DNA from: Lepidodermella squamata
Taxonomy: Eukaryota > Animalia > Gastrotricha
Assembly: GCA_047495785.1 (NCBI GenBank)
Contig: JBLDXI010000015.1
Location: forward strand, 992,001 to 1,056,000
Length of the DNA stretch: 64,000 nt
Direction of reading: 5' to 3'
The position numbers and the translations under genes are program-made. Shown piece after piece: positions 1 through 64,000 of the stretch; within the stretch, counting starts at the first letter, position 1, and every line of letters begins with the position of its first letter. A model generated the notes under the pieces. That model was not told the origin of the DNA. It saw nothing but the letters and a program-made list of their open reading frames with translations, and did not search any database.

Positions 1-1
1 C

Positions 2-652
2 GAGAGAATCCCGCCTAAAACGCCGCAGCCTTGGACGAAAATCTCAGGAAAAAAGCATATTGCTGCGGCTATATCGAATTGCATGAGTCAGAATTACAAT
101 AGAATAGGAATTCTTGAAGAGTTGCGAGGTCTCGGACTTGAAGTCGATATTTTTGGTAAATGTGGCTCAAAGACATGCACTGGTGTATTCCGTCCAGAAT
201 GTTATCACCGTTTCGAGAGTGGCTACCTGTTTTACGCCGCCTTCGAAAATTCCCTTTGCCAAGATTATGTCACGGAAAAGGCGTTCAACATCCTGGACTA
301 CAACATTGTCCCCATCGTTATAGGCGAGTCGAATTATTCCGCGATTTTGCCTCCGAAATCGTTTATTAACCTGCGAGACTTTAAATCTGCTCAAAGTTTT
401 GCTAGGTTCATTCTCCAACTTTCGCAGGATGAAGTGGCTTACAATTCGTATTTTGATTGGAAAGCCAACTATCGGTTGAAGAAGGAGCCATATAATAATA
501 TGTATTGCAAACCATGTCTGAAAATGCATGAGCACAGATCTATGAAACCGAGAGAAACAAAAATATATGAAGATCTAGATTCTTGGTGGCGGCTGCCTTG
601 CTCGGGCACAGCCCGAGTGTACCGCGGAAGGTTCTTACTGCTCATCATTTAG
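2..652 (+). CDS. Alpha-1,3-fucosyltransferase (GT10), 5'-truncated by window edge
   Basis: Frame is open from base 2 (…KKHIAAAISNCM…). Contains the GT10 motif FYAAFENSLCQDYVTEK, plus VPIVIG, LPPKSFIN and YNSYFDWK. Confidence 0.93.
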   Translation, partial: ERIPPKTPQPWTKISGKKHIAAAISNCMSQNYNRIGILEELRGLGLEVDIFGKCGSKTCTGVFRPECYHRFESGYLFYAAFENSLCQDYVTEKAFNILDYNIVPIVIGESNYSAILPPKSFINLRDFKSAQSFARFILQLSQDEVAYNSYFDWKANYRLKKEPYNNMYCKPCLKMHEHRSMKPRETKIYEDLDSWWRLPCSGTARVYRGRFLLLII

Positions 653-974
653 ATTTGATGTTCTATTTCGTTCGTTTTCAGTACTGAAAGCAATCATTGA
701 ATCATCAAGCAAGCGATGGCTAGGAAACAATCGATAAATCTCAATGGGTAATAATTTTACATCATGTTTTATGGAAAATATAGTTATCATTTAGGTTATT
801 GAATACTGTCAGCCTGTTATGACATTTCGGAATGTACGCCGATTTTATACACTAAGGGATGCATACAGGAATTAAACAGATTCCAATAAATCAAACATAC
901 TTCATTTCGTTTTTCGGTGTACCTTGGAACCTTTCGGCGTCATGGTTATACGTGTGCAGCTGTTGGGGCGCGAG

Positions 975-1551
975 TCCGAATTCTGCCCGTACGCATTCGG
1001 GCGGGCCCGTGTGCAGACGGGTAACATTGATTCGCCGCTCCGCACTCGGGCCGCTTAAGAACATGCCCATATGGGAGGTTTACCGTAAATTTAACAAATT
1101 CAATAGATTCACGCTTCACGGTACATGGGCCGGCCTATGCGTTGACCCGAGCACGGCGGAGAGCAATGGGAACCAGCGCAATTGTTAGGCGCTCGAGACG
1201 TACTCGGGGCGCCGGGTTTGTGCTGGGACTTCTTACAGTTATCGTGTAGGGCGTTGGTTGTAGGATGACCCAAGCCCGGCAGCCCAAGCCCGGAGGCCCG
1301 ATTCCAGAGGCTCGAGCCCGGCTGCCCTAATGCGTCACCTAACAATTGCGCTGCTTCCCATTGCTCTCCGCCGTGCTCGGGTCAACGCATAGGCCGGCCC
1401 GTGTACCTTGAAGCGTTATTCTTTCGAAATCGTTAAATTTACGGTAAACTGCGCATATGGGCCCGGCATAGACTGACCAGCGCGCGGAGTGGCGAAGTGC
1501 AGTTACCCGGTCGCATACGGGCCGGCCCGAACGCGTACGGGCCGATTCCGA
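975..1551. mobile_element. Foldback/MITE-like element with ~215-bp imperfect inverted arms
   Basis: 975-1189 is the reverse complement of 1338-1551 around a ~150-bp GC-rich spacer. A homologous partial copy lies at ~27786-28080. Confidence 0.75.
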
Positions 1552-1857
1552 TGAGCACATGAGGAGACCATTAAGCAGAATATTGACCTTTTTAACGAAG
1601 CGAGAAATTAAAAAAAAATTTGAGGGCATGTATAATTCGTATTATTTGGATACGTCCAATTTATGATACGCTCTGCAAGAGATTTGCAAGAGGCGGACTC
1701 AACTTTTCTAATCGATTTCATAAAATCCGTTGTTCTTTTCAAACATTATTTATTCGTTCCAAATCATAACATGTTATTATTACCCACTGGAAGCGTTCAA
1801 ATCATGAATAAATGGCGAGAAATATAACTGAACTTTAGACCGACCGGAGAATTTCCA

Positions 1858-2820
1858 TTATTTCTCATCGATGATCACTGGACTTGGGCAAGTGATAGGA
1901 AAAGGCTGGCCGTGGTAGTACTGGATATCGCAAAATTCATGAACCTGCGTCGCATTGTCAAAATACATCTGAACCGTGAGATACCGCAGCGGCGCATCGC
2001 CCCATCGCCTCTCATAAATCTTCTTCGAAGCCACAACCTCCCGGGCGAAATCGCGGATGCCAGGGTGCTCGCGGAAGGTCGGTACGTGGAGGATTTCGAA
2101 ATTGTTATAATAAATAGGCAGTAGAAATTCATCGCGATTCTCCTTCGGAAACTCGGGCAATTGATGCGTGAAGATCGAATCTCGGCGCGACGAAACGTAA
2201 TCATCCGTGAAGTTGACCAGGCCAACCGTGACGTAGGCCGGGTCATGCATCTGGTTCTTGAACGCGTACAAATACCCACGCGATTTCATGAATTTAAACA
2301 CGTCGTAGTTGATTTTCGATTGAACATTCGAATCCGCGTCGAATCGCCACATGTACTCGACGTCTTGCATGACTGGCTCGAAAAAGACCTTGGTGAACCA
2401 GAATTCGATCATGTTGAGGTACCCAAGCCCCCAGCGGGCCCAGATCGTGCAGTTCGGTGGCTGATATCCGAATTGAACCTCGACGAAATCGATCAGTTGA
2501 TGCTCGTCCACATCCATCCAAGATTTTGTCAGGCTGAAAAATTGCTCCTTTTCAACCGGCCCGTCGTAGAAAACGATGACAGGATATCGGTATTTCCGGT
2601 TGAAATTTTCGAAAAATTGGCGAAGTGATTCGCTAAGTTGGCTGTATCGGCTCGCCGTTGTTAGGTAGGCAATGACGCTTCGCAATTTTCGGTCGGATTT
2701 GACAGGCTGGTTCCCGGCCTGTCTCGGGCTAAAATAAACGAAGCTCGAGAAAACGATTACTGCCAAAGCGAAAATCGGCAATTTCGCTGCAATTCGATGC
2801 TGCCTCAGCTGATAAGCCAT
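1858..2820 (-). CDS. GT15 (KRE2/MNT1-like) alpha-1,2-mannosyltransferase-like, copy A
   Basis: N-terminal TM anchor, YPVIVF, YMWRFDADS, YYNNFEI and IYERRWGDAPLR (compare fungal GT15 NFEI…YERWGDAP). First ATG at 2820; no CDS introns. Confidence 0.88.
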   Translation of the reverse strand: MAYQLRQHRIAAKLPIFALAVIVFSSFVYFSPRQAGNQPVKSDRKLRSVIAYLTTASRYSQLSESLRQFFENFNRKYRYPVIVFYDGPVEKEQFFSLTKSWMDVDEHQLIDFVEVQFGYQPPNCTIWARWGLGYLNMIEFWFTKVFFEPVMQDVEYMWRFDADSNVQSKINYDVFKFMKSRGYLYAFKNQMHDPAYVTVGLVNFTDDYVSSRRDSIFTHQLPEFPKENRDEFLLPIYYNNFEILHVPTFREHPGIRDFAREVVASKKIYERRWGDAPLRYLTVQMYFDNATQVHEFCDIQYYHGQPFPITCPSPVIIDEK

Positions 2821-3363
2821 GACTAGATAAAACAAACAATTAAATTTGTAATTAAAATTCCAGTGTTCCGTTAATCTTAACGTGGTATAAAGATTTGAAA
2901 TATCCGCAAACTCCCGGCTGAGTAGTGAATCTCAAACGATAATAGGTGAAATGGAGCGAAGATTTAAAGCAGTTAGTTGAATAATGTAGCAGGATCATAC
3001 TTTTTAACCGTTGTGTTCAACAATTTTTTATTGTTTTTGAGAATTATTTTGAATGACGGTGTTCACTATTTTCGAAATGAACACGCGCTGCTCACGCCTC
3101 GAAATCGATTAAATAAGTTTGTGGTATGAGCTAAAAAATACCCACGTAAAATCAAAATAAAAAATCAAATGAAATTTCTTAATAATTTTTAGAATGCCTG
3201 CCGATAAAGAATTCTTGAGGAGGCAATTGAATTTTTTAAAATTTTTAATTGTATGTGTAACAATTCGAAGTCAAAATCTCTCTAGCATCAAATTGCGTAC
3301 ATATCACAGCAAATTTCAGATAAAGAAAAAATAACGAATAATTCTGAGATTAAAATTTTATTT

Positions 3364-4446
3364 TCATTCATCATCATCGTCATCATATAGAAGCAAGGAT
3401 ACGGCTTGTTTGATGATTTCTTCATCTATCACCGCACTCGGGCAAGTTCTCTTGAAATAGCCTTGATGTTCGTAGTCGAAGTCGCAAAATCCGTGGACTT
3501 GACTTGATCGATTCAAATACATAGCAACGGTTAGATACCGCAACGGCGCATCGCCCCACCGTTTTTCGTAAATTTGCATCGAATCAACTATTTGATTAGT
3601 AAAATCACGAATTCCAGGATGATCACGAAAAGTTGGGACATGAACTATTTCGAAATTGTTGTAGTAGCCAGGAAATGCGAATTTTCGTCTCTCAGTTTGA
3701 TTCGTCGGAAATTTCGGCAATTGCTCCACGAAAATCGTCGAATTTCGCCGTGAAACATAATTTTCCGTAAAATCAATCAACCCATTCGTAAAATCGAACA
3801 AATCAGTTGTATTCAATCGATAGCCATATTTCAAATTTTCCGATTTCATAAATTCAAAAATGTCGTATTTTATTTTCGATTTTATGCTTGAATCTGAGTC
3901 GAGGCGGAGGAAGTACTCAACGTCACGCATGGCTGGTTCGTTGAAAATTCGATGAAACCAAAAATCAATCATATGCCGATAACCGATAGGAAATCGATCG
4001 CCGTGCATCATGAGTTCAGGGTCGTAGATTTCGAGAAACTTCCGTGGAATTTTGAATTTAACTGCGTGAAATTCAATCAATGTTTCATCGTCTTCCTCGA
4101 GCCACTCCTCGGTTAAATTTCGAAATTTTTCCATTTCAAGCGGGCCGTCGTAGAAAATCAGGACAGGATATCGGTATTTCGAGTTAAAATATTTAAATAA
4201 CCGCCGTAGTGATGTTGACAACTGGTCGTAACGTCTCGCCCTTGTTAAATAGACGATTACATTTCGAGTTGGTGCATCGATCAAGTTGTCAGCAAATTTG
4301 ATTTCAGGCTCGATTGAAGCCGAGATCGGGCGTGAAGTCGGGCTGAAAATTGTGAAACCGATGAATAGGCCGATGCTGATTCCGATTAGGAAAATTGCAG
4401 GTACAATTATTCGATAATTAGGCCGATTTTTCGGAAAATTCGTCAT
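3364..4446 (-). CDS. GT15 mannosyltransferase-like, copy B
   Basis: TM anchor, GYRHMIDFW, YFLRLDSDS, YYNNFEI, IYEKRWGDAPLR; single-exon CDS. Confidence 0.9.
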   Translation of the reverse strand: MTNFPKNRPNYRIIVPAIFLIGISIGLFIGFTIFSPTSRPISASIEPEIKFADNLIDAPTRNVIVYLTRARRYDQLSTSLRRLFKYFNSKYRYPVLIFYDGPLEMEKFRNLTEEWLEEDDETLIEFHAVKFKIPRKFLEIYDPELMMHGDRFPIGYRHMIDFWFHRIFNEPAMRDVEYFLRLDSDSSIKSKIKYDIFEFMKSENLKYGYRLNTTDLFDFTNGLIDFTENYVSRRNSTIFVEQLPKFPTNQTERRKFAFPGYYNNFEIVHVPTFRDHPGIRDFTNQIVDSMQIYEKRWGDAPLRYLTVAMYLNRSSQVHGFCDFDYEHQGYFKRTCPSAVIDEEIIKQAVSLLLYDDDDDE

Positions 4447-4722
4447 AGCACCGAGATGGCCTAAGAAACGACAGGAAATAATGATCCAGAAATTACTACG
4501 TTGAAAATTATAAAAAAAAACGTACGATGATTTTTTTCAGAATGGAGAAAAAATAGAATAAAAAATTAATTGACACATTGCACCTTGTCTTTATGGCCTA
4601 ATAGCAGCTCGTCAAAATTTATTCGTGCGCGGCATTTATTTTTTAGCATAATGTTATCAAAAATAGGCATTTTGCCGATCGAATTTTTTTTTATAATATT
4701 GCCCGAAAAAAGAGAAACAAAT

Positions 4723-4758
4723 GGGAAAGGAAAGGAAAGGAAAGGAAAGGAAAGGAAA
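4723..4758 (+). repeat. (GGAAA)n microsatellite
   Basis: About seven tandem GGAAA units. Confidence 0.9.
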
Positions 4759-4817
4759 GAGGAATATAAAAGAAATACCAGAAATATAAAAATTTGGTAA
4801 GGAGTTCGAATCTGAAT

Positions 4818-5789
4818 TTATTTTGAAAAAACCGGACTGTTACAAGTCTTCAAATACATAGTCTGATGGTCGTAATCAAAGTCACAAAATCTATAAACTT
4901 GCGTCGTAACATTCAAATACATTTGAACAGTCAAATACCTCAATGGCGCATCGCCCCAGCGATTTTCGAAAATTTTCCCAGATTCAACAACTTCCCGCGT
5001 AAAATTCCGAATTCCAGGATGGTCGCGAAAAGTTGGCGCATGAATGATTTCAAAATTATTGTAGTAAGTCGGAACGTAAAAGTCGTTCTTGCCCGATTCC
5101 GTCGGCGGGAATTTCGGCATTTGCCGTTGAAAAATCGACTTGCGATGCCTGGCAACGTATTTCTCGGTAAAATCGACCAGACCTGCCGTCACTTCAGGCG
5201 CATCAGCTCCTTTCAACCGATATCCGTAAATAAATCCGTTCAATTTCATAAATTCGAAAATGTCGTAATTTAAGGCGGAACTAATTCGAGAATCTGAATC
5301 GAGACGTAGCAAATATTTGACATTTTGCATAGCTGGTTGATTAAACACTCTGCTGAACCAAAATTCGATCATACTTTTGTAGCCGAAATTTTCGATATTT
5401 TTTCCTGGAGTTTTATCGAATTTTACTTCGATGAATTTGATAAGATTAATGTCATCTTCTTTAAGCGATGAAGTGGCGATAATTTTTTTGAATTTTTCTA
5501 TTTCCAGCAGACCGTCGTAGAAAATAAGGACAGGATATTGGTATTTTCGGTTGAAATTTTCGAACAGAGAACTCAGCGATCCGACGAGTTGGCCGTACCG
5601 ATCGGCAGTTGTGAGATAAACGATAGCATTTCGTAAAGTTGCTTGTGAATTTTGATGAATATTTGGTGTGGTGATCGGGTCATCGGGAATTGTGATTTTG
5701 CCAGTCATGGAGAAGCAGACGTAAAATGTTGCGGCAATCAACATTGCACTTAGCTGCTTGAGTTGTTGTAGCCAGCCTTTAAAATCCAT
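4818..5789 (-). CDS. GT15 mannosyltransferase-like, copy C
   Basis: First ATG at 5789 (MDFKGW). TM anchor, YLLRLDSDS, YYNNFEI, IFENRWGDAPLR. Confidence 0.88.
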   Translation of the reverse strand: MDFKGWLQQLKQLSAMLIAATFYVCFSMTGKITIPDDPITTPNIHQNSQATLRNAIVYLTTADRYGQLVGSLSSLFENFNRKYQYPVLIFYDGLLEIEKFKKIIATSSLKEDDINLIKFIEVKFDKTPGKNIENFGYKSMIEFWFSRVFNQPAMQNVKYLLRLDSDSRISSALNYDIFEFMKLNGFIYGYRLKGADAPEVTAGLVDFTEKYVARHRKSIFQRQMPKFPPTESGKNDFYVPTYYNNFEIIHAPTFRDHPGIRNFTREVVESGKIFENRWGDAPLRYLTVQMYLNVTTQVYRFCDFDYDHQTMYLKTCNSPVFSK

Positions 5790-6019
5790 GATATTGGTAT
5801 AGGTAACAGTTGCCTTATTGAGTGTAAGACTTCTCTGTTCTAAAGCGCAAAACCTGGTCAAATTTGGAGTAATTCATGTGTGTGATGTGTGACCTTGGGA
5901 AATTCCAAGCCTTATTGCGATGCGAGCGTGACCTTTTGAACGCGCATGATTAAACTGCACCCGCCAGATGTTGCCTGCAGCACTTTATAGAGAACGTATT
6001 GCACACTTGTGATCTATGG

Positions 6020-6530
6020 GTCTATTTCACCGCCTTAAAAATTCGATTATCGAGGTCAGGATGCCCGAATGTTGCTCGTATGGGTGGTGGTCTCAAGCCA
6101 ACAAAAGTGCCACATTTTTAGGAAATCTTTGGTGTTTACATGGGAAAATCTTTAATTTTGAGCCTGATGAGCTACCCGAAATTCCGGTAAGAATAAAAGA
6201 AAACACCCCGAAAGATGCGAGAATCTCGGGCGCGTGCCCGTGAGTCAAGTGCAAGGCACCGGGGCCAGGCACATTGTGGAACCACTCGAAAGTCCAATCC
6301 CGACGCCTATTGGTAAAGAAGGACGTTTCCTTTCTCGAAAACTGGACGTAGTCTTTCGATTTTGAAGCATGTGTAAAGAGGTTTGCCTTAATTGAATCGG
6401 TTCCTTTGGCGGAAGCTTTCGGCTACCTATTTCAGGCCTTATCAGAACTCCCGAAGGCCCCATAGGTCTTTACAGGAGTGGCATTAGCTCTTCGCTCAAG
6501 GTTTATTGTGAGGAAATGACCAGAAATGTT
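6020..6530 (-). pseudogene. Possible decayed 3' end of a non-LTR retrotransposon
   Basis: Broken minus-strand frames with LTHGH…, ETTTH and …IIEFLRR*NR, reminiscent of LINE ORF2 C-termini. Weak. Confidence 0.25.
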
Positions 6531-6753
6531 CAAATAATCAGGCGATCAAGGGAGGGAGACAAGGTATAAAAGATCAAAAGTACTCAACAATGGCAATGGG
6601 CAATGGCAATGGCAATAGGCTTTCAGTTTCGATAACAAATAACAAGAAATAGGAAAACAGAAATGAGCTCGCGTTATTGGTGACTTGCGATACGTACTTG
6701 TACTTGAAATCTCAACTCTGACTTGAAACCTTGAAATCCAAATGAAAAAATTT

Positions 6754-6795
6754 GACATCTTATATGCAAAGCTCTACCACTGAGCTACATATCCA
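6754..6795 (-). pseudogene. tRNA-Ala(TGC) remnant
   Basis: GACATCTTATATGCAAAGCTCTACCACTGAGCTACAT matches the intact Ala gene at 8188-8259, with an internal deletion and no T arm. Confidence 0.75.
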
Positions 6796-6863
6796 CATGA
6801 TTTTAACGGGCCTAACAATAGTGGTATCCTTAGGTCAGTTTAGAGTAAGAAAAATGTTGGACG

Positions 6864-6936
6864 AGGTTCCGGCGGGGTTCGAACCCGCTACCTTCTCCGT
6901 GTGAAGGAGACGGGATAACCACTACACTACGGAACC
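6864..6936 (-). tRNA. tRNA-Val(CAC)
   Basis: GGTTCCG/CGGAACC acceptor, anticodon arm TCTCC-TT-CAC-AC-GGAGA, GGTTCGAAC T loop. Two substitutions relative to the copy at 8334. Confidence 0.88.
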
Positions 6937-7010
6937 TGGTTGCTAAATAGCTCTGGCGTCAAAAACTGGAGAATAAATAACCTGGTTCTTCTGCAAAGCC
7001 ATAACAAAAT

Positions 7011-7082
7011 TTCCCTGACCGGGAATCGAACCCGGGCCGCCGCGGTGAGAACGCGGAATCCTAACCACTAGACCATCAGGGA
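7011..7082 (-). tRNA. tRNA-Glu(CTC)
   Basis: TCCCTGA/TCAGGGA acceptor; anticodon arm CCGCG-TT-CTC-AC-CGCGG. Confidence 0.95.
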
Positions 7083-7160
7083 GGGTGAAAACTGAATCTG
7101 ACTATGGAATGCTACTTTCGTGAGGAATTAGGTTCCCTTTGCCATTGCAAAAGTTGAAGC

Positions 7161-7234
7161 TGCCCCCTGTGAGGATCGAACTCACGACCTCCAGATTATG
7201 AGACTGGCGCTCTAGCCAACTGAGCCAAGGAGGC
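7161..7234 (-). tRNA. tRNA-Met(CAT), elongator type
   Basis: GCCTCCT acceptor, CCAGT-CT-CAT-AA-TCTGG anticodon arm, TTCGATC T loop. Confidence 0.95.
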
Positions 7235-7300
7235 GCTTGTGGTCACCATGGGTCCCATTGTCATTTCCTAACTGAATGATTGATGTTAGGGGAAATAGAG

Positions 7301-7370
7301 AAGCCAAGGGGGATCGAACCCGTGACCTTCTGTTTACAAGACAGATGCTCTACCACCAAGCTACTGAGCC
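7301..7370 (-). pseudogene. tRNA-Thr(TGT), probably pseudogene
   Basis: Anticodon arm TCTGT-CT-TGT-AA-ACAGA is intact; the 3' T stem appears to lack ~2 nt and the acceptor stem is mispaired. Confidence 0.7.
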
Positions 7371-7436
7371 GGCTGATAGCTAAGCCAATTGTAGATTTTC
7401 GAAGATCCAGCGAGTTCATCATGACTAAAAAGTTGG

Positions 7437-7508
7437 CGACCCAGATGGGACTCGAACCCACAATCTCCGGCTCCGGAGGCCGACGCCTTACCATTAGGCC
7501 ACTAGGCC
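7437..7508 (-). tRNA. tRNA-Arg(CCG)
   Basis: GGCCTAG/CTGGGTC acceptor; TCGGC-CT-CCG-GA-GCCGG anticodon arm. Confidence 0.92.
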
Positions 7509-7680
7509 GGGACAATCATACGATTCTCTTCAGTTATATTCAATGAATAGACGCCTTGTTTTACTGCTTCAACGGTACTTACTTATTTTTCTTTCTGTTT
7601 TGTAATTTGCTTATTAGTTGAGACTATTAGGTCTTTTTTTAAATATACACGGGTGTGGGGGGATAGCCGTTCGCCACCAA

Positions 7681-7756
7681 GCTGCTATGCCCGAGTGGGG
7701 TCTGAATTGAAATCAGATGCGGTCTCCGCGCGCAGGTTCAAATCCTATTGGCAGCG
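7681..7756 (+). pseudogene. tRNA-Ser(TGA), probably pseudogene
   Basis: GCTGCTA/TGGCAGC acceptor, long variable arm, TCTGA-AT-TGA-AA-TCAGA anticodon arm; D arm is ~6 nt short. Confidence 0.75.
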
Positions 7757-8070
7757 ATAACATTTTTTGGGTTTCGATGTTGGCGATTTATCTGTCAAAT
7801 CCGATATATCAAGGCTGATACTGGTTTTTCAAATTCTAGTTCCCAACTACCAGTTATTTTCCTGCATCTTCGACCGAGAAAATAAAAGGAACAATTCGGA
7901 TGAATCCAGAAAACTTGTGAAATTGAGGTATCAGAGGAAAATATTTCAAGGTATGGCAGAGTCGGATTTATTTTCTTGTAAATGTTCAGCTCATCTCTGT
8001 TACTAGAAGCGAAACCAGTGTAAGCTTTACCTCAAAACTCACAGAGATGCTTTTAAAATGAAAAAGGGAA

Positions 8071-8125
8071 AGGTTCCGCCGGGGTTCGAACCCGTGACCT
8101 TCTGCGTGTAAAGCAGACGTGATAA
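8071..8125 (-). pseudogene. tRNA-Val(TAC), 5'-truncated
   Basis: TCTGC-TT-TAC-AC-GCAGA arm, T arm and 3' acceptor strand are present; the first ~18 nt are missing. Confidence 0.8.
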
Positions 8126-8187
8126 ATGGAAATCAAACTGCGATATTTGAATAAAGAGAATTTTTCGAACTTTTAGTTTCAAAAATT

Positions 8188-8259
8188 TGGAGATGCCGGG
8201 GTTTGAACCCGGGACATCTTACATGCAAAGCAAGCGCTCTACCACTGAGCTACATCCCC
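8188..8259 (-). tRNA. tRNA-Ala(TGC)
   Basis: GGGGATG/CATCTCC acceptor with G3:U70; CTTGC-TT-TGC-AT-GTAAG anticodon arm. Confidence 0.93.
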
Positions 8260-8333
8260 ACATGGAATAGAGCGACGAAAATCTGGTTTCAAATAGTAAT
8301 TGAACTCTGCCAGGGCTGGAAAAATGACGGACG

Positions 8334-8406
8334 AGGTTCCGGCGGGGTTCGAACCCGCGACCTTCTCCGTGTGAAGGAGACGTGATAACCACTACACTAC
8401 GGAACC
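8334..8406 (-). tRNA. tRNA-Val(CAC)
   Basis: Full cloverleaf with anticodon CAC. Confidence 0.93.
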
Positions 8407-8480
8407 TGGGTATAACATAGCTCAAGCACCAAACAAATGAGCGAATCATGAATATTTTGAGTACATAGCTGTATTAAAAG

Positions 8481-8526
8481 TTCCCTGACCGGGAATCGAA
8501 CACGGGAATCCTAACCACTGTAGGGA
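8481..8526 (-). pseudogene. tRNA-Glu remnant
   Basis: Matches 7011-7082 with the anticodon arm deleted. Confidence 0.8.
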
Positions 8527-8599
8527 GGATGAACCTAGAACCTAATTGGGGTGTGACTTTAGTTGGGAATCAGGATCCTAATTGTCAAAAAGGTGAAGC

Positions 8600-8673
8600 T
8601 GCCCCCTGTGAGGATCGAACTCACGACCTCCAGATTATGAGACTGGCGCTCTAGCCAACTGAGCCAAGGAGGC
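8600..8673 (-). tRNA. tRNA-Met(CAT), elongator type
   Basis: Identical to 7161-7234. Confidence 0.95.
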
Positions 8674-9378
8674 GCTTGTGGCTACTCGCCTCGCTGTGAA
8701 TCGGGAATTGATGAATAAACAAGAATAAAGAGGTCATAAGACACACACGCAAATTACCAACAGTATGAACCGCTATGTGAAGATGTTAAATAGCGTTAAC
8801 TTTATACGTCCCAAATTCTTAGAATTATTTGAAAATCAACATTTTTGCACATTTTCAGTTAGGTTCCGCAATTTTGGTTCCGCGTTCCGCTACAGCAAAG
8901 TTGGTTCCGCTTACCGTGAATTCGGTTACGCTAAAAGGTTACGCTTCGGTTATATTCTGACTGACGCTTAATCATAGCAACGGTCGTCAAAGGACTCGTT
9001 CTCCTTACCTGTAATATTTTCTGGCTTGATATTTTTACTTCAGGTGCATCTCGATGGTGCCGGCATGCAAGCATGGCCTCGGCCTTAGAATTCCGATAAC
9101 TCTACAAACTCAGGATTTTCGGACAGGTGAAACATGCGTTCTGCTCCATGTTTTCTCCCGTTTGTACTACCATGTTTTTTGCTTGCTTAGGCACTTCCCG
9201 GATAAAAAATTTCCGCGTTAGCAGTATGTAACTGTTTTGTTTCGATTCAGGCCCCGAACTATATAGATTAAAACGATTTATAAATTTAAAAGAAAATCCG
9301 CGGCAGAGAAAATAACTCTCATTTTATTTTTATCGGTCTTTAAATATCTAGTTGAAGTAAAATAATGAAAAATATTGT

Positions 9379-10419
9379 TCACATTTTCATCGCTTTCTCG
9401 AAAATTGAGAGTCCGATGTCGTCGAAAGCCGGACTTTCGCGTGTAGCCTTGAAATAGCCTTGATGCTCGTAGTCGATATCTCGAAATTTATGAACCTCAC
9501 TCGACGTATTCAGGTACATATGAACGGCTAGATACCGCAATGGCGCATCGCCCCATCGTTTCTCGTAAATCTGCATCGAATCAACAACTTGATTAGTGAA
9601 ATCACGAATCCCGGGATGATCGCGAAACGTTGGGACATGTAAAATTTCGAAATTGTTGTAGTAAGCTGGAAATTCGTAATTTTTCTGCTCCTGGAGTTCG
9701 AGAGGAAAATCAGGCATTTGACGCGTGAAAATCGTCGATTTTCGGCTTGAAACGTAATTCAACGTAAAGTTAATCAAACCATGCGTGACGTGATACGCGT
9801 CAGTGGTTTTGAGCCGATAGCCATATTTCAACTTATTCACAGCCATAAATTTGAATACATCATATTTAATCGTCGAATTGATGTTCGAATCCGAATCTAG
9901 CCGCCAGTAGTACTCGACGTCACGCATGGCTGGTTCGTTGAAAATTCGATGAAACCAAAAATCGATCATGTGCCGATAACCGATTGGCCACTGATCACCA
10001 TGCTCCATTAGTTCAGGGTCGTAAATTTCGAGAAAATTCCGCGGGACTTTGAATTTAATCGGGATAAATTCGAGAAGCCGCGCTTCGTTTAAATTCATCC
10101 AATTTTTCGTTAACTCCACGAATTTGCCCATCTCCAGCGGCCCGTCATAGAAAATGAGGACAGGATATCGGTATTTCGAGTTGAAATTTTCGAACAGGTG
10201 CTTCAGTGAAATTGCCAGTTTTTTGTAACGATTCGCCCGTGTTAGGTAGACGATTACATTGCGCAGCGGCGCAGGGTGACTCAAATTTGAGCTTTGAAAT
10301 TTCGAATGAAGATCTGGGCTGAATATGGTGAAGCAGAGAAGGAAACCAACGCCAAGGCCGATTGCGAAAATTGACAACAAAATCGCGTGGCTTGGCTTGT
10401 TTTTCAAATGATATGTCAT
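9379..10419 (-). CDS. GT15 mannosyltransferase-like, copy D
   Basis: Closest to copy B (FLEIYDPELM, GYRHMIDFWFHRIFNEPAMRDVEY, IYEKRWGDAPLR). Probable ATG at 10419, just after a TTTCAG acceptor. Confidence 0.9.
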   Translation of the reverse strand: MTYHLKNKPSHAILLSIFAIGLGVGFLLCFTIFSPDLHSKFQSSNLSHPAPLRNVIVYLTRANRYKKLAISLKHLFENFNSKYRYPVLIFYDGPLEMGKFVELTKNWMNLNEARLLEFIPIKFKVPRNFLEIYDPELMEHGDQWPIGYRHMIDFWFHRIFNEPAMRDVEYYWRLDSDSNINSTIKYDVFKFMAVNKLKYGYRLKTTDAYHVTHGLINFTLNYVSSRKSTIFTRQMPDFPLELQEQKNYEFPAYYNNFEILHVPTFRDHPGIRDFTNQVVDSMQIYEKRWGDAPLRYLAVHMYLNTSSEVHKFRDIDYEHQGYFKATRESPAFDDIGLSIFEKAMKM

Positions 10420-10891
10420 TTCTGAAATATTGAAAAACATGAAATTTTCAAAAATTTGAATATTCAAGGAATAATACTAAAATTTGAATAATTAAATAAA
10501 GCGACGAAAAAATAAAAAATTAAATTTAAAATGTCTGGAAATCGAAAAATTGAAATATTAAAAAAAGTTGAAAAATTACCTTTAAAATATTTTAATATCA
10601 AAGTAATTGTGAAAATGAGGTGACTTGCAGCAGGGTTTACAACACTTCTAGCACAGAATTCCTAATGCGGCTACCTCATGGAGGAAAATGAGAATGAATG
10701 AAGTGAGAAGTAACATTTTGGAAGCTTCTCACGGTACAAACACGTGTCTGAAAGTGGCAAATACACGAGTCTATTCCACGCGGAATTTGCGTGAAATAGT
10801 TCAGAATTGAGACAATTACATCACGTATTTCCCAGAAATAAAAATCCACCTTAATTGAACTTTATTCTTCGGAAAATACAGGCTTTTTAAA

Positions 10892-12730
10892 TTATAATTT
10901 CGCCATCATGGTATCAGTCGAATTTCCATAGCAATCAAAAACAAAAATAATCGCATTTATCGGTACCGAGTTGCCATCGCCACTTAGAAGTAAATCAACA
11001 GTTTTAATCGCCAGTGAAGAATCCGAACATTTGACTTCAAAATCCGACAATTTCAATCCTTTCGCAGAACTAGCGAGATTGATCCGATTTCCATTCATTT
11101 CGACCCGGTCATAAGAGGCTTTCACAGCTGCGCCATTAGTCAGAGTGAAAGTCGCCTCGACACGCATGACTGCTTTCGGAATTTTCGCCAACTCGTTCGA
11201 AATCGACAATCGGGGCAGCCGGCATTTCGCGTCGTTTTGGCAGAACAGTGATTTTTGCTTGAAATCAGTGAAGTGGAACGTCGTCCCATTTTTTCCGCTC
11301 GAGTGAATCGTCGCGAAATTGTAACTTGAATTGTCAATTTTTACCAATTCCTTCCTTGCGAGGGAATTAATAAGTCTCGATGGGCTTCCCAAACCGGAGA
11401 AGCACTCGTAATCAGTCACGGTCATGGTTGATTTGACGCGAGAGGTACCGCGGCCTTTTTCGATGAGGCGATTGACGGTTTGACGGACGTAGTCGACAAT
11501 CAATTCGGCCGTAAAGGTGTGAACGGCCTCTGCAGCTCGCTGTTCAATATCTGAAAACCATAAATTGAAAAAGTTGAAAAAATTGCAATTTTCAAAAAAA
11601 ACGGAGGTCGCGCTTACTTTGCGAATTTTCAGAAATTCCATCAGCTTTGAGCTCAGTAGCGCAAAGTATAGCCATCGGATCAAAAATCGTCGCATCGAAC
11701 TCGTTGAAAATATCGAAATTCGCAGATTTCTCCTTATTCCCACACAATTTTTTCAGATCAGCCGGTTTTTTCGCAATTTCAGCCAAATTTCGAAAATCGA
11801 TATTGAAGACGTGCGCGATTGATTGCTTCTTCGACAGCTGCTTCAGCAATTCCTTGAAGGTTGGGTCGAATTCCGAAGTAGAATCGATGAAAATAACGTC
11901 GTAATTGTTGCGATTCGGCATGAATTCATCCATGCATATCGGTAGTAAATCGTGAGTTGTTGCAGAAGTGGCGTTGAAGCCATATTTATCGCATTGGACG
12001 GGCAGCCCGAGTTCACCGATAACTTTCGTCAACCAACCGCAAAATAGGTCGAAGTAATGGTGGTCCTAAATATCGCAAAGTGATTTTTAGGAAATTCTTG
12101 AAAAAACATTGAAATCATGGAACTTTATAGAACTTGAAAAATGCAGGTGAAAAATCAAGAAAAGTTATTTTGAATTCGATTTCCATCTATATAAGATACG
12201 GATATTTTTGCGAAAAATTTTCACGAATTTTTCAAAATTCAAAAAATTCAAATAGAAAATTTCTGAATTTTTTCAAATTCGGTGAAAATAATTCGAATAA
12301 ATTTTTTGATAATTTTTCAGACCTTTATTGGGACATAATTTCCGCTGATAGCTGCCATTTTGAAGCTGCGAAGTTCGTTTAGCAAATTCCGCAGCCAATT
12401 TTCACGTGGCGGGTCGAAAAGGCGAAGAAACCCTCGTTCCAATCCGACTTGATCGCCCTTCGCCGCAACGGCATTGTCGTAGAATTGGTTGTAGACGAAA
12501 TTGTAGGGTGACCTAGCGACGTGTTCGAGCAGCGGAACGAGGAACGACTCGAGGGGGCTCTTTGTCGACTTGAATCGGTAATAATTCGTGAATAAATACG
12601 ACGTGCTCGGCCGGTGGGCGAAATAGGTCGTGAAATCGTAATTCGACAAATGGTAGATGCTGGCAAGGGCGCCGATTAACAGCGTCGGCACAACTAGAAA
12701 TATTAAGAAACGATTTTGCGATACGGTCAT
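10892..12730 (-). CDS. Uncharacterised type II membrane/secreted protein, 3 exons (~12730-12323, 12065-11618, 11550-10892)
   Basis: N-terminal hydrophobic anchor (FLIFLVVPTLLIGALASIY). GT-AG introns join three ORFs in phase (PIK|DHHYF; NSQ-N|IEQR). No family recognised; start approximate. Confidence 0.65.
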
Positions 12731-13001
12731 GGTTGAAAAATGAAATGTTGTTTCAAGATTCGTAAATGAGTGAATGAAAAAAGGTGACACGCGTTGAATG
12801 ACGTCAATTGAATTGAAAAAAAAATCGCTGACAATAATACTTGATCACCACGCGCGATTTTCAGCGAAAAAAATCCAATTTATTTGGTGCTGAAATTTCA
12901 GGAAATAATTAGAATTTTCAAAGCTTAAGGCAATGATCTCTCATTTTAATTTTAAAATAAATCTTCAAAATTGTGCGATTAATTTAACGATAATTCTGTG
13001 A

Positions 13002-14294
13002 ATACCGATTTCAAGTATCGATTTTACAAATCAATGAGTTGCTCGATAGCAGCAGCCTTGGAAAATGTTCTATCTAGCTGATGGTACTCCAGGAAGCTAA
13101 AATAAAAATCCAAGAGTTATTTGGAAATCAATATCGACCAGGAAAATAAAGGTTCAGATCGCAAAAATCGGGGGGAAACGGCGCAAATTGTGGGCTGGAA
13201 CCTAAGCTTAGGTATCCTGACCCTAGAACAAAAACCGGACAGAAATCAGCGATTCGCGAAAGTGGGACACCAAAGATGATAACATCAATGGATTTCATAC
13301 TCAAAAAGGCTAAAATCATGAATTGTAATAAAGGTTCAAAATAATCTGGACCGTTACACCTGGGACGACCTTAGACAGCTTTCGATGAAGATTCAGGCCT
13401 CAGGTTCCAGGTCATGGGATTCTTAAATTATATGTTGAAAATTGGCGATTATTTACGTCTTTTTAAATTCGTTTTTTCTTCCCTCTTATACTTTTTCAGG
13501 CAACCTTATTAGACATTTTTCAAGGTTACTCTTGCTCATTATAAGCTCTACATTCCTATAGAGCTGTATAGTGGCCTAAGAGCCGTGGCGATGATAAAAT
13601 CACAAATTTCTACCCAACACCCTTAACATTTTTATGGCGTGGAAAGGAGCAGTTTACACGAATAACGTGAAGGTTATCAACCTTTTTGCAGCTTCAGTAT
13701 TTACCAGCCAAAAATTACAAGTGTTATTTGAATTGCCGCGAGGCTAAATCTAGCTGAGAGCAGCTATACTCACTACTCACAGCAAAAAAATGCATGGGAA
13801 AACGCGAGAAAGATCTTTGATATGAATTTTAAGCTAACCGCTGCCCACATTTGCTCAGCTTTAACCTCTGCTTTGTACATTTTCACTTAATTTTGCAGTT
13901 TTAACATTCCAGGCGTATTTTAGTTCCAGCTATAGCTATACAAAGCGCCAAATAAACCTTCAACCAGTTTTCTTCTCTTTACTTTAATCCAAGCTTGGGC
14001 CACTTCAACTTCTTTCAAGGATCGCTCGAAACAAAGAGAGAATTACCCCTTTCTTTATCCTTAAAAAAGGTCAACATATTGGCACCACTAAAAATGAGAT
14101 TCTACCCGTAAAATTGGCACTAAATTTTTTTTCATTCTTGGCGATTTTTGGTTTGTTGAACCTCGGATATTTCCATTTTGGCTACTTGGCGCCCTGGGCT
14201 ATCAAAAAAATTATCGAAGTTGGTTTCGAGACGGTTGATATCGGAAAAATCACTCATTCGTAAAATCGATACTTGGAATCGATATCGGCTCTAC
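13002..14294. mobile_element. Candidate non-autonomous DNA element bounded by inverted ATCGAT-rich termini
   Basis: CGATTTCAAGTATCGATTTTACAAATC at ~13006 is inverted relative to 14237-14294. Related copies at ~18590, ~36980 and 54203-54260. Confidence 0.45.
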
Positions 14295-17200
14295 AGGCTG
14301 ATGTATAACTCCTAAACTGATCATTCATAGCACAAATTACTAAAATGAAGATCTAACAATGGGCTTCAGGCAAGATAACGAAAAGGTTCTATGGAAGACG
14401 TGAACCTTGAAAAACCATATTTTGGGAAAATGTAGGGCTTCGGGTTTTTGAAGTTCTAGTTCAGTCTTAAAAAATTATTAAATTAAAATGTATTTAAAGG
14501 TTCTAGTTTTGGTTCTTATACGGAACTTGTTCAAAAATGAAGAAATTAACCGAATTCTTCGTTTTTTTCAATATTTTCCAACATTTTCAGTTTTCTTCGA
14601 ATTTCAATCGAACTTAAATGCCCATCATCACTGCCCATTTTTCGGATCGCAATTCAGGTATAGTTATTAGCGATATGGTTATGAATAATTAACCTATAAA
14701 ACTATGGTTTGAGGGCAGCTTTTACACTGCTCATCGCACAAAAAGTGGCATAGTTGTAGCTATGTCGTGGCCGCCACCGCACCAACGTATAGTAGATGCG
14801 ATTGAAGCGCGGCGAAAAAAGCGGAACAATGGCGCGTCGCTGCGGTTTTCGACGCACTCGAGGCAGCGCACAACAAAGCCAGCAGTGGTTCGATAATATA
14901 TTATCTGCTGGCACGGGCCGCCACCGCAAATATTATATATACTTACTCGCTTAGTCCAATATCGCGTGTGATCTATAGGTATTTTATAGCCAACGTCACA
15001 CTCACAAGTAGCTGGTGTCATTTTATTTACTATATTATAAATCGCCGCTTATATAGTAATGGCTCGTCTCATCTCGTATTGTATCGTTATTGTAGCAAAA
15101 ATTGTTGAGTGGTGTGTCATTATTTAGGGTTTAGATGCGTGAGCACCCTTCCGGCTTCTTTTATCCGCCCTCTCTTCTGTGTGTCACTCCTACGCTGCCT
15201 TCGCGCATGAGCAACAACACTATCTATTAACAAACCGCGCGTATCCTTATTTTTTAGGCATTAATATTTAGTGTCCCGAAATTAGCACACAACTCTAGAG
15301 CTATATAAAAGTAACCACAAGCAATTTGAAAATGCCTTAATTATAGCAACTAATTATTGATTTTCAGGACTATTCACTCTCTATTTCGCGACGTTCCCAT
15401 TAACCAATTTTTTCCATAAAAATAGGAATTAAAAAAAATATTTTTATACAATACAATACTAAATGGTGCAGAATTTGAGTGCATTATTTAATTGAGGGCC
15501 ATACTTTTAGTGGAACCAAATTGTGGAATTTTTAAAGAGACTTTTTGAAGCTTTCAAACTTGCGATGAGCTTGCCACCATTATTTGAAATAAACCATCAT
15601 TAAATTCAGCGTAAAATTCTGTAAAAGATGCATTCCTCACTATAGAATTCATGCAATTCCTCAATTTTGTAGAAAAATTTAAAAAGCGACCTTTTGCTTA
15701 CCTAAAACTAGGTTCCGCAAAATGGTTCCGCTAAAAGATATTCCGTTTAGTTGATCTTAAAATTTAAAGGTACATTTTTTAGGAATTTTACTAATTGAGG
15801 TATAATACATGTATAACCTATGAATCCAATATTTCAATATTTTTAGTGGAATTTCCTATGACTGTAAAACTAAGAATCTGAATTTTTTGGATAATTGGGA
15901 AATGCAAACATATTATTTTCTGCCGGGTCGTAGAGTTCTATTTTTCATAATTTTCTATTTTCTTCCAAAGAATATGTCTGCCATGTCACTCTTCCAAGTC
16001 GAGGCTTCTGGATCGTATATTGCGGTTTGCCCTTTATTGAATTGCGGTAATTATCTTATTATTGAAGGCAATTTTCTCAGGTGTGGAAGGTTCGCCTCCC
16101 TTTAACTGGAACAGAATTAAGATATACGAGATTGACATTTTTCATTTGAAATTCTCTGCTGGAAGCTTCGATTTACATAATAGGGTTCCAAAGTTATCTT
16201 TTCTGCCAGAATTTCATCCCGGCCCCTAAAAAATGTACCTTCAAATGATGATGTGTGAATCGCAATTATAACGCCTTGCAATGCTATTCGCTACGTGCTT
16301 ATACTTGAAAACGGCGTTGTGTTTCATAAGGCGTATCATTTTCGTCACATATCGCGCACATTTTTTCATCATCATATCAAGTAGCCGTGAAGAAGATGAT
16401 GCGAGCGCGCACACGCTTAAATGATAATAATAATAATAATAAAATAACACACCGGCGCCTTTTTTATTATTCCTTTCGCGCACTTGCGCGCACGTGGCGT
16501 TGCGACACATATCACTGACTTGTACGCGACCATGAGAGGCCTTTTAACGCTTTGTTATTTCTGCTGATATATATATATATGCATCCGCGAAGAGGGAGAA
16601 CAAAAATCTAGTAGCAATCTTATACACTAACAAATCTTATTTTATTGCACAACATATTATTGCCTGGAAATTCTTTATATGAACTGTAATTTGCTTCCCT
16701 CGAATATTAGCCGAATTTATATGCAAATCGAGGTTGATTCTTGCAGCAAATAGTGTTACGACTTATGTATTACGGCGTATTATAGAAATATCAATGGCAA
16801 ACTTATAGCCATCGATTATTTTCAATTTGGATATTATAAAAAACAATGCTATTAATAATTTTATTTCAAAGACAATTTTTCTTGGAATTTCTAATAAAGT
16901 GGGACATGCGACAACCCCACCGCAAAATCTTAAAATCTGGGCGTTAGAATATTAATTTCCCCCATAATTTAATTAGTGAGCAATTAGAAATTTCAGCTTT
17001 GTAACAGGGCCCATTTTCAGATCTGAGCCAAAGATTTTCAGAATTTTCTAATGAATTTTATGATTTTTTTTCAAAATAATTAGCGCATAATTGTTGCGTG
17101 AGAATTTTTGTTCAAGCTTTCTATAATTGTTACTTGTAATTTTAAGATGATGAAAAGTATCAGCCGAGTGTCCCATCAGAAACGGGAAAACAAGAAAATT

Positions 17201-17549
17201 CACGGAAAAGGGCTAAAAAGGGGGAGGCGAAGTCACAAAGTTAAATTCCATATGCCTTGAAAATTAATTTTTAATATGAAAAATGAAAACTATCAAATGG
17301 AATTAAAAATCCCGATAGTTCCGAAAATATCGAAAAAACGAAACCAGGAATCATCGGTTTTTGCCGGTTTTTCCCCCGTGAATTCTCAATTTTTTCGGTA
17401 AAATTGCTCCGGGTTTCAAAAAATTCTGAATTTTTTTTTTAAAAATTCCGCTATTTTTTTGATTAAAAGTCTTAAAATTCGGGAATTTTTTATTGTTAAA
17501 TTTTTATTCAAGTTCTAGATTTTTGTTGTAAATTTTTAAAATAAAAAAT

Positions 17550-20500
17550 ATGAGTAAAAACTTGGAAAATTTGCCGCATCGCCTGTCGACGGATAGCGAG
17601 ACAAAAATCCGCGCGACCGGCTATAAATACGAGGCGGCACCCCTCGCCGTCATATCAACCAGCCCGTCGCTGGCAAGCAGCGTTGCCGATAACGCAAAAC
17701 CAAGCCCGCAACAGCGCGTGTCCGTTCACTCGAACAACTCGCCAACAACGCCCGAAAAACGGTACCACAACGTGAAAATAGCATCGGACGAAACTGTAGG
17801 CCTGTTGCCTGCTGTTGACGGCGATGATTCATCGTCGAAATGCCCGGCTGATGAGGACATGGTGGAGTCTACGTCGAAGGCTGCTTCGAAATGGCGGGCG
17901 CAGAATCGGCTGAAGAGCCTGCCGATAAGCCGGAATGTTATCAGTTTCAATAGCGAGAATTTGGATGAAAGTGACGGCGGGCATGAACGGCTGCTGGTCC
18001 TGCCCTCGACGCGGTCCTTACCTCTTCACCACAACGATAGCGCTAGCGAAATGGTAAGTGGAAAATTCTGGGTTTTTCTTTTAAATGTTGGAAAATTCGA
18101 GTAAAATTAATTGGAACCACATGCATTCGATGAGACCGAAGAGTTTAATGACCGAAAATTCACGAGATTGTCTGTGCAATTTATCTGGAAACCTTTCGTC
18201 ACTTGGACCTTTTCGCTGTTCGATCCTATTCATTTTCCCATTTAATATATTTTTCATGATTATTCCTCATTTTCGCAAATTTCTCAAGTAATTTTGGGGT
18301 TTTCTTTTTGGTGAATTTGTCGAAAGTTTTCATTTCAAATTTAGAATCTATTAGTACCTTTCCTTATTCTTAAGCAGGATCTTTTATTTTTAGGTTCCAG
18401 CATTAAATCAAAGCGTCATGGTTTTTTTCACTTTTCTCAGTTTTTTATTTTTGATCGATACTCTCTCGCTCTCCTTCTATGATTTCTTTTAGGTTTTTTT
18501 TCTCATCGGAGTATCCAGGTACCATCAGGTATAAGGTAGAAATGTTTTCAATACTGGTTTCCGAAATTTCCGATATCGAATAATCTCTGATTTCCGAAAT
18601 CGATACTTGGAAACGATATTCCACTGAAAAATGGCCGAAAATGAGGCTAAGAGCTCATTTCATTGAAAACTTTCAAGGAGCTTATAGGGGCCGCCAGGGT
18701 TAGCTGTCAAGGTACCCTGCTGTGGTGCAAAAGAAAGCTCTCTATCGGTTATATACAGGCTAAAAAGATATAATTAGACGCTATATAGGGGACGCTTGAA
18801 ATTTGAAACTCAAAAAGCTTACGGGATAATTACTGCGCTTTAACCCTAAATTAAGGGTGTCAATTTAGCATTATAGCGAATTTTTTTCTTTCGCGTTAGA
18901 AATCAAATACGGAAAAAATAGCATTTTCAGGCTTATTTTTCCTAATATTTTGAATTCTGAATTTCTAATTTCTAATTTTACCAATAATGGCTGAAAATGA
19001 CAATACTTCGACTTTTGCGGATAATTTTTTGTTCTACGTTCCAAAATCGCAGCATCGATTTTCACCGGTAATTAAAGAATTTTTATTATTCGTGATTTTT
19101 TCTCCAATTCAATCCTTATAATTATCGCTTCAAAAATAATCCGCAAAATTGTCCAAATCTAGGAAAATCTCTAATAAATCCGTAAATGTGCCATTTTTTA
19201 TCCATTGTTTATACCGATTAGAATAGGAGCGTAGGAATTTTCCGCTCTAGTTGTGCTGGCGATTTTTATTATACTCCCGTTTTATCAATTACAACATGTA
19301 TGTACAAACCTAGAATATTTCGCTTTTGTTCCAATAATAAAACTGACGGAATTAGACCAGCGGCGATTTTTACGATCTCCTTTACAACATTCGATATGCA
19401 AATGTAGAAACAATATAGCTGTACAAGTATATTGTTATTGCTCACCCTGCCCGCCGGCCGCTACTGTGTTTACGCGCATCATCCTTAACAATAAAATAAC
19501 AATAATAGTAATGATAGCAAAACAGTCAGATATATCAGCTGGTATGGTTCATTCACACCTGGTGGTTACAAATATATCGGTGTTGGAAAAATCATTTTTA
19601 CGCCAACATTATTCTCAAATTTCTCGTCTTTTGTCAACATAAAAATGTCTTTTTTTATTTTCCGTGCATATTATTTATTGTTATTTATCATCACGAGCTT
19701 TCAACGAAATGATTTCTGCTATTGTTATATTGAGAGGTCGCGACATAACCGCAATAACAACATTTGTAAAGTGATCCGTTATATATATCATATATATCAT
19801 AAATCATAATAATATATCATAAAAAATACGTAAAAAAATAGTGCGCGTGCGCGGGCCAAAAATATGCGCACGCGCGCGCGCGCGCTTTTTATTGCGTACA
19901 CTCTCGAAACGGTAACAACACGCGTCTACTTAATATACAATACTCATCTACCGGGGTACTTTTCGCTTTTCATCACTTGATGATTATGATAGGGCCCGGT
20001 TATACGCGCGTATAGTAGAGTCGATATCATCTCTCGCCACCCTCATATATATAGCCTCCGTATAAAAGCGCGCATCGTTGCTATATATAGCCCAAGTTGG
20101 TAGTAATGCACGCGAGATAGCCTTCGATTAGCCGCCCAACGGCTACATAACTGCTCGCTGCCAGTCACGAACGCCAGTTTAGCCACTTTCGGTCTAATAA
20201 AAACAAGCCAAACTAGGCGCTTAGCATAACAATGGAGGTAATAAAGCGTAGAGAGAACAAGAAGATAGATTACACGGCGTTTTTTCCTCCAGCCTACGAT
20301 GATTTTTTTCGCCGCCATCATGCGCGCCAGTCCTCTCCAGCCCATCAATAATTTGTTAATCTGAAAAATAGTGGCGTCCTTACAGGGACAAAGCGTGGCC
20401 TGACGTCACGAGCTTTCATCTCATAATAGCCCCTCGCGAGCTATGAGACTAGCAGGGTGCTCAGGGCACTTCTCACTATTGATTCCCATATTATATGTTG

Positions 20501-23500
20501 GAAAAACATCATCATTAATATCCGCTAAAATTACATGATGGCAGAAATTGTCCTCAGCCGCTGTTATATTTACATTTTTCACTCAAGATAAAAGTACAAC
20601 TGGACATTTGGTGTAAAATTTACGTAAATTCATTCGCATCTCGCCCGTCGACATGTTTCAAAATCCGGCGACGATTAACCAGATGTTCGCCAACCAGGTA
20701 TTTAATTTCATCATTTCCAGGCCGTTTAGCCGTTAGACAATTGCATATATGAAATAACTAGGTTTCCCTTTTATTTCTTTTCACACTGACTTGACTAATT
20801 CGAATAATTTTCCACTATTAGCACAATAAAGCTGACAGCCTGCTACCACAGGTAGTCTAGCGGTAATTATACCTCGCATAATTATCGTTCATCTATAAGC
20901 ATGTTTCTTAAATTATCGCGTGATGATACTTTTTCACCTGATTAAAGGCGCTATAACTAATGCAGGATTTAGCTACGCGTAGGGAATATATTTACCCCAT
21001 ATGTTTGCATAGATTGTTACTTCGTTAGATTGCTCTCATCGTAAGCTTTCAAATGACACCCAACTTGATATGGTTTCAAGCTATTTTTGATCGCGTCAAG
21101 TTGAAGCGCGCATCAAATAGTGCGTGACCTAATTTTGTAGTGCGCATCTTTTTATTACATACTGCAATAGCCATTTTTTATTACACCTTTTTATTACTAT
21201 AACCCGCTAATTATTTATAGGTCTACTTATTTTTTGACTGATGACCCCATTTAAATTAAAGCAATGAAGCTAACCTAATAACCGTAGTACTTGTTGACCT
21301 GAGGCTGATTACTACCGGTTGCTCGCCGAAATGAATGCGCCTACTGACCTCCATCAACACGTACCTTTGACTTCGATAATTCAAACCGCGCCTAATAATA
21401 ACCCGAACAGTAGCCCGTATTTGAGCAATCTTCAAAATAGACACGTGTTCTTGTCTAATAAACAGGAGGAGACGTCGGTATCCGGGCTCGGCGGCCAGCC
21501 GCAGTACTTCGAACCGGTTCGCGGCTCGGCGAGTCGCGCGTCTCGCGTCACAATACCCGGTATGCGAAATGCGTACGGCGAGGCCGGTTCGCAGCAAAAT
21601 GTCACCTTTGCGACGCATTCGCAAAGCGGTGGTGCAGGGTACGGCGCGCACTACATGCCGCCACATCAGAGCAGTCTTAGCGACTCAATAGGCGATAACT
21701 ATTACGACGCCTCACCGGCACCTCTTGAAAAAACCTATCATCAAATTAGTACAGAACAGGTAAATGAACGACTCGGTTACAGTAGAATGCTTGTGGTTCC
21801 AATTTGGTTCAAGAGTTTCATGTTCTCAGTTTGCTTTTCGACCTCTTTGGTTTTTTCGACCGACGCGTCTCCATAGCAACGGTTGCTAAGGAGATGTACT
21901 TGGACGCTATACCCTAGTAACCGAACATTCATAGATCATTGGTTGCTAGGGAAAAGCCTCCACTTGATTCCCATAGCTACCAATCACGTTGCTATGGAAA
22001 AGCGTCATTTTCCTTTCCTTAGTAACGCTTTGTATCACTATTCCAGAAATCGAGAGAAAGCGATGAAGCGCAGCAGCAACAAGCAGCTACGTTGATGAAG
22101 AACCTATCTATGTTCCTTGCCGCTTCCGGAGCAAGTTTGGGTGCCGCTCAAGCAAAACCGGCTTCAAGTAGTAGAGGTGCGCCCCATGACACCGAGAAAA
22201 CGAAACGCACGACCAAAACCTATGTCGAAGTTCGAGTTGTCTTTCTGAAAATCGGCGAAATCGATACGCTGAAAGAGGTGCGGTTATCAATTTGCTTTCG
22301 AAATTAGTAAATTTCTGTTTTTTTGTAGCAATATTCCGCAGATGTTTACATTCAGTCGAGATGGCGCGAGCCGACCCTCGATCAAAAATCCCCGGACGAG
22401 TTGAAGACGGTGGATTTCACCAAACTGTGGAGCCCGTGCCTATACATAGAAAACGCACTGTCCGAACAGAAAGATTCCAGCTGGCAGTCGGCAGCTCTCA
22501 ACGATCTCGGTGAAGCGTTTGTTTCGGAGCGCCGCAAACTGCGCGGCGTCTTCCTAGAAAACCTCGAGCTGCAAAACTTCCCCCTCGATGTGCAAGACCT
22601 GTCTGTTACGGTTGTGTCCGAGCGACCCGATTCCGATGTCGAGCTCATACCGGACGAGGAAGATCCGAGTTCGGTCAACATAGGCACGTTTGCCGACGAA
22701 CAGGAGTGGAAGCTCTACCAACACGTTGAAGTTACGAAAAAAACCGTCAAGGTCGAGTTCGCCAACCAGCAACGTCAGCATTCAGCCATTCAAGTTACTT
22801 GCCGGGCTGCTCGAAGGCCTGGTTATTTCTACTACAATGTTTTTCTTGTCATGGTGAGTAAAAACAGACGATTGCCTACGCAACCCCGAGGGACACTTTG
22901 CCGTAGCAACACGGGGCAGAAACGCACTCAACAATGTAGATATTAGATGATTGCATCTTGCATTTCGGGTCTGAAAGTTTAGGGAGGCTATGGAAACCCC
23001 AAAGGACGCCTTTTTATAGCATCGAGGCTCCTAAGCATTCTCAATGATGAGCGCCCCGGGTTCAAAATGCTCTCGTTGCTAAGGACAATCAAAAGAACGC
23101 CATTCCATAGCAACCAAGTTTTTAGGTACTCTTAACTTGGCTTGGGGTGGTAAATCTAAGCATATTGATTAAATAACATGCGGTTGCTAAGGAGAATGAT
23201 TAGACGCTTTATCATAGCAACAGATGATATTGCAGCTGAAAACTGACTTGTGGATTATTTTTTCCAGTTCTTCATCAGTTCCATCTCGTTCGGCACTTTC
23301 TCCGTCGACTGCAGCCTGCCGCAAAACCGGCTTCAGTTGTCATTCACCCTACTGCTGACTTCGATCGCGTTCAAAATGGTTATAAATCAAAGCTTGCCCA
23401 AAATTTCCTACCTGACGTACATGGACAAGTACGTGCTGATGTCGCTCGTCTTCCTCGTGCTCATATGCGTGTGGCACTCTATTGTGCCGTCGTTGTGTGC

Positions 23501-25459
23501 CTCTAAAGAAGACGATTCGTTCTACACGAACAAAACTGAGCTTTACGTCATACTTGGCTTCTTCCTGCTCTACCTTATCGGGCACATTCTATTCGCAGCC
23601 TTCGTCTACATCCACGCCTGGAAACGGCGCCTTCAAATGTCGCAGAAGGACCGCGAATTTCGAGTACGTTCCCATCTTCGCAAGCTTTGTCCAAAATAGA
23701 AGGGAGACCAGATAGAAAGCGAAAAATTGAAGACCAAAGAAGACAAAAACGCGCTTTGATTAATCAAATTTTATGTTGCTTTTTTTATTTTCAAATTTCC
23801 ACCACCCAACTGCCATTCCTAAAACCGCGCTGCTACCTTTTCAACCAACTAAGTTTCCGTAACCCATTGATTTTGAACAACTAACACTGCTGCTGTTTCA
23901 AACGACCCTGTGTTTCCACCCTTTCTGTATGAATCATTGTTCGGCTATATTATAGTTATACGTCGGTGCGAAGCTACTGCAACAAGTAGCGTCTATGAGT
24001 AAACGTAGACGCTAAATCGTTAACTGCTGTGTAGGAGATGGCTATATAAAATGGTAACACGTCGTGATGTGCCGCAATTTTAATTCATTAAAAAATCACT
24101 CGGTTGCCGAATGGATGGCCTACGTTTATTTTTTTGCGCCAATTTATCCACCTAATTTTTTTGTTTAATCAGACAATGACATTTTATAGCCGGTTAATGA
24201 CGCTCTTCTGATCAACAAATGCTTGGAAATAATTTTTCCGCATTGCGTTTAAATTTAGTTGCCATTTTTTTAAACAGTTGTTACGATGAATTTGGAAATA
24301 TTCAGCTTTGCTTATTAATCTCTAACAGGATCTATTTTGCAACATGAACAATTTTCAAAATTCAAAGGTGGGGCTAGATAGTCGAGGATAATCTGTAGAC
24401 CCCAATGATTGGCATGGTTTCATAATTAAATTTTTATAGGTGATAGGGTTATGCCGTTTCTAGAAAAACACTCATATGTAAAGAGAGTTAATGGCATTTG
24501 CAACTAAGTCCCCCCATTTTTGAACGCCTGCCCCCATTCACGCCACATGCATTAGATGTGGTGGGTCCATTTAAGGATAGCGAACCTGATCTTTTGGGTA
24601 GCGCATGTTAAGCGAAATACCCCTTCATTTTCAAAGATTCGAATTTTGAATCTTGATATGCTACATATTTTTGAAAATCATGTTATTTGCAAATTCGTAA
24701 AACTTTGGTTTTCAGGTTCCAAAGCCTGGGGCAAAATTGGGCGAATTTAACTGGAATTTTCTGGGGCTCGGCTTGCCATTATTATATTTCATCAGTTACC
24801 AAACAAACGAAGGCAATACAATGAAAACAGACCATGAAGTCTTTAATCGATTTCTTGAAACTTGGATTAAAATTTCCCGATAAATAATCCATAAGTTACA
24901 GAATCATCAAGTTTCAGGTTTTTCGGAGATTCTCAGCAATTCGTATTTTCTTTCGGTGACATTACAGGAGAAGAGTCGCTTTCGTTTCTTACGAATTTTT
25001 TTATTTAAAGCTAATAGCGAAAATTATGGAGCACGCTGTAATTGGGCTAAAGGAAGCATTTTTGTTTGAAACGTGATTTTTGTGACAGTGCTTTTTTAAC
25101 AGTCTTTTTTGAGCATTTTCTTGCCAAATTCGTCATTACAAACTTTTTACGCACAGGCACGGGCTGAATTTTACGGCGCTGGCACTTCAAGTCGGGACGC
25201 TGATCATCACCATTCGCAGCAAAAAAGCCATCACCATCAACAGCAGCATCATCACCATCAGCAACGCCACAGCAAAAACATCAGCAACGACCAGTATTCC
25301 GGCGCATCGGCAACTTCGGACACGTTGAAGGACATGAGCAGTAGGGCGCCGTTGACTGGCCTAGCTGCCTTGCAACAACTGCAACAGCCATCTCACCACT
25401 CGCCGCCTGCCTACGGCAATCCTATCAACAACAACCGGTCGCCGAGCAGGAGAAATTGA
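17550..25459 (+). CDS. Cys-less pentameric ligand-gated ion channel subunit 1 (exons 17550-18053 and/or 21331-21759; 22047-22277; 22329-22853; 23268-23663; 25157-25459)
   Basis: VEVRVVFLKIGEIDT, ADVYIQSRWREP, LWSPCLYIEN, Pro-loop LQNFPLDVQDL without cysteines, QEW, pre-M1 RAARRPG, four TM helices with LPKISYLTYMDKY. All junctions are phase 0 GT-AG; the 5' exons are less certain. Confidence 0.88.
21867..23221. promoter_or_regulatory. Intronic cluster of ~14 RFX/X-box-like motifs
   Basis: GTCTCCATAGCAAC at 21867 matches GTHNYYATRRNAAC exactly. GTTGCTA(A/G/T)GG or its complement recurs at 21882, 21909, 21942, 21967, 21988, 22014, 22871, 22897, 22984, 23075, 23101, 23183 and 23208. Confidence 0.65.
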
Positions 25460-26327
25460 GCGAAACTGCCAACTTCAGGTGCTTCTTACCGTTATAGCAG
25501 ACACACAGCCATTTACCTGGTGACAAGTGAAAATTGCGTTAGAGTTTAGGGCAATCGATCGCAATTAGAGGGCAATCGATCGCCCGCAGATCAAAGCTCA
25601 TTGTCAAAGGATTCTCGTTTTACAAGAGGCTTATAGGCTAGCAGGATTCTGGGGATTCTCTTCCAAAGATCGATTTCCTATAAAATTTTTAGGAGCGATT
25701 GTCTACTATCAATTTCGGAGCAGGAAAAGATTCAAACTTCAGCAAAGTTCGAAAGTAGGGAGTAGCAATTTGATGGCTAGTTCTGAGCATCTTTAAAATT
25801 TCACTTGCCACCGGGCATACTACTGCTTCTCTTGAGATATGAAAAAACACACAGCCGCTTCCGATTGTATGTACGATTATATATATTTTCTCTGTATATA
25901 TAGGATGTAAATATTCATGCTGTCAAATTGTTTATCATTGTGCCTGATTATTCATATTTGCATTGAGCTACTTAACCCTGTGTGCATGAAAGCGCTATTA
26001 CACCTGTGCAGTTCCAGTAGTTGTCGCTTTAGTGCCAGAGCTTTTCAATATTACTATTATTCGATATTATTATTATAATTGATGATATTTTTAAAAATTG
26101 AGCGCGCCGTTCATTATTAAAAACGTATGCGCTGATTCTCTGAAGGTTTCGGGCCGAATTAAATGATATTCTGCATACTTTTTGTATAATTGCGAATAAA
26201 ATCACGAATGAGAACTGCCCGAGTACTTCAAGGTCATTCTTTTCCTCAGACGGATTAATCAGCCTGATTAGTAATTAAAAATCGCGACTCAGTCCACTCC
26301 TCGGTCAGTTCGTGTAATTTGTCCGCT

Positions 26328-28544
26328 ATGTCCTTGATCGGAACTATGCTCAAGTCAAAATCGAACTTGATCGCACCTATAATTCCTGAAAATTTCGCAG
26401 CTGGTAGATCGGATACCGAAGCCGAAGGTAAGAGCCCCGCGCCAAGCAGTAAAAAATCACGCCGGAAAGGTGCTGCAGTGACGTCAGATAAAATTCGCCG
26501 GCCTTTCAAAACCATAATCGAAATTCGGGTGGTTTTCCTTAAAATTGGTGAAATCGACACCTTAAAAGAGGTTAGCCCTTATTTTTGTTTCGAGCCTTAT
26601 ATTTCAAAGCTCTTAACAGCAATATTCGGCTGATTTATTCATTCAATCTCGCTGGCGCGAACCGTCTCTTGACGGCAAAACTCAGGACGAAGTGAACCAA
26701 ATCGATCTGATGAAGCTGTGGTCCCCAAATCTTTACATCGAAAACATCTTACAGGAGCAGAAGGACTCTAGCATGCGAAGTGCGAGTGTTGACAGTGAAA
26801 GCGGCGAGGTTCATGTCACAGATCGCCGGAAACTTCGCGGCGTTTTCCTGGAGAACCTTGAACTCTACACTTTTCCGTTCGACATTCAGGATTTGTCGAT
26901 AACGATTGTTTCTGAACGAACGGAGAATGAAGTCGAGTTGGTTCTCGATGAGGAAGAACCGAGTTCTGTCTACGTCGGAGCCTTCGCCGATGCTCAGGAG
27001 TGGCTTTTGTACAGAAGGGTTGAAGTTATTAAGAAAAGCATCCAGATGGAAATGAGCTCGCAACAACGGCCTCAATCTGCCCTAACAGTCATGTGCCGAG
27101 CAGCTCGACGGCCTGGCTACTTCCTTTTCAATGTCTACCTCGTTTTAGTAAGTCAGGATTACCTGAATTAAGTTGATTATTCTGTTGATCCATTTAGTTT
27201 TTCATCGGATCCGTGTCATTTGGTACCTTCCAAATCGACTGTAGCCTACCGCAAAATCGGCTCGCCCTTAGCTTCACACTGCTTCTCACCTCGATCGCTT
27301 TCAAAATGGTCATTAATCAAAGCCTGCCTAAAATTTCTTATCTGACCTATCTGGACAAGTATGTACTCACATCCTTGGTTTTCCTTGTTTCGCTCATCAC
27401 TTGGCATTCGTTCGTTCCGTCGTTGCTCGAGAATGATGCGGATGCGGCAAGGTTTGAGGCCGCCGTAGAGATTTACGTGCTGATAGGGTTCGGCGGGCTC
27501 TTCGTGGCCGGTCATTTGTTATTTGCGGCTTTCGTCTACTTCACAGTTTGGCAGAAACGGATTAGAATGGCTGCGTTGGATAAAGAATTCGAGGTAAGCT
27601 GTGTTGAAGTTATAAACACCAAAAATGGTAATCATCACTGCTATGCGATTGCAAGGAAACAGAATTTTAAATTCAGTTCAAATTCTGAAAAGTATAAGTA
27701 CTATCGGATTTGTTCACAATTAGTGTTGATCAATTTTGAGGAAAATCGTAGAGAATGAATCCAAAATGCTGTTGACAGTGGTGGGGTCCGAATTCCGCCC
27801 ATAGCTTCGCGCTCGAGCCGCTTTGAAACATGCCCGTATGCAGTGTTTACTGTGAATTTAACAAATTCGATAGATTCACGCTTCACCGCACACGGGCCGG
27901 CCAAGGTGTTGGTCTAAGCTCGGAGGAGAACAATGGGACCCAGCGCTATTGTTCAGCCGGGCACGGGTCTCTGGAATTGGGCCGCCGGGCTTGGGCCTCC
28001 TACAACAAACGCCCTACCCAATAGCTGTATGAAGTCCCAGCCAACAGCCGGCAGCCCGAGAGCAGCTCGAGCCCCAACAAAAGCAATAGCGAAATGAAGT
28101 ATCATGCCTGATGTGACATCTCGGAACTCGGAAGAACCCGAAAACTCAAAAGAATTGCTTTAGGGCCAATGTGATATCAAACGACCTAATTTTCCGATAG
28201 TTTTGGGGAAGAAAACCAATTTTATCCTTATCGAAAATGCTCAATTTTCGCCTATTTCGGGGTTTTGCTAATAGATTTGCCACTTGTCATACTTTTCACC
28301 GCAGAAGTTTTCTGTTGAATATTTCCGCAACGACTTTCTCATTATATCTTCGCCAAATGCAAAGCTTTTGAAATTTTGTTAGGCTCATCAACGTCCATCA
28401 ACTCGGCGCGAAAGCCTTCGATCGAACATGTCGGCCCCGGTGGCAACCACCGTCAGCAGCGTGAACATAATGATGAACGACGGCGAAACGCAATTGGGCC
28501 GCCCACTACGTGATATTGTACCGTCAACCATAGCGAGCGAATGA
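26328..28544 (+). CDS. Cys-less pLGIC subunit 2 (26328-26570; 26620-27147; 27198-27593; 28383-28544)
   Basis: Same motifs (LYTFPFDIQDL; DCSLPQNRLALSFTLLLT) and intron positions as subunit 1. Confidence 0.9.
27786..28080. mobile_element. Partial copy of the 975-1551 foldback element in intron 3 of subunit 2
   Basis: Shares AATTTAACAAATTC.ATAGATTCACGCTTCAC with the arms, and the spacer in reverse orientation (CCTACAAC.AACGCCCTAC…GAAGTCCCAGC). Confidence 0.75.
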
Positions 28545-28775
28545 TTGATTATTATCGTGCAGCCGTCCGCTTTTAATGTGAATGTCAATATTATGCCCCG
28601 CTTCGTATTTACGTGTGGCTTGCGTGTCTCGTAATAAATTGAAAGCTTTTAATGAACATTCGCGCGTTGATTGCTAGTAAAACAATTGCCAATTTCCATG
28701 TCATTGTTTAATCTGTCAATTGCATGATTTCCGCCGTTTCTTGCCAGTACACAATTTGATCTTTTTTACGCGGCT

Positions 28776-31321
28776 ATGAAAGACTGGGGTGAGCTAATGC
28801 AAGCAGCGGGTGTTGCCGGTCTTGTTTCACCCATCGGCATGCTTCGCAATAAAATGCGAACCAACCATGCTGCTAACGGATCTCGCCGTGGCTTTTTCCT
28901 GCCTATCGATGAAAAGGCTAAACGAGAGGCGAAAACAACTGTCGAGATTCGTGTGACCTTCCTAAAAATCGGGGAAATCGATACTTTGAAAGAGGTAATA
29001 ACTCCTAAGAATTTTCGACCTTCAACATTCTACAATCTTGATTTCCAAGCAATACTCGGCCGACGTTTTCATTCAAGCTCGATGGCGAGAGCCACTTTTG
29101 GATGGGAAAACCGAGCAAGAGCTGAATTCAATCAACTTCACCCAGTTATGGTCACCGTCGCTTTACATCGAGAACGTTCTCTCGGAACAGAAGGACTCCA
29201 CCTGGCAAATGGCGGCTCTTGACGAGCAGGATGAAGCATATGTAATCGAGCGGCGTAAAGTTCGAGCTTCGTTCCTCGAAAACCTCGAACTGCAAAACTT
29301 CCCGTTCGACGTACAAGACTTGTCGATTACAATAGTCTCTGAGCGAATTTCCGATGAAGTTGAGCTGGTTGAGGATGAAGCTGATCCTAGTTCGGTCTAC
29401 GTCGGGTCTTTTGCCGACGAACAGGAGTGGAAGTTGTACCAGCATGTGGATGTTACGACGAAGATGGTTCAGATTGATATCGGCTCGCAGCAACGAAAGC
29501 ATTCGGCAGTTCAAGTTACGTGCAGGGCAGCTCGCAGGACGGGCTACTTCTTCTACAACGTATTTCCCGTTTTGGTGGGTGATACGCTAGATTAACTGCA
29601 AAGCCTATACGGAGTTATTTAAAACTTTGTAGAAGGGTGTTAGGGGGATATCAAACTTCAAGAAGTGATTTGTCTTGCATGGTCTTGCATGGTGAAGTGC
29701 ATGGTTACAACCGAAAATTATACACAATATATTTGTTAAGGTTTTCAGTTGTCACTAATTGCCGACATATCTCTTACAGCTGAAATGTGGCTGTGTGGAG
29801 GAGTTGTTTCCCAAGATTCGAGATTTTCAGGACTCATCCTCTTCGGTTCACATGAATTAGATATAAATTTTCCATTAGCCATTAGATTAGCCATTTCGCA
29901 ACCATTTTTTAGAACCCTGCTAAATAGTGATTTCAACCAAGTTGATTCAGGGACCATAGATAACAGAGGTCACTACAGTCTCTCTGTCCGGGACAATATT
30001 TTTTCACATTTCACGTTCATTTAAAAATATAACAACTGAAACATTGTCAATATTAATACGCAAATATCCCGATTTATTTGTCAGAAAAAAATCAACTTAG
30101 TACAGCAAATGCATCTCGGGTCTTATTGATTTCTATCAAGAAGGAATTGCTGCATTGCATGTTTTCATCTTTTTGAAGTTCGGTTCAACGGATGGCAGTT
30201 ACGCTGGGGGATTTTTCGATAAAAATAGGAGCATTGCTCCTTAGAGAATAGTTCTTAGAATGGTCTCTATTATGATAATGTATTATGTACCATTTTATTT
30301 TTATACCTATATATTACTCGTTTGACCTATTTAAATTTTCCCGCTTTCCCGTCACATGCATGGCGGGCCATATAAAAGCTATCAGACCAGTGCAGACTTT
30401 TTGGAATAAGGCTCACTTTTGGCCTTATGTGGCGAAGTAATTTGCGGTGAGACGATGGGCAAGAAAAGTCACCGTTTTTACTTACTTTTCTGATGGAATA
30501 GAGTGACACCAAAAGTGCCATGTTTCCCGACTGGCGACTAGTGCCAACTCAAATCTCCACTCGCCAACAATCAAACCATTCGAATCCTCTTGTTACCTAG
30601 CATTTAGAATTAGATAATTAGTCTAGGATTCGCTGATGAAAATGCGACTTATTTTCTGAATCTGAAATATGAAATTGATATACTTCTTGTAGTTCTTCAT
30701 CTGTGCTGTGTCATTCGGCACCTTCCAAATCGAATGTACCTTACCGCAAAACCGCCTGCAGCTGACGTTCACGCTGCTGCTAACATCAATCGCCTTCAAG
30801 ATGGTCATCAATCAAAACCTTCCGAAAATCTCCTACCTAACCTACATGGACGTCTACGTCCTGTTGTCACTGCTCTTCCTCGTCCTCATGTGTGCTTGGC
30901 ATTCGATAGTTCCCATGATTTCTACTTTGCACGATAACAACCCTGAAGTTATGTTCGCTATTGAAGTCGCTGCAGTCACTGGATTTTTGGCCGTCTACGT
31001 TCTGGCCCATGTCGTTTTTGGTGCAATTGTCTACGTCAAAGCCTGGCGACGTAGGTTGGCAATGAGTCAGAAAGACAAAATTCTCAAGGTTTTAGCATTT
31101 TCACCCACATTTTACGGCTGAATTATGAGATTTTTTTCTAGACAAGGGCGCAACTTGAAATGGTGCTAGCTGATGGCGTTACGAGCATTTCAAAACGGCA
31201 TCGAGCAAGTCAAAAGGGGAAGCAGTCTATCAGTTTCACCATTGCTTCTATGAATGACGAAGACGCTTGCAGTCACGCTTCCTCGCATCACGCGCTTCAC
31301 AGTGTTATGGTTGCCGCATGA
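28776..31321 (+). CDS. Cys-less pLGIC subunit 3 (28776-28994; 29050-29574; 30693-31088; 31142-31321)
   Basis: LQNFPFDVQDL, ECTLPQNRLQLTFTLLLT; conserved phase-0 introns. Confidence 0.9.
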
Positions 31322-31738
31322 ATAATACTTCTTATTATATCGATCACTCAATTTTCCGAAAAATCACATCTATTTTATTGAATAAAAGCCGGGATAAGCC
31401 ACAGGTCTATTATCTTACTGCATATGAGGCCGGATATCAAGACTGGAGAAAGGCTCGCATGAATTGCGAAGGATTTCCTGTGATCATGCCAGCCGCAAAA
31501 CGCAGGCGAGGCATAACAAAAAAATACATCTTGATATCCCTTATAATTAAATGAGCATCGTGCTGTGCATTAGCAGCCGTGTGCATTGATGAAAAAAATC
31601 CACCGCGCATCAGTCTTTATACGATATTCCTTCTAATTCTGGTCGAATAAAACATATTTTGGCTTGCATCATAGCCATAATTAGTTGATAATCTTCAATC
31701 GCTACCTGATTGGAATTAAAAAACGGTGACTCGTTCGA

Positions 31739-33818
31739 ATGACGACGACTAATGTAAAATATTCGCTGGCGAACATGAGTGCGCTGGCGCAGGTCGCTAG
31801 ATCACTGGCTCCTATTGGCTTGGCACAGCGAAAGCTCACACCCAGACCTACTAGCATTGGCCCGAGACCTTCGAGCGCTGGACGCCGCGCAAGTTTCATG
31901 GCTGGGGAGCGAATGAAACGGAACATTAAAACTGTTGTCAGCATACGCGTTGTTTTCCTGAAAATCGGTGAAATCGATACTCTGAAAGAGGTAAGCTCCC
32001 TTCCAATCTGCAAATTAAGGGGAATACTCCTCAAATTACTGGGCGTTGTACAAATTTATTCTCTAAAATCACATTGAAATTAAAAAATTCAAACTGTACA
32101 GTTTTCGAGGTTAAAATAATTCCTGTGTTCCCATTACACTATTCAGCCTACTTCTTATTTTTCAGCAATATTCCGCTGATATCTATATCCAATCCCGTTG
32201 GAGAGAGCCACTTCTCGATGGCAAACCCGAGGCCGAGTTGCAGATAGCCGACTACCCACGATTATGGAACCCAAATCTGTATTGCGAGAACGTTTTATCG
32301 GAGCAAAAAGACAGCTCGTGGCACGTCGGTGTTTTGGACGAGCGAGGCGAGGCTTATGTCATCGAACGGCGTAAATTGCGTGGGACATTTTTCGAGAATC
32401 TCGAGCTGCAAAATTTTCCGTTCGACGTGCAAGACTTGTCGGTGAGCGTTGTCTCGGAGAAGGAGACCAGCGAGGTGGAACTTGTGCCGGATGACGATGA
32501 GCCGAGTTCGGTCTACGTCGGCGCGTTTGCTGACGAGCAGGAATGGCGGTTGTACGAGCATGTTGAAACGGCGAACAAAACGGTTAGCGTCGAGCTAGGC
32601 AGCGATAACAAGCAGCATTCCGGTATTCAAGTGACTTGCAGAGCTGCGCGGAGACCCGGTTATTTCTACTACAACATTTTCCCAGTTTTGGTAAGCTATA
32701 ACTTTTAGCTCGATGATAAATTTGCGGCGTTTCGAAAATTAAATGGAAAGTCAGATGATGCGGACGGGAGCCGAGGAGAACTAACATTGGAACCAAAAGC
32801 TAAAATATCCTACTTTCAATATGTTGATGGTTTATCGTACTAAGATTTGGGCTTAAGAAGTTCCAGTGCTGAATTTTAGCATTCTGCCTCTATATAACCT
32901 AGCCTTTGGTCCCTTCAACTTTTACTCACCTATATCTCTTAATAAGATATGATTTGATTTGGAGCCTAAATCCTTCAATCAATAATGTCCCACTTTTAGG
33001 AGACTATATCTATCAATTCAAATCACCGACTGTGATAAAGCATAAAAGATCCTTGGAATTGGAGTTTCCTAACAGAGTGAAGAGTGATCATAACATTCAG
33101 GTGTGGATAATATTTTGGATCAACGGGATTTTGGGGTTTGTTGAGTGCCACATTATTTGCCCTTGGGAACTGAATATTGAGACATTTTCAAGCCTAATTT
33201 TACCGCTTTATCTTTCAGTTTTTCATTTGCGCCGTTTCTTTCGGAACCTTTCAAATCGACAGCGCATTGCCACAAAACCGGCTTCAGCTAACCTTCACCC
33301 TGTTGCTGACTTCAATCGCCTTCAAAATGGTCATCAACCAAGCTCTGCCTAAAATATCCTACCTTACCTACATGGATATTTACGTGTTAATGTCTCTACT
33401 ATTTCTTGTGCTATTATGCGCCTGGCACTCGATAGTTCCTATGCTAACGTTCTTCAAAGGCAGTATCTTATTCGACCCTACAAATGTTGAAATCTACGTA
33501 GTTCTAGGATTTTTCCTGCTATTCCTATTCGGTCATTTGCTCTTCGTCGTTGCTGTATATAATCGAGCGTTTAAACGGCGTCTTTTGATGGCGCATAAGG
33601 ATCGAGATTACAAAAAGTCCGTCTCAGAACTGCAATGTGTCGTCGTTGATCCAGCTTCACAAGCTGATGGCGGGAAAGGACGGCGATCAAGCCGCTTCAA
33701 AACCGTCAACAGCCGCTTTTTGTCGAGCATTCAGGCTGATACTAGCGACGAAGGTCTTGCAACTGTGCACAGTGTAGCTTCTAACATGGCCATGCATAAT
33801 GCCGTATTTGGAAATTAG
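31739..33818 (+). CDS. Cys-less pLGIC subunit 4 (31739-31990; 32166-32690; 33219-33818)
   Basis: LQNFPFDVQDL, DSALPQNRLQLTF; lacks the post-M4 intron. Confidence 0.9.
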
Positions 33819-33962
33819 TATTATTCATAATAAAGCCATAATTAGTACTGTATTACTGTATTGGATATTTTAATAAAGCCGGATGAGTGCAAAGTCTGCA
33901 ATGTTAATCCACCGCTGCAGGGTGGCTCGATATGCGTTTTGAAAATCATTCTTGTCAAGAAA

Positions 33963-35687
33963 ATGCAAAATCCACCATCGGAAAATCCTGCTACTTCACC
34001 ATGGGGTCTGCTGCCCTTGTCTCCGGTCACTAAAGGGGCCCATCCGCCTCCTCCAACTCCAAGCAGGTCAGAAAGTGCTGACCTGAGATCACCGTCAGGG
34101 CTAGCTAAGCGCCACCTAACCCCTCTCGAGCTGTCGAAACGCTCTGGGAAAACATTGGTCGAGGTTCGAGTCGTATTTTTCAAACTAGGCGAAATCGACA
34201 CTGTTAAGGAGGTTTGAAAAACGCCTCTTTCCATCAAATCCGTGATATTTTGTATATCTATAGCAATTTTCTGCTGATATTTTAATTCAAACTCGGTGGC
34301 GAGAGCCGCTGCTGGATCAAAGGACTGAGTTCGATATCGAAGGATGTGATTTATCAAAGCTATGGAGCCCTCTCCTCTATATTGAAAACGCGTTGGTTGA
34401 GAGTAAGGATACCAGCTCGAAATCGGCGGCTGTCGACGAATCTGGAGCTGCTTGGGTTTTCGAACAGCGTAAAGTGCGTGGCAACTACCTGGAAAATCTC
34501 GAACTACAAGACTTCCCATTCGACGTTCAAGATCTCTCGGTGACCGTTGTATCAGAGAGGCCTGATACGGAGGTAGAGCTAATTCCGGATGCTGAAGACC
34601 CAAGTTCTATCTACGTCGGCGCATTTGCGGACGAACAGGAGTGGAGGCTGTACAAACATGTCGAGGTTCAGCGAAAATTCGTGAAGATCGAGCATGGCAG
34701 GCGGAAGAGGCAACATTCGGCCCTTCAAGTTACGTGTAGAGCCGCCCGGAGGCCTGGCTTCTTTTTCTACAACGTTTTCTTCGTGTTGGTGAGTAAATCT
34801 ATTGCAGACAGTTGTAGGCTACTTTCGAATTTATGTCTAAGGTATGTAGGTGGGGATGTTTCAACCCCTCGACGAGTTTCCATAAGAAGCTTGCTCTGTT
34901 TCTCCACCGATGTGCATATTTAGGCTGATTTAAACTTCCAGTCTCTCGAATTTTAACAAATTTGTGTCTAAGGTATGCACAAATGTATCGAAGGAGTAAT
35001 ATACGAGCGTTTTTCATTGCGTTGTCGGGTACATTATGTCCCTTGTGGTCTCCATTCTCCAATGATCTAGGAATTACTGAATTAGTCTAACGTATGAATC
35101 GGGTAATATCTGCGTTACGCAGCCTTTTTTAAATCTCCTTCCATCTATTTATTGTGATAACTTCTTCTTTCCAGTTTCTAATCACTTTCGCATCATTCGG
35201 CACATTTTCAGTTGATTGCAGCTTGCCTCAGAATCGGCTTCAGCTGAGTTTCACAACCATGCTAATCTTAGTGGCGTTCAAGATCGCCGTTAACCAATCG
35301 CTTCCAAAGATCTCTTATCTCACTTATACCGACGCTTACGTGCTCGCTTCCTTATGTTACATCGTCCTGTTATGTGTTTGGCACACGATAGCTTCCCAAA
35401 TTTGTCCCATCGAAAGGTTGCACTCGGCAAATGTCGACGTGGAGGTTTACGTTGTAGTAGCCTTTGCGGCGTTCTACATACTCTGGCATGCTGTTTTCGC
35501 CCTCGTCGTCTACACTCGAGCATGGCCTCGGAGGAACTTCATGGCTTTAAGGGAGCATGAGCTATTTCAGGCAAGTTTTTTACGGCAAGCCCATCAACTC
35601 ATTTTTGCTTATTCTTCTTTTATCAAGGATGGCTCTTCAATAGCATCTTCACCCTTCAGCGTTGTATCTGCGGATTTGAAGTATTGA
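33963..35687 (+). CDS. Cys-less pLGIC subunit 5 (33963-34211; 34264-34788; 35175-35570; 35628-35687)
   Basis: LQDFPFDVQDL, DCSLPQNRLQLSFTTML; the last intron is probably GC-AG. Confidence 0.88.
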
Positions 35688-35817
35688 TCGATACGAAATA
35701 ATTATAGAATAAAAAAGACGAATTTTGCGCAACTTTTTTTTAATAAAAATGATCCAAGATAATCCTGACTGATAGCGTCTAATTATACACCTGGACTCCC
35801 CTCGCTTGCCTATAGCA

Positions 35818-38800
35818 ATGCTAAAAAATAAGATTTCACAGCGAAAAATGTTCTGGCGGTGCTTTTCGAAGCGACAAGTAGCGCCGAGTAAGGCGGAAAG
35901 CGTGGCTCGAAGCCAGCCATCAATGCGACATTTCGCCGCCAGAATCGACTCACTACTTGAACGAACCCGGCGTCCTACAACCACAGTAGTCGATGTTAGG
36001 GTGGTTTTTCTGAAAATAGGCGAAATCGACACTCAAAAAGAGGTTTTTGTTCGACAATATGAAACCTGCCCTATCGATCTCAATTTTTATCCCTAGACTT
36101 TTTCCGCCGATGTTTTCATACAGGCCCGTTGGAGGGAGCCTGTACTCGACGGGCGAAGTCCTGCTTCCTTGGAATCCATCGATTTGTCCCAACTTTGGAA
36201 CCCGTCTCTTTACATTGAAAACGCAATGTCCGAGCAAAAGGAGAGCAAATGGCTAACTGCAGCTGCCGATGAACAAGGCCATGTATTCGTCTTCGAGCAG
36301 CGAAAATTGCGTGGTCTATTTTTCGAAAATCTTGAACTCGAGAATTTCCCGTTCGACGTGCAGGATCTTTCGATTACAGTCGCCTCAGAACGCCCCGTGC
36401 GAGAGGTGGAAATTGAGCCTAATACTGAAGAGCCTAGTTCGGTGTATGTTGGCGCGTTTGCGGATGAAAATGAGTGGAGATTGTACCAGCATGTTGAGGT
36501 GTCGTTTAAGACGATAACCTCGCAGCATAAGCAGCTGAAATCGAGGCACTCTGCCCTGCAAGCGACTTGCAAAGCTGCTAGACGGCCTGGATATTTCTTC
36601 TTCAATATTTTCCCAGTTTTGGTAAATTTAGGACATGTCCTTTCCAGTCAATCTAAGCTGTTTGCGTGAACATGAAAATTCTCCAGATGCATAAAGGATA
36701 TTTCATTTGGGGTTTCTATAATATGAATTCCGATGAAATCGTATAACTCCCAGAAAAAATGTGCCTTCAAAAAATCGTATCCGCTTAAAAGCATGATTAA
36801 ATCCCAAATTTGTATGGAAAATCAATTCAACCGAAAAATATGAACTAGAAGGGAATTAAATGTTGTAGAAAATCCGGATCTTCTAGCTTTAAAAATAATT
36901 TTTGAACCTCGAACGGGAAGTTATTGCCCGCACTCGGCGATTTGTCTGCGATTTAGGCTTTGGCATGAAAAGCCGATATATCGATTTCAAATATCGATTT
37001 CACAAATCACGGATTTTTTCAACATTTAATATCTTTGAAACCAATTGCTGACAAATTTTCGATCGAAAAGAAAAAAAGCCGAAATCGAAACGAAATCTTA
37101 GAAAATGTGGGCTGGAACCTGAGTAATATTTCGCTAAATTATGGATAAATTCCAATAATAAATTTGAACTATCTTGGGTACGTTACCCAGCTCTGATTGG
37201 TCAAACTCAATATTTATATCTCATTATTCGGCAATCTTTCCCCTGTTAGTTCGATTTCTTCGAAAATTCAAACATTCGGAAAGGCTATTATTTTCAATTT
37301 TTCGAATATATCTTTCAATTTTAACGTCGAGTTCAATTTCGTTTCAATTTTCTTGCTTTTCAAGTTTTTGAATATCTTGAAAAAAATATTAGCAATTTTA
37401 TTCAAATTTTCAACCACTCAGAACTTGAAATTCTAAGAATCATAAAAAATTATGATAATTTAATATTTTTAATATTGTGAATATTGTAATTTTTCTTTCA
37501 GTTTTCGATAACAGTCGTTTCATTCGCGACATTCGCCGTCGATTGCGAACTGCCGCAGTCGCGCCTGCAACTCGTCATGATCCTCATGATGATATCGGTG
37601 ACCTTCAAAACGCTCATCAACGCCAACATGCCGCACGTCGACTACATGACGTACATGGACAAGTACGTTCACATGTCCATGATTTTTCTCGTGTTACTCG
37701 GCGCCTGGCATGCGATTGCGGCTAAAATCTGCGTCGAAGGCCACGACACTGATGCGACCGGCGCGTTGTTGGGCAAATTTTCCGAGGGCCTCGTCGTAGC
37801 CGGGTTTCTTGCTGTTCACATCACCGCCCACGTAGCTTACGTCATTTCGGTTTATCGCAACGCGTGGCGCCGTCGCTATGAGGCAACCAAGAAAGATAAG
37901 GTATTCTACCCCAGCTTAACTTAGACTGGAATCGAACAAAAACCGAAAAAAGTAAAAAAAATGGAATTTAAAATTTCAATAATTTTTTGAAAGCTTTATG
38001 TGTGATTCATATTCCTGCAAAATTGTGGGCGTTGGAAAACCTATAAATACGTTTTTAGGTGAAAAATTTTGCAGAACTATACCTAAGGTTCCGCTAAAAT
38101 TAAGAATCAAAACGAAACTGCTAAAATCTCCAATCAAACAAATTCGTCCACACAATAATAATTCCCAGCTATCATAAAAACAATTTCAGGCTGTTTTAGA
38201 TCGAAAATATATCAAAATTTAATATTAATTTTCGAAAGTTTTACTTCTCCATTTACCTTGAAGGAAATTTTTCAAAATAAGATAAATATTGACAAATTCC
38301 TTAAGCAAATTTCAAATTCCGCTATAAATGTCGGCTTTATTTTTAAATGATGAAATTTCAGCAAACCAAAACTTTTTCCAGCGAAATTCTTTAATTTTAA
38401 ACTTGGCCATTTAGGAACAAATATCCGCGCCTCGGGCGAATGGTATTTTGGCTACGTTAGAAAAATTCTGGAATTCAAGGCAACTGGTACGATTTTACGT
38501 GAATCTAGAAAATTCCGGAAAATTAATAGTTACTTGAATAAGAACTATAAGAACAGTGAAATTAGAACTCCTATTTCGATATTACATGGCTAACAAATTG
38601 AAATTCGAATATTTCGATAACAATTACCAAAATTTACTCGGCGATATAGCAAAAATCTCTTGAAAATAATATTACGAAAATTACGAAAAACCGCACATCG
38701 CGATCGAATTTTCGTTTCCCGAGAAGGATTTCTTCAAGATCAAAGACTCAATCTTTCTGAAACTTGCTAAATAAATATTCTCAATCTATTTTTCAGCGAC

Positions 38801-38856
38801 TCAGAGGACGAGCGGACTCGACTGTATCCTACGCCAGCAGTGTAACTACTACTTGA
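35818..38856 (+). CDS. Cys-less pLGIC subunit 6 (35818-36042; 36097-36621; 37502-37900; probable 38415-38486 and 38797-38856)
   Basis: LENFPFDVQDL, DCELPQSRLQL, MPHVDYMTYMDKY. The 3' exons are inferred from phase-0 AG/GT sites; read-through to a stop at 37924 is the alternative. Confidence 0.82.
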
Positions 38857-39047
38857 GAAATCAATTTGTATCATTTCGAAAACCGCGATTTTGAAATAAT
38901 AAAAAAAAAAGACTTTTATCACATAAAGTTTCCCACTTTATTTCAAAAGCATATATAACGAATCACGAGTGAACTAGGGCCTAATTCTCAAAGACATAAG
39001 AGCATGACTTGAAAAAATGTTCAGAAAAATTAGTCAATCAAGTTACT

Positions 39048-41069
39048 TTAATCGACCTCTTCAATGGTCGGGCCCTTTTTGCTTGAGCCGCCGTTGGAAG
39101 CTCCGCCAGCGCCTGGGAAACCGCCAGGGAAGCCACCGGCACCCGGGAACCCGCCAGCTTGAGGCCCACCAGCGCCGCCTTGATGAAGCTTCGTCATGAT
39201 CGGAGCGCAGGTCTTGTTCAACTCCTCCATTTGATGCTCGAACTCGTCCTTCTCGGCCAGGGCGTTGCGGTCGAGCCACGAAACGACTTCCGAACACTTG
39301 TCCTTGACGGTTTTCTTGTCAGATTCAGACAATTTATCGCCAGCTTCTTCAACGGCTTGCTTCATCGAGTACGCTAGCTGCTCGAGTTGATTCTTCGCCG
39401 AAACACGCTCGCGTTGCTTATCGTCATCGGCCTTGAACTTCTCAGCCTCGCGCACCATCCGCTCGACGTCTTCCTTCGACAACCGGCCCTTCTCGTTCGC
39501 AATCGTGATTTTATTCGACTTGCCAGTGCCTTTTTCCAGGGCTGAGACGTTGAGAATGCCGTTCGCGTCGATATCGAAGGTAACCTCAATCTGCGGGACA
39601 CCACGAGGAGCAGGCGGGATGCCGCTTAGATCGAACGTGCCCAGCAGGTTGTTGTCCTTAGTCATCGCTCGCTCGCCTTCAAACACCTGAATCGTGACAC
39701 CAGGCTGGTTATCGGCGTACGTCGAAAAGATCTGCGAGGTCTTAGTCGGAACGCGGGTGTTACGCTCGAGCAGTTTCGTCATCACACCACCGGCGGTTTC
39801 GATGCCCAGGCTCAGCGGGATAACATCGACCAGCAGCACATCTTTCACGGTTTCATCGTTGACGCCAGTCAAAATCGCGGCCTGAACCGCAGCACCGTAG
39901 GCGACGGCTTCATCCGGGTTGATCGACTTGTTCAATTGCTTGCCCATGTAGTCCTGAAGCAGCTTCTGCACCTTCGGGATGCGAGTCGAACCGCCGACCA
40001 ACACAACTTCGTCAATCCTTGATTTGTCGAGTTTCGCGTCGCGTAGGGCCTGTTCGACGGGTTGCATCGTTTTCGCGAACAAGTCATTGCAGAGTTCTTC
40101 GAAGCGAGCTCGGGTGATCTTCGTGTAGAAATCGATGCCTTCGTGGAGCGAGTCGATTTCCACCGCGGCTTCAGTCGAGCTTGACAGGGTTCGTTTCGCG
40201 CGTTCGCAGGCGGTTCGCAGGCGACGAACAGCTCGCATGTTACTGCTCAGGTCCTTCTTGTACTTCCGCTTGAATTCTTCCATAAAGTGATTCACCATGC
40301 GATTGTCGAAGTCTTCACCGCCCAAGTGGGTATCGCCGGAAGTTGAGCGCACTTCGAAGACACCATCTTCAATCGAGAGAATTGAGACATCGAATGTGCC
40401 GCCACCCAAGTCAAAGATCAAGATGTTCTGTTCCTTCGACACGCGCTTGTCGAGACCGTAAGCCAAAGCGGCGGCTGTCGGCTCGTTGATGATGCGGAGA
40501 ACATTCAGGCCAGCGATTACACCAGCATCTTTCGTAGCCAAGCGCTGAGAGTCATTGAAGTACGCAGGTACGGTGACGACAGCGTCAGTGACCTTGTGGC
40601 CGAGATAGGCTTCGGCGGTTTCCTTCATCTTTAACAGCACCATCGACGAGATTTCCTCTGGGGCGAACTTCTTCGTCTCGCCCTTGTACTCGACTTGAAT
40701 CTTAGGTTTTCCACTGTCACTCACGACCTGTGAAGGAAATAAAAGTAGATAACACGCAATACATGGATGAAAGTTATAACATACCTTAAAAGGCCAGTGT
40801 TTCATATCAGATTGAACAACAGGATCATCGAATCGCCGGCCGATTAGGCGCTTCGCGTCGAAGACGGTGTTTTGCGGGTTCATTGCCACTTGATTCTTGG
40901 CACCGTCGCCGATAAGCCTCTCGGTGTCAGTGAAGGCTATGTAGGACGGCGTAGTCCTGTTACCTTGGTCGTTGGCAATGATTTCGACCTTGCCATTCTG
41001 GTAGACACCGACGCAAGAATAGGTGGTACCGAGGTCAATACCAACAGCTCGGGAGCTTCCTGGAGCCAT
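39048..41069 (-). CDS. hsp70: Cytosolic heat shock protein 70, with one 57-nt intron (40728-40784)
   Basis: [37 protein letters not shown] and C-terminal GPTIEEVD. The 19-aa insertion in the ORF track is a GT-AG intron. Confidence 0.98.
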
Positions 41070-41165
41070 TTTCGATCAAATTTGTTGCAGAGAAATGCTG
41101 AGAATATGCTTTGTTAAGTAGGATTGGTTTGAGAAGAGGATGCATTGCTAGTCAAGTCTACAGGC

Positions 41166-41249
41166 TTTTATACTACGCAGAAGAATTTTCCAGAAATCGA
41201 TGTTTACAGTCGTTTCTCGAACATACGAGGGCAGCGAAGATTCCAGACG
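41166..41249 (-). promoter_or_regulatory. hsp70 promoter: TATA box and heat-shock elements
   Basis: TATAAAA on the minus strand at 41166-41172. Perfect aGAAt-tTTCc-aGAAa at 41182-41196; further nTTCn/nGAAn units at 41213-41222 and 41235-41249. Confidence 0.85.
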
Positions 41250-44200
41250 GGTTGAATAAGCGTCGCCATGGTAGATTTGAAATGTGTGCCATTTTAAACG
41301 TCAAGGTCGTGTCATTATTTTTAGCAATTGTTTAAGAATAATCTTGTGTAAAATTAAATTGAAATTATATGCTCAATTAGCCAGCCAATTTCTGTGCATG
41401 CTTTTTTGTGGCGGGAATTTCAACCGCGTGCAAAATCGGCTGGGAGTTTTTCCCTCATCATCCTTTTCTGGAGTCGTGCTTCTTTTTCTTACGTCTCTTG
41501 TGTTGAAAACGAAAGCACTTCTCTTTTCTGATGCTCAGATAATAAAGCTAAACTATTATTAAGATGAACCGTAGCTAACCATTAGTTAACTAGTAGTTGG
41601 ATATCTCTCGCATAGAAAATTTCATAGTTAACTTACAGTTATCTAGCAGTCAGCTTTGATCACATCCACCATTTTGTTTGGTTACTAATGACACGTCTGT
41701 CTGGCTTACCTTCTTTATTCAATGAATAATGTTTCTTTATTCAATTGAGGTTATGCTGAAGTCTGGAGTCTGAAGTCCCAACTTATTTTTTTATTAGGTA
41801 GTATACTGTTTCCTCGTATTGTACCTACCAGCCTCAGAATGACAATGTCTGCTGAGAATTGGACGGTCAAGATCATCGATCGCAATATGTGTGACAGACG
41901 ACTTATAACTTTCATCATGAGTTATTCTCCTCTTCCTCTGAATACTTGACTGGAAATGTGCAAATATTCACATGGAAACTTTGGTGAATACGAAGACCTG
42001 TTGTTGAGTTCTGTGGTTCAATATAGTCAAACAGCTAGTCCAACAATCGGATCTTTGAAGCTATCACAAGTCTCAAGGCTCACTAAGCAATGGAGTTGCA
42101 GCTATCTAGAGCCAATGCGATGGCGAAAACTGGCTAGTCCTGAACTTGTCCTAGTTCAACTCGGCGTTCGTGGGCTTATTTCCTGCGAGGGTGATACAAT
42201 GAATGAGAAACTTATCATCATTTGCATGCTGTCAAATATTCATCTTCATACAAGAAGACTGATAATTTCTCAGTGAAAGATATCGGCCAAGATCTAAACA
42301 TTGCCGGACTCAATCGGGTCAACTTCTGTCGTTTCAATGAATCAAGCAGCCGCTCATTGACATCGAAAACCTCAGTATGAATTTTTATCAATATTCTTTG
42401 TTTTTTTCATAACTTTTTGATAGATTAGACATTGAATTTGGGTCGAACTAGCCGTGATTTTCACCTTCGATGTGTTCAAGATCTGCAGTGATTGGTCGAG
42501 AAATTCGTGTCGAAGAAGGCAACCCTTCAAGATGTGTACGAAGTCTATAAAACCGTTTAGCAACGGCTAAAAATGTTTGACATGTTTGCTGAATTCTGAC
42601 TCGCTGAGTCGCTGATTGGCGATTTTGAGAAGCCGGGCGCTGATCGCGTATTCGAGTACTTGGCTGTTTGAACCCGAATTTGACGAAGCTCTTGGATGTA
42701 AGTTATGAAAGTTCTTTATGAAAGTTCTTTTTAATTTTAGCCATGAATGCGAAATAGAAATTGTAATACTTTCAAGGTGGCAATTTGCTCTTGGTTTCAC
42801 TTTCAGCGGAATCCAAGTTAAAAAATTCGCCCTAAAATGTATTTTCCACATTTTCTGTAATTTCATTTGAAAAAAATGATGAATCGCAAAGAATTTGTAC
42901 GATTTTTGGAATTTCTGCTGCGTTTTACGATTATGCCCGTGCAATTGTTCTGTATTCTTAAGTATTTCCTGAAAATTCGAGAAGAATTCCTGAAAATTGT
43001 CAATATATTTGTAGCAGTTCGTACCCCGAATCTACGATTTCAGCATGAAAAATGAAAGTAGATATTTGTAGTTTTCACGTGAACGGAAAATATCGAAAAT
43101 AACTTATTAGCTCAATGGCAGCATCGCTGCAATTTTTCGCAGTCCGAGATTTACTTTCGGCATAAAAAACTACCAGCTGAGCAGCTAAGCTCGAGTAATC
43201 CGGGGGAGACTTCCATCTTGTAGCCGCAGTCTATGACAAATTAGCAAAAAAAGTTTTGTAGAAAAATCCTCTTATTTTTTATTATCTGCCGAGAGAATAT
43301 TCTGTCTTTTTTCCGCGATTTAACCGAAGAAATAGAAAATTTACCCGAGAAACCCCGATGGTAATTGGTTCGGTAATTTTCAGTATTTTAACCGGTTGGA
43401 CCAAATTTATTCGAGCATTTTTTAATTCCATTGTCAAGTGAAATACTTATTTATTATTCTCGTGATTTTTTTAATTTTCCAAAAATTTTCTGGTGATGGG
43501 AATTTCGAGAAAATCTGAAATTCTCGATACTTACGGGAAACGCTGTTAAAAAATATCCGCCGTAGAATTCTGCTAGATTTTCTGATCTCGTTATTGATTA
43601 TTTTTTTTCCGCCAATTTATGAAATCTCGACCAGGTTGACGCCATCGATGTCAAAGCTCACAAGGCCCTGAATTCTCGATCAGCCACTCTGGGCATTAGT
43701 TGGGTCAAACCCGGTCGATTCCGCAATGAATCTTCGATTCCTTCCTTCGATTCCTCCCTGAAGAATTTCTCGCAATTTTTCAAGAGATAGCAAAAAGGCC
43801 TGGGTGGTGCTATGCCGATTTTGGAATTGGCTAATCTGCTGTCTACATCGCATTGGCTGTTGCTGCTTATTCAGCTGCTATGTTCGATCGAAGTTGTTGC
43901 CATTGCCTTGGCAGTGGCAAGTTCGAACTGCCAACTGCAGAGGCTCGTCGACTTTCTTATCAGTTTTCAGTCGCGGCGATGAGCAGGGTGAGTCATAGTT
44001 TTTTTTCAATTACTTTTCGACTCGCCCTTATTTTGATAATTTGATACCGTAAGCCCATTGCTGGCAAGCGGATGGTCGTTTTGGGACAGAAAATGACCAA
44101 CATTAAGCCATTTTCAGATTTAGTCAAATTTAGTATTCCAAAAAATATCGTCGGATAGCATTTTAAATATGACGTGTTTGCAAGGGAATTTTTGAATCAA

Positions 44201-45639
44201 ACGAAGAAACGTCACGCTGTAATTCCAAGTAATTGAAAGTAATTGCAAATACCTCGCCTAACACAAGCTTTCATAACCATTATGTCCACATTTATCTCTA
44301 TCATCGAAAGCGTGGTACAACAAAAAAAACAAGTTGATAGAAACACTTTTTCAAGAACTGAATTCACTCGTTAGTTAGAGAGATGGCACGCAGAAAAAAG
44401 AGGGAGTTATTTCAACTGAGTCATTATCAATACCCCACAAAACACCAGTTCTTCTTGTTATTCTCCTCGTCATCTGTATCTGAAATGACCAGCTCCTCGC
44501 TTTGTTCAAAAATATTTTCCCTCGCGAAATCAACTCATCCATTGGATGGGGCGTTGTGACAAATAAACCTTGCGTACTGATAATTGAAAGAAGTAATGAA
44601 CATCACGAAAACGAAAAGCGAAACACTTTTATGGACTACCCATTCGGGCCAGACGGATGCTGAGTAAAAGTTCCTCTCGGATTCGGAGTTAAAGGACGGG
44701 GGAGGGGAGGGGAGGGGGGATTGGGGGCAGCGAGGACTTGCATCCAAAGAATAGCTGCAATCTGCATCTGGCCAAGCTGAAGCTGCTGTCGTTTGAGATC
44801 CATTTGTTGATGCATCATCTCGTTTTGTTGCCTTATAGCCTGCAATCGAAATTGAAAAAAATCATGGAAGGTCTTTTTCCCGTTTGGGAATAAAAACTTT
44901 GAAAAGGCTGTCATTTCTTGACTCTTTTGAAAATTGAAAAAAAACAAATTATTCTAAGGAAGGTTATAATATTTAAAAAAAATTCAGCTTTTTTTACTTT
45001 CAAGTATATTCAAAATTTGACTAGAAAAGCTCTAAAAGCTTACCAATTTTTTTAATATCAATTCAAGAGTTTTCCAATTTACTAAAAAAAAAAATCGAAC
45101 TTTTCAACATGATACGACGTTCTTCCAGCTTGCAACGGTTTTGCTTCTCGCGAACATGTTCTCGCTCATTTTCAAGCATTTCGTTAAAAATTTGCGGCTT
45201 GAGATAGTCCTTTCTCGTTTTCACGCGGGGCCTGGCCGAAACATCGCGACTGGCTGTTGAAGTCGACGCGGCCAAGGTTTGAGCCGGCAGTAACTGTGGC
45301 GACTTCGAATGTTTGACGCTGCGAAATCCCTCCGCTTGAAAGCGACCCTCCACGCTTGCTCCGGTAGATTGAGTGGGTCGAATGATTCCGTTGAAAGACG
45401 ACTGGAAAAAGTTGTAGGGGAATAGCCGAGGCCGAGTGAAGTTGGCTGGGCAACACTCGCAAATATGATTCACAAGCGAATGATTTTATTATGGGTGATC
45501 ATAATATATGATTTGCGTGATTAATCACCGCATTTTTCACACCCAAAGATTGCGACAAAAATAATTTTATTAGGGTCCTTATTCGAAAAATTTCGCAATG
45601 CATTTTTTGGCGGATTCTTTGAAATGTGGCTCCGCTTCC

Positions 45640-46290
45640 TGTCAAGTTTTGTTCCTCTAATAGAATAATAGCCCACCTTACTGCCCGGAAAAAAACCAAG
45701 ACATTTTTTAGAACGACCTCTTAACCTCTGACATTTCTTTCGGGCGGTAATGTAATAGTTTATCAGAATTTGAACGTGATTAGGAAGAATTATCCTCGGA
45801 AAATAATTCTCTGATTTCGAGGAAATCTTTCCAATTCATCGATGTCTCTCCTTCGGAGCCTGCCCGTCGCTTTACGTCATAGCCGGGCGGAAAATGTGTG
45901 CAAAGTCAGGAAAATAAAAAACCTCGAGTCTGCCACAATCATTTGATTTGAGAAGTGACACCGCTGGGCTTTCGATCCGGCAAGATGGAAGGTCGCAGAT
46001 TTCGGAAATCTTGGCTATTTCAATGTTGAACTGCTCGATAAATTGGACTTGCTCAGAAAACGCCGAATTGTAGCTCTATTTTTTCGATGAAAGAGAGGCA
46101 CAGCCAGCCTTCGCTGAATGGCTTTTTGTCGGTAAGATCGGCGAATAACTCGGCAGATTCATCGGTGGAAAATTGATAATTCGACAGCGGTAATAAAAAT
46201 CGATGTGCGATTTTTTGTAGATAAGGTTTGTTGGGTCCTGTAACGAGTTTCACAGGGAAGTCAAAGCCAAGTAATCCAGTTAGTATTGGG
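45640..46290 (-). pseudogene. Possible decayed hAT transposase
   Basis: Interrupted minus-strand fragments LPCETRY (compare hAT xTRW) and SEVKRSF*KMSWFF (compare the hAT dimerisation motif ERxFS). Confidence 0.35.
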
Positions 46291-47632
46291 AGATCAGAGT
46301 GATGGTAAAAGGCGGGTTGGAATTTGGGACTGTTTTTCCAGTAGCGATGATAGCTTTCTTGAAATTTTCCATAATTTGGTCGTGAGTTCGATTTTCACTT
46401 TTACGCAAATAAATCACCGTTCTATCGTTTTCCAAATAATTATTTCACAATTTCACAAGGATCAATTTTTTATTGATTTGTTTTCTAATATTTTTTAGGT
46501 TCTTATGCGGGTCGACGAAAAGTTGTCAACATGTTGGGCGAAAGTCTGTGGGCGGCCGATTTCGCAACTCAAATGGCCGATGTCACGATGATGCCGAGCA
46601 AAAATTCGGTGATCCTTCAGTCGCTGGTCAAAGCCTCAAAGCAAGATCTCACTGACTCGGCTTGACTGTGATTTCATTTGACTAATTTTATTATTAAGGA
46701 GGACTTTTTTCATCATCTGTGTCGTTATTCTTCATCGTTTATCAATTTTCTGATTTTATGGCTACGGCATGTAATAAAATTGCGATGTGACTTTGACACG
46801 TGCCTTCGCTTAATGAGAAACAAAATTTCGCGAAAAGTGCGGATTTTGAAAGGAAAAATTAATTGTTGCTACGCGCAATGGAAAATGTGACCCTCACTCA
46901 AATTTTTCGAAGATCAACATTTGTGAGGTTGGAAATATCTTTGGATCAGCGGCGTTCATTACCATTAGACTGCTGCAGAACGTCTTCACGTACCTTTCAA
47001 GTATGGCCGAATTTGATAAAAAAAACCAAAGCATTTGAATCGAAAAAATTACATAAATAAATAGCCGAAATAAAAAGGTTGCCATAATCATTTTCCGACT
47101 CAATTACTGCCTAATTTCGTCGAAGCGGTCCTACGTTATTCGGCTCTGATTTTATTAGATCCCAGCAGCTCTTCACGTCATTCTTTAATAAACGAGTCGA
47201 CAAAAAATATTTCATCTCACCGCGGCAAGGAATCATTTGCGGCCCGCCGCGGTGTGGTGTAATAATAATTGTTGTGGCAGGTGCAGCGCAATAGCCGCAT
47301 AATTATAATTCCGCTAATTTGCGGGCCCTACCTAGGTCAAGAAGGACTCGATTACACTTCTTGATACCCTAAATATCCCGGATAATCACCGCGTTCCAAT
47401 AATTTTAGCGGCAATAGCTTTGCATCATGGATTTATGCAAGAAGAAAGACGAATCGATGATGTGCGAATGTGAGAATTCCATGAAAAGTGAACATTGTCT
47501 GTTGACCACACCAAGCGCAGGTTTGTTTCCAATCAAATTTCTACCTTGATTAGGTATAGGCACTTTTATTTTGTACCGGAATTAATTTCAAAAATTTTGA
47601 CCTTTCAAATTTTTTGATAATTTTTAGTTTAA

Positions 47633-48410
47633 CCCTTTCATGGCGGAATTATTTATCTGCGAGAGAAAAAATATTTGACGGCAGTTCTAGGGGTTTTAGA
47701 GGGCCCTGATCACGATTTTGAAACCCGTTTATCTCTATCTATCACCGTTAATGCTGTACAAAAACTGGCCGAAATCGTCCTATCCGCCCAGCTGATTTCA
47801 GCAGATTTTTCGAACACCCTAATTTCTGTGTCAGGTGCCTCCAGCTTTGGAATTTTAGATTATAAATTACTCCCATGAATGTCCCCAAGATTCTCCCTCA
47901 CTTAAATCGCCGAAAACATTCAGTTTAAAAAAGTTTCAGAGGCTCAGCATTCAGATCTGAATTCAGCTTTTCCAGTATTTGCTCGCGACAGTTTTTGCAG
48001 CACAAAAACCACGCACTCCGCCTGTATAAGTCCTGGCGGATAGGACGATTTCGGCCGGTTTGATTAAATCTCAATAGCGTCGTCATTTTTAATTTCCAAC
48101 TCGAAAACATTTACACAGAGGTCAATGAGACTATGGCGGACACGGTGGTATTTTTTGTTGGATCAAAAAATGATCAGAAACCTATGAGATTTCAAGTTGA
48201 AAAAAATCGAAATTTCAATCTCAGGTTGACTATTTTCAAATTGCTTGTATGTCCTGACCATGCAAGATAACGGCGCCCTGGTCTCAAAACCTTGTAGCCA
48301 ACATCGAAAAGCAATATTCCTGAAAAGGGCGATCAAAAACTCATCGAATTCAATTTTCTGTGAACTTTCAAAGTCGAAATTCCGAAATCGTCCTTCCCGC
48401 CGTGAAAGGG
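47633..48410. mobile_element. Non-autonomous piggyBac-type element (778 bp)
   Basis: TTAA-CCCTTTCATGGCGG … CCGCCGTGAAAGGG-TTAA: TTAA target duplication, CCC/GGG termini, 13/14 TIR match, no transposase ORF. Confidence 0.8.
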
Positions 48411-48748
48411 TTAATCAATTATTTTGTTCCATATTTACAATTCACCTAATTTAAATCTAATTATTTATGTCATCACAAAATTTGCGCTCTTATCTATTGC
48501 TGCAATAAAATTGCGCGATAGTGCGGTCCGCGGATTTTGAAATTCGCTTCTCACACACAAAACTAGACGTTTTAATTGCTACGAATCGTCGAAAGATGAG
48601 CGCTGGGGCGACCCGATTTTATTGCCCTGGCCGGATAATGACGGGCTAACAGAGAGGTCACAAATTTTAATCCGCCCATCAAAACGAAGCCTCATCGTTG
48701 ACGTCGTTTAATGCTGTCATTTTCTCTTAATTTTTCCGCCTGTGAACA

Positions 48749-51315
48749 ATGAAAGGCCAGTCCATGCGTAGAAAACAACATTCAGCTGGCAGTGTCAGGC
48801 AAACCACCGCCATCACGAATCACCCGTCATTCTCGCGGCCGGGATGCGACCCGTTCAACCCGAACTACGCGCCTTTCGCTACCGATTCAATGCTGTCGTC
48901 GATTTCCGGCTTTCCGCCACCACCTGCTCATCAGTCCAAGTCGAATGTGAATTTGTTCCCGGTTGCTGATACGTTTACCGGTAATTCAGCCTCGCCGACG
49001 CCGTCACTTCTGCTGCTGAGCCCGTCGCCGACCTACGAAGCGTTCATGCAGCATATCGACGTTCGGATTGAACCGCTTATGCAGAGTGTCAACCGAATCG
49101 AAGCGGCTGTTATGGCTATTCATCAGCTCTTCGCTGTGAATCAGCAGCAGCAAGCAAGTATGTTTCATTGCTCCTAGGCTCCGTATTTTTCGGCTTTCGA
49201 TTTTTTCGGAATTTCCCGAGAAACGTTGCAAAACCTTTATACCTCCTTCATTTTCCTAGTTTCTTTGGTTAAATCGGTGATTAATCGGCATTTATTCGGG
49301 TTGCAGCCTGGATTCGGCATTGAGACAAAAGTTTATTTTGTCAAAGTTCGATTAAAAATTGAATTTTAAATTTTTTTAATCGCCCTAGAAATATGGCATA
49401 CAAATTTTAATTACAGAACACTTTCCGAAATGGCTGTTGGTAGCAGGGTTTTTTACTTTTGTCGGCTGAAGCCTCCAAAAATGAATCGATTTGTTTCGAT
49501 TTTACAGGACTTATTTGATTTTATTCAAAGAAAGAGAATTTTGCGGGATATTTTTTAATTTTCGCCCAATGTTTTGGATCAACTGATCAACGGCTTGAGC
49601 TTAAACGTTTTTCGTTGAACATAGATAGCTCGTTAGCTTATTTTTGTCTGCTCTTCTCTATGCCATTTACTGCCCTGAATGTTGATTTAATAAGAAATTT
49701 AAACCTGTGTTTTCAAAAGCCGAATTTTCGATAAAATCTGCCCTTCTAGCGTTCGATGTATAAGCTGTGCTATCATCTGTTTTTTTACTCATTTTTGGCG
49801 AGATTGTTTTATTTTTAGAGAATGTTCTGAAATCTGTCTTCAATTATTTTCTTTCGATTTTTCGATTTTAGTTGTGAATGCTATCGCGATTCAAGCCTTC
49901 AATGCGCACTTGCCGGTTATCGTGCAAAATCCGCAATCGTCGCAACAACCACCAAAAACAGAGCAGCAGCAACAACAACACCAGGACGGCGATGAAACCT
50001 TGTTGGCGAGTGGCGGAAATGCGTCCGCCGATTCTGACCTCATTTTCGGCGACTCGGTGCTGTTGGCGCGACGCCGGCGTCGTAGTAGCCATCACCACCG
50101 TCGTCATCGCGTCAGCGCGGCGCTGTCGATGAGCACGGCTTACTCGTCGTCGCTGATTGGCTGTCTGGACGATAACGACGAAATTCACCCGCCATCAACC
50201 GCCCATGCGACTCAGGTAAGCTCGAGATTTGCCAGAAATATTTATACGGAACGAAATTGTTTTCAAAAATTATTCGCAACATTTAATAAAAAAAATTTAA
50301 AAACCTGACGGAGCTGTCAACACATGGCAAAATTGCAAGTTTTTTTCATATTAAGGAGGATTTTTTATTTCGTCCAAATTTTTACTTAATTATTTTAATT
50401 TTTGGGAAAAATGGTTTGAAAATTCTGTTACCTATGCGAAATAATTTTTTTAAATTTCAATAGAGCGCTGCTGCGGGGATCGAACGAGGCGGCTCATCGT
50501 CGGGATACGCGTCGTCCCCGCCGCCGCATTTTAACGAAGGTCTGGCTGCGTTGCCGCTGTTTACGAAAAACGGCGTGTTGCAGTCGGCACTGGCTCATCA
50601 TCACTACTTGACCCCGCCGCAGGTCTGCCCCGAATCGCCGCCGCTTTCATCACCGCCGTACCTCGGCGATTGCAGCAGGTCATCGCGCGCCACCACCAGC
50701 CGGCATGACCCAGTTTTAATTGCAGTGGCGAAAAGCAGCGATCAAGCAATAAAAGACGAAAAGCCGCAGCAAGGCAGTGAAGAGGCTGATGCGTTTCATG
50801 TTCTGCATAAAGACTGCCGAGCGCGGACCGGCGGCATCGGGCGGGTGCAACGGCGATGCAGCTGCTGCTTGCAAATACTCAAGTGAGATAGATTCACGCA
50901 ATAAAATAAAAACTGCAAAAATTGTATAATAAATTACTATAAATAGAACAACTTTAAGGAGGATTTTTATTTTAAACCTTTATTTTAAAATAAAAATCGG
51001 GAATTTTTTCATCGAGCTTGTTCATTTTTTATTCCTTTTTTCAGGTCAAGGGGTCATACGTATGCGGTGCGTTGGGCTCGTGCGCGCAGAACGAGTTACT
51101 ACTGCGCGACCTGCCCGAACCAGCCGGCTTTTTGTAAGCCATGCTTTGAATTGCACAACGTCAAAACAGGCCGAAATGATGCTCCGGAAGAAATCGACGA
51201 TCCGATGAATTTGGTCAAAAATCAACCTGAGCCGAATGAAATCGGCGAAACCACTGCGACTCCCATTTTTGACATTCTACCGGTTTGCAGCAATAAACCT
51301 CAATCGAAGGACTGA
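48749..51315 (+). CDS. Low-complexity protein (~480 aa) with C-terminal piggyBac-type Cys-rich zinc domain (48749-49157; 49872-50215; 50464-50882; 51045-51315)
   Basis: Four exons joined in phases 1/0/2. C-terminus reads H…RVQRRCSCC…RRTSYYCATCPNQPAFCKPCFELHN. No DDD catalytic core. Confidence 0.75.
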
Positions 51316-52675
51316 GTTCACTCTCTGATCGTTGTCAGCCTACCCCAGCCTTGCGTTTTCCAATGGCCGTACGGATGTGATTGCTTTGCATTATTTCTAA
51401 CTGTCTAAATTGTCGATAAATTGAACTATGACTGCTGCGGAGTGAATCTTGTAATTGATTTGATTTGCGAATAAATAGTTGCTCTATAAGTTGACTTTTA
51501 ATATTTTGGAGAGAAATATCAGTTTTGGTTTGGAGTAATTCATTTTTTGAAAAGACACTTGATCGAAATGACACGAAATCGAGTCGTCACAGGATGCTCG
51601 AAATTGATACTTGGAACACGCTTTCGCCGCAATCGGAAGCAGAAATGAAAGCCAGCGTGGTCAAACGCCAGGAAACGTGTTCATGCCTACCGCGATTTTA
51701 AGCGTACTTTTTAACGCAATTAACGATGATGACGTAAATTGCAAGAAATATCGCTCGATTTCTGATTTTTTCAAAGTGATGGATCCTCCATTCTCAAATT
51801 TAGTTTTTTACTAAACTGCAACTGATAAAAAAATCGGGAGTAATTTTTTTATAATTTTTTTCTTTAAATGTTCTAATAGCCTAATGACGCAGGGTAAACC
51901 GTCCTATTTTTAACTTTCTATTGGCACCCTTGAACTAGTGACGTACAAAGTCACGATGGGACAAAGTCGCGACAAAAGTCACACTCATAAAAATTGCCGA
52001 TTCAGCGTTAATTGAATCACGAAAAAGCCGCGCCACTGGTTGCATCCAGTCACATTTTTCCGCTCACCCTTGCTCGCGGTGGTCACAATGATCGGAAGTT
52101 CGCCACAACTAAATCTAATTTAAAAATTAAAAATTAACAGTCACATTTTTTAGGTCATTTATTGCTCGTCATCCCATATAAAAACGCGTCATTGTTAAAA
52201 AATATGATTTTTTTTGTCTCATTCGAGGTAGGTAAACAATAGATTAATTTGAGGCGCAAGTATGGCCGCAGAACCTTATCAGTAATGAATAGTGTAAACC
52301 GTTCACCCGTACTCATAATTTATTCATTTTTTCCACGTACGACAAAGTCACCCTTCAGCAATTCGCCCGTTATTTGCTTGCTAATTTCCTTTTCCTTCTC
52401 AGCATGAGACCGTGACATGTAGAAAAAATGCAATGGTGGCGATGACAAAAACACACTTGTTTTATTAGCAGCGAAAAAAACGCGATTGTACTTCCTTGAA
52501 AATCAATTGATTGCGAGTTCAATTAACAAAATCACACCCGCGGAGAGTGGGGCGGGATTCTTTTTATAAATCTACGCCCCCTCTTTAAAGTGGAGCTAGA
52601 GATGCGTGATTTGCTATGACCCTAAATTTTCGTATTAAATATATTTGCAAGTAATTTTTTCAGAAATTTTAGAAA

Positions 52676-53632
52676 ATGAACATTTCAACTATAATTGCCG
52701 CGGTGATTCTCGGCTGTGTGGTTCAATTGGAGGCTAAATCAACGGCCGATCAAATTAACCACCTTGCAAGTATACTCGATCAATTCTACGGCTTGGATCC
52801 AGAAGGTAATTTAAAAAAATATTTAATTCTTTTTTTTTATATTTTTCATTTTTTTTCAGCTGATAGCGCTATCGAGTCATCAGAGATTGAACCTGAAGGC
52901 GATGATACGTCATTCGAAGATTTGTCATTACGCGTGGCCGAATGGTGCCGGTTATCGGGCCAGTGCGGTTCTCTGACCTCATCCGAGCTCGTGGCGCCGG
53001 AGGTTGTCGAAAGCAAACCGAAACGCTCGGCTAATTCCCTCGCTGATATGTGCAAAATGTTCAAAGAAGGCGGCACCAAACTGCCGGTGAAATGCCGCCG
53101 AGAGGACGAAGATGAAGGTAAGAAAAATCGCTATTTGGAAATATTTCTAGAAAATTAAAAAAAATTGTAAAAAATTATCCTAAAACTGAAAAACATCTTT
53201 TGCTGAAATAATATTTGATAAAATTGAAATTTTTCTCAATTTTCATAATTTTCAACAAATTTTCAATTTTTCGTTTTTTTCATTATTTTTTCATTAATTT
53301 TAATTTAATTTTTTTTTTGAAATTTTTCCTCAGCAATTCCGAAGCCAGCGAAGCGTGGCGCGTCACCGTTGCGTGACATGTGCAAATATTATGGTCTCAA
53401 GTGCAAGCGATCTTCGCCGCCCGAAAATCAGCCATCAACTTCTAATCTCGGCAACGTTGATTTGAACACTCTCATGTCGCTGTCCAGCGACGAAGACGAC
53501 CTCTACGAATACGTTGTCGAGCACTTCCTCGATCAATGCCGCAAGACTAAGCAGTGTGATTTCCGCAAATTTCTCGCCGACGTCAACGCCGCGGTGCGGA
53601 CGATCACGCAGAACGTGAACAGCCAGATGTAA
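52676..53632 (+). CDS. Putative neuropeptide/prohormone precursor, ~228 aa (52676-52805; 52860-53117; 53334-53632)
   Basis: Signal peptide, acidic spacers and two related two-Cys peptides bounded by KR/RR: SANSLADMCKMFKEGGTKLPVKC and GASPLRDMCKYYGLKC. Confidence 0.8.
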
Positions 53633-53946
53633 TGAAAAGTGGTACACAAATCGATATGATTTATCTGATTATATTTATTTGATTGTAAAAAAAAAGATTT
53701 ATTTTCCCAGAAAAATTGTCATGTTTGCATCTGCCCTTATAAATCCCGAATGAATTTGAGTGCGCTAAAACATTTGAAATAAACGAGCAGTTAAGTTACA
53801 AGAGCAGCAAGACTGGTATGAAAATACGGCAAAAATTGAAGTTGGGCGAGCTAAGTGCTGGGTTGAGCGTTGTAGAGGTTTCCGAGTTGAATGTTATTCG
53901 ATATTCTCATTCGATATTCGATATTAATTATTTATTATGGTCCTGT

Positions 53947-54107
53947 CTATGTGAACACATGATTGTGTATCGCCCAATGGCTATTCGTACACATTGTGTG
54001 TGCGTGATTGGCTACTTGAACACAGCGCGCGCTTAAATCTGGCTGTCTGTCACGCAATGTGTGTACGCATAGTCATTGGGCGATACACTTTTCCTGTGTT
54101 CACATAG
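53947..54107. repeat. Inverted repeat/MITE-like hairpin with ~55-bp arms
   Basis: CTATGTGAACACA…GTGTATCGCCCAATG pairs with CATTGGGCGATACAC…TGTGTTCACATAG. Confidence 0.75.
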
Positions 54108-54202
54108 CCACATCCATTTATTATCATGTTCAACCGATAGATCTCACTTTTACTGACATTTTGCGCTCTCATCAGTCAGTTTACGACTTTTTCTTCAGCT
54201 AG

Positions 54203-54260
54203 TAGAACCGATATCGATTCCAAGTATCGATTTTACAAATCAGTGATTTTTCCGACATCT
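54203..54260 (+). repeat. Copy of the ATCGAT-rich dispersed repeat terminus
   Basis: Near-identical to the reverse complement of 14237-14294. Confidence 0.7.
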
Positions 54261-54374
54261 TATGTGGTCAAATTCACGTAGTCGATGAGCAAGAATTGAA
54301 ATCGGGAAAATCTTACACCGGTACCAAATTTCATTTAATTCAATACCTAACCATTTTATTGGTATTTTAGCTGG

Positions 54375-54407
54375 TTAGGGTTAGGGTTAGGGTTAGGTTA
54401 GGGTTAG
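54375..54407 (+). repeat. Interstitial telomere-like (TTAGGG)n
   Basis: (TTAGGG)3 TTAGG TTAGGG TTAG. Confidence 0.85.
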
Positions 54408-54783
54408 ATAAGGGTTGAAGACTAGTTCTTCAATTTGGGATTTAGAACTGTTTGGAATAATTTGGTACGGAATTCAATGATATTTGTTACTGAATTCAAT
54501 AAGTCGGTAATATCCCTTGCAATCGCGAATAATTATGGGTCGTCGATGGTATAAGTTTAAGCTGGGGGACCTCTAACAACTCGTTCAAAATGGCTCATTC
54601 AACCGCTTTTCTAGCGCTGCTGATTTGCGTGGCGCATTTGGCGTTCGCAAAGATGTCAAATTTTGACTTGGGCACGTACATTCATTCAGCTTTCAGCATT
54701 CAGCTCAGCTAATGGTTGCACCCCGCACCATACCTACGCAATCGATAGTGAGAAAAGTGATGAAAAACAATATATATCCACCT

Positions 54784-54882
54784 CATAGACATAATTTAGG
54801 ATGAATCAGCTGACCATCTGGTGCCCATGGCGTAGCACCCTTTTTCTCGTGAGTAAGCAGTCTATCCTAAATTATGTCTATG
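54784..54882. mobile_element. 99-bp MITE with 19-bp perfect TIR and 8-bp TSD (P or hAT superfamily)
   Basis: ATCCACCT-CATAGACATAATTTAGGAT … ATCCTAAATTATGTCTATG-ATCCACCT. Confidence 0.9.
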
Positions 54883-55132
54883 ATCCACCTCTACATAATT
54901 CGAAATGCCTCTCTACCTGAAGCGCCAAGCTGGACATCATATTTTAAGATTCCATTGAAAGGAAACGGCTTCGAAATTTCGAAATGAACGTACTCAAAAT
55001 GAAAGTGCTCAATATTTCTTGCATATACTTGCAGCTTTATTTACGCTACACAACAGCGGTTTACGTCATCCATTTCCGAAACGTAGGCATTTCGAAGATC
55101 AAGGGTGTCTCACGATCCAACAAAGAAATTCT

Positions 55133-55966
55133 TCACAACATGCTCAAACCGATTAGCAATAGTGCCAAGTGTAGATAGTGAACAACGCTAATAGTTCCAC
55201 TTGCCTGTCCTGTCAGAGCTTTCGCTTTGCCCGTACAGTATTGATCGACGCGGCGTTGGAACATAATGCGATACGCTTCTTTGCCACGGTAACACGGCTG
55301 ATTCGTGCTCGACGATAGCCTGCCAAGGAAACACTTGTTCAGCTCACATTTTTGTTTGCTAAGATTGTGGCAATGCTTGGCTCCGATGACGTTAGCTGAA
55401 AGGCGGCAGTCTCCGAAAATGATGCTGTCGTAGCCTTTCGACAGAATTTCAGCTGTTTTGTTGATATCCTTGCGAATGCTTTTCGCGAACTCAGATGCTA
55501 CTTTGGTCTGCTTTTTGAACAAACAATCGATCAGGAGCTCATGGCTAAATCTGAAAATAAGCAAAAAAATCACATGTCAGCAATATATAATACAGAGATA
55601 AGACCGGGCAAAACGGTTGAATTCCGAACGCATTCCCATATGCAATGCAACGAGGTAAGCGAATTCGAAAGACTGAACCATTTTGCATGCGGTGGAATCC
55701 GTGGGCTTTGGTTTTGGGAGAAAAACGAGGCAAATTTGCTTGGCTTTGCCTGATTTTGAGGCCCATTTATGGTTATGCGGAACTCACGTTTTCTCGATAG
55801 CATCCCAGTGCTTTTGTCGGCATTCAAACAGTGTGTTATTGCCTCCGAAATTCTGAATGATAAATTTGAAGAATTCCTCATTTAGAGCATCAGACTCTGT
55901 GATGTAACGTTCGTATGCTAAGCCAGTACCAGCGCTGATGGAGAGTAGAATGAAAACTGAAAGCAT
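55133..55966 (-). CDS. Secreted 8-Cys protein, probably GPI-anchored, ~198 aa (55966-55788; 55550-55133)
   Basis: Signal peptide, phase-2 intron, and a C-terminal small-residue spacer plus hydrophobic tail (GQASGTISVVHYLHLALLLIGLSML). Confidence 0.75.
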
Positions 55967-57370
55967 TTCGCCTCGAATGTTTTTTCACCCCTTAAAATGT
56001 TGATGGCAGAGAATCTACTGAAATAAAGACTACCAACCACCTTAGTACTTTTGCTCCTCTGAGTACTGGTCTCATATTGTTTGTTGTCTTTTACTGCAGC
56101 TGTAAGAGGTTGCTGGCCGCAATTGTGTTTTCATCGAATTTCATGTACCGAGAAGAAGAAAAAGGGAAATACGCTTTTATTTTGTTCAAATAGAATTCGA
56201 CTCCCGGTGTGGCTGTGTATAATATGCGAGAATTTATATATCAGCTCAAACTAGGAGAAATCGAGGTTTTTAAACAGCTTTTAAGGAAGTAGGACTGAGC
56301 TGTTGAGAGAACACTTGAGCAGAAATGAACATTTCTGCGTTTCTAAGAGGGTAAATACATGTCGTTAGAGTCGAGTGACAGCCTTTGAATCTGCTCTTCA
56401 CAACCGTAGACGCTCTCGTTCTCCACAGCGTACTCTGCAGCAGCTATGGCTTTGCTCAGATGTGCAGCTTGTACCGGAGAAACCTCAGAGGTCAGGCGAC
56501 CTAGCCAGGCCATTACATGATTCGCTGCTTTTGCCGCAGCTACATTCTGACTTATTTCCGACATATTATAATTAAAAAGGCGTTTCTACAGTCAAAAATG
56601 ACCAAAAAAGTGAAAGAAAAAATATATATGAGGAGACGCGCAAATGTAAAACCATTCACGCAATCGCTAGCACATAATTTCTAAAGCGGCGTTTCTTCTT
56701 TCCTCTTCTGCCTTGAGCAATTTTCTTTCTATACATCGGTATAACAGCTGATTATCTCCTGCATATTACGCGAGCAGAAATTCACCCGAGCAAACATGTC
56801 GTCCGTTTTCAATTTTCCATTCATCATCACTACTGAAGTCTGATGTTTTCATTCGTTTGGTTGTTATTATTGGAGCGAAAACGGAAAATTTGACGTGTGA
56901 AATGAGATTCAAGTACCCGGGGATGGGGCATCGGGTATCCTACCCCTCAGTTCGCAAGCCCAGGGTAGAAAACCTCCCAAAAGTCCCAAAACGAGGGACC
57001 CTTTGGTCATGAAATGTTAGTCTGAAAACACCCCTAACCCCAGTTTGGGGATACACTGCTTAAGAAAAATATCATCTGAGCGGTGCGTCTAATAAGTGGC
57101 ATGTTCAACTTTCAGCATTCAGTAACGTTTTGATCTGGATATTTGGATTTGATCCGTTACCGTTTATAATTTCCTATGTTTCGAGTCAGAACGCACACTC
57201 AGTTTCGACTTCACGCCCACTACCTTGCATTATCGGTGTAATAAGAGAAAACTACTGGGAGCGACTAATATATGAAATACGAAATACTGTAAGCTCGCGT
57301 TTCTACCATTTTCACACTGTGCGGTCGTTATGGCAGCCAGATATTAGGACTTGTTGTATTCTTGGGCGGC

Positions 57371-58561
57371 ATGGAGATAAGCGGTGAGAATTTCTCTTTA
57401 GCATGTGAACAATCATTTTCAAAGCACAGATCGAAACCCTGCAAGTCGTTATACCAGATTTTAGATTGCGATGGGAAAATCGGAAATGTCGACATAGCTC
57501 ATGAATTTTATCTGTATCCAAAGAACGTTCGCCGGGCTGTGGTTAGGAAACTGTTGAAAGATCTCCAGTCCCGTCATACAGATTCGGGCTATTCTCGGCT
57601 AGCTACTGTGGTTCGAATCGAGCCAGATCTGCTCAGAAATGGCGTCCTCAATCGATATTTGGACAAAGCGTTGATGAAGTATGGTAACCAAAGTTACATT
57701 GAAGACTTGATCCAACTTGGTGCTGTGGCATCCTTGGTCGAAGTTATCGAAAACAACAATTACTCTCACAATTACTCAAAGAAGGACATAATCCAGTTGG
57801 TGGAGAACGGAGCTGATACTCTCGAGCTGTCAGAAACAACTGGTTTTAACATCATGCACCATGCTTGTTCGGACGAAGACCAGTCTTCTCTGGTATTCTG
57901 GCTAGTCGAGAGAAATAACCGAGCTTTAATTCAATCGAAAAGTTCCTCAGGTCGTGACGCTTTGAGGGTGGCTCTCGAGTACGGAAATTACGAAGTCGCG
58001 CTCTGGCTTGTCCGACATCCTAACAGCGAATTTCTAGCTTTTGCTAAGGATGATCAACTGACAACAGCTTTAGACTGGGCTGCTTTCGAGTTCACGAACG
58101 AAGCCTGGCGGAGTCCAATTGAAATATATTCGCTGTTGGTCAGGCTAATCAAATCGTTAATTCTAGCAGGGTGTTCGATTTCGTGGTACAAAGTAACTGC
58201 AGTCGCGTTGTTGGAACTTGAACGAAAGCTATCAGGGGCTAATTCGATAAGCGACCCTGAAACCGACCTAATCGAGCTTTTGCTTTCGGCTAGACAATCT
58301 TCAAGCTTCTCCGCGAGTGAATTCATGCTTGGCTTTTCTTCAGAAGGTGACTATCAAACAGGCGAGAAGGCGCTTTCACTCGCTATATTGGTCTTCCCGA
58401 TGACCCTTCAGCAAATTACGAGAATGGCCGTGCTTAAATGTCTGCCGAAAGGCTACATATCGCGTGCTAAAGCTATTGATGAAGGACTTGCGGATCATGT
58501 TCCATCCCCTGTTCGAGACTATTTGAATTTCAAGAAATCAGTGTATTTCAAATCAATTTAA
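57371..58561 (+). CDS. Ankyrin repeat and SOCS box protein, single exon
   Basis: Ankyrin-like GFNIMHHAC, GRDALRVALEYGNYEVALWLV and TTALDWAA; SOCS box PMTLQQITRMAV…VPSPVRDYL. Confidence 0.8.
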   Translation: MEISGENFSLACEQSFSKHRSKPCKSLYQILDCDGKIGNVDIAHEFYLYPKNVRRAVVRKLLKDLQSRHTDSGYSRLATVVRIEPDLLRNGVLNRYLDKALMKYGNQSYIEDLIQLGAVASLVEVIENNNYSHNYSKKDIIQLVENGADTLELSETTGFNIMHHACSDEDQSSLVFWLVERNNRALIQSKSSSGRDALRVALEYGNYEVALWLVRHPNSEFLAFAKDDQLTTALDWAAFEFTNEAWRSPIEIYSLLVRLIKSLILAGCSISWYKVTAVALLELERKLSGANSISDPETDLIELLLSARQSSSFSASEFMLGFSSEGDYQTGEKALSLAILVFPMTLQQITRMAVLKCLPKGYISRAKAIDEGLADHVPSPVRDYLNFKKSVYFKSI

Positions 58562-58901
58562 ATATTTGAATAAAAATGAAAAATACCTATTTGAATCAAA
58601 TCTCCAGAATTCCTTATCCACCTCGGTTTCTGGTGTTTCTGTTTTCCTCACGGAATCAACTTTCATTTCACGGATAAGGATAAGGTTTTCCAAAACTAGA
58701 ACACCCTATTCCACTTTCTAAACCCTAGCGTCGCCAATTGTCTTCTTACTGGACTAAACGGCACAAGATAGCAACGTTTTATTGATTTTCTAGCCCTTCA
58801 CCTCACAAAAGCGGATAAATTTTAAACCGGAATTCCAAGTTTAAGCAGTTTTTAGCTAAAGCGACGCGTGTGCTGAGATGAAATGAGTTTCCCGAACTTG
58901 A

Positions 58902-59626
58902 TTAGCAGTATGACTTGGAGATGATGTTGGCGGCAATGACGAAAGCAGGCTTGCCCTTGGCGCACTCCGGGGCATTGTGCTGCGGTATTGCTCCCGCGAT
59001 GCATTGGGCAAGTTGGCAATAATCAGCGTTGGTGCCATTGGTTGCCTTGCTGATGTCGCAGCTTGTGTTGACAAGTTGATCGTAGACTCGGCAGCCGTTA
59101 AAGATGACATCAGACATGCCAGCTGACAGAAGTGATTGGGTTGTCGCTAGAGGCTGGCCGATTTCTGTAAAAAAATATCGAGAAAACAGAAATGCGGCTG
59201 GAATTCAATCACCAAACTATTACGCGTTAACAATGTTCTATATGCATATTTTGCAGTGATATGCAAATGAAGGATGCGGTTCTTGAATATGCAAATTTGT
59301 AAATCTTACGCGTGGCAACGGCATTGGCGATTGCTGGTTGAAGCTGGAAAACGCAGGAGAAAAACGAGTCGTAGTTTTGGCTGAAAGAGGAATTGTTATC
59401 AATTTATAATCACCGGTATATTTTTTAATCAGATAGCTAACCTGAAATAAACAGTATTCCAATTCTGATTGTAGCATGTGCTGAACGCATTGTTCTTGTC
59501 GAAAGTTTGATACATTAGTCCGATGTATTGGTTATTGCCCAAGTCAGGGTTAGGGCTGTTCGGGTTGTACACAGTGATAGCACAGGCCACGGCGACAGTC
59601 GACAGAAGGGCAATGCAACGGAGCAT
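58902..59626 (-). CDS. Secreted 8-Cys protein, ~172 aa, paralogue of 55133-55966 (59626-59442; 59380-59310; 59164-58902)
   Basis: Signal peptide MLRCIALLSTVAVACA; exons join in phases 2/1; cysteine pattern aligns with the GPI-tailed paralogue. Confidence 0.75.
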
Positions 59627-61406
59627 TGGTTGATCTTGAAAAATTGAAAAGTATGAAGAAATGAAAAATTCAAGAGAAAGAAATTTAATTTAATGAAAGA
59701 AACGGTAAGCCTTAGGGGCTGAACTCGACCGAACCCCCAGGCCCTGATGTTTTTCGGAATTATCAAACAGCTGTAACAACATTTTTTTTTAATTTCACTA
59801 GCTGGATATTTCGTGTTTTTTTTATCGAAGGAGCTGGGCGTTTTGTTCATAACACTCTTATTACGTGCTGTTTAACTGTGGTAGTTATTATTCACTACAA
59901 AACATCGTTTAGCTCTACTAAGTCTTATGCGGTTTTGCGGTTTTGTTTGCATTTCCCTCCCATCTTTTGTTTCCATAATCGATGCGAAAGTAAAGCGGAC
60001 TAGTTCACAAGAGTATTGGAGCAGAGAATTAAGGCAATAGATTCAAATTGCAATAATTCATAAACTGCATTATTCATAAAAAAAAACAAAAATTGCAGAA
60101 CATCGCTTAAACTGAGTTAAACTTAGACCTGAAAGGTAAGCCCATGTGTTCACAGCCACTTATTCTCAGGTCATGAAATTTTTACGGTATGTGGGTCGTC
60201 TTTCCACCTAACTCCGTGCACAATTTCATTGCCAACGGCCGGGTAGTTTTTGAGCCATGCTCATTCTCCTGTTTGCATGAACATTCGTCCGAATAGCCCC
60301 AATGACCCAGATTACCCCAAATGACGGTATTATTCATTTTTGATCACTATATGGTTTACTTTGGCATTCTGTTTCTTGCAGCCATGCAGCAAAAGACGCC
60401 AGCATTTTCGAGGTTTTGGGTCTGGCGTAGTGAGTGCTAATCGGGACGAAAAAGTCGTGGATAAGTTGGGGCGGTTCTTGCTATTTTCCCCGTTGAAACC
60501 TTTCTCCTAGTGCCTTCTCCTATTTGACAACCTATTACAAAAAGCTATGGTGCAACAATGGGTTTTTTCGAGATAAGAGCGACTAAAAACACAAACATTT
60601 AACTTTTTTCTCGATTGGCAAGCCGGGAGGGAAAAGACTGTAAAGCCGTGGATGACAACCATATTAACTGGCTAATTCTTACTTCCCTAATAAGCTATCC
60701 ATGTGCGCTGCTAGGGAATGTGAAAAAACTGTGGATGAACCCATTTTGTTCCTCGCAGAAACGCCGCTAAAGACGCCAATGCGTGCATTTTTCCAAGGTT
60801 TTTCCGCTTCCAGATTGCTTTCAGGTCGCCTAGCGGTGAAAAACCCACGGTTAAACATGTTTTTCTATCAATTTCCTGATACTTTCGACAGTTCTCTACC
60901 AGGTAAGCAGAAGATTTCATGGTAAAATCCACAAAAGCGCATTATATTTGATGGTCCAGTTGTCCAGTGCATTCATTATTTTCAATTTTCATACAGAATG
61001 CGGGCTATAAGTATATCTTATAACATTAAGCGCGCGTAGTTTAGTGCGCAGTACTCTGCATAGGAATTTTTTTCTCGCTGGTGGCCTCTAGCGCAAAATC
61101 ATCGATATTTAGCAGAGAAGACAACGTGTGAAACCTTTCTATCCGTCCTTTTGCAAACACAGCGGGCTAGACGCTAGCTATTATGCCATGGGCATAAAGG
61201 GCGATCGTTTTTAGAAAGTTTGTCGTAGAGATTTACGATTCTATAGGTATGCTATGTTTTAACTCTGCGCTTCTTTAAAATTGCAACATTTTTCACTGAA
61301 TTTAACTGCAACCTGACGCCGGTTCCTATATTAATTCAGCAATTTCCACAGTAATTAGTGTTAACAATTTCAAACATTTCCAAGCTGTATAGAGAGTTGA
61401 TCATCA

Positions 61407-64000
61407 ATGTTCATATCAAGAAGCGAGTTTGATACCGGAGTAAAGCTGAGCCAAACCTCATTCAGCACGGTGTATTTGTGTCATCACAAACCCACCAACG
61501 CAAAATATGTTGCCAAGGAAGTCAACCTCTCTCATTTAGAACAACGAGGATCCAAAGACGCGAAGCGAGCTAAAAAGGCCAGAAAACTTGTCGGAACCAT
61601 ATGCGATGAGGTTAGAAAATTTCATAAAAGTCGACTGCTGATTGAATTTTTCTGAATGCAGCATAAGAAGCTGGAAAGACTGCGTCACCCGAACATTGTG
61701 AAAGTTTTTGGTGCATTTCAAGGTACGAAACCATATCCCAAGCAGATTGGGTCTCACGATTTATAAGGCTAAACTATTATAGAGCTATACAAGGGTGAGG
61801 ACAGCTCCAAAAAGGATTGTCAGATGTACTACCTGGTAATGGAGTACTGTGAGGGTGGAGATTTGGCCAGTCGAATCGGAGAAGGGTGTAAGAAAATCAG
61901 CGAGTTCCAGCTGCAATCATGGGCGAGACAGCTTGCATCTGCGTTGAAGCTCCTCCATGACAAAGAAATTGTCCACCGAGATATCAAGCCGAAAAACATT
62001 TTCACAAGCCGCGATGGGCTAACGCTTAAACTCGGCGATTTCGGCATATCCAAAGACTTGAATAGGTAATCAAACTCGATGTTACTAGTATTTTCTACGC
62101 AAGTTTATTTCTTTTTCTCATTTTTAGTGAAGAGACGACAACGTCTGCAATGATTGGTACGTGGCATTATGCTGCACCGGATTTCATAATTTCTAACAAT
62201 TATCAACGCCCCTGTGATGTGTGGTCGTTGGGCGTTACTTTATACGAATTGGTACACTTTGCCAGGCCGGTATAATAGAGCCTGATATTCCTATTGAACA
62301 ACAAAAATGTTGAATATATTTCAGTACAGCGGCGATAATGATATAATGGTTACACACAACATTGTGAAGTAAGTCAAAATAATATGTAGCACTACTGTTT
62401 CATCGCAAATAATATTTCATCTTGAACATAACTGCGATTATCACAAGTTCGCTGATTCATCCGCAGAGGTGCACCATTTTCCTCAGGTAATTATTAATTA
62501 TTGCGAGGGAAACAATGCTTTACCGACTAAAACTGCCGAATGGACTACATTTCGGGCATTTTCCGAACGTGCACTTGTGGATCTGAACTTTCCATCTCTG
62601 TTTTGCATAAAATGAAAAAACAAACTGAACGCTGACTTACCCCGAAGTTGCTCATTTGTCATATTATTTAGCCAGAAGCCGCGACCATTCGATGATAAGC
62701 GTGGCTATTCAGCTAACTGCCGCGACTTCATCATGTCACTCATTGACAAGCAATTTGAAACACGGCCGACCATCGATCAAGCGCTGAAACATAAATTCCT
62801 GTCCGAACCGCCAAAAACCAAAAAGGATGCCATGGAGGTATATGTTATTAATGCATAACAATCAAGGTATCAGACCTGTGGTTGCCCAGTGTGCGAAGTA
62901 GGATCATCGATATAGGGAGCGAGTCCACCTCCCATCTTCCCTCCCGTCCCCTTACAACCGCGTAAGCGAACACGGAGTGTGTGTCGGCCATGGTGGCTCA
63001 AAGATTAGAGCTGTGCCTTCTCAGAAAGGCAGCCCGGGTTCAATCCCCGGGTACGTCACTTTTCGAGCACTCGCGTAGCGCGTTACAATCGAGCTAGGGG
63101 GTACTTCAGGGCCAACTTCAGGGCCTGATGTTTTCCAACCTGGATCACTCGAGCTGTATGGTGCGGTACCCCCTCCTCCCGTACCGCCTGTATTTCGTAC
63201 ACTCCCATCGGATCTGCACATTTATTCTGTCGTAAAACTCTGAAATTGTCCAGCATCCGAATGGTCTTGTTAAATTACTAACCTCTAGCCGGCTTCTCTA
63301 GGCTCTATCGCCCCCATTCCTATTCCGATTAAATAACTATTTTATTTGTGATTGCTTCAACAGGAAATGTTGAGGTGCGCACGGGAAAATGATGCAGCGA
63401 GAATGTCACAACTGCTGCTATGCAGCGACCGGTTGGGGCTGGACAAATACTTGTTCAACCAAGCACTTCATGCTGCAGCGAAAAGAGACAATGTTGACGT
63501 TGTTGAACTGCTTGTGGGCGAGTTCAAAGCCGATGTCAACGGGGCGAACTCGATTGGCTTGACGCCATTGGCATTGGCGGCCCAGAATGGCAATTTTGGC
63601 GTTGTGAAGCTGCTGGCGGGTAAATTCGAAGCCGATGTAAACGCGACAGATAAGGATGGCGAAACGCCATTGCACTGGGCAGCCTGGAATGGCAAAGCTG
63701 AAGTCGTAGAATTGCTGGTGGACAAGTTTGAAGCCAATGTAAACGCGGCAGATAAGGATGGCGAAGCGCCATTGCATTGGGCCGCCTGGAATGGCAAAGC
63801 TGAAGTCGTAAAATTGCTGGTGGACAAGTTTGAAGCCAATGTAAACGCGGCAGATAAGGATGGCTGGACGCCGCTGATGACTGCTGCCTATATGACACAT
63901 CTTGCTGTTGTTGATATTCTGGTCAACAAATACAATGCCAATGCGCACAAGAAGAACAAGATGGACCAAACAGCGCTGGATTTGGCTAAAGAACAAAATT
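61407..64000 (+). CDS. NEK-like Ser/Thr kinase fused to ankyrin repeats, 3'-truncated (61407-61610; 61662-61722; 61783-62065; 62128-62269; 62325-62368; 62672-62837; 63364->64000)
   Basis: VAKEV, LRHPNIV, LVMEYCEGGDL, HRDIKPKN, KLGDFGISK, GTWHYAAPD and DVWSLGV, followed by about six ankyrin repeats (DKDGETPLHWAAWNGKAEVVELLV). Confidence 0.88.
62986..63064 (+). mobile_element. tRNA-derived SINE head or tRNA pseudogene in kinase intron
   Basis: A-box TGGCTCAAAGATTAG, B-box GGTTCAATCCC and a T run; no proper acceptor stem or 7-nt anticodon loop. Confidence 0.5.
63630..63865 (+). repeat. 102-bp near-identical tandem repeat encoding ankyrin units
   Basis: …GATAAGGATGGCGAA.CGCCATTGCA.TGGGC.GCCTGGAATGGCAAAGCTGAAGTCGTA… recurs at 102-bp spacing. 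Confidence 0.9.

What the first reader, a model, noticed from the sequence alone, without database searches (positions are those of the whole stretch)
17550..38856. Possible 'inside-out' pentameric channel family with a cytosolic ligand-binding domain
Seen, in all six subunits: (a) no hydrophobic signal peptide in any modelled first exon, the N-termini being polar, basic and S/P-rich; (b) no Cys-loop disulfide; (c) basic clusters right after M4 (AWKRR, WQKRIR, AWRRR, AFKRR, AWPRR, AWRRR); (d) short, mostly acidic M3-M4 loops (KEDDSFYTNKTE with an N-x-T sequon, ENDADAARFE, HDNNPE, EGHDTD). Kinase-type motifs occur in the termini of several copies (RRASF, RRES, RRSS, RRPT, RGRADS, SP/TP runs). 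Established: canonical pLGICs need a signal peptide and place the N-domain and C-terminus outside and M3-M4 inside. Inference: the positive-inside rule and these motifs fit the opposite orientation, i.e. a channel gated from the cytosol or acting in an organelle. Counter-evidence: non-conserved sequons occur in the beta-sandwich of subunits 3 and 4, and undetected upstream signal exons are possible.
Basis: partly seen in the sequence, partly recalled or inferred. Interest (0 to 1): 0.92.

Follow-up and report, generated by a model that had tools for sequence, protein, structure and literature searches.

The report
Probable inside-out pentameric channel genes
Six neighbouring genes encode relatives of neurotransmitter-gated channels that lack the export signal, so their "ligand-binding" domain most likely faces the cell interior, which would be an unreported way for this channel family to work.

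Summary
Window 22.0-37.9 kb carries six tandem + strand genes, 50-68% identical. Each has three core exons and encodes a pentameric ligand-gated channel (pLGIC) subunit. None has the Cys-loop cysteines. All have a 17-22 residue acidic M3-M4 loop and a basic cluster after M4.

RNA contigs confirm three introns. A related genome differs by 29 synonymous and 2 conservative changes, so the genes are expressed and constrained.

They belong to the known but uncharacterised "Cys-less" pLGIC clade of spiralians (Jaiteh 2016; Johnson 2023).

The inverted-topology reading passed the in-silico tests I could run, one of them only marginally:
- About 228 homologues were checked; five have a hydrophobic N-terminal stretch, and the one traced is an ORF-calling artefact.
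- Five transcript-like contigs have closed upstream reading frames with no signal sequence.
- Lys+Arg averages 12.1 on the ligand-domain side against 3.4 on the other side (95 of 95 proteins).
- The ligand-binding domain is poor in glycosylation sequons, while the long flatworm M3-M4 loops are rich in them.

No paper I found proposes this topology. It remains inference; confidence is about 0.65.

The parts
22095..22277 (+). gene 1, core exon A: polar N-terminal stretch plus strand beta1 (...VEVRVVFLKIGEIDTLKE). Counted from the first ATG; a phase-0 acceptor-like site lies at 22046/22047.
   Evidence: donor GAG|GT at 22277/22278
22329..22853 (+). gene 1, exon B: rest of the beta-sandwich, Pro-loop (FPLDVQD), pre-M1 RRPG, first half of M1
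   Evidence: (Pfam Neur_chan_LBD)
23268..23699 (+). gene 1, exon C: second half of M1, M2, M3, acidic loop with NKT, M4, AWKRR tail, stop codon
   Evidence: (Neur_chan_memb)
26328..26570 (+). gene 2, exon A
26620..27147 (+). gene 2, exon B
   Evidence: (Neur_chan_LBD 28.5 bits, above the cut-off)
27198..27758 (+). gene 2, exon C (WQKRIR tail). A strong donor-like GAG|GTAAGC at 27593/27594 may end the exon earlier.
28776..28994 (+). gene 3, exon A
29050..29574 (+). gene 3, exon B
30693..31121 (+). gene 3, exon C (AWRRR tail)
31739..31990 (+). gene 4, exon A (contains RRASF). RNA contigs match from 31792 on, directly after a cag| site, and carry 30 unmatched letters before that point.
32166..32690 (+). 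gene 4, exon B
   Evidence: spliced RNA joints 31990>32166 and 32690>33219, both GT..AG
33219..33818 (+). gene 4, exon C (AFKRR tail, 81-residue C-terminal tail with RRSS). AATAAA or ATTAAA hexamers lie 14 and 57 nt after the last coding base.
33963..34211 (+). gene 5, exon A. The conserved motif upstream of this ATG suggests that coding starts near 33919.
   Evidence: (joint 34211>34264)
34264..34788 (+). gene 5, exon B
   Evidence: 15 synonymous and 2 conservative differences from the related genome
35175..35687 (+). gene 5, exon C (AWPRR tail). Poly(A) signals lie 24 and 58 nt after the last coding base.
35818..36042 (+). gene 6, exon A (contains RRPT). An acceptor-like ctatag| sits 2 nt before the ATG.
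36097..36621 (+). gene 6, exon B
37502..37924 (+). gene 6, exon C (AWRRR tail)
Unverified, and it has no hydrophobic core.
21319..21876 (+). polar ORF upstream of gene 1, a possible N-terminal exon. Unverified.
25109..25459 (+). His/Gln-rich ORF between genes 1 and 2. It could be a terminal exon of either gene. Unverified.

Best explanation
The region holds six tandemly duplicated, expressed and selectively constrained genes. [quoted passage not shown]

Shown:
- the pLGIC fold;
- intact coupling and gate residues (Pro-loop FPxD, pre-M1 Arg, M2 0' Arg, 9' Leu, M2-M3 Pro);
- absence of the Cys-loop disulfide;
- absence of any signal peptide or extra anchor helix, here and in relatives.

Inferred: without a signal sequence, the 200-900 residue N-terminal part stays in the cytosol. 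M1 then inserts as an N-in anchor. The four helices place the M1-M2 loop and the short acidic M3-M4 loop on the exoplasmic or luminal side. The strongly basic helix that continues from M4 returns to the cytosol.

The channel is therefore upside-down relative to every characterised pLGIC. Its beta-sandwich sensor and wide vestibule face the cytosol, and the narrow -1'/-2' end of the pore faces outside or into an organelle.

Gating would come from an intracellular signal acting on the subunit-interface pocket. Which signal is not known. The disordered N- and C-terminal tails are available for cytosolic regulation. Whether the protein sits in the plasma membrane, in cilia or in an organelle cannot be told from sequence.
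For: Gene models and six-way alignment.

Expression and constraint: spliced RNA contigs at 99% identity confirm introns 31991-32165, 32691-33218 and 34212-34263. The related genome shows 29 synonymous against 2 conservative differences.

Fold: Pfam Neur_chan_LBD and Neur_chan_memb. The AlphaFold2 model of homologue P0016 has pLDDT 87.8 and pTM 0.78, with the M4 helix running on for about 25 residues. Foldseek top matches are GABA-A beta3, GlyR and ELIC at E about 1e-21. Invariant and near-invariant residues.

No signal peptide:
- Of 126 and 102 homologues with a Met start and an intact domain start, only about 5 have any hydrophobic N-terminal stretch. In 37 the domain begins within 30 residues of Met1.
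- One of those exceptions, P0111, is an upstream ORF extension, because 50-odd relatives start MDELDK....
- Five transcript-like contigs have in-frame stops 4-52 codons upstream of the ATG and nothing hydrophobic in between.
- Positive control: the same measure scores known anchors and a signal peptide in this window at 2.3-3.45.

Charge: Lys+Arg averages 12.1 on the ligand-domain side against 3.4 on the other side, in 95 of 95 proteins, and in 89 of 95 when pre-M1 is left out. The 25 residues after M4 hold 8.0 Lys+Arg. The M3-M4 loop has net charge -1.25.

Glycosylation signature:
- The ligand domain has 0.28 sequons per 100 residues (50 observed, 82 expected). 58 of 95 proteins have none there, and four of the six window genes have none.
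- Fourteen non-redundant long M3-M4 loops have 2.65 per 100 residues (44 observed against 23.3 +/- 4.2 expected; 0 of 2000 shuffles reach the observed count).
- Those loops also have Thr runs and Cys pairs.
Against: - No experiment bears on orientation, and I could not run a trained predictor such as SignalP or DeepTMHMM.
- I had no canonical or bacterial pLGIC sequences to use as a direct negative control for the charge count.
- Against the reversed motif S/T-x-N, the sequon excess in the long loops is only 44 to 28 (p = 0.076). Part of the excess therefore reflects local Asn/Ser/Thr richness.
- The long flatworm loops end in a Lys/Arg-rich amphipathic helix just before M4. It resembles the cytoplasmic MA helix of canonical receptors.
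- The pre-M1 Arg pair is conserved in all pLGICs, so it says nothing about orientation by itself.
- True 5' ends of the window's own mRNAs were not seen. The 30 unmatched letters before 31792 were not printed.
- Some receptors without signal peptides do translocate their N-tails through the EMC route (PMC6269167, seen by title and abstract only).
Confidence: 0.65

Rival explanations
1. Canonical orientation after all. The beta-sandwich is exoplasmic and is translocated without a cleavable signal, with M1 acting as an N-out (type III) anchor, for example by an EMC-type route. The channels would then be ordinary extracellular ligand receptors on sensory neurons.
For: All characterised pLGICs have this orientation. 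Planarian homologues are reported in mechanosensory neurons, and their knock-down causes seizure-like movement (cited in PMC9874803), which fits a neurotransmitter receptor. The long flatworm loops contain an MA-like basic helix before M4. The reverse-motif control for sequons is only marginal.
Against: N-out insertion without a signal is established only for short, unfolded N-tails (established knowledge). Here the tail is a folded 180-residue domain plus 0-900 further residues, with a median extension of about 85. A 45-residue tail with 12 Lys+Arg would also have to cross the membrane. The domain is sequon-poor and has no conserved cysteine pair.
Confidence: 0.2
2. Gene-model artefact: real mRNAs carry an upstream exon with a signal peptide that neither the reader nor I detected.
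For: Acceptor-like sites precede the first ATG in several first core exons (22047, 31793, about 33919). One RNA contig has 30 unmatched letters before 31792. A few random hydrophobic Met-ORFs exist between the genes, for example at 25917.
Against: Five independent homologue transcripts have closed frames upstream of the ATG. More than 220 homologues from many phyla, including NCBI-annotated models, lack a signal sequence. Genes 5 and 6 begin 50-150 nt after the previous stop codon and poly(A) signals, which leaves no room. The unmatched letters fit a spliced leader as well as they fit an exon.
Confidence: 0.04
3. Organelle import: the proteins are imported post-translationally into mitochondria or another organelle, so the ER topology rules do not apply.
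For: The N-termini are polar, basic and Ser-rich in some copies.
Against: N-termini are not conserved in length or character. They range from 1 to 912 residues, many are acidic, and several begin directly at strand beta1. Sequon-rich, Thr-rich loops with Cys pairs point to the secretory pathway.
Confidence: 0.04
4. Decaying or non-channel copies: the array is a set of pseudogenes or scaffolding proteins that no longer gate ions.
For: Ligand and ion selectivity are unknown. The canonical aromatic residues of binding loops A and B are replaced.
Against: All frames are intact. There are 29 synonymous against 2 non-synonymous differences from a relative. Transcripts are spliced. The gate and coupling residues are invariant across 57-95 family members.
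Confidence: 0.03

Closest known systems
'Cys-less' Pro-loop receptors of invertebrates and protists (Jaiteh, Taly & Henin 2016, PMC4795631); schistosome 'Cys-less' LGICs (Johnson et al. 2023, PMC9874803)
   Same: Same family by sequence. The best hits are Capitella, Lottia, oyster, Lineus, rotifer, Macrostomum and Schistosoma proteins at 40-69% identity over exon B. They share the FPxD loop without cysteines, the short M3-M4 loop in most members, and an uncharacterised ligand.
   Different: Nothing places the window genes outside this clade. They are a six-gene tandem expansion of it. Both papers treat the N-terminal domain as extracellular, and neither mentions signal peptides or topology. 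The inverted reading is new relative to them.
Prokaryotic pLGICs ELIC and GLIC
   Same: No Cys-loop disulfide, a minimal M3-M4 loop, and no large intracellular domain. ELIC is among the best structural matches (TM-score 0.82 normalised to ELIC). NCBI names many family members 'cys-loop ligand-gated ion channel-like'.
   Different: From established knowledge, the bacterial proteins have signal peptides and a periplasmic domain, and end just after M4. The family here has no signal, has a basic post-M4 tail (median 45 residues), and often has long polar N-terminal extensions.
Canonical metazoan Cys-loop receptors (GABA-A, glycine, nicotinic, 5-HT3)
   Same: Same fold and the same coupling and gate residues. 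The top Foldseek matches are GABA-A beta3 and GlyR. The M2-M3 motif LPKISY resembles that of anionic receptors.
   Different: The Cys-loop cysteines, the signal peptide and a conserved glycosylation site are all absent. The M3-M4 loop is 17-22 residues rather than 70-250. The charge bias is opposite to what the canonical orientation requires.
Families with inverted membrane orientation relative to their structural kin (insect odorant receptors and PAQR receptors versus GPCRs; the glutamate-receptor pore versus K+ channels). Analogy from established knowledge only.
   Same: A conserved membrane fold used upside-down, so that the sensor domain faces a different compartment.
   Different: There is no homology. 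For pLGICs no inverted member has been described in the literature I could search.

Membership tests
pLGIC / Pro-loop receptor superfamily | N-terminal beta-sandwich followed by four transmembrane helices | tested here: met
   Pfam PF02931 and PF02932 on the exon translations. AlphaFold2 model of homologue P0016 (52% identical over exon B), pLDDT 87.8. Foldseek E about 1e-21 to GABA-A, GlyR and ELIC.
pLGIC / Pro-loop receptor superfamily | Pro-loop F/YPxD motif with an invariant proline | tested here: met
   FPFDVQD or FPLDVQD in all six genes. Pro and Asp are invariant in 57-95 relatives.
pLGIC / Pro-loop receptor superfamily | Coupling and gate residues: pre-M1 Arg, M2 0' Arg/Lys, 9' Leu, M2-M3 loop Pro | tested here: met
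   RRPG before M1, the R of PQNR, the L of TLLLT, and LPKISY in all six genes. These positions are 97-100% conserved in the family.
pLGIC / Pro-loop receptor superfamily | Assembly as a pentamer that conducts ions on ligand binding | not testable with these tools
   Only a monomer prediction was available, and no functional data exist for this clade.
Canonical metazoan Cys-loop receptors | Disulfide-bonded 13-residue Cys-loop | tested here: not met
   Leu or Phe and Leu stand at the two cysteine positions in all six genes.
Canonical metazoan Cys-loop receptors | Cleavable N-terminal signal peptide | tested here: not met
   No hydrophobic core in any candidate N-terminus of the six genes. It is absent in about 223 of 228 relatives. 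Upstream frames are closed in five transcripts. The heuristic was validated on known signals in this window.
Canonical metazoan Cys-loop receptors | Large cytoplasmic M3-M4 domain and a short extracellular C-terminus | tested here: not met
   The loop is 17-22 residues and acidic. The post-M4 tail is 18-81 residues and basic.
'Cys-less' eukaryotic clade (Jaiteh 2016; Johnson 2023) | Eukaryotic pLGIC that lacks the loop cysteines and whose nearest relatives are spiralian or protist Cys-less sequences | tested here: met
   The nearest proteins come from Capitella, Lottia, oysters, Schistosoma, Macrostomum and rotifers, and Atlas neighbours include diatoms.
'Cys-less' eukaryotic clade (Jaiteh 2016; Johnson 2023) | Placement inside that clade on a tree that includes canonical and bacterial pLGICs | not tested
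   I could not obtain canonical or bacterial sequences for an outgroup.
Prokaryotic pLGICs (ELIC/GLIC type) | Signal peptide and a periplasmic ligand-binding domain | tested here: not met
   The genes are eukaryotic, spliced and lack a signal sequence.

The most novel reading that the evidence does not exclude
The whole 'Cys-less' clade of eukaryotic pLGICs (spiralians, xenacoelomorphs, probably diatoms and other protists) is built upside-down. It would be a family of pentameric channels gated from the cytosol by a second messenger or metabolite, in the plasma membrane, in cilia or in an organelle. That would be a pLGIC counterpart of CNG channels or IP3 receptors.
Probability: 0.55. Interest if true: 0.9.

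Novelty: new variant of a known kind. Interest (0 to 1): 0.8.

Why it matters
Every pLGIC studied so far senses a ligand outside the cell or in the periplasm. If this clade is inverted, the best-known fast-neurotransmitter receptor fold also serves as an intracellular-ligand-gated channel.

That would change three things:
- how its orphan members should be de-orphanised: with cytosolic ligands and inside-out patches, not bath-applied transmitters;
- how the eight schistosome members proposed as drug targets should be screened;
- how the early evolution of the superfamily is read.

The test is cheap. The schistosome M3-M4 loop carries up to eight sequons, so a glycosidase shift or a tag-accessibility assay would settle the orientation.

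Tried and rejected
- **Concatenated subunits.** Genes 4-6 are packed tightly and several phase-0 acceptors exist, so I asked whether the array is one concatenated polyprotein. RNA contigs show no joint between genes. Genes 4 and 5 have their own stop codons followed by poly(A) signals. I dropped this in favour of separate, possibly trans-spliced, messages.
- **A fourth exon.** GT lies at the same codon after M4 in genes 1, 2 and 3, GC in gene 5, and GT three codons earlier in gene 6. However, homologues align through the read-through sequence of gene 1. Left unresolved.
- **Missing terminal exons.** tblastn of homologue N- and C-extensions against the window found only the post-M4 motif.
- **Cytosolic domains fused to the extensions.** Pfam on ten long members found none. 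The one DUF4706 hit in the leech model is probably a merged neighbouring gene.
- **A subfamily with an N-terminal anchor as an internal control.** The only candidate, P0111, proved to be an ORF-extension artefact.
- **Bacterial or canonical control sequences.** tblastn against plasmids found nothing. The search with P0344 returned only P0344 itself.
- **Signal-peptide exons between the genes.** Only a few chance hydrophobic Met-ORFs turned up.
- **Literature.** Five searches found no statement on the topology of this clade.

Full report
**What is in the sequence.**
Between 22.0 and 37.9 kb the + strand carries six paralogous genes.
- Each has three core exons joined by GT..AG introns of 50-980 nt.
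- Exon A encodes a variable polar stretch and strand beta1 (VEIRVVFLKIGEIDTLKE).
- Exon B encodes the rest of a beta-sandwich, the loop FPFDVQD, the pre-M1 motif RRPGYF and half of M1.
- Exon C encodes the rest of M1, then M2, M3, a 17-22 residue loop, M4 and a tail.
- The cores are 50-68% identical.
- Both Cys-loop positions hold Leu or Phe.
- The M3-M4 loops have a net negative charge.
- The 25 residues after M4 hold 4-10 Lys+Arg.

**The genes are real.**
Contigs of an RNA run from the same species (99% identity) are spliced exactly at 31990>32166, 32690>33219 and 34211>34264. A DNA run of a relative (mostly 90-95% identity) differs at 31 listed coding positions. Of these, 29 are synonymous and two are conservative (I>V, K>R).

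I could not see the 5' ends. One RNA contig begins to match at 31792, directly after a cag, and carries 30 unmatched letters before that point, but the tool did not print them.

**What family it is.**
- Pfam gives Neur_chan_LBD and Neur_chan_memb at or just under threshold.
- An exhaustive profile search with exon B of gene 4 found 968 relatives.
- The named relatives are spiralian: Macrostomum, Schistosoma, Rotaria, Helobdella, Pinctada, Capitella, Lineus, Octopus, oysters and Lingula. Many are labelled 'cys-loop ligand-gated ion channel-like'.
- This is the 'Cys-less' clade of Jaiteh et al. 2016 (PMC4795631) and Johnson et al. 2023 (PMC9874803).
- An AlphaFold2 model of a full-length relative (P0016) is confident (pLDDT 87.8, pTM 0.78). 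It matches GABA-A beta3, glycine receptors and ELIC at E about 1e-21.
- The invariant residues are those of the ligand-domain/pore coupling interface and the gate. A working gated channel is therefore likely.

**Test 1: is a signal sequence really missing?**
- I took every relative with a Met start and an intact start of the domain (126, 102). In each I measured the most hydrophobic 8- and 19-residue windows upstream of strand beta1.
- Only about five have anything resembling a signal or anchor.
- One of them, P0111, is an upstream ORF extension. More than fifty of its rotifer relatives begin MDELDK... 17 residues before beta1.
- In 37 proteins the domain starts within 30 residues of Met1.
- Five independent intron-free contigs from other species have in-frame stop codons 4, 4, 13, 34 and 52 codons upstream of the ATG, with nothing hydrophobic in between.
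- The same measure scores four type II glycosyltransferase anchors and a prohormone signal peptide in this very window at 2.3-3.45. The channel N-termini score at most 2.1.
- No extra transmembrane helix precedes the domain.

**Test 2: charge.**
In 95 non-redundant complete relatives, the side carrying the beta-sandwich (pre-M1, M2-M3 loop, first 25 residues after M4) holds 12.1 Lys+Arg on average. The other side (M1-M2 and M3-M4 loops) holds 3.4.
- The beta-sandwich side is higher in 95 of 95 proteins.
- It is higher in 89 of 95 when the universally conserved pre-M1 arginines are left out.
- The tail after M4 has a median of 45 residues with 12 Lys+Arg.
- The model shows this tail as a straight continuation of the M4 helix.

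By the positive-inside rule (established knowledge), this predicts C-in. With four helices it also predicts N-in, which agrees with test 1.

**Test 3: marks of the secretory lumen.**
- The beta-sandwich has 0.28 sequons per 100 residues (50 observed, 82 expected from shuffles).
- 58 of 95 proteins have no sequon there. Four of the six window genes have none, and the two that do share no site.
- There is no conserved cysteine pair in the domain.
- Flatworm members have M3-M4 loops of 44-172 residues. Fourteen non-redundant loops carry 44 sequons (2.65 per 100) against 23.3 +/- 4.2 expected, and 0 of 2000 shuffles reach that count.
- The same proteins show no excess in the domain, the N-extension or the tail.
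- These loops also have Thr runs and paired cysteines.
- A stricter control, the reversed motif, gives 44 to 28 (p = 0.076). The excess is therefore suggestive, not decisive.

**Against the reading.**
- The long flatworm loops end in a basic amphipathic helix before M4 that recalls the cytoplasmic MA helix.
- I had no canonical or bacterial sequences for a direct negative control.
- No trained topology predictor was available.
- No experiment exists.
- The kinase-type motifs are not conserved between paralogues and carry no weight.

**How it most likely works.**
Shown: a pLGIC fold with an intact gate and coupling interface, no export signal, and a reversed charge bias.

Inferred:
- The N-terminal part stays cytosolic.
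- M1 inserts N-in.
- The short acidic M3-M4 loop is exoplasmic.
- The basic post-M4 helix lies on the cytosolic face, where it could meet acidic lipids.
- The sensor domain is therefore cytosolic and gating comes from inside the cell.
- The ligand is unknown. Binding loop C is short and basic (K/R-x-H-S), and a conserved E-x-R-R/K-x-K/R-G strand precedes the Pro-loop. This would suit an anionic ligand, but that is speculation.
- Planarian homologues are reported in ciliated mechanosensory neurons (cited in PMC9874803). A ciliary or sensory role is possible.

**Novelty.**
The genes are new members of a described family. The orientation is not discussed in either paper on the family, nor in any of the papers found in five full-text searches. 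Subscription literature was not searched.

I rate the inverted topology at about 0.65, the canonical orientation by an unconventional route at about 0.2, and artefacts at a few per cent.

Noticed in passing
window 33816-33965, 35685-35820, 31790-31795, 22040-22050: Genes 4, 5 and 6 are packed like an operon. Poly(A) signals lie 14-58 nt after the stop codons of genes 4 and 5, and the next gene starts within about 50-150 nt. An acceptor-like site sits 2 nt before the ATG of gene 6. Phase-0 acceptors precede genes 1, 4 and 5 with no partner donor in sight. One RNA contig has 30 unmatched letters before 31792. This fits spliced-leader trans-splicing, possibly with a leader-donated AUG. Other first-stage notes on this genome suggest the same.
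   Followed up: partly
window 40728-40781 (- strand), inside the Hsp70 ORF 39048-41069: The long Hsp70 ORF reads through an in-frame 54-nt intron (AAG|GTATGT...CACAG|GTC), which adds 18 spurious residues (CYNFHPC...). It shows the about 50-nt intron size typical of this genome.
   Followed up: yes
window 36850-37049 (intron between exons B and C of gene 6): In the related genome's contigs, depth jumps to about 930 against about 70 elsewhere, and many loose ends fall at 36976-37018. This indicates a short high-copy repeat inside the intron.
   Followed up: no
window 23661-23666, 27591-27599, 31086-31091, 35568-35573, 37898-37903: A donor-like GT lies at the same codon, 15 residues after the Trp that ends M4, in genes 1, 2 and 3. 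Gene 5 has GC there, and gene 6 has GT three codons earlier. This may be a further 3' intron, or simply a conserved Val codon.
   Followed up: partly
homologues P0263, P0256, P0251 (molluscs); P0012, P0226, P0266 (flatworms): The extreme N-termini are conserved within phyla (MASVAYNFMVVD... in gastropods and bivalves; MSINFNKLFIQD... in trematodes and cestodes), although the rest of the extension is disordered. This may be a targeting or interaction motif. It is not a signal peptide.
   Followed up: no
window exon A of genes 2-6, e.g. 28833-28862, 31811-31840, 35797-35826: A short motif (S/A/L)-P-I-(G/A)-(M/L)-L-(K/R)-N-K is shared by the paralogues upstream of beta1. In genes 5 and 6 it lies partly upstream of the first ATG, so their coding sequence probably starts further 5' than the ATG-based models.
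   Followed up: partly
protein P0344 (metagenomic, 336 aa): This is a distant Cys-less pLGIC fragment with three sequons in its beta-sandwich and a 10-residue tail. It looks like a conventionally oriented relative, but no kin were found for it.
   Followed up: partly

What the first reader, a model, noticed from the sequence alone, without database searches (positions are those of the whole stretch)
17550..38856. Tandem array of six Cys-less (Pro-loop) pLGIC subunit genes in an animal
Seen: six intact head-to-tail paralogues with FPxDxQ but no flanking cysteines, prokaryote-like short M3-M4 loops and shared phase-0 introns. Established: Cys-less pLGICs occur in prokaryotes (GLIC, ELIC), protists and scattered invertebrates, and the animal members are largely uncharacterised. 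Inference: a local expansion that could supply combinatorial heteropentamers or a sensory receptor repertoire.
Basis: partly seen in the sequence, partly recalled or inferred. Interest (0 to 1): 0.82.

Follow-up and report, generated by a model that had tools for sequence, protein, structure and literature searches.

The report
Six tandem Cys-less pentameric channel genes
Six intact neighbouring genes encode subunits of a known but uncharacterised invertebrate branch of the neurotransmitter-receptor channel superfamily, and their sequences suggest that this branch sits in the membrane upside down, with its 'ligand-binding' domain inside the cell.

Summary
Six head-to-tail + strand genes (CDS 21331-37924, not 17550-38856) encode pLGIC-like subunits. 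All six have FP[FL]D[VI]Q, Glu and Leu in place of the two Cys-loop cysteines, 12-20-residue M3-M4 loops, and two phase-0 GT-AG introns at identical positions. All reading frames are intact. Synonymous sites are saturated and non-synonymous change is low, so the copies are old and under selection.

They belong to the metazoan 'Cys-less Pro-loop' clade already described (Jaiteh 2016; Johnson 2023), in the subfamily that holds the schistosome members. They form one lineage-specific clade. This is not a recent cysteine loss inside GABA/Gly receptors: the family profile scores ELIC and GABA-A gamma2 equally.

The new point concerns the whole family. Members lack a signal peptide, many have long disordered N-termini, and all carry a conserved Lys/Arg-rich tail after M4. 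Most LBDs have no N-glycosylation sequon, and flatworm M3-M4 loops are sequon-rich. Bacterial relatives, scored with the same detectors, show the opposite pattern. I infer an inverted topology with a cytoplasmic LBD, at about 0.6 probability. It is untested, and I found no mention of it in the searchable literature.

Earlier scan notes on this genome concern other pLGIC families.

The parts
21331..23699 (+). Gene 1. Exons 21331-21759, 22047-22277, 22329-22853 and 23268-23699 (including the stop); 538 aa as modelled. It is the least diverged copy.
   Evidence: The exon-0 motifs AYGEAGS and NYYDAS match orthologue P0159 and the annelid and nemertean members. All splice sites are GT-AG and phase 0. 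Its end branch is 0.059, against 0.36-0.82 for the other five. A GTACGT donor directly after ...KDREFR (around 23666) leaves a further 3' exon possible.
25109..27758 (+). Gene 2. Core exons 26328-26570 (start uncertain), 26620-27147 and 27198-27758. A probable upstream His/Gln-rich exon lies within 25109-25459.
   Evidence: The upstream ORF carries an EFYGAG motif like AYGEAGS in gene 1 and EFYGAAS at the start of the second gene on L007. No ATG precedes that motif, so the 5' end is unresolved.
28776..31121 (+). Gene 3. Exons 28776-28994, 29050-29574 and 30693-31121; 390 aa.
   Evidence: Exon B gives the best Pfam LBD hit, E 1.1e-8.
31739..33818 (+). Gene 4. Exons 31739-31990, 32166-32690 and 33219-33818; 458 aa.
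   Evidence: It pairs with its neighbour gene 3 in the tree.
33963..35687 (+). Gene 5. Exons 33963-34211, 34264-34788 and 35175-35687; 428 aa.
   Evidence: It pairs with its neighbour gene 6 in the tree.
35818..37924 (+). Gene 6. Exons 35818-36042, 36097-36621 and 37502-37924; 390 aa. It is the most diverged copy, with an altered M2 (Ile at 6', Met at 9').
   Evidence: Its end branch is 0.82.
17550..18104 (+). It is not supported as part of it.
   Evidence: There is no Pfam family, no Atlas relative with a score above 0.64, no tblastn hit from family proteins, and no similarity to L001 or L007.
21867..22001 (.). A cluster of X-box-like (RFX) motifs in the first intron of gene 1, with another at 23208-23221 in its last intron.
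   Evidence: The pattern GTHNYYATRRNAAC gives one exact match at 21867 and one-mismatch sites at 21967, 21988 and 23208. The window total is 20 against 10.9 expected, and 2 of 100 shuffles reach 20. This is suggestive only.

Best explanation
The locus is an old, lineage-specific tandem expansion of one orthogroup of the metazoan 'primary Cys-less' pLGIC family. Each gene encodes a subunit built as follows:
- a disordered N-terminal region, followed by a short helix;
- a ten-strand beta-sandwich homologous to the pLGIC ligand-binding domain, with an FPFD Pro-loop but no disulfide;
- four membrane helices, with 6' Thr and 9' Leu in M2 in five of the six copies;
- a very short M3-M4 loop;
- a conserved Lys/Arg-rich helix after M4.

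Five subunits should assemble around an M2-lined pore. Gating should pass through the beta1-beta2 loop, Pro-loop, pre-M1 and M2-M3 interface, which is the best-conserved part among the six copies. Loop C, the classical agonist-site lid, is the most variable part, so the paralogues probably differ in what they bind or in how they pair.

My favoured reading of orientation is inverted relative to every characterised pLGIC. The N-terminal region, the beta-sandwich and the C-terminal tail would be cytoplasmic, and the M1-M2 and M3-M4 loops extracellular or luminal. The channel would then be gated from the cytoplasmic side, by an intracellular ligand or ion or by a tethered partner.

Shown: the gene structure, intactness, selection, family placement, the fold (on an orthologue), and the sequence features. 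Inferred: pentamer formation, conduction, and orientation.

Rough confidences: the array is real and belongs to this family, above 0.95; it forms a pentameric channel, about 0.8; it has a cytoplasmic LBD, about 0.6-0.65.
For: Structure and selection:
- establish the six gene models.
- pN is 0.20-0.34 against a saturated pS of 0.73-0.84.
- Region identities among the six copies: Pro-loop 88%, beta1-beta2 78%, pre-M1 76%, M2-M3 73%, loop C 23%, M3-M4 loop 14%.

Family placement:
- The profile search finds 1338 representatives at E<=1e-3. The top hits are Pinctada, Schistosoma (including A0A5K4EMP5, named in PMC9874803 as a Cys-less LGIC), Opisthorchis and Macrostomum.
- Further relatives come from annelids, nemerteans, molluscs and rotifers.
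- In the tree, the six genes plus metagenomic orthologues form a clade with support 100, sister (98) to the flatworm plus annelid/nemertean subfamily.

Fold:
- The AF2 model of the Capitella orthologue has pLDDT 87.8 and pTM 0.80, with a confident helix after M4.
- Foldseek matches GABA-A beta3 with target-normalised TM 0.75.

Orientation:
1. Only 3 of 86 members have any hydrophobic 10-residue stretch before beta1. Of 59 members with at least 45 N-terminal residues, 1 reaches a 9-residue KD of 2.0 (median 0.78); 29 more have fewer than 45 residues before beta1.
2. Three transcript contigs and one intron-poor genomic orthologue have in-frame stops upstream of the ATG.
3. The post-M4 tail has a median length of 49 aa, with 8.2 K+R in the first 25 residues. 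K+R totals 12.2 on the LBD side against 3.6 on the other, in 46 of 49 members.
4. Of 76 distinct LBDs, 50 have no N-x-S/T sequon, and none is conserved. Four of the six window LBDs have none, and there is one conserved unpaired Cys.
5. Flatworm M3-M4 loops carry 39 sequons against 23 expected, plus C-x7-C pairs, whereas their LBDs carry 1 against 6 expected.
6. Control: 38 bacterial relatives fetched with the same profile. 35 of 38 have an N-terminal hydrophobic stretch (median KD 3.01), the tail after M4 has a median length of 0 aa, and K+R is 1.47 on the LBD side against 4.09 on the other.
Against: - There are no expression data.
- There is no experimental topology, assembly or current for any member of the family.
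- The structure model is of an orthologue 52-54% identical to the window genes, not of a window protein. Spliced window proteins cannot be passed by reference.
- The 5' ends of genes 2-6 and the 3' end of gene 1 are not fixed, so an unseen first exon cannot be formally excluded for the window copies themselves.
- The pre-M1 arginines are also present in canonical receptors, so that part of the charge count does not discriminate.
- The positive-inside rule is weaker in eukaryotes than in bacteria.
- LBD sequons fall below the shuffle expectation rather than matching it, which a purely cytosolic domain does not predict.
- One family member (P0127) has an N-terminal TM-like segment.
- Gene 6 has a hydrophobic, atypical M2 and may not conduct on its own.
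Confidence: 0.6

Rival explanations
1. Same family and same channel function, but the canonical orientation. The beta-sandwich is extracellular and binds an external transmitter or sensory cue. The domain would get across the membrane without a cleavable signal peptide, either through M1 acting as a reverse signal-anchor or through a 5' exon that has been systematically missed.
For: Every characterised pLGIC has an extracellular or periplasmic LBD (established knowledge). The fold and the gating-interface motifs are conserved. Loop C varies among the paralogues as it does in receptors with different agonists. According to PMC9874803, planarian homologues are expressed in mechanosensory neurons and their knock-down gives sensory and movement defects, which fits a surface receptor. 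One member (P0127) does have an N-terminal hydrophobic segment.
Against: The region ahead of M1 is 190 to more than 800 residues long, with no hydrophobic segment in 83 of 86 members. ORFs closed by upstream stops rule out a missed exon in four cases. The 30-150-residue Lys/Arg-rich tail would have to be exported. Most LBDs have no sequon, while flatworm M3-M4 loops are sequon-rich. The same detectors give the canonical pattern in bacterial relatives.
Confidence: 0.3
2. The genes are recent 'secondary' Cys-less derivatives of canonical anionic Cys-loop receptors (GABA-A, GlyR or GluCl type), like nematode lgc-34 and the Dirofilaria subunit.
For: The best single-sequence PDB hit is GABA-A gamma2, though only at E 0.02. 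The top Foldseek hits are GABA-A beta3. The M2-M3 motif SLPKISY resembles that of anionic receptors. Some database names read 'GABA receptor gamma-like' or 'glycine receptor'.
Against: The family profile scores bacterial ELIC (1.3e-27) as well as GABA-A gamma2 (2.4e-27). The Cys positions carry a polar and a hydrophobic residue, as in prokaryotes (PMC4795631). The window LBDs hold only 1-2 cysteines, so there is no second, loop-C cysteine pair. There is no PAR motif before M2. The genes group with the schistosome clade that PMC9874803 separates from GluCl and nAChR clades. PMC4795631 places the lophotrochozoan Cys-less clade with protist sequences, outside the Cys-loop clades.
Confidence: 0.03
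3. Most copies are non-functional relics, or proteins that no longer conduct ions, for example scaffolds that keep the fold.
For: Transcription is unverified. Gene 6 has Ile at 6' and Met at 9' in M2, and genes 2-6 sit on long branches.
Against: All six reading frames and all twelve core splice sites are intact although synonymous sites are saturated. The gating-interface motifs are 73-88% identical among the copies. The tandem arrangement is kept in two related organisms.
Confidence: 0.05

Closest known systems
Flatworm 'Cys-less' LGICs (Schistosoma Smp_336620, Smp_334630, Smp_135040; UniProt A0A5K4EMP5; planarian gabrg3L-type genes) and the lophotrochozoan Cys-less Pro-loop clade of Jaiteh et al. 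2016
   Same: They fall in the same subfamily in the tree. They share the Pro-loop without cysteines, the absence of a loop-C cysteine pair, the SLPKISYLTY M2-M3 motif, the basic [KR]RRR-x-M-x-x-KD-x-E-[YF] tail, and the absence of a signal peptide.
   Different: The window genes have very short M3-M4 loops (12-20 aa), against 60-170 aa sequon-rich loops in flukes. They have Gln and Asn at M2 -2' and -1', rather than the acidic residue stressed in PMC9874803. They form a six-gene tandem array. Orientation was not discussed in either paper.
ELIC and GLIC (prokaryotic pLGICs)
   Same: They are Cys-less, with a polar and a hydrophobic residue at the Cys positions, a short M3-M4 loop and an LPK-x-[PS]-Y M2-M3 motif. 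ELIC is the best PDB sequence match to the family profile.
   Different: The bacterial relatives have N-terminal signal peptides, end at M4, and have the opposite K+R bias. Identity is only 21-33%. The window genes have spliceosomal introns.
GABA-A, GlyR and GluCl anionic Cys-loop receptors
   Same: They share the overall fold (target-normalised TM about 0.75), the FPxD motif, the pre-M1 Arg, and 6' Thr and 9' Leu.
   Different: The window genes have no Cys-loop disulfide, signal peptide, long cytoplasmic M3-M4 domain or PAR selectivity motif. Sequence similarity is only at the level of E 0.02 for a single sequence.
Channels gated from the cytoplasmic side (CNG/HCN, IP3 and ryanodine receptors), and the inverted pore of ionotropic glutamate receptors relative to K+ channels. 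These are functional analogies recalled from general knowledge.
   Same: If the inferred orientation is right, the sensor domain faces the cytoplasm, as in these channels. The iGluR pore shows that a channel module can be flipped in the course of evolution.
   Different: They are unrelated folds. This is an analogy only, and nothing here was tested.

Membership tests
pLGIC (Pro-loop receptor) superfamily | Beta-sandwich N-terminal domain followed by four membrane helices, the pLGIC fold | tested here: met
   Pfam PF02931 and PF02932 hit the window exons, weakly. The AF2 model of the orthologue P0160 has pLDDT 87.8. Foldseek matches GABA-A beta3 with target-normalised TM 0.75 and E 7e-22.
pLGIC (Pro-loop receptor) superfamily | Pro-loop [FY]PxD motif, conserved pre-M1 Arg, and M2-M3 loop Pro | tested here: met
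   FP[FL]D[VI]Q, RAARRxG[YF]F and [LM]P[KH][IV][SD]Y are present in all six genes and invariant or nearly so across 49 family members.
pLGIC (Pro-loop receptor) superfamily | Pentameric assembly around an M2-lined pore with a 9' Leu gate | not testable with these tools
   6' Thr and 9' Leu are present in genes 1-5; gene 6 has Ile and Met. Assembly and conduction need experiments.
Canonical metazoan Cys-loop receptors | Two cysteines 13 residues apart flanking the Pro-loop | tested here: not met
   Glu and Leu align with the two cysteines of GABA-A gamma2. No Cys flanks the loop in any of the six genes.
Canonical metazoan Cys-loop receptors | Cleavable signal peptide and an extracellular, usually N-glycosylated, ligand-binding domain | tested here: not met
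   There is no hydrophobic N-terminal stretch in the window genes or in 83 of 86 relatives. Upstream stops close the ORF in four cases. Of 76 LBDs, 50 have no sequon. The actual location of the domain is inferred, not measured.
Canonical metazoan Cys-loop receptors | Long cytoplasmic M3-M4 domain and a short extracellular C-terminus | tested here: not met
   The M3-M4 loop is 12-20 aa in the window genes. A basic tail of 30 to more than 100 aa follows M4.
Metazoan primary Cys-less Pro-loop clade (Jaiteh 2016; Johnson 2023) | Groups phylogenetically with the lophotrochozoan and flatworm Cys-less sequences, apart from the canonical clades | tested here: met
   The window clade is sister, with support 98, to the subfamily containing S. 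mansoni A0A5K4EMP5 (P0009). ELIC and GABA-A score equally against the family profile. Canonical sequences could not be put in the tree.
Metazoan primary Cys-less Pro-loop clade (Jaiteh 2016; Johnson 2023) | No second (loop-C) cysteine pair | tested here: met
   Each window LBD has 1-2 cysteines. The only conserved one is the single Cys before M1.
Metazoan primary Cys-less Pro-loop clade (Jaiteh 2016; Johnson 2023) | Acidic residue at M2 -1' or -2', described as frequent in PMC9874803 | tested here: not met
   The window genes read LPQ[NS]R, with Gln at -2' and Asn or Ser at -1'. The nearest acidic residue lies 6-7 positions before the 0' Arg. This is a common feature of the clade, not a defining one.
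Prokaryotic pLGICs (GLIC/ELIC type) | Sec signal peptide, periplasmic LBD, and a protein that ends at M4 | tested here: not met
   38 bacterial relatives show these features. The window genes and their family do not.

The most novel reading that the evidence does not exclude
A whole, widespread branch of the pLGIC superfamily is inserted 'inside-out'. The branch includes the six genes of this array and hundreds of members in molluscs, annelids, nemerteans, flatworms and rotifers. Under this reading the homologue of the neurotransmitter-binding domain and both termini are cytoplasmic, and the M3-M4 loop is exposed outside or in a lumen and is glycosylated in flukes. These would be the first pLGICs gated from the cytoplasmic side, by an intracellular messenger or ion or by a tether through the long disordered N-terminus. 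According to the planarian literature, and possibly the X-box-like sites in gene 1, they would act in ciliated mechanosensory neurons.
Probability: 0.55. Interest if true: 0.88.

Novelty: new member of a known kind. Interest (0 to 1): 0.6.

Why it matters
As a gene array, this adds one more lineage-specific expansion to a family that has been catalogued twice but never characterised. That is useful for annotation but not surprising.

The family-level observation matters more. For fifty years pLGICs have been understood as sensors of extracellular or periplasmic ligands. A large animal clade that faces the other way would:
- open a new functional class, pLGICs gated from the cytoplasm;
- explain why the disulfide and the glycosylation sites are absent;
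- change how these proteins should be de-orphanised, using inside-out patches and intracellular ligands rather than bath-applied transmitters;
- change how the schistosome members are judged as drug targets, since the exposed epitope would be the M3-M4 loop and not the 'ligand-binding' domain.

The claim can be tested directly with standard topology assays.

Tried and rejected
Transcription and splice junctions remain unverified.

2. Organism identity. A search with the neighbouring HSP70 gave about 75-80% identity to animals of many phyla and was uninformative. The nearest relatives of the channel genes are unnamed metagenome contigs. The host is an animal. Every named relative of these genes is spiralian, but the host's phylum is unresolved.

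3. The ORF at 17550-18104 as the first exon. It was rejected for lack of any support.

4. Cytosolic domains in the long N-terminal extensions, as a topology marker. Pfam finds none.

5. A further 3' exon of gene 1 encoding the LDFLAKRKEW-type tail of annelid orthologues. None was found by motif search, and a donor site leaves the question open.

6. Quantitative dN/dS. This is not possible because synonymous sites are saturated.

7. A tree including canonical Cys-loop receptors. No canonical sequences were available by reference, so I relied on profile E-values and on the published trees.

8. Literature on orientation. Four searches found no mention of a missing signal peptide or an inverted topology in this family. 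The library lacks most subscription journals, including Ross et al. 2018, which I cite only through PMC9874803 and PMC8602322.

9. HGT or contamination. This was rejected. The genes have spliceosomal introns, lie next to an animal HSP70, and bacterial relatives are at most 33% identical.

Full report
**What is there**

The region holds six head-to-tail units on the + strand. The repeat finder gives six in-register copies of three exon-sized segments at 60-77% DNA identity. tblastn with fourteen family proteins hits these six units and nothing else in the window.

I built gene models from the conserved reading frames and splice sites. Every unit has the same three-part core:
- Exon A ends in ...GEIDT[LVQ]KE.
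- Exon B is 175-176 codons long and runs from [QT][YF]SAD... to ...N[VI][FY]x-V-[LM].
- Exon C starts at F[FLS]I... and runs to the stop.

All twelve junctions are GT-AG and phase 0, at identical codon positions. Intron 1 is 49-175 nt and intron 2 is 50-1118 nt.

Gene 1 has one more 5' exon (21331-21759). Its AYGEAGS and NYYDAS motifs recur in the metagenomic orthologue P0159 and in annelid and nemertean relatives. Gene 2 probably has a homologous His/Gln-rich upstream exon near 25109-25459. No copy has a stop or frameshift.

The coding array spans 21331-37924.

**Are they Cys-less pLGIC subunits?**

Yes. The evidence is:
- Pfam Neur_chan_LBD and Neur_chan_memb match the exons only weakly.
- All six genes carry NFP[FL]D[VI]QDL, RAARRxG[YF]F before M1 and [LM]P[KH][IV][SD]Y after M2.
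- In the HMMER alignment to GABA-A gamma2, the two Cys-loop cysteines face Glu and Leu. This is the polar/hydrophobic pattern that Jaiteh et al. describe for prokaryotic and primary Cys-less sequences (PMC4795631).
- The M3-M4 loop is 12-20 residues.
- An AF2 model of the Capitella orthologue P0160 has pLDDT 87.8 and pTM 0.80. The model matches GABA-A beta3 with target-normalised TM 0.75.

**Which family?**

A profile of the six exon-B peptides finds 1338 cluster representatives at E<=1e-3, of which 83 are at or below 1e-30.
- Named top hits are from Pinctada, Schistosoma, Opisthorchis and Macrostomum. One is S. mansoni A0A5K4EMP5, which Johnson et al. cite as a 'Cys-less' LGIC (PMC9874803).
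- A second search adds Capitella, Owenia, Lineus, Tubulanus, Octopus, Biomphalaria, Mytilus, Adineta and Rotaria.
- More distant members that could be named are again spiralian.

In a maximum-likelihood tree of 61 members:
- The six window genes plus three sequences from metagenome contigs form a clade with support 100.
- This clade is sister (98) to the subfamily holding the fluke sequences and the Owenia, Lineus and Capitella sequences.
- Gene 1 has a very short branch (0.059). Genes 2-6 form their own clade (97) with longer branches, and neighbours pair up (3 with 4, 5 with 6), as expected from tandem duplication.

The family profile scores ELIC (1.3e-27) and GABA-A gamma2 (2.4e-27) equally. 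These genes are therefore not a recent cysteine loss inside the anionic receptors. They belong to the deep Cys-less clade that PMC4795631 places with protist sequences.

**Age and selection**

- Amino-acid identity among the copies is 47-63%.
- Synonymous differences are saturated (pS 0.73-0.84), while pN is 0.20-0.34.
- The duplications are therefore old and the copies have been kept by purifying selection. A numerical dN/dS cannot be given.
- Conservation is highest at the gating interface: Pro-loop 88%, beta1-beta2 78%, pre-M1 76% and M2-M3 73%.
- It is lowest in loop C (23%) and the M3-M4 loop (14%).
- Two metagenome contigs from related organisms carry the orthologue of gene 1 followed by a second family gene, with different intron content. 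The tandem arrangement therefore predates this species.

**The unexpected feature: orientation**

None of the six predicted proteins begins with a signal peptide, and this holds for the whole family.

*Signal peptide:*
- Among 86 members that start with Met, only 3 have any 10-residue window of mean hydropathy 2.2 or more ahead of strand beta1.
- One of the three is a transposon-fused model and one has the stretch at residue 134.
- Of 59 members with at least 45 residues ahead of beta1, the median best 9-residue hydropathy in the first 40 residues is 0.78. Only one, a poly-Ala stretch, reaches 2.0.
- Another 29 members have fewer than 45 residues before beta1. These include RefSeq or NCBI models from Mytilus and Adineta that start 12-27 residues before it.
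- Three transcript contigs (L002, L003, L004) and an intron-poor genomic orthologue of gene 1 (L007) have in-frame stops just upstream of the ATG.
- Many members instead have long disordered N-termini, up to 670 residues.

*Post-M4 tail and charge:*
- After M4 every member carries a conserved [KR]RRR-x-M-x-x-KD-x-E-[YF] segment.
- The tail has a median length of 49 residues, with 8.2 Lys+Arg in its first 25. AF2 predicts it as a confident helix.
- Lys+Arg totals 12.2 on the side of the beta-sandwich and 3.6 on the other side, in 46 of 49 members. Without the pre-M1 arginines, which canonical receptors share, the figures are 9.0 and 3.6.

*Glycosylation sites and cysteines:*
- Of 76 distinct beta-sandwich domains, 50 have no N-x-S/T sequon at all, and none is conserved.
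- Four of the six window domains have none. The only conserved cysteine is a single unpaired one.
- Flukes have long M3-M4 loops, and these carry 39 sequons against 23 expected from composition. They also have Ser/Thr-rich stretches and C-x7-C pairs.
- The beta-sandwich domains of the same proteins carry 1 sequon against 6 expected.

*Control:*
- I fetched 38 bacterial relatives with the same family profile.
- The same detectors find an N-terminal hydrophobic stretch in 35 of 38 (median 3.01) and no residues after M4 (median 0).
- They give the opposite charge bias, 1.5 on the LBD side against 4.1 on the other, in 30 of 34.

It is established that a long, foldable N-terminal region without a signal sequence stays in the cytosol, and that Lys/Arg-rich flanks stay cytoplasmic. 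Together these results point to an N-in/C-in topology. The homologue of the ligand-binding domain would be cytoplasmic, and the M1-M2 and M3-M4 loops would lie on the far side.

I put this at about 0.6. It is an inference from sequence. The weak points are the unfixed 5' ends of genes 2-6, the weaker charge rule in eukaryotes, sequon counts that fall below the shuffle expectation rather than matching it, and one family member (P0127) with an N-terminal TM-like segment.

Four full-text searches found no paper that mentions a missing signal peptide or an inverted orientation for these proteins. The two papers that define the clade do not discuss it.

**Likely mechanism**

Five subunits would form an M2-lined pore.
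- Genes 1-5 keep 6' Thr and 9' Leu. Gene 6 has Ile and Met and may need partners.
- Charge selectivity cannot be read from the sequence. The window genes have Gln at M2 -2' and Asn (Ser in gene 6) at -1', neither the PAR nor the GEK motif.
- Gating should use the conserved beta1-beta2, Pro-loop, pre-M1 and M2-M3 interface.
- The variable loop C suggests that the paralogues differ in ligand or in interface.

If the orientation is inverted, the stimulus comes from the cytoplasm: a messenger, an ion, or a mechanical or protein tether through the N-terminal region.

According to PMC9874803 (citing Ross et al. 2018) and PMC8602322, planarian homologues (gabrg3L-type) mark putative mechanosensory neurons, and their knock-down causes seizure-like movement and sensory defects. 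I could not check that those planarian genes fall in this subfamily.

An earlier scan note (s1-374262) flagged X-box-like sites in gene 1. I find one exact and three one-mismatch matches clustered in its introns. The window-wide excess is modest, 20 against 10.9 expected.

**Verdict**

The array is a new member of a known, uncharacterised family, and it is an old expansion rather than a fast-evolving sensory repertoire.

The main value of the follow-up is the family-wide, testable inference of an inverted membrane orientation.

Noticed in passing
window 6863-8673: A dense cluster of nine tRNA genes (Val, Glu, Met, Thr, Arg, Ser, Ala, Val, Met), eight of them on the - strand. It lies inside the stretch that another note describes as GT15 mannosyltransferase genes.
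   Followed up: no
window 21867-22001 and 23208-23221: X-box-like (RFX) motifs clustered in the introns of gene 1, with one exact match to GTHNYYATRRNAAC. The window total is 20 against 10.9 expected. This fits the reported expression of planarian homologues in ciliated mechanosensory neurons, but it is weak on its own.
   Followed up: partly
window 39048-41069 (- strand): An HSP70/HSC70 gene lies directly downstream of the array. Its 673-aa ORF contains a short hydrophobic in-frame insert after ...HWPFKV that looks like an unspliced small intron. The best database identities are only about 75-80%, across many phyla.
   Followed up: partly
L001 (ENA ERZ27333047) and L007 (ENA ERZ23486787): Metagenome contigs from related organisms carry the same tandem arrangement but differ in intron content. 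The L001 gene lacks intron 1. The L007 orthologue is continuous from its N-terminus to M1. The second gene on L001 lacks intron 2 but has another intron. This indicates intron gain or loss within the clade.
   Followed up: partly
L042 (contig CBDHHR010000831.1, labelled a Metamycoplasmataceae MAG): A 96-residue stretch is 54% identical to the animal family, far above the 21-33% of true bacterial relatives. It is probably an animal contig binned into a bacterial MAG.
   Followed up: no
P0001 (Pinctada imbricata KAK3086155.1): This is the top-scoring database 'relative'. It is a gene model that fuses a retrotransposon endonuclease and reverse-transcriptase region to two truncated copies of the channel, which looks like an annotation artefact.
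   Followed up: no
P0009, P0007, P0010, P0013 and P0033 (fluke and other flatworm members): Their M3-M4 loops are 60-170 aa long, Ser/Thr-rich and full of N-x-S/T sequons, and several have a C-x7-C pair. This is unlike the cytoplasmic M3-M4 domains of canonical receptors.
   Followed up: yes
P0127 (unnamed representative, 454 aa): This is the only family member seen with an N-terminal TM-like segment (residues about 21-42) ahead of the beta-sandwich. It is either a different topology or a mis-predicted first exon.
   Followed up: no
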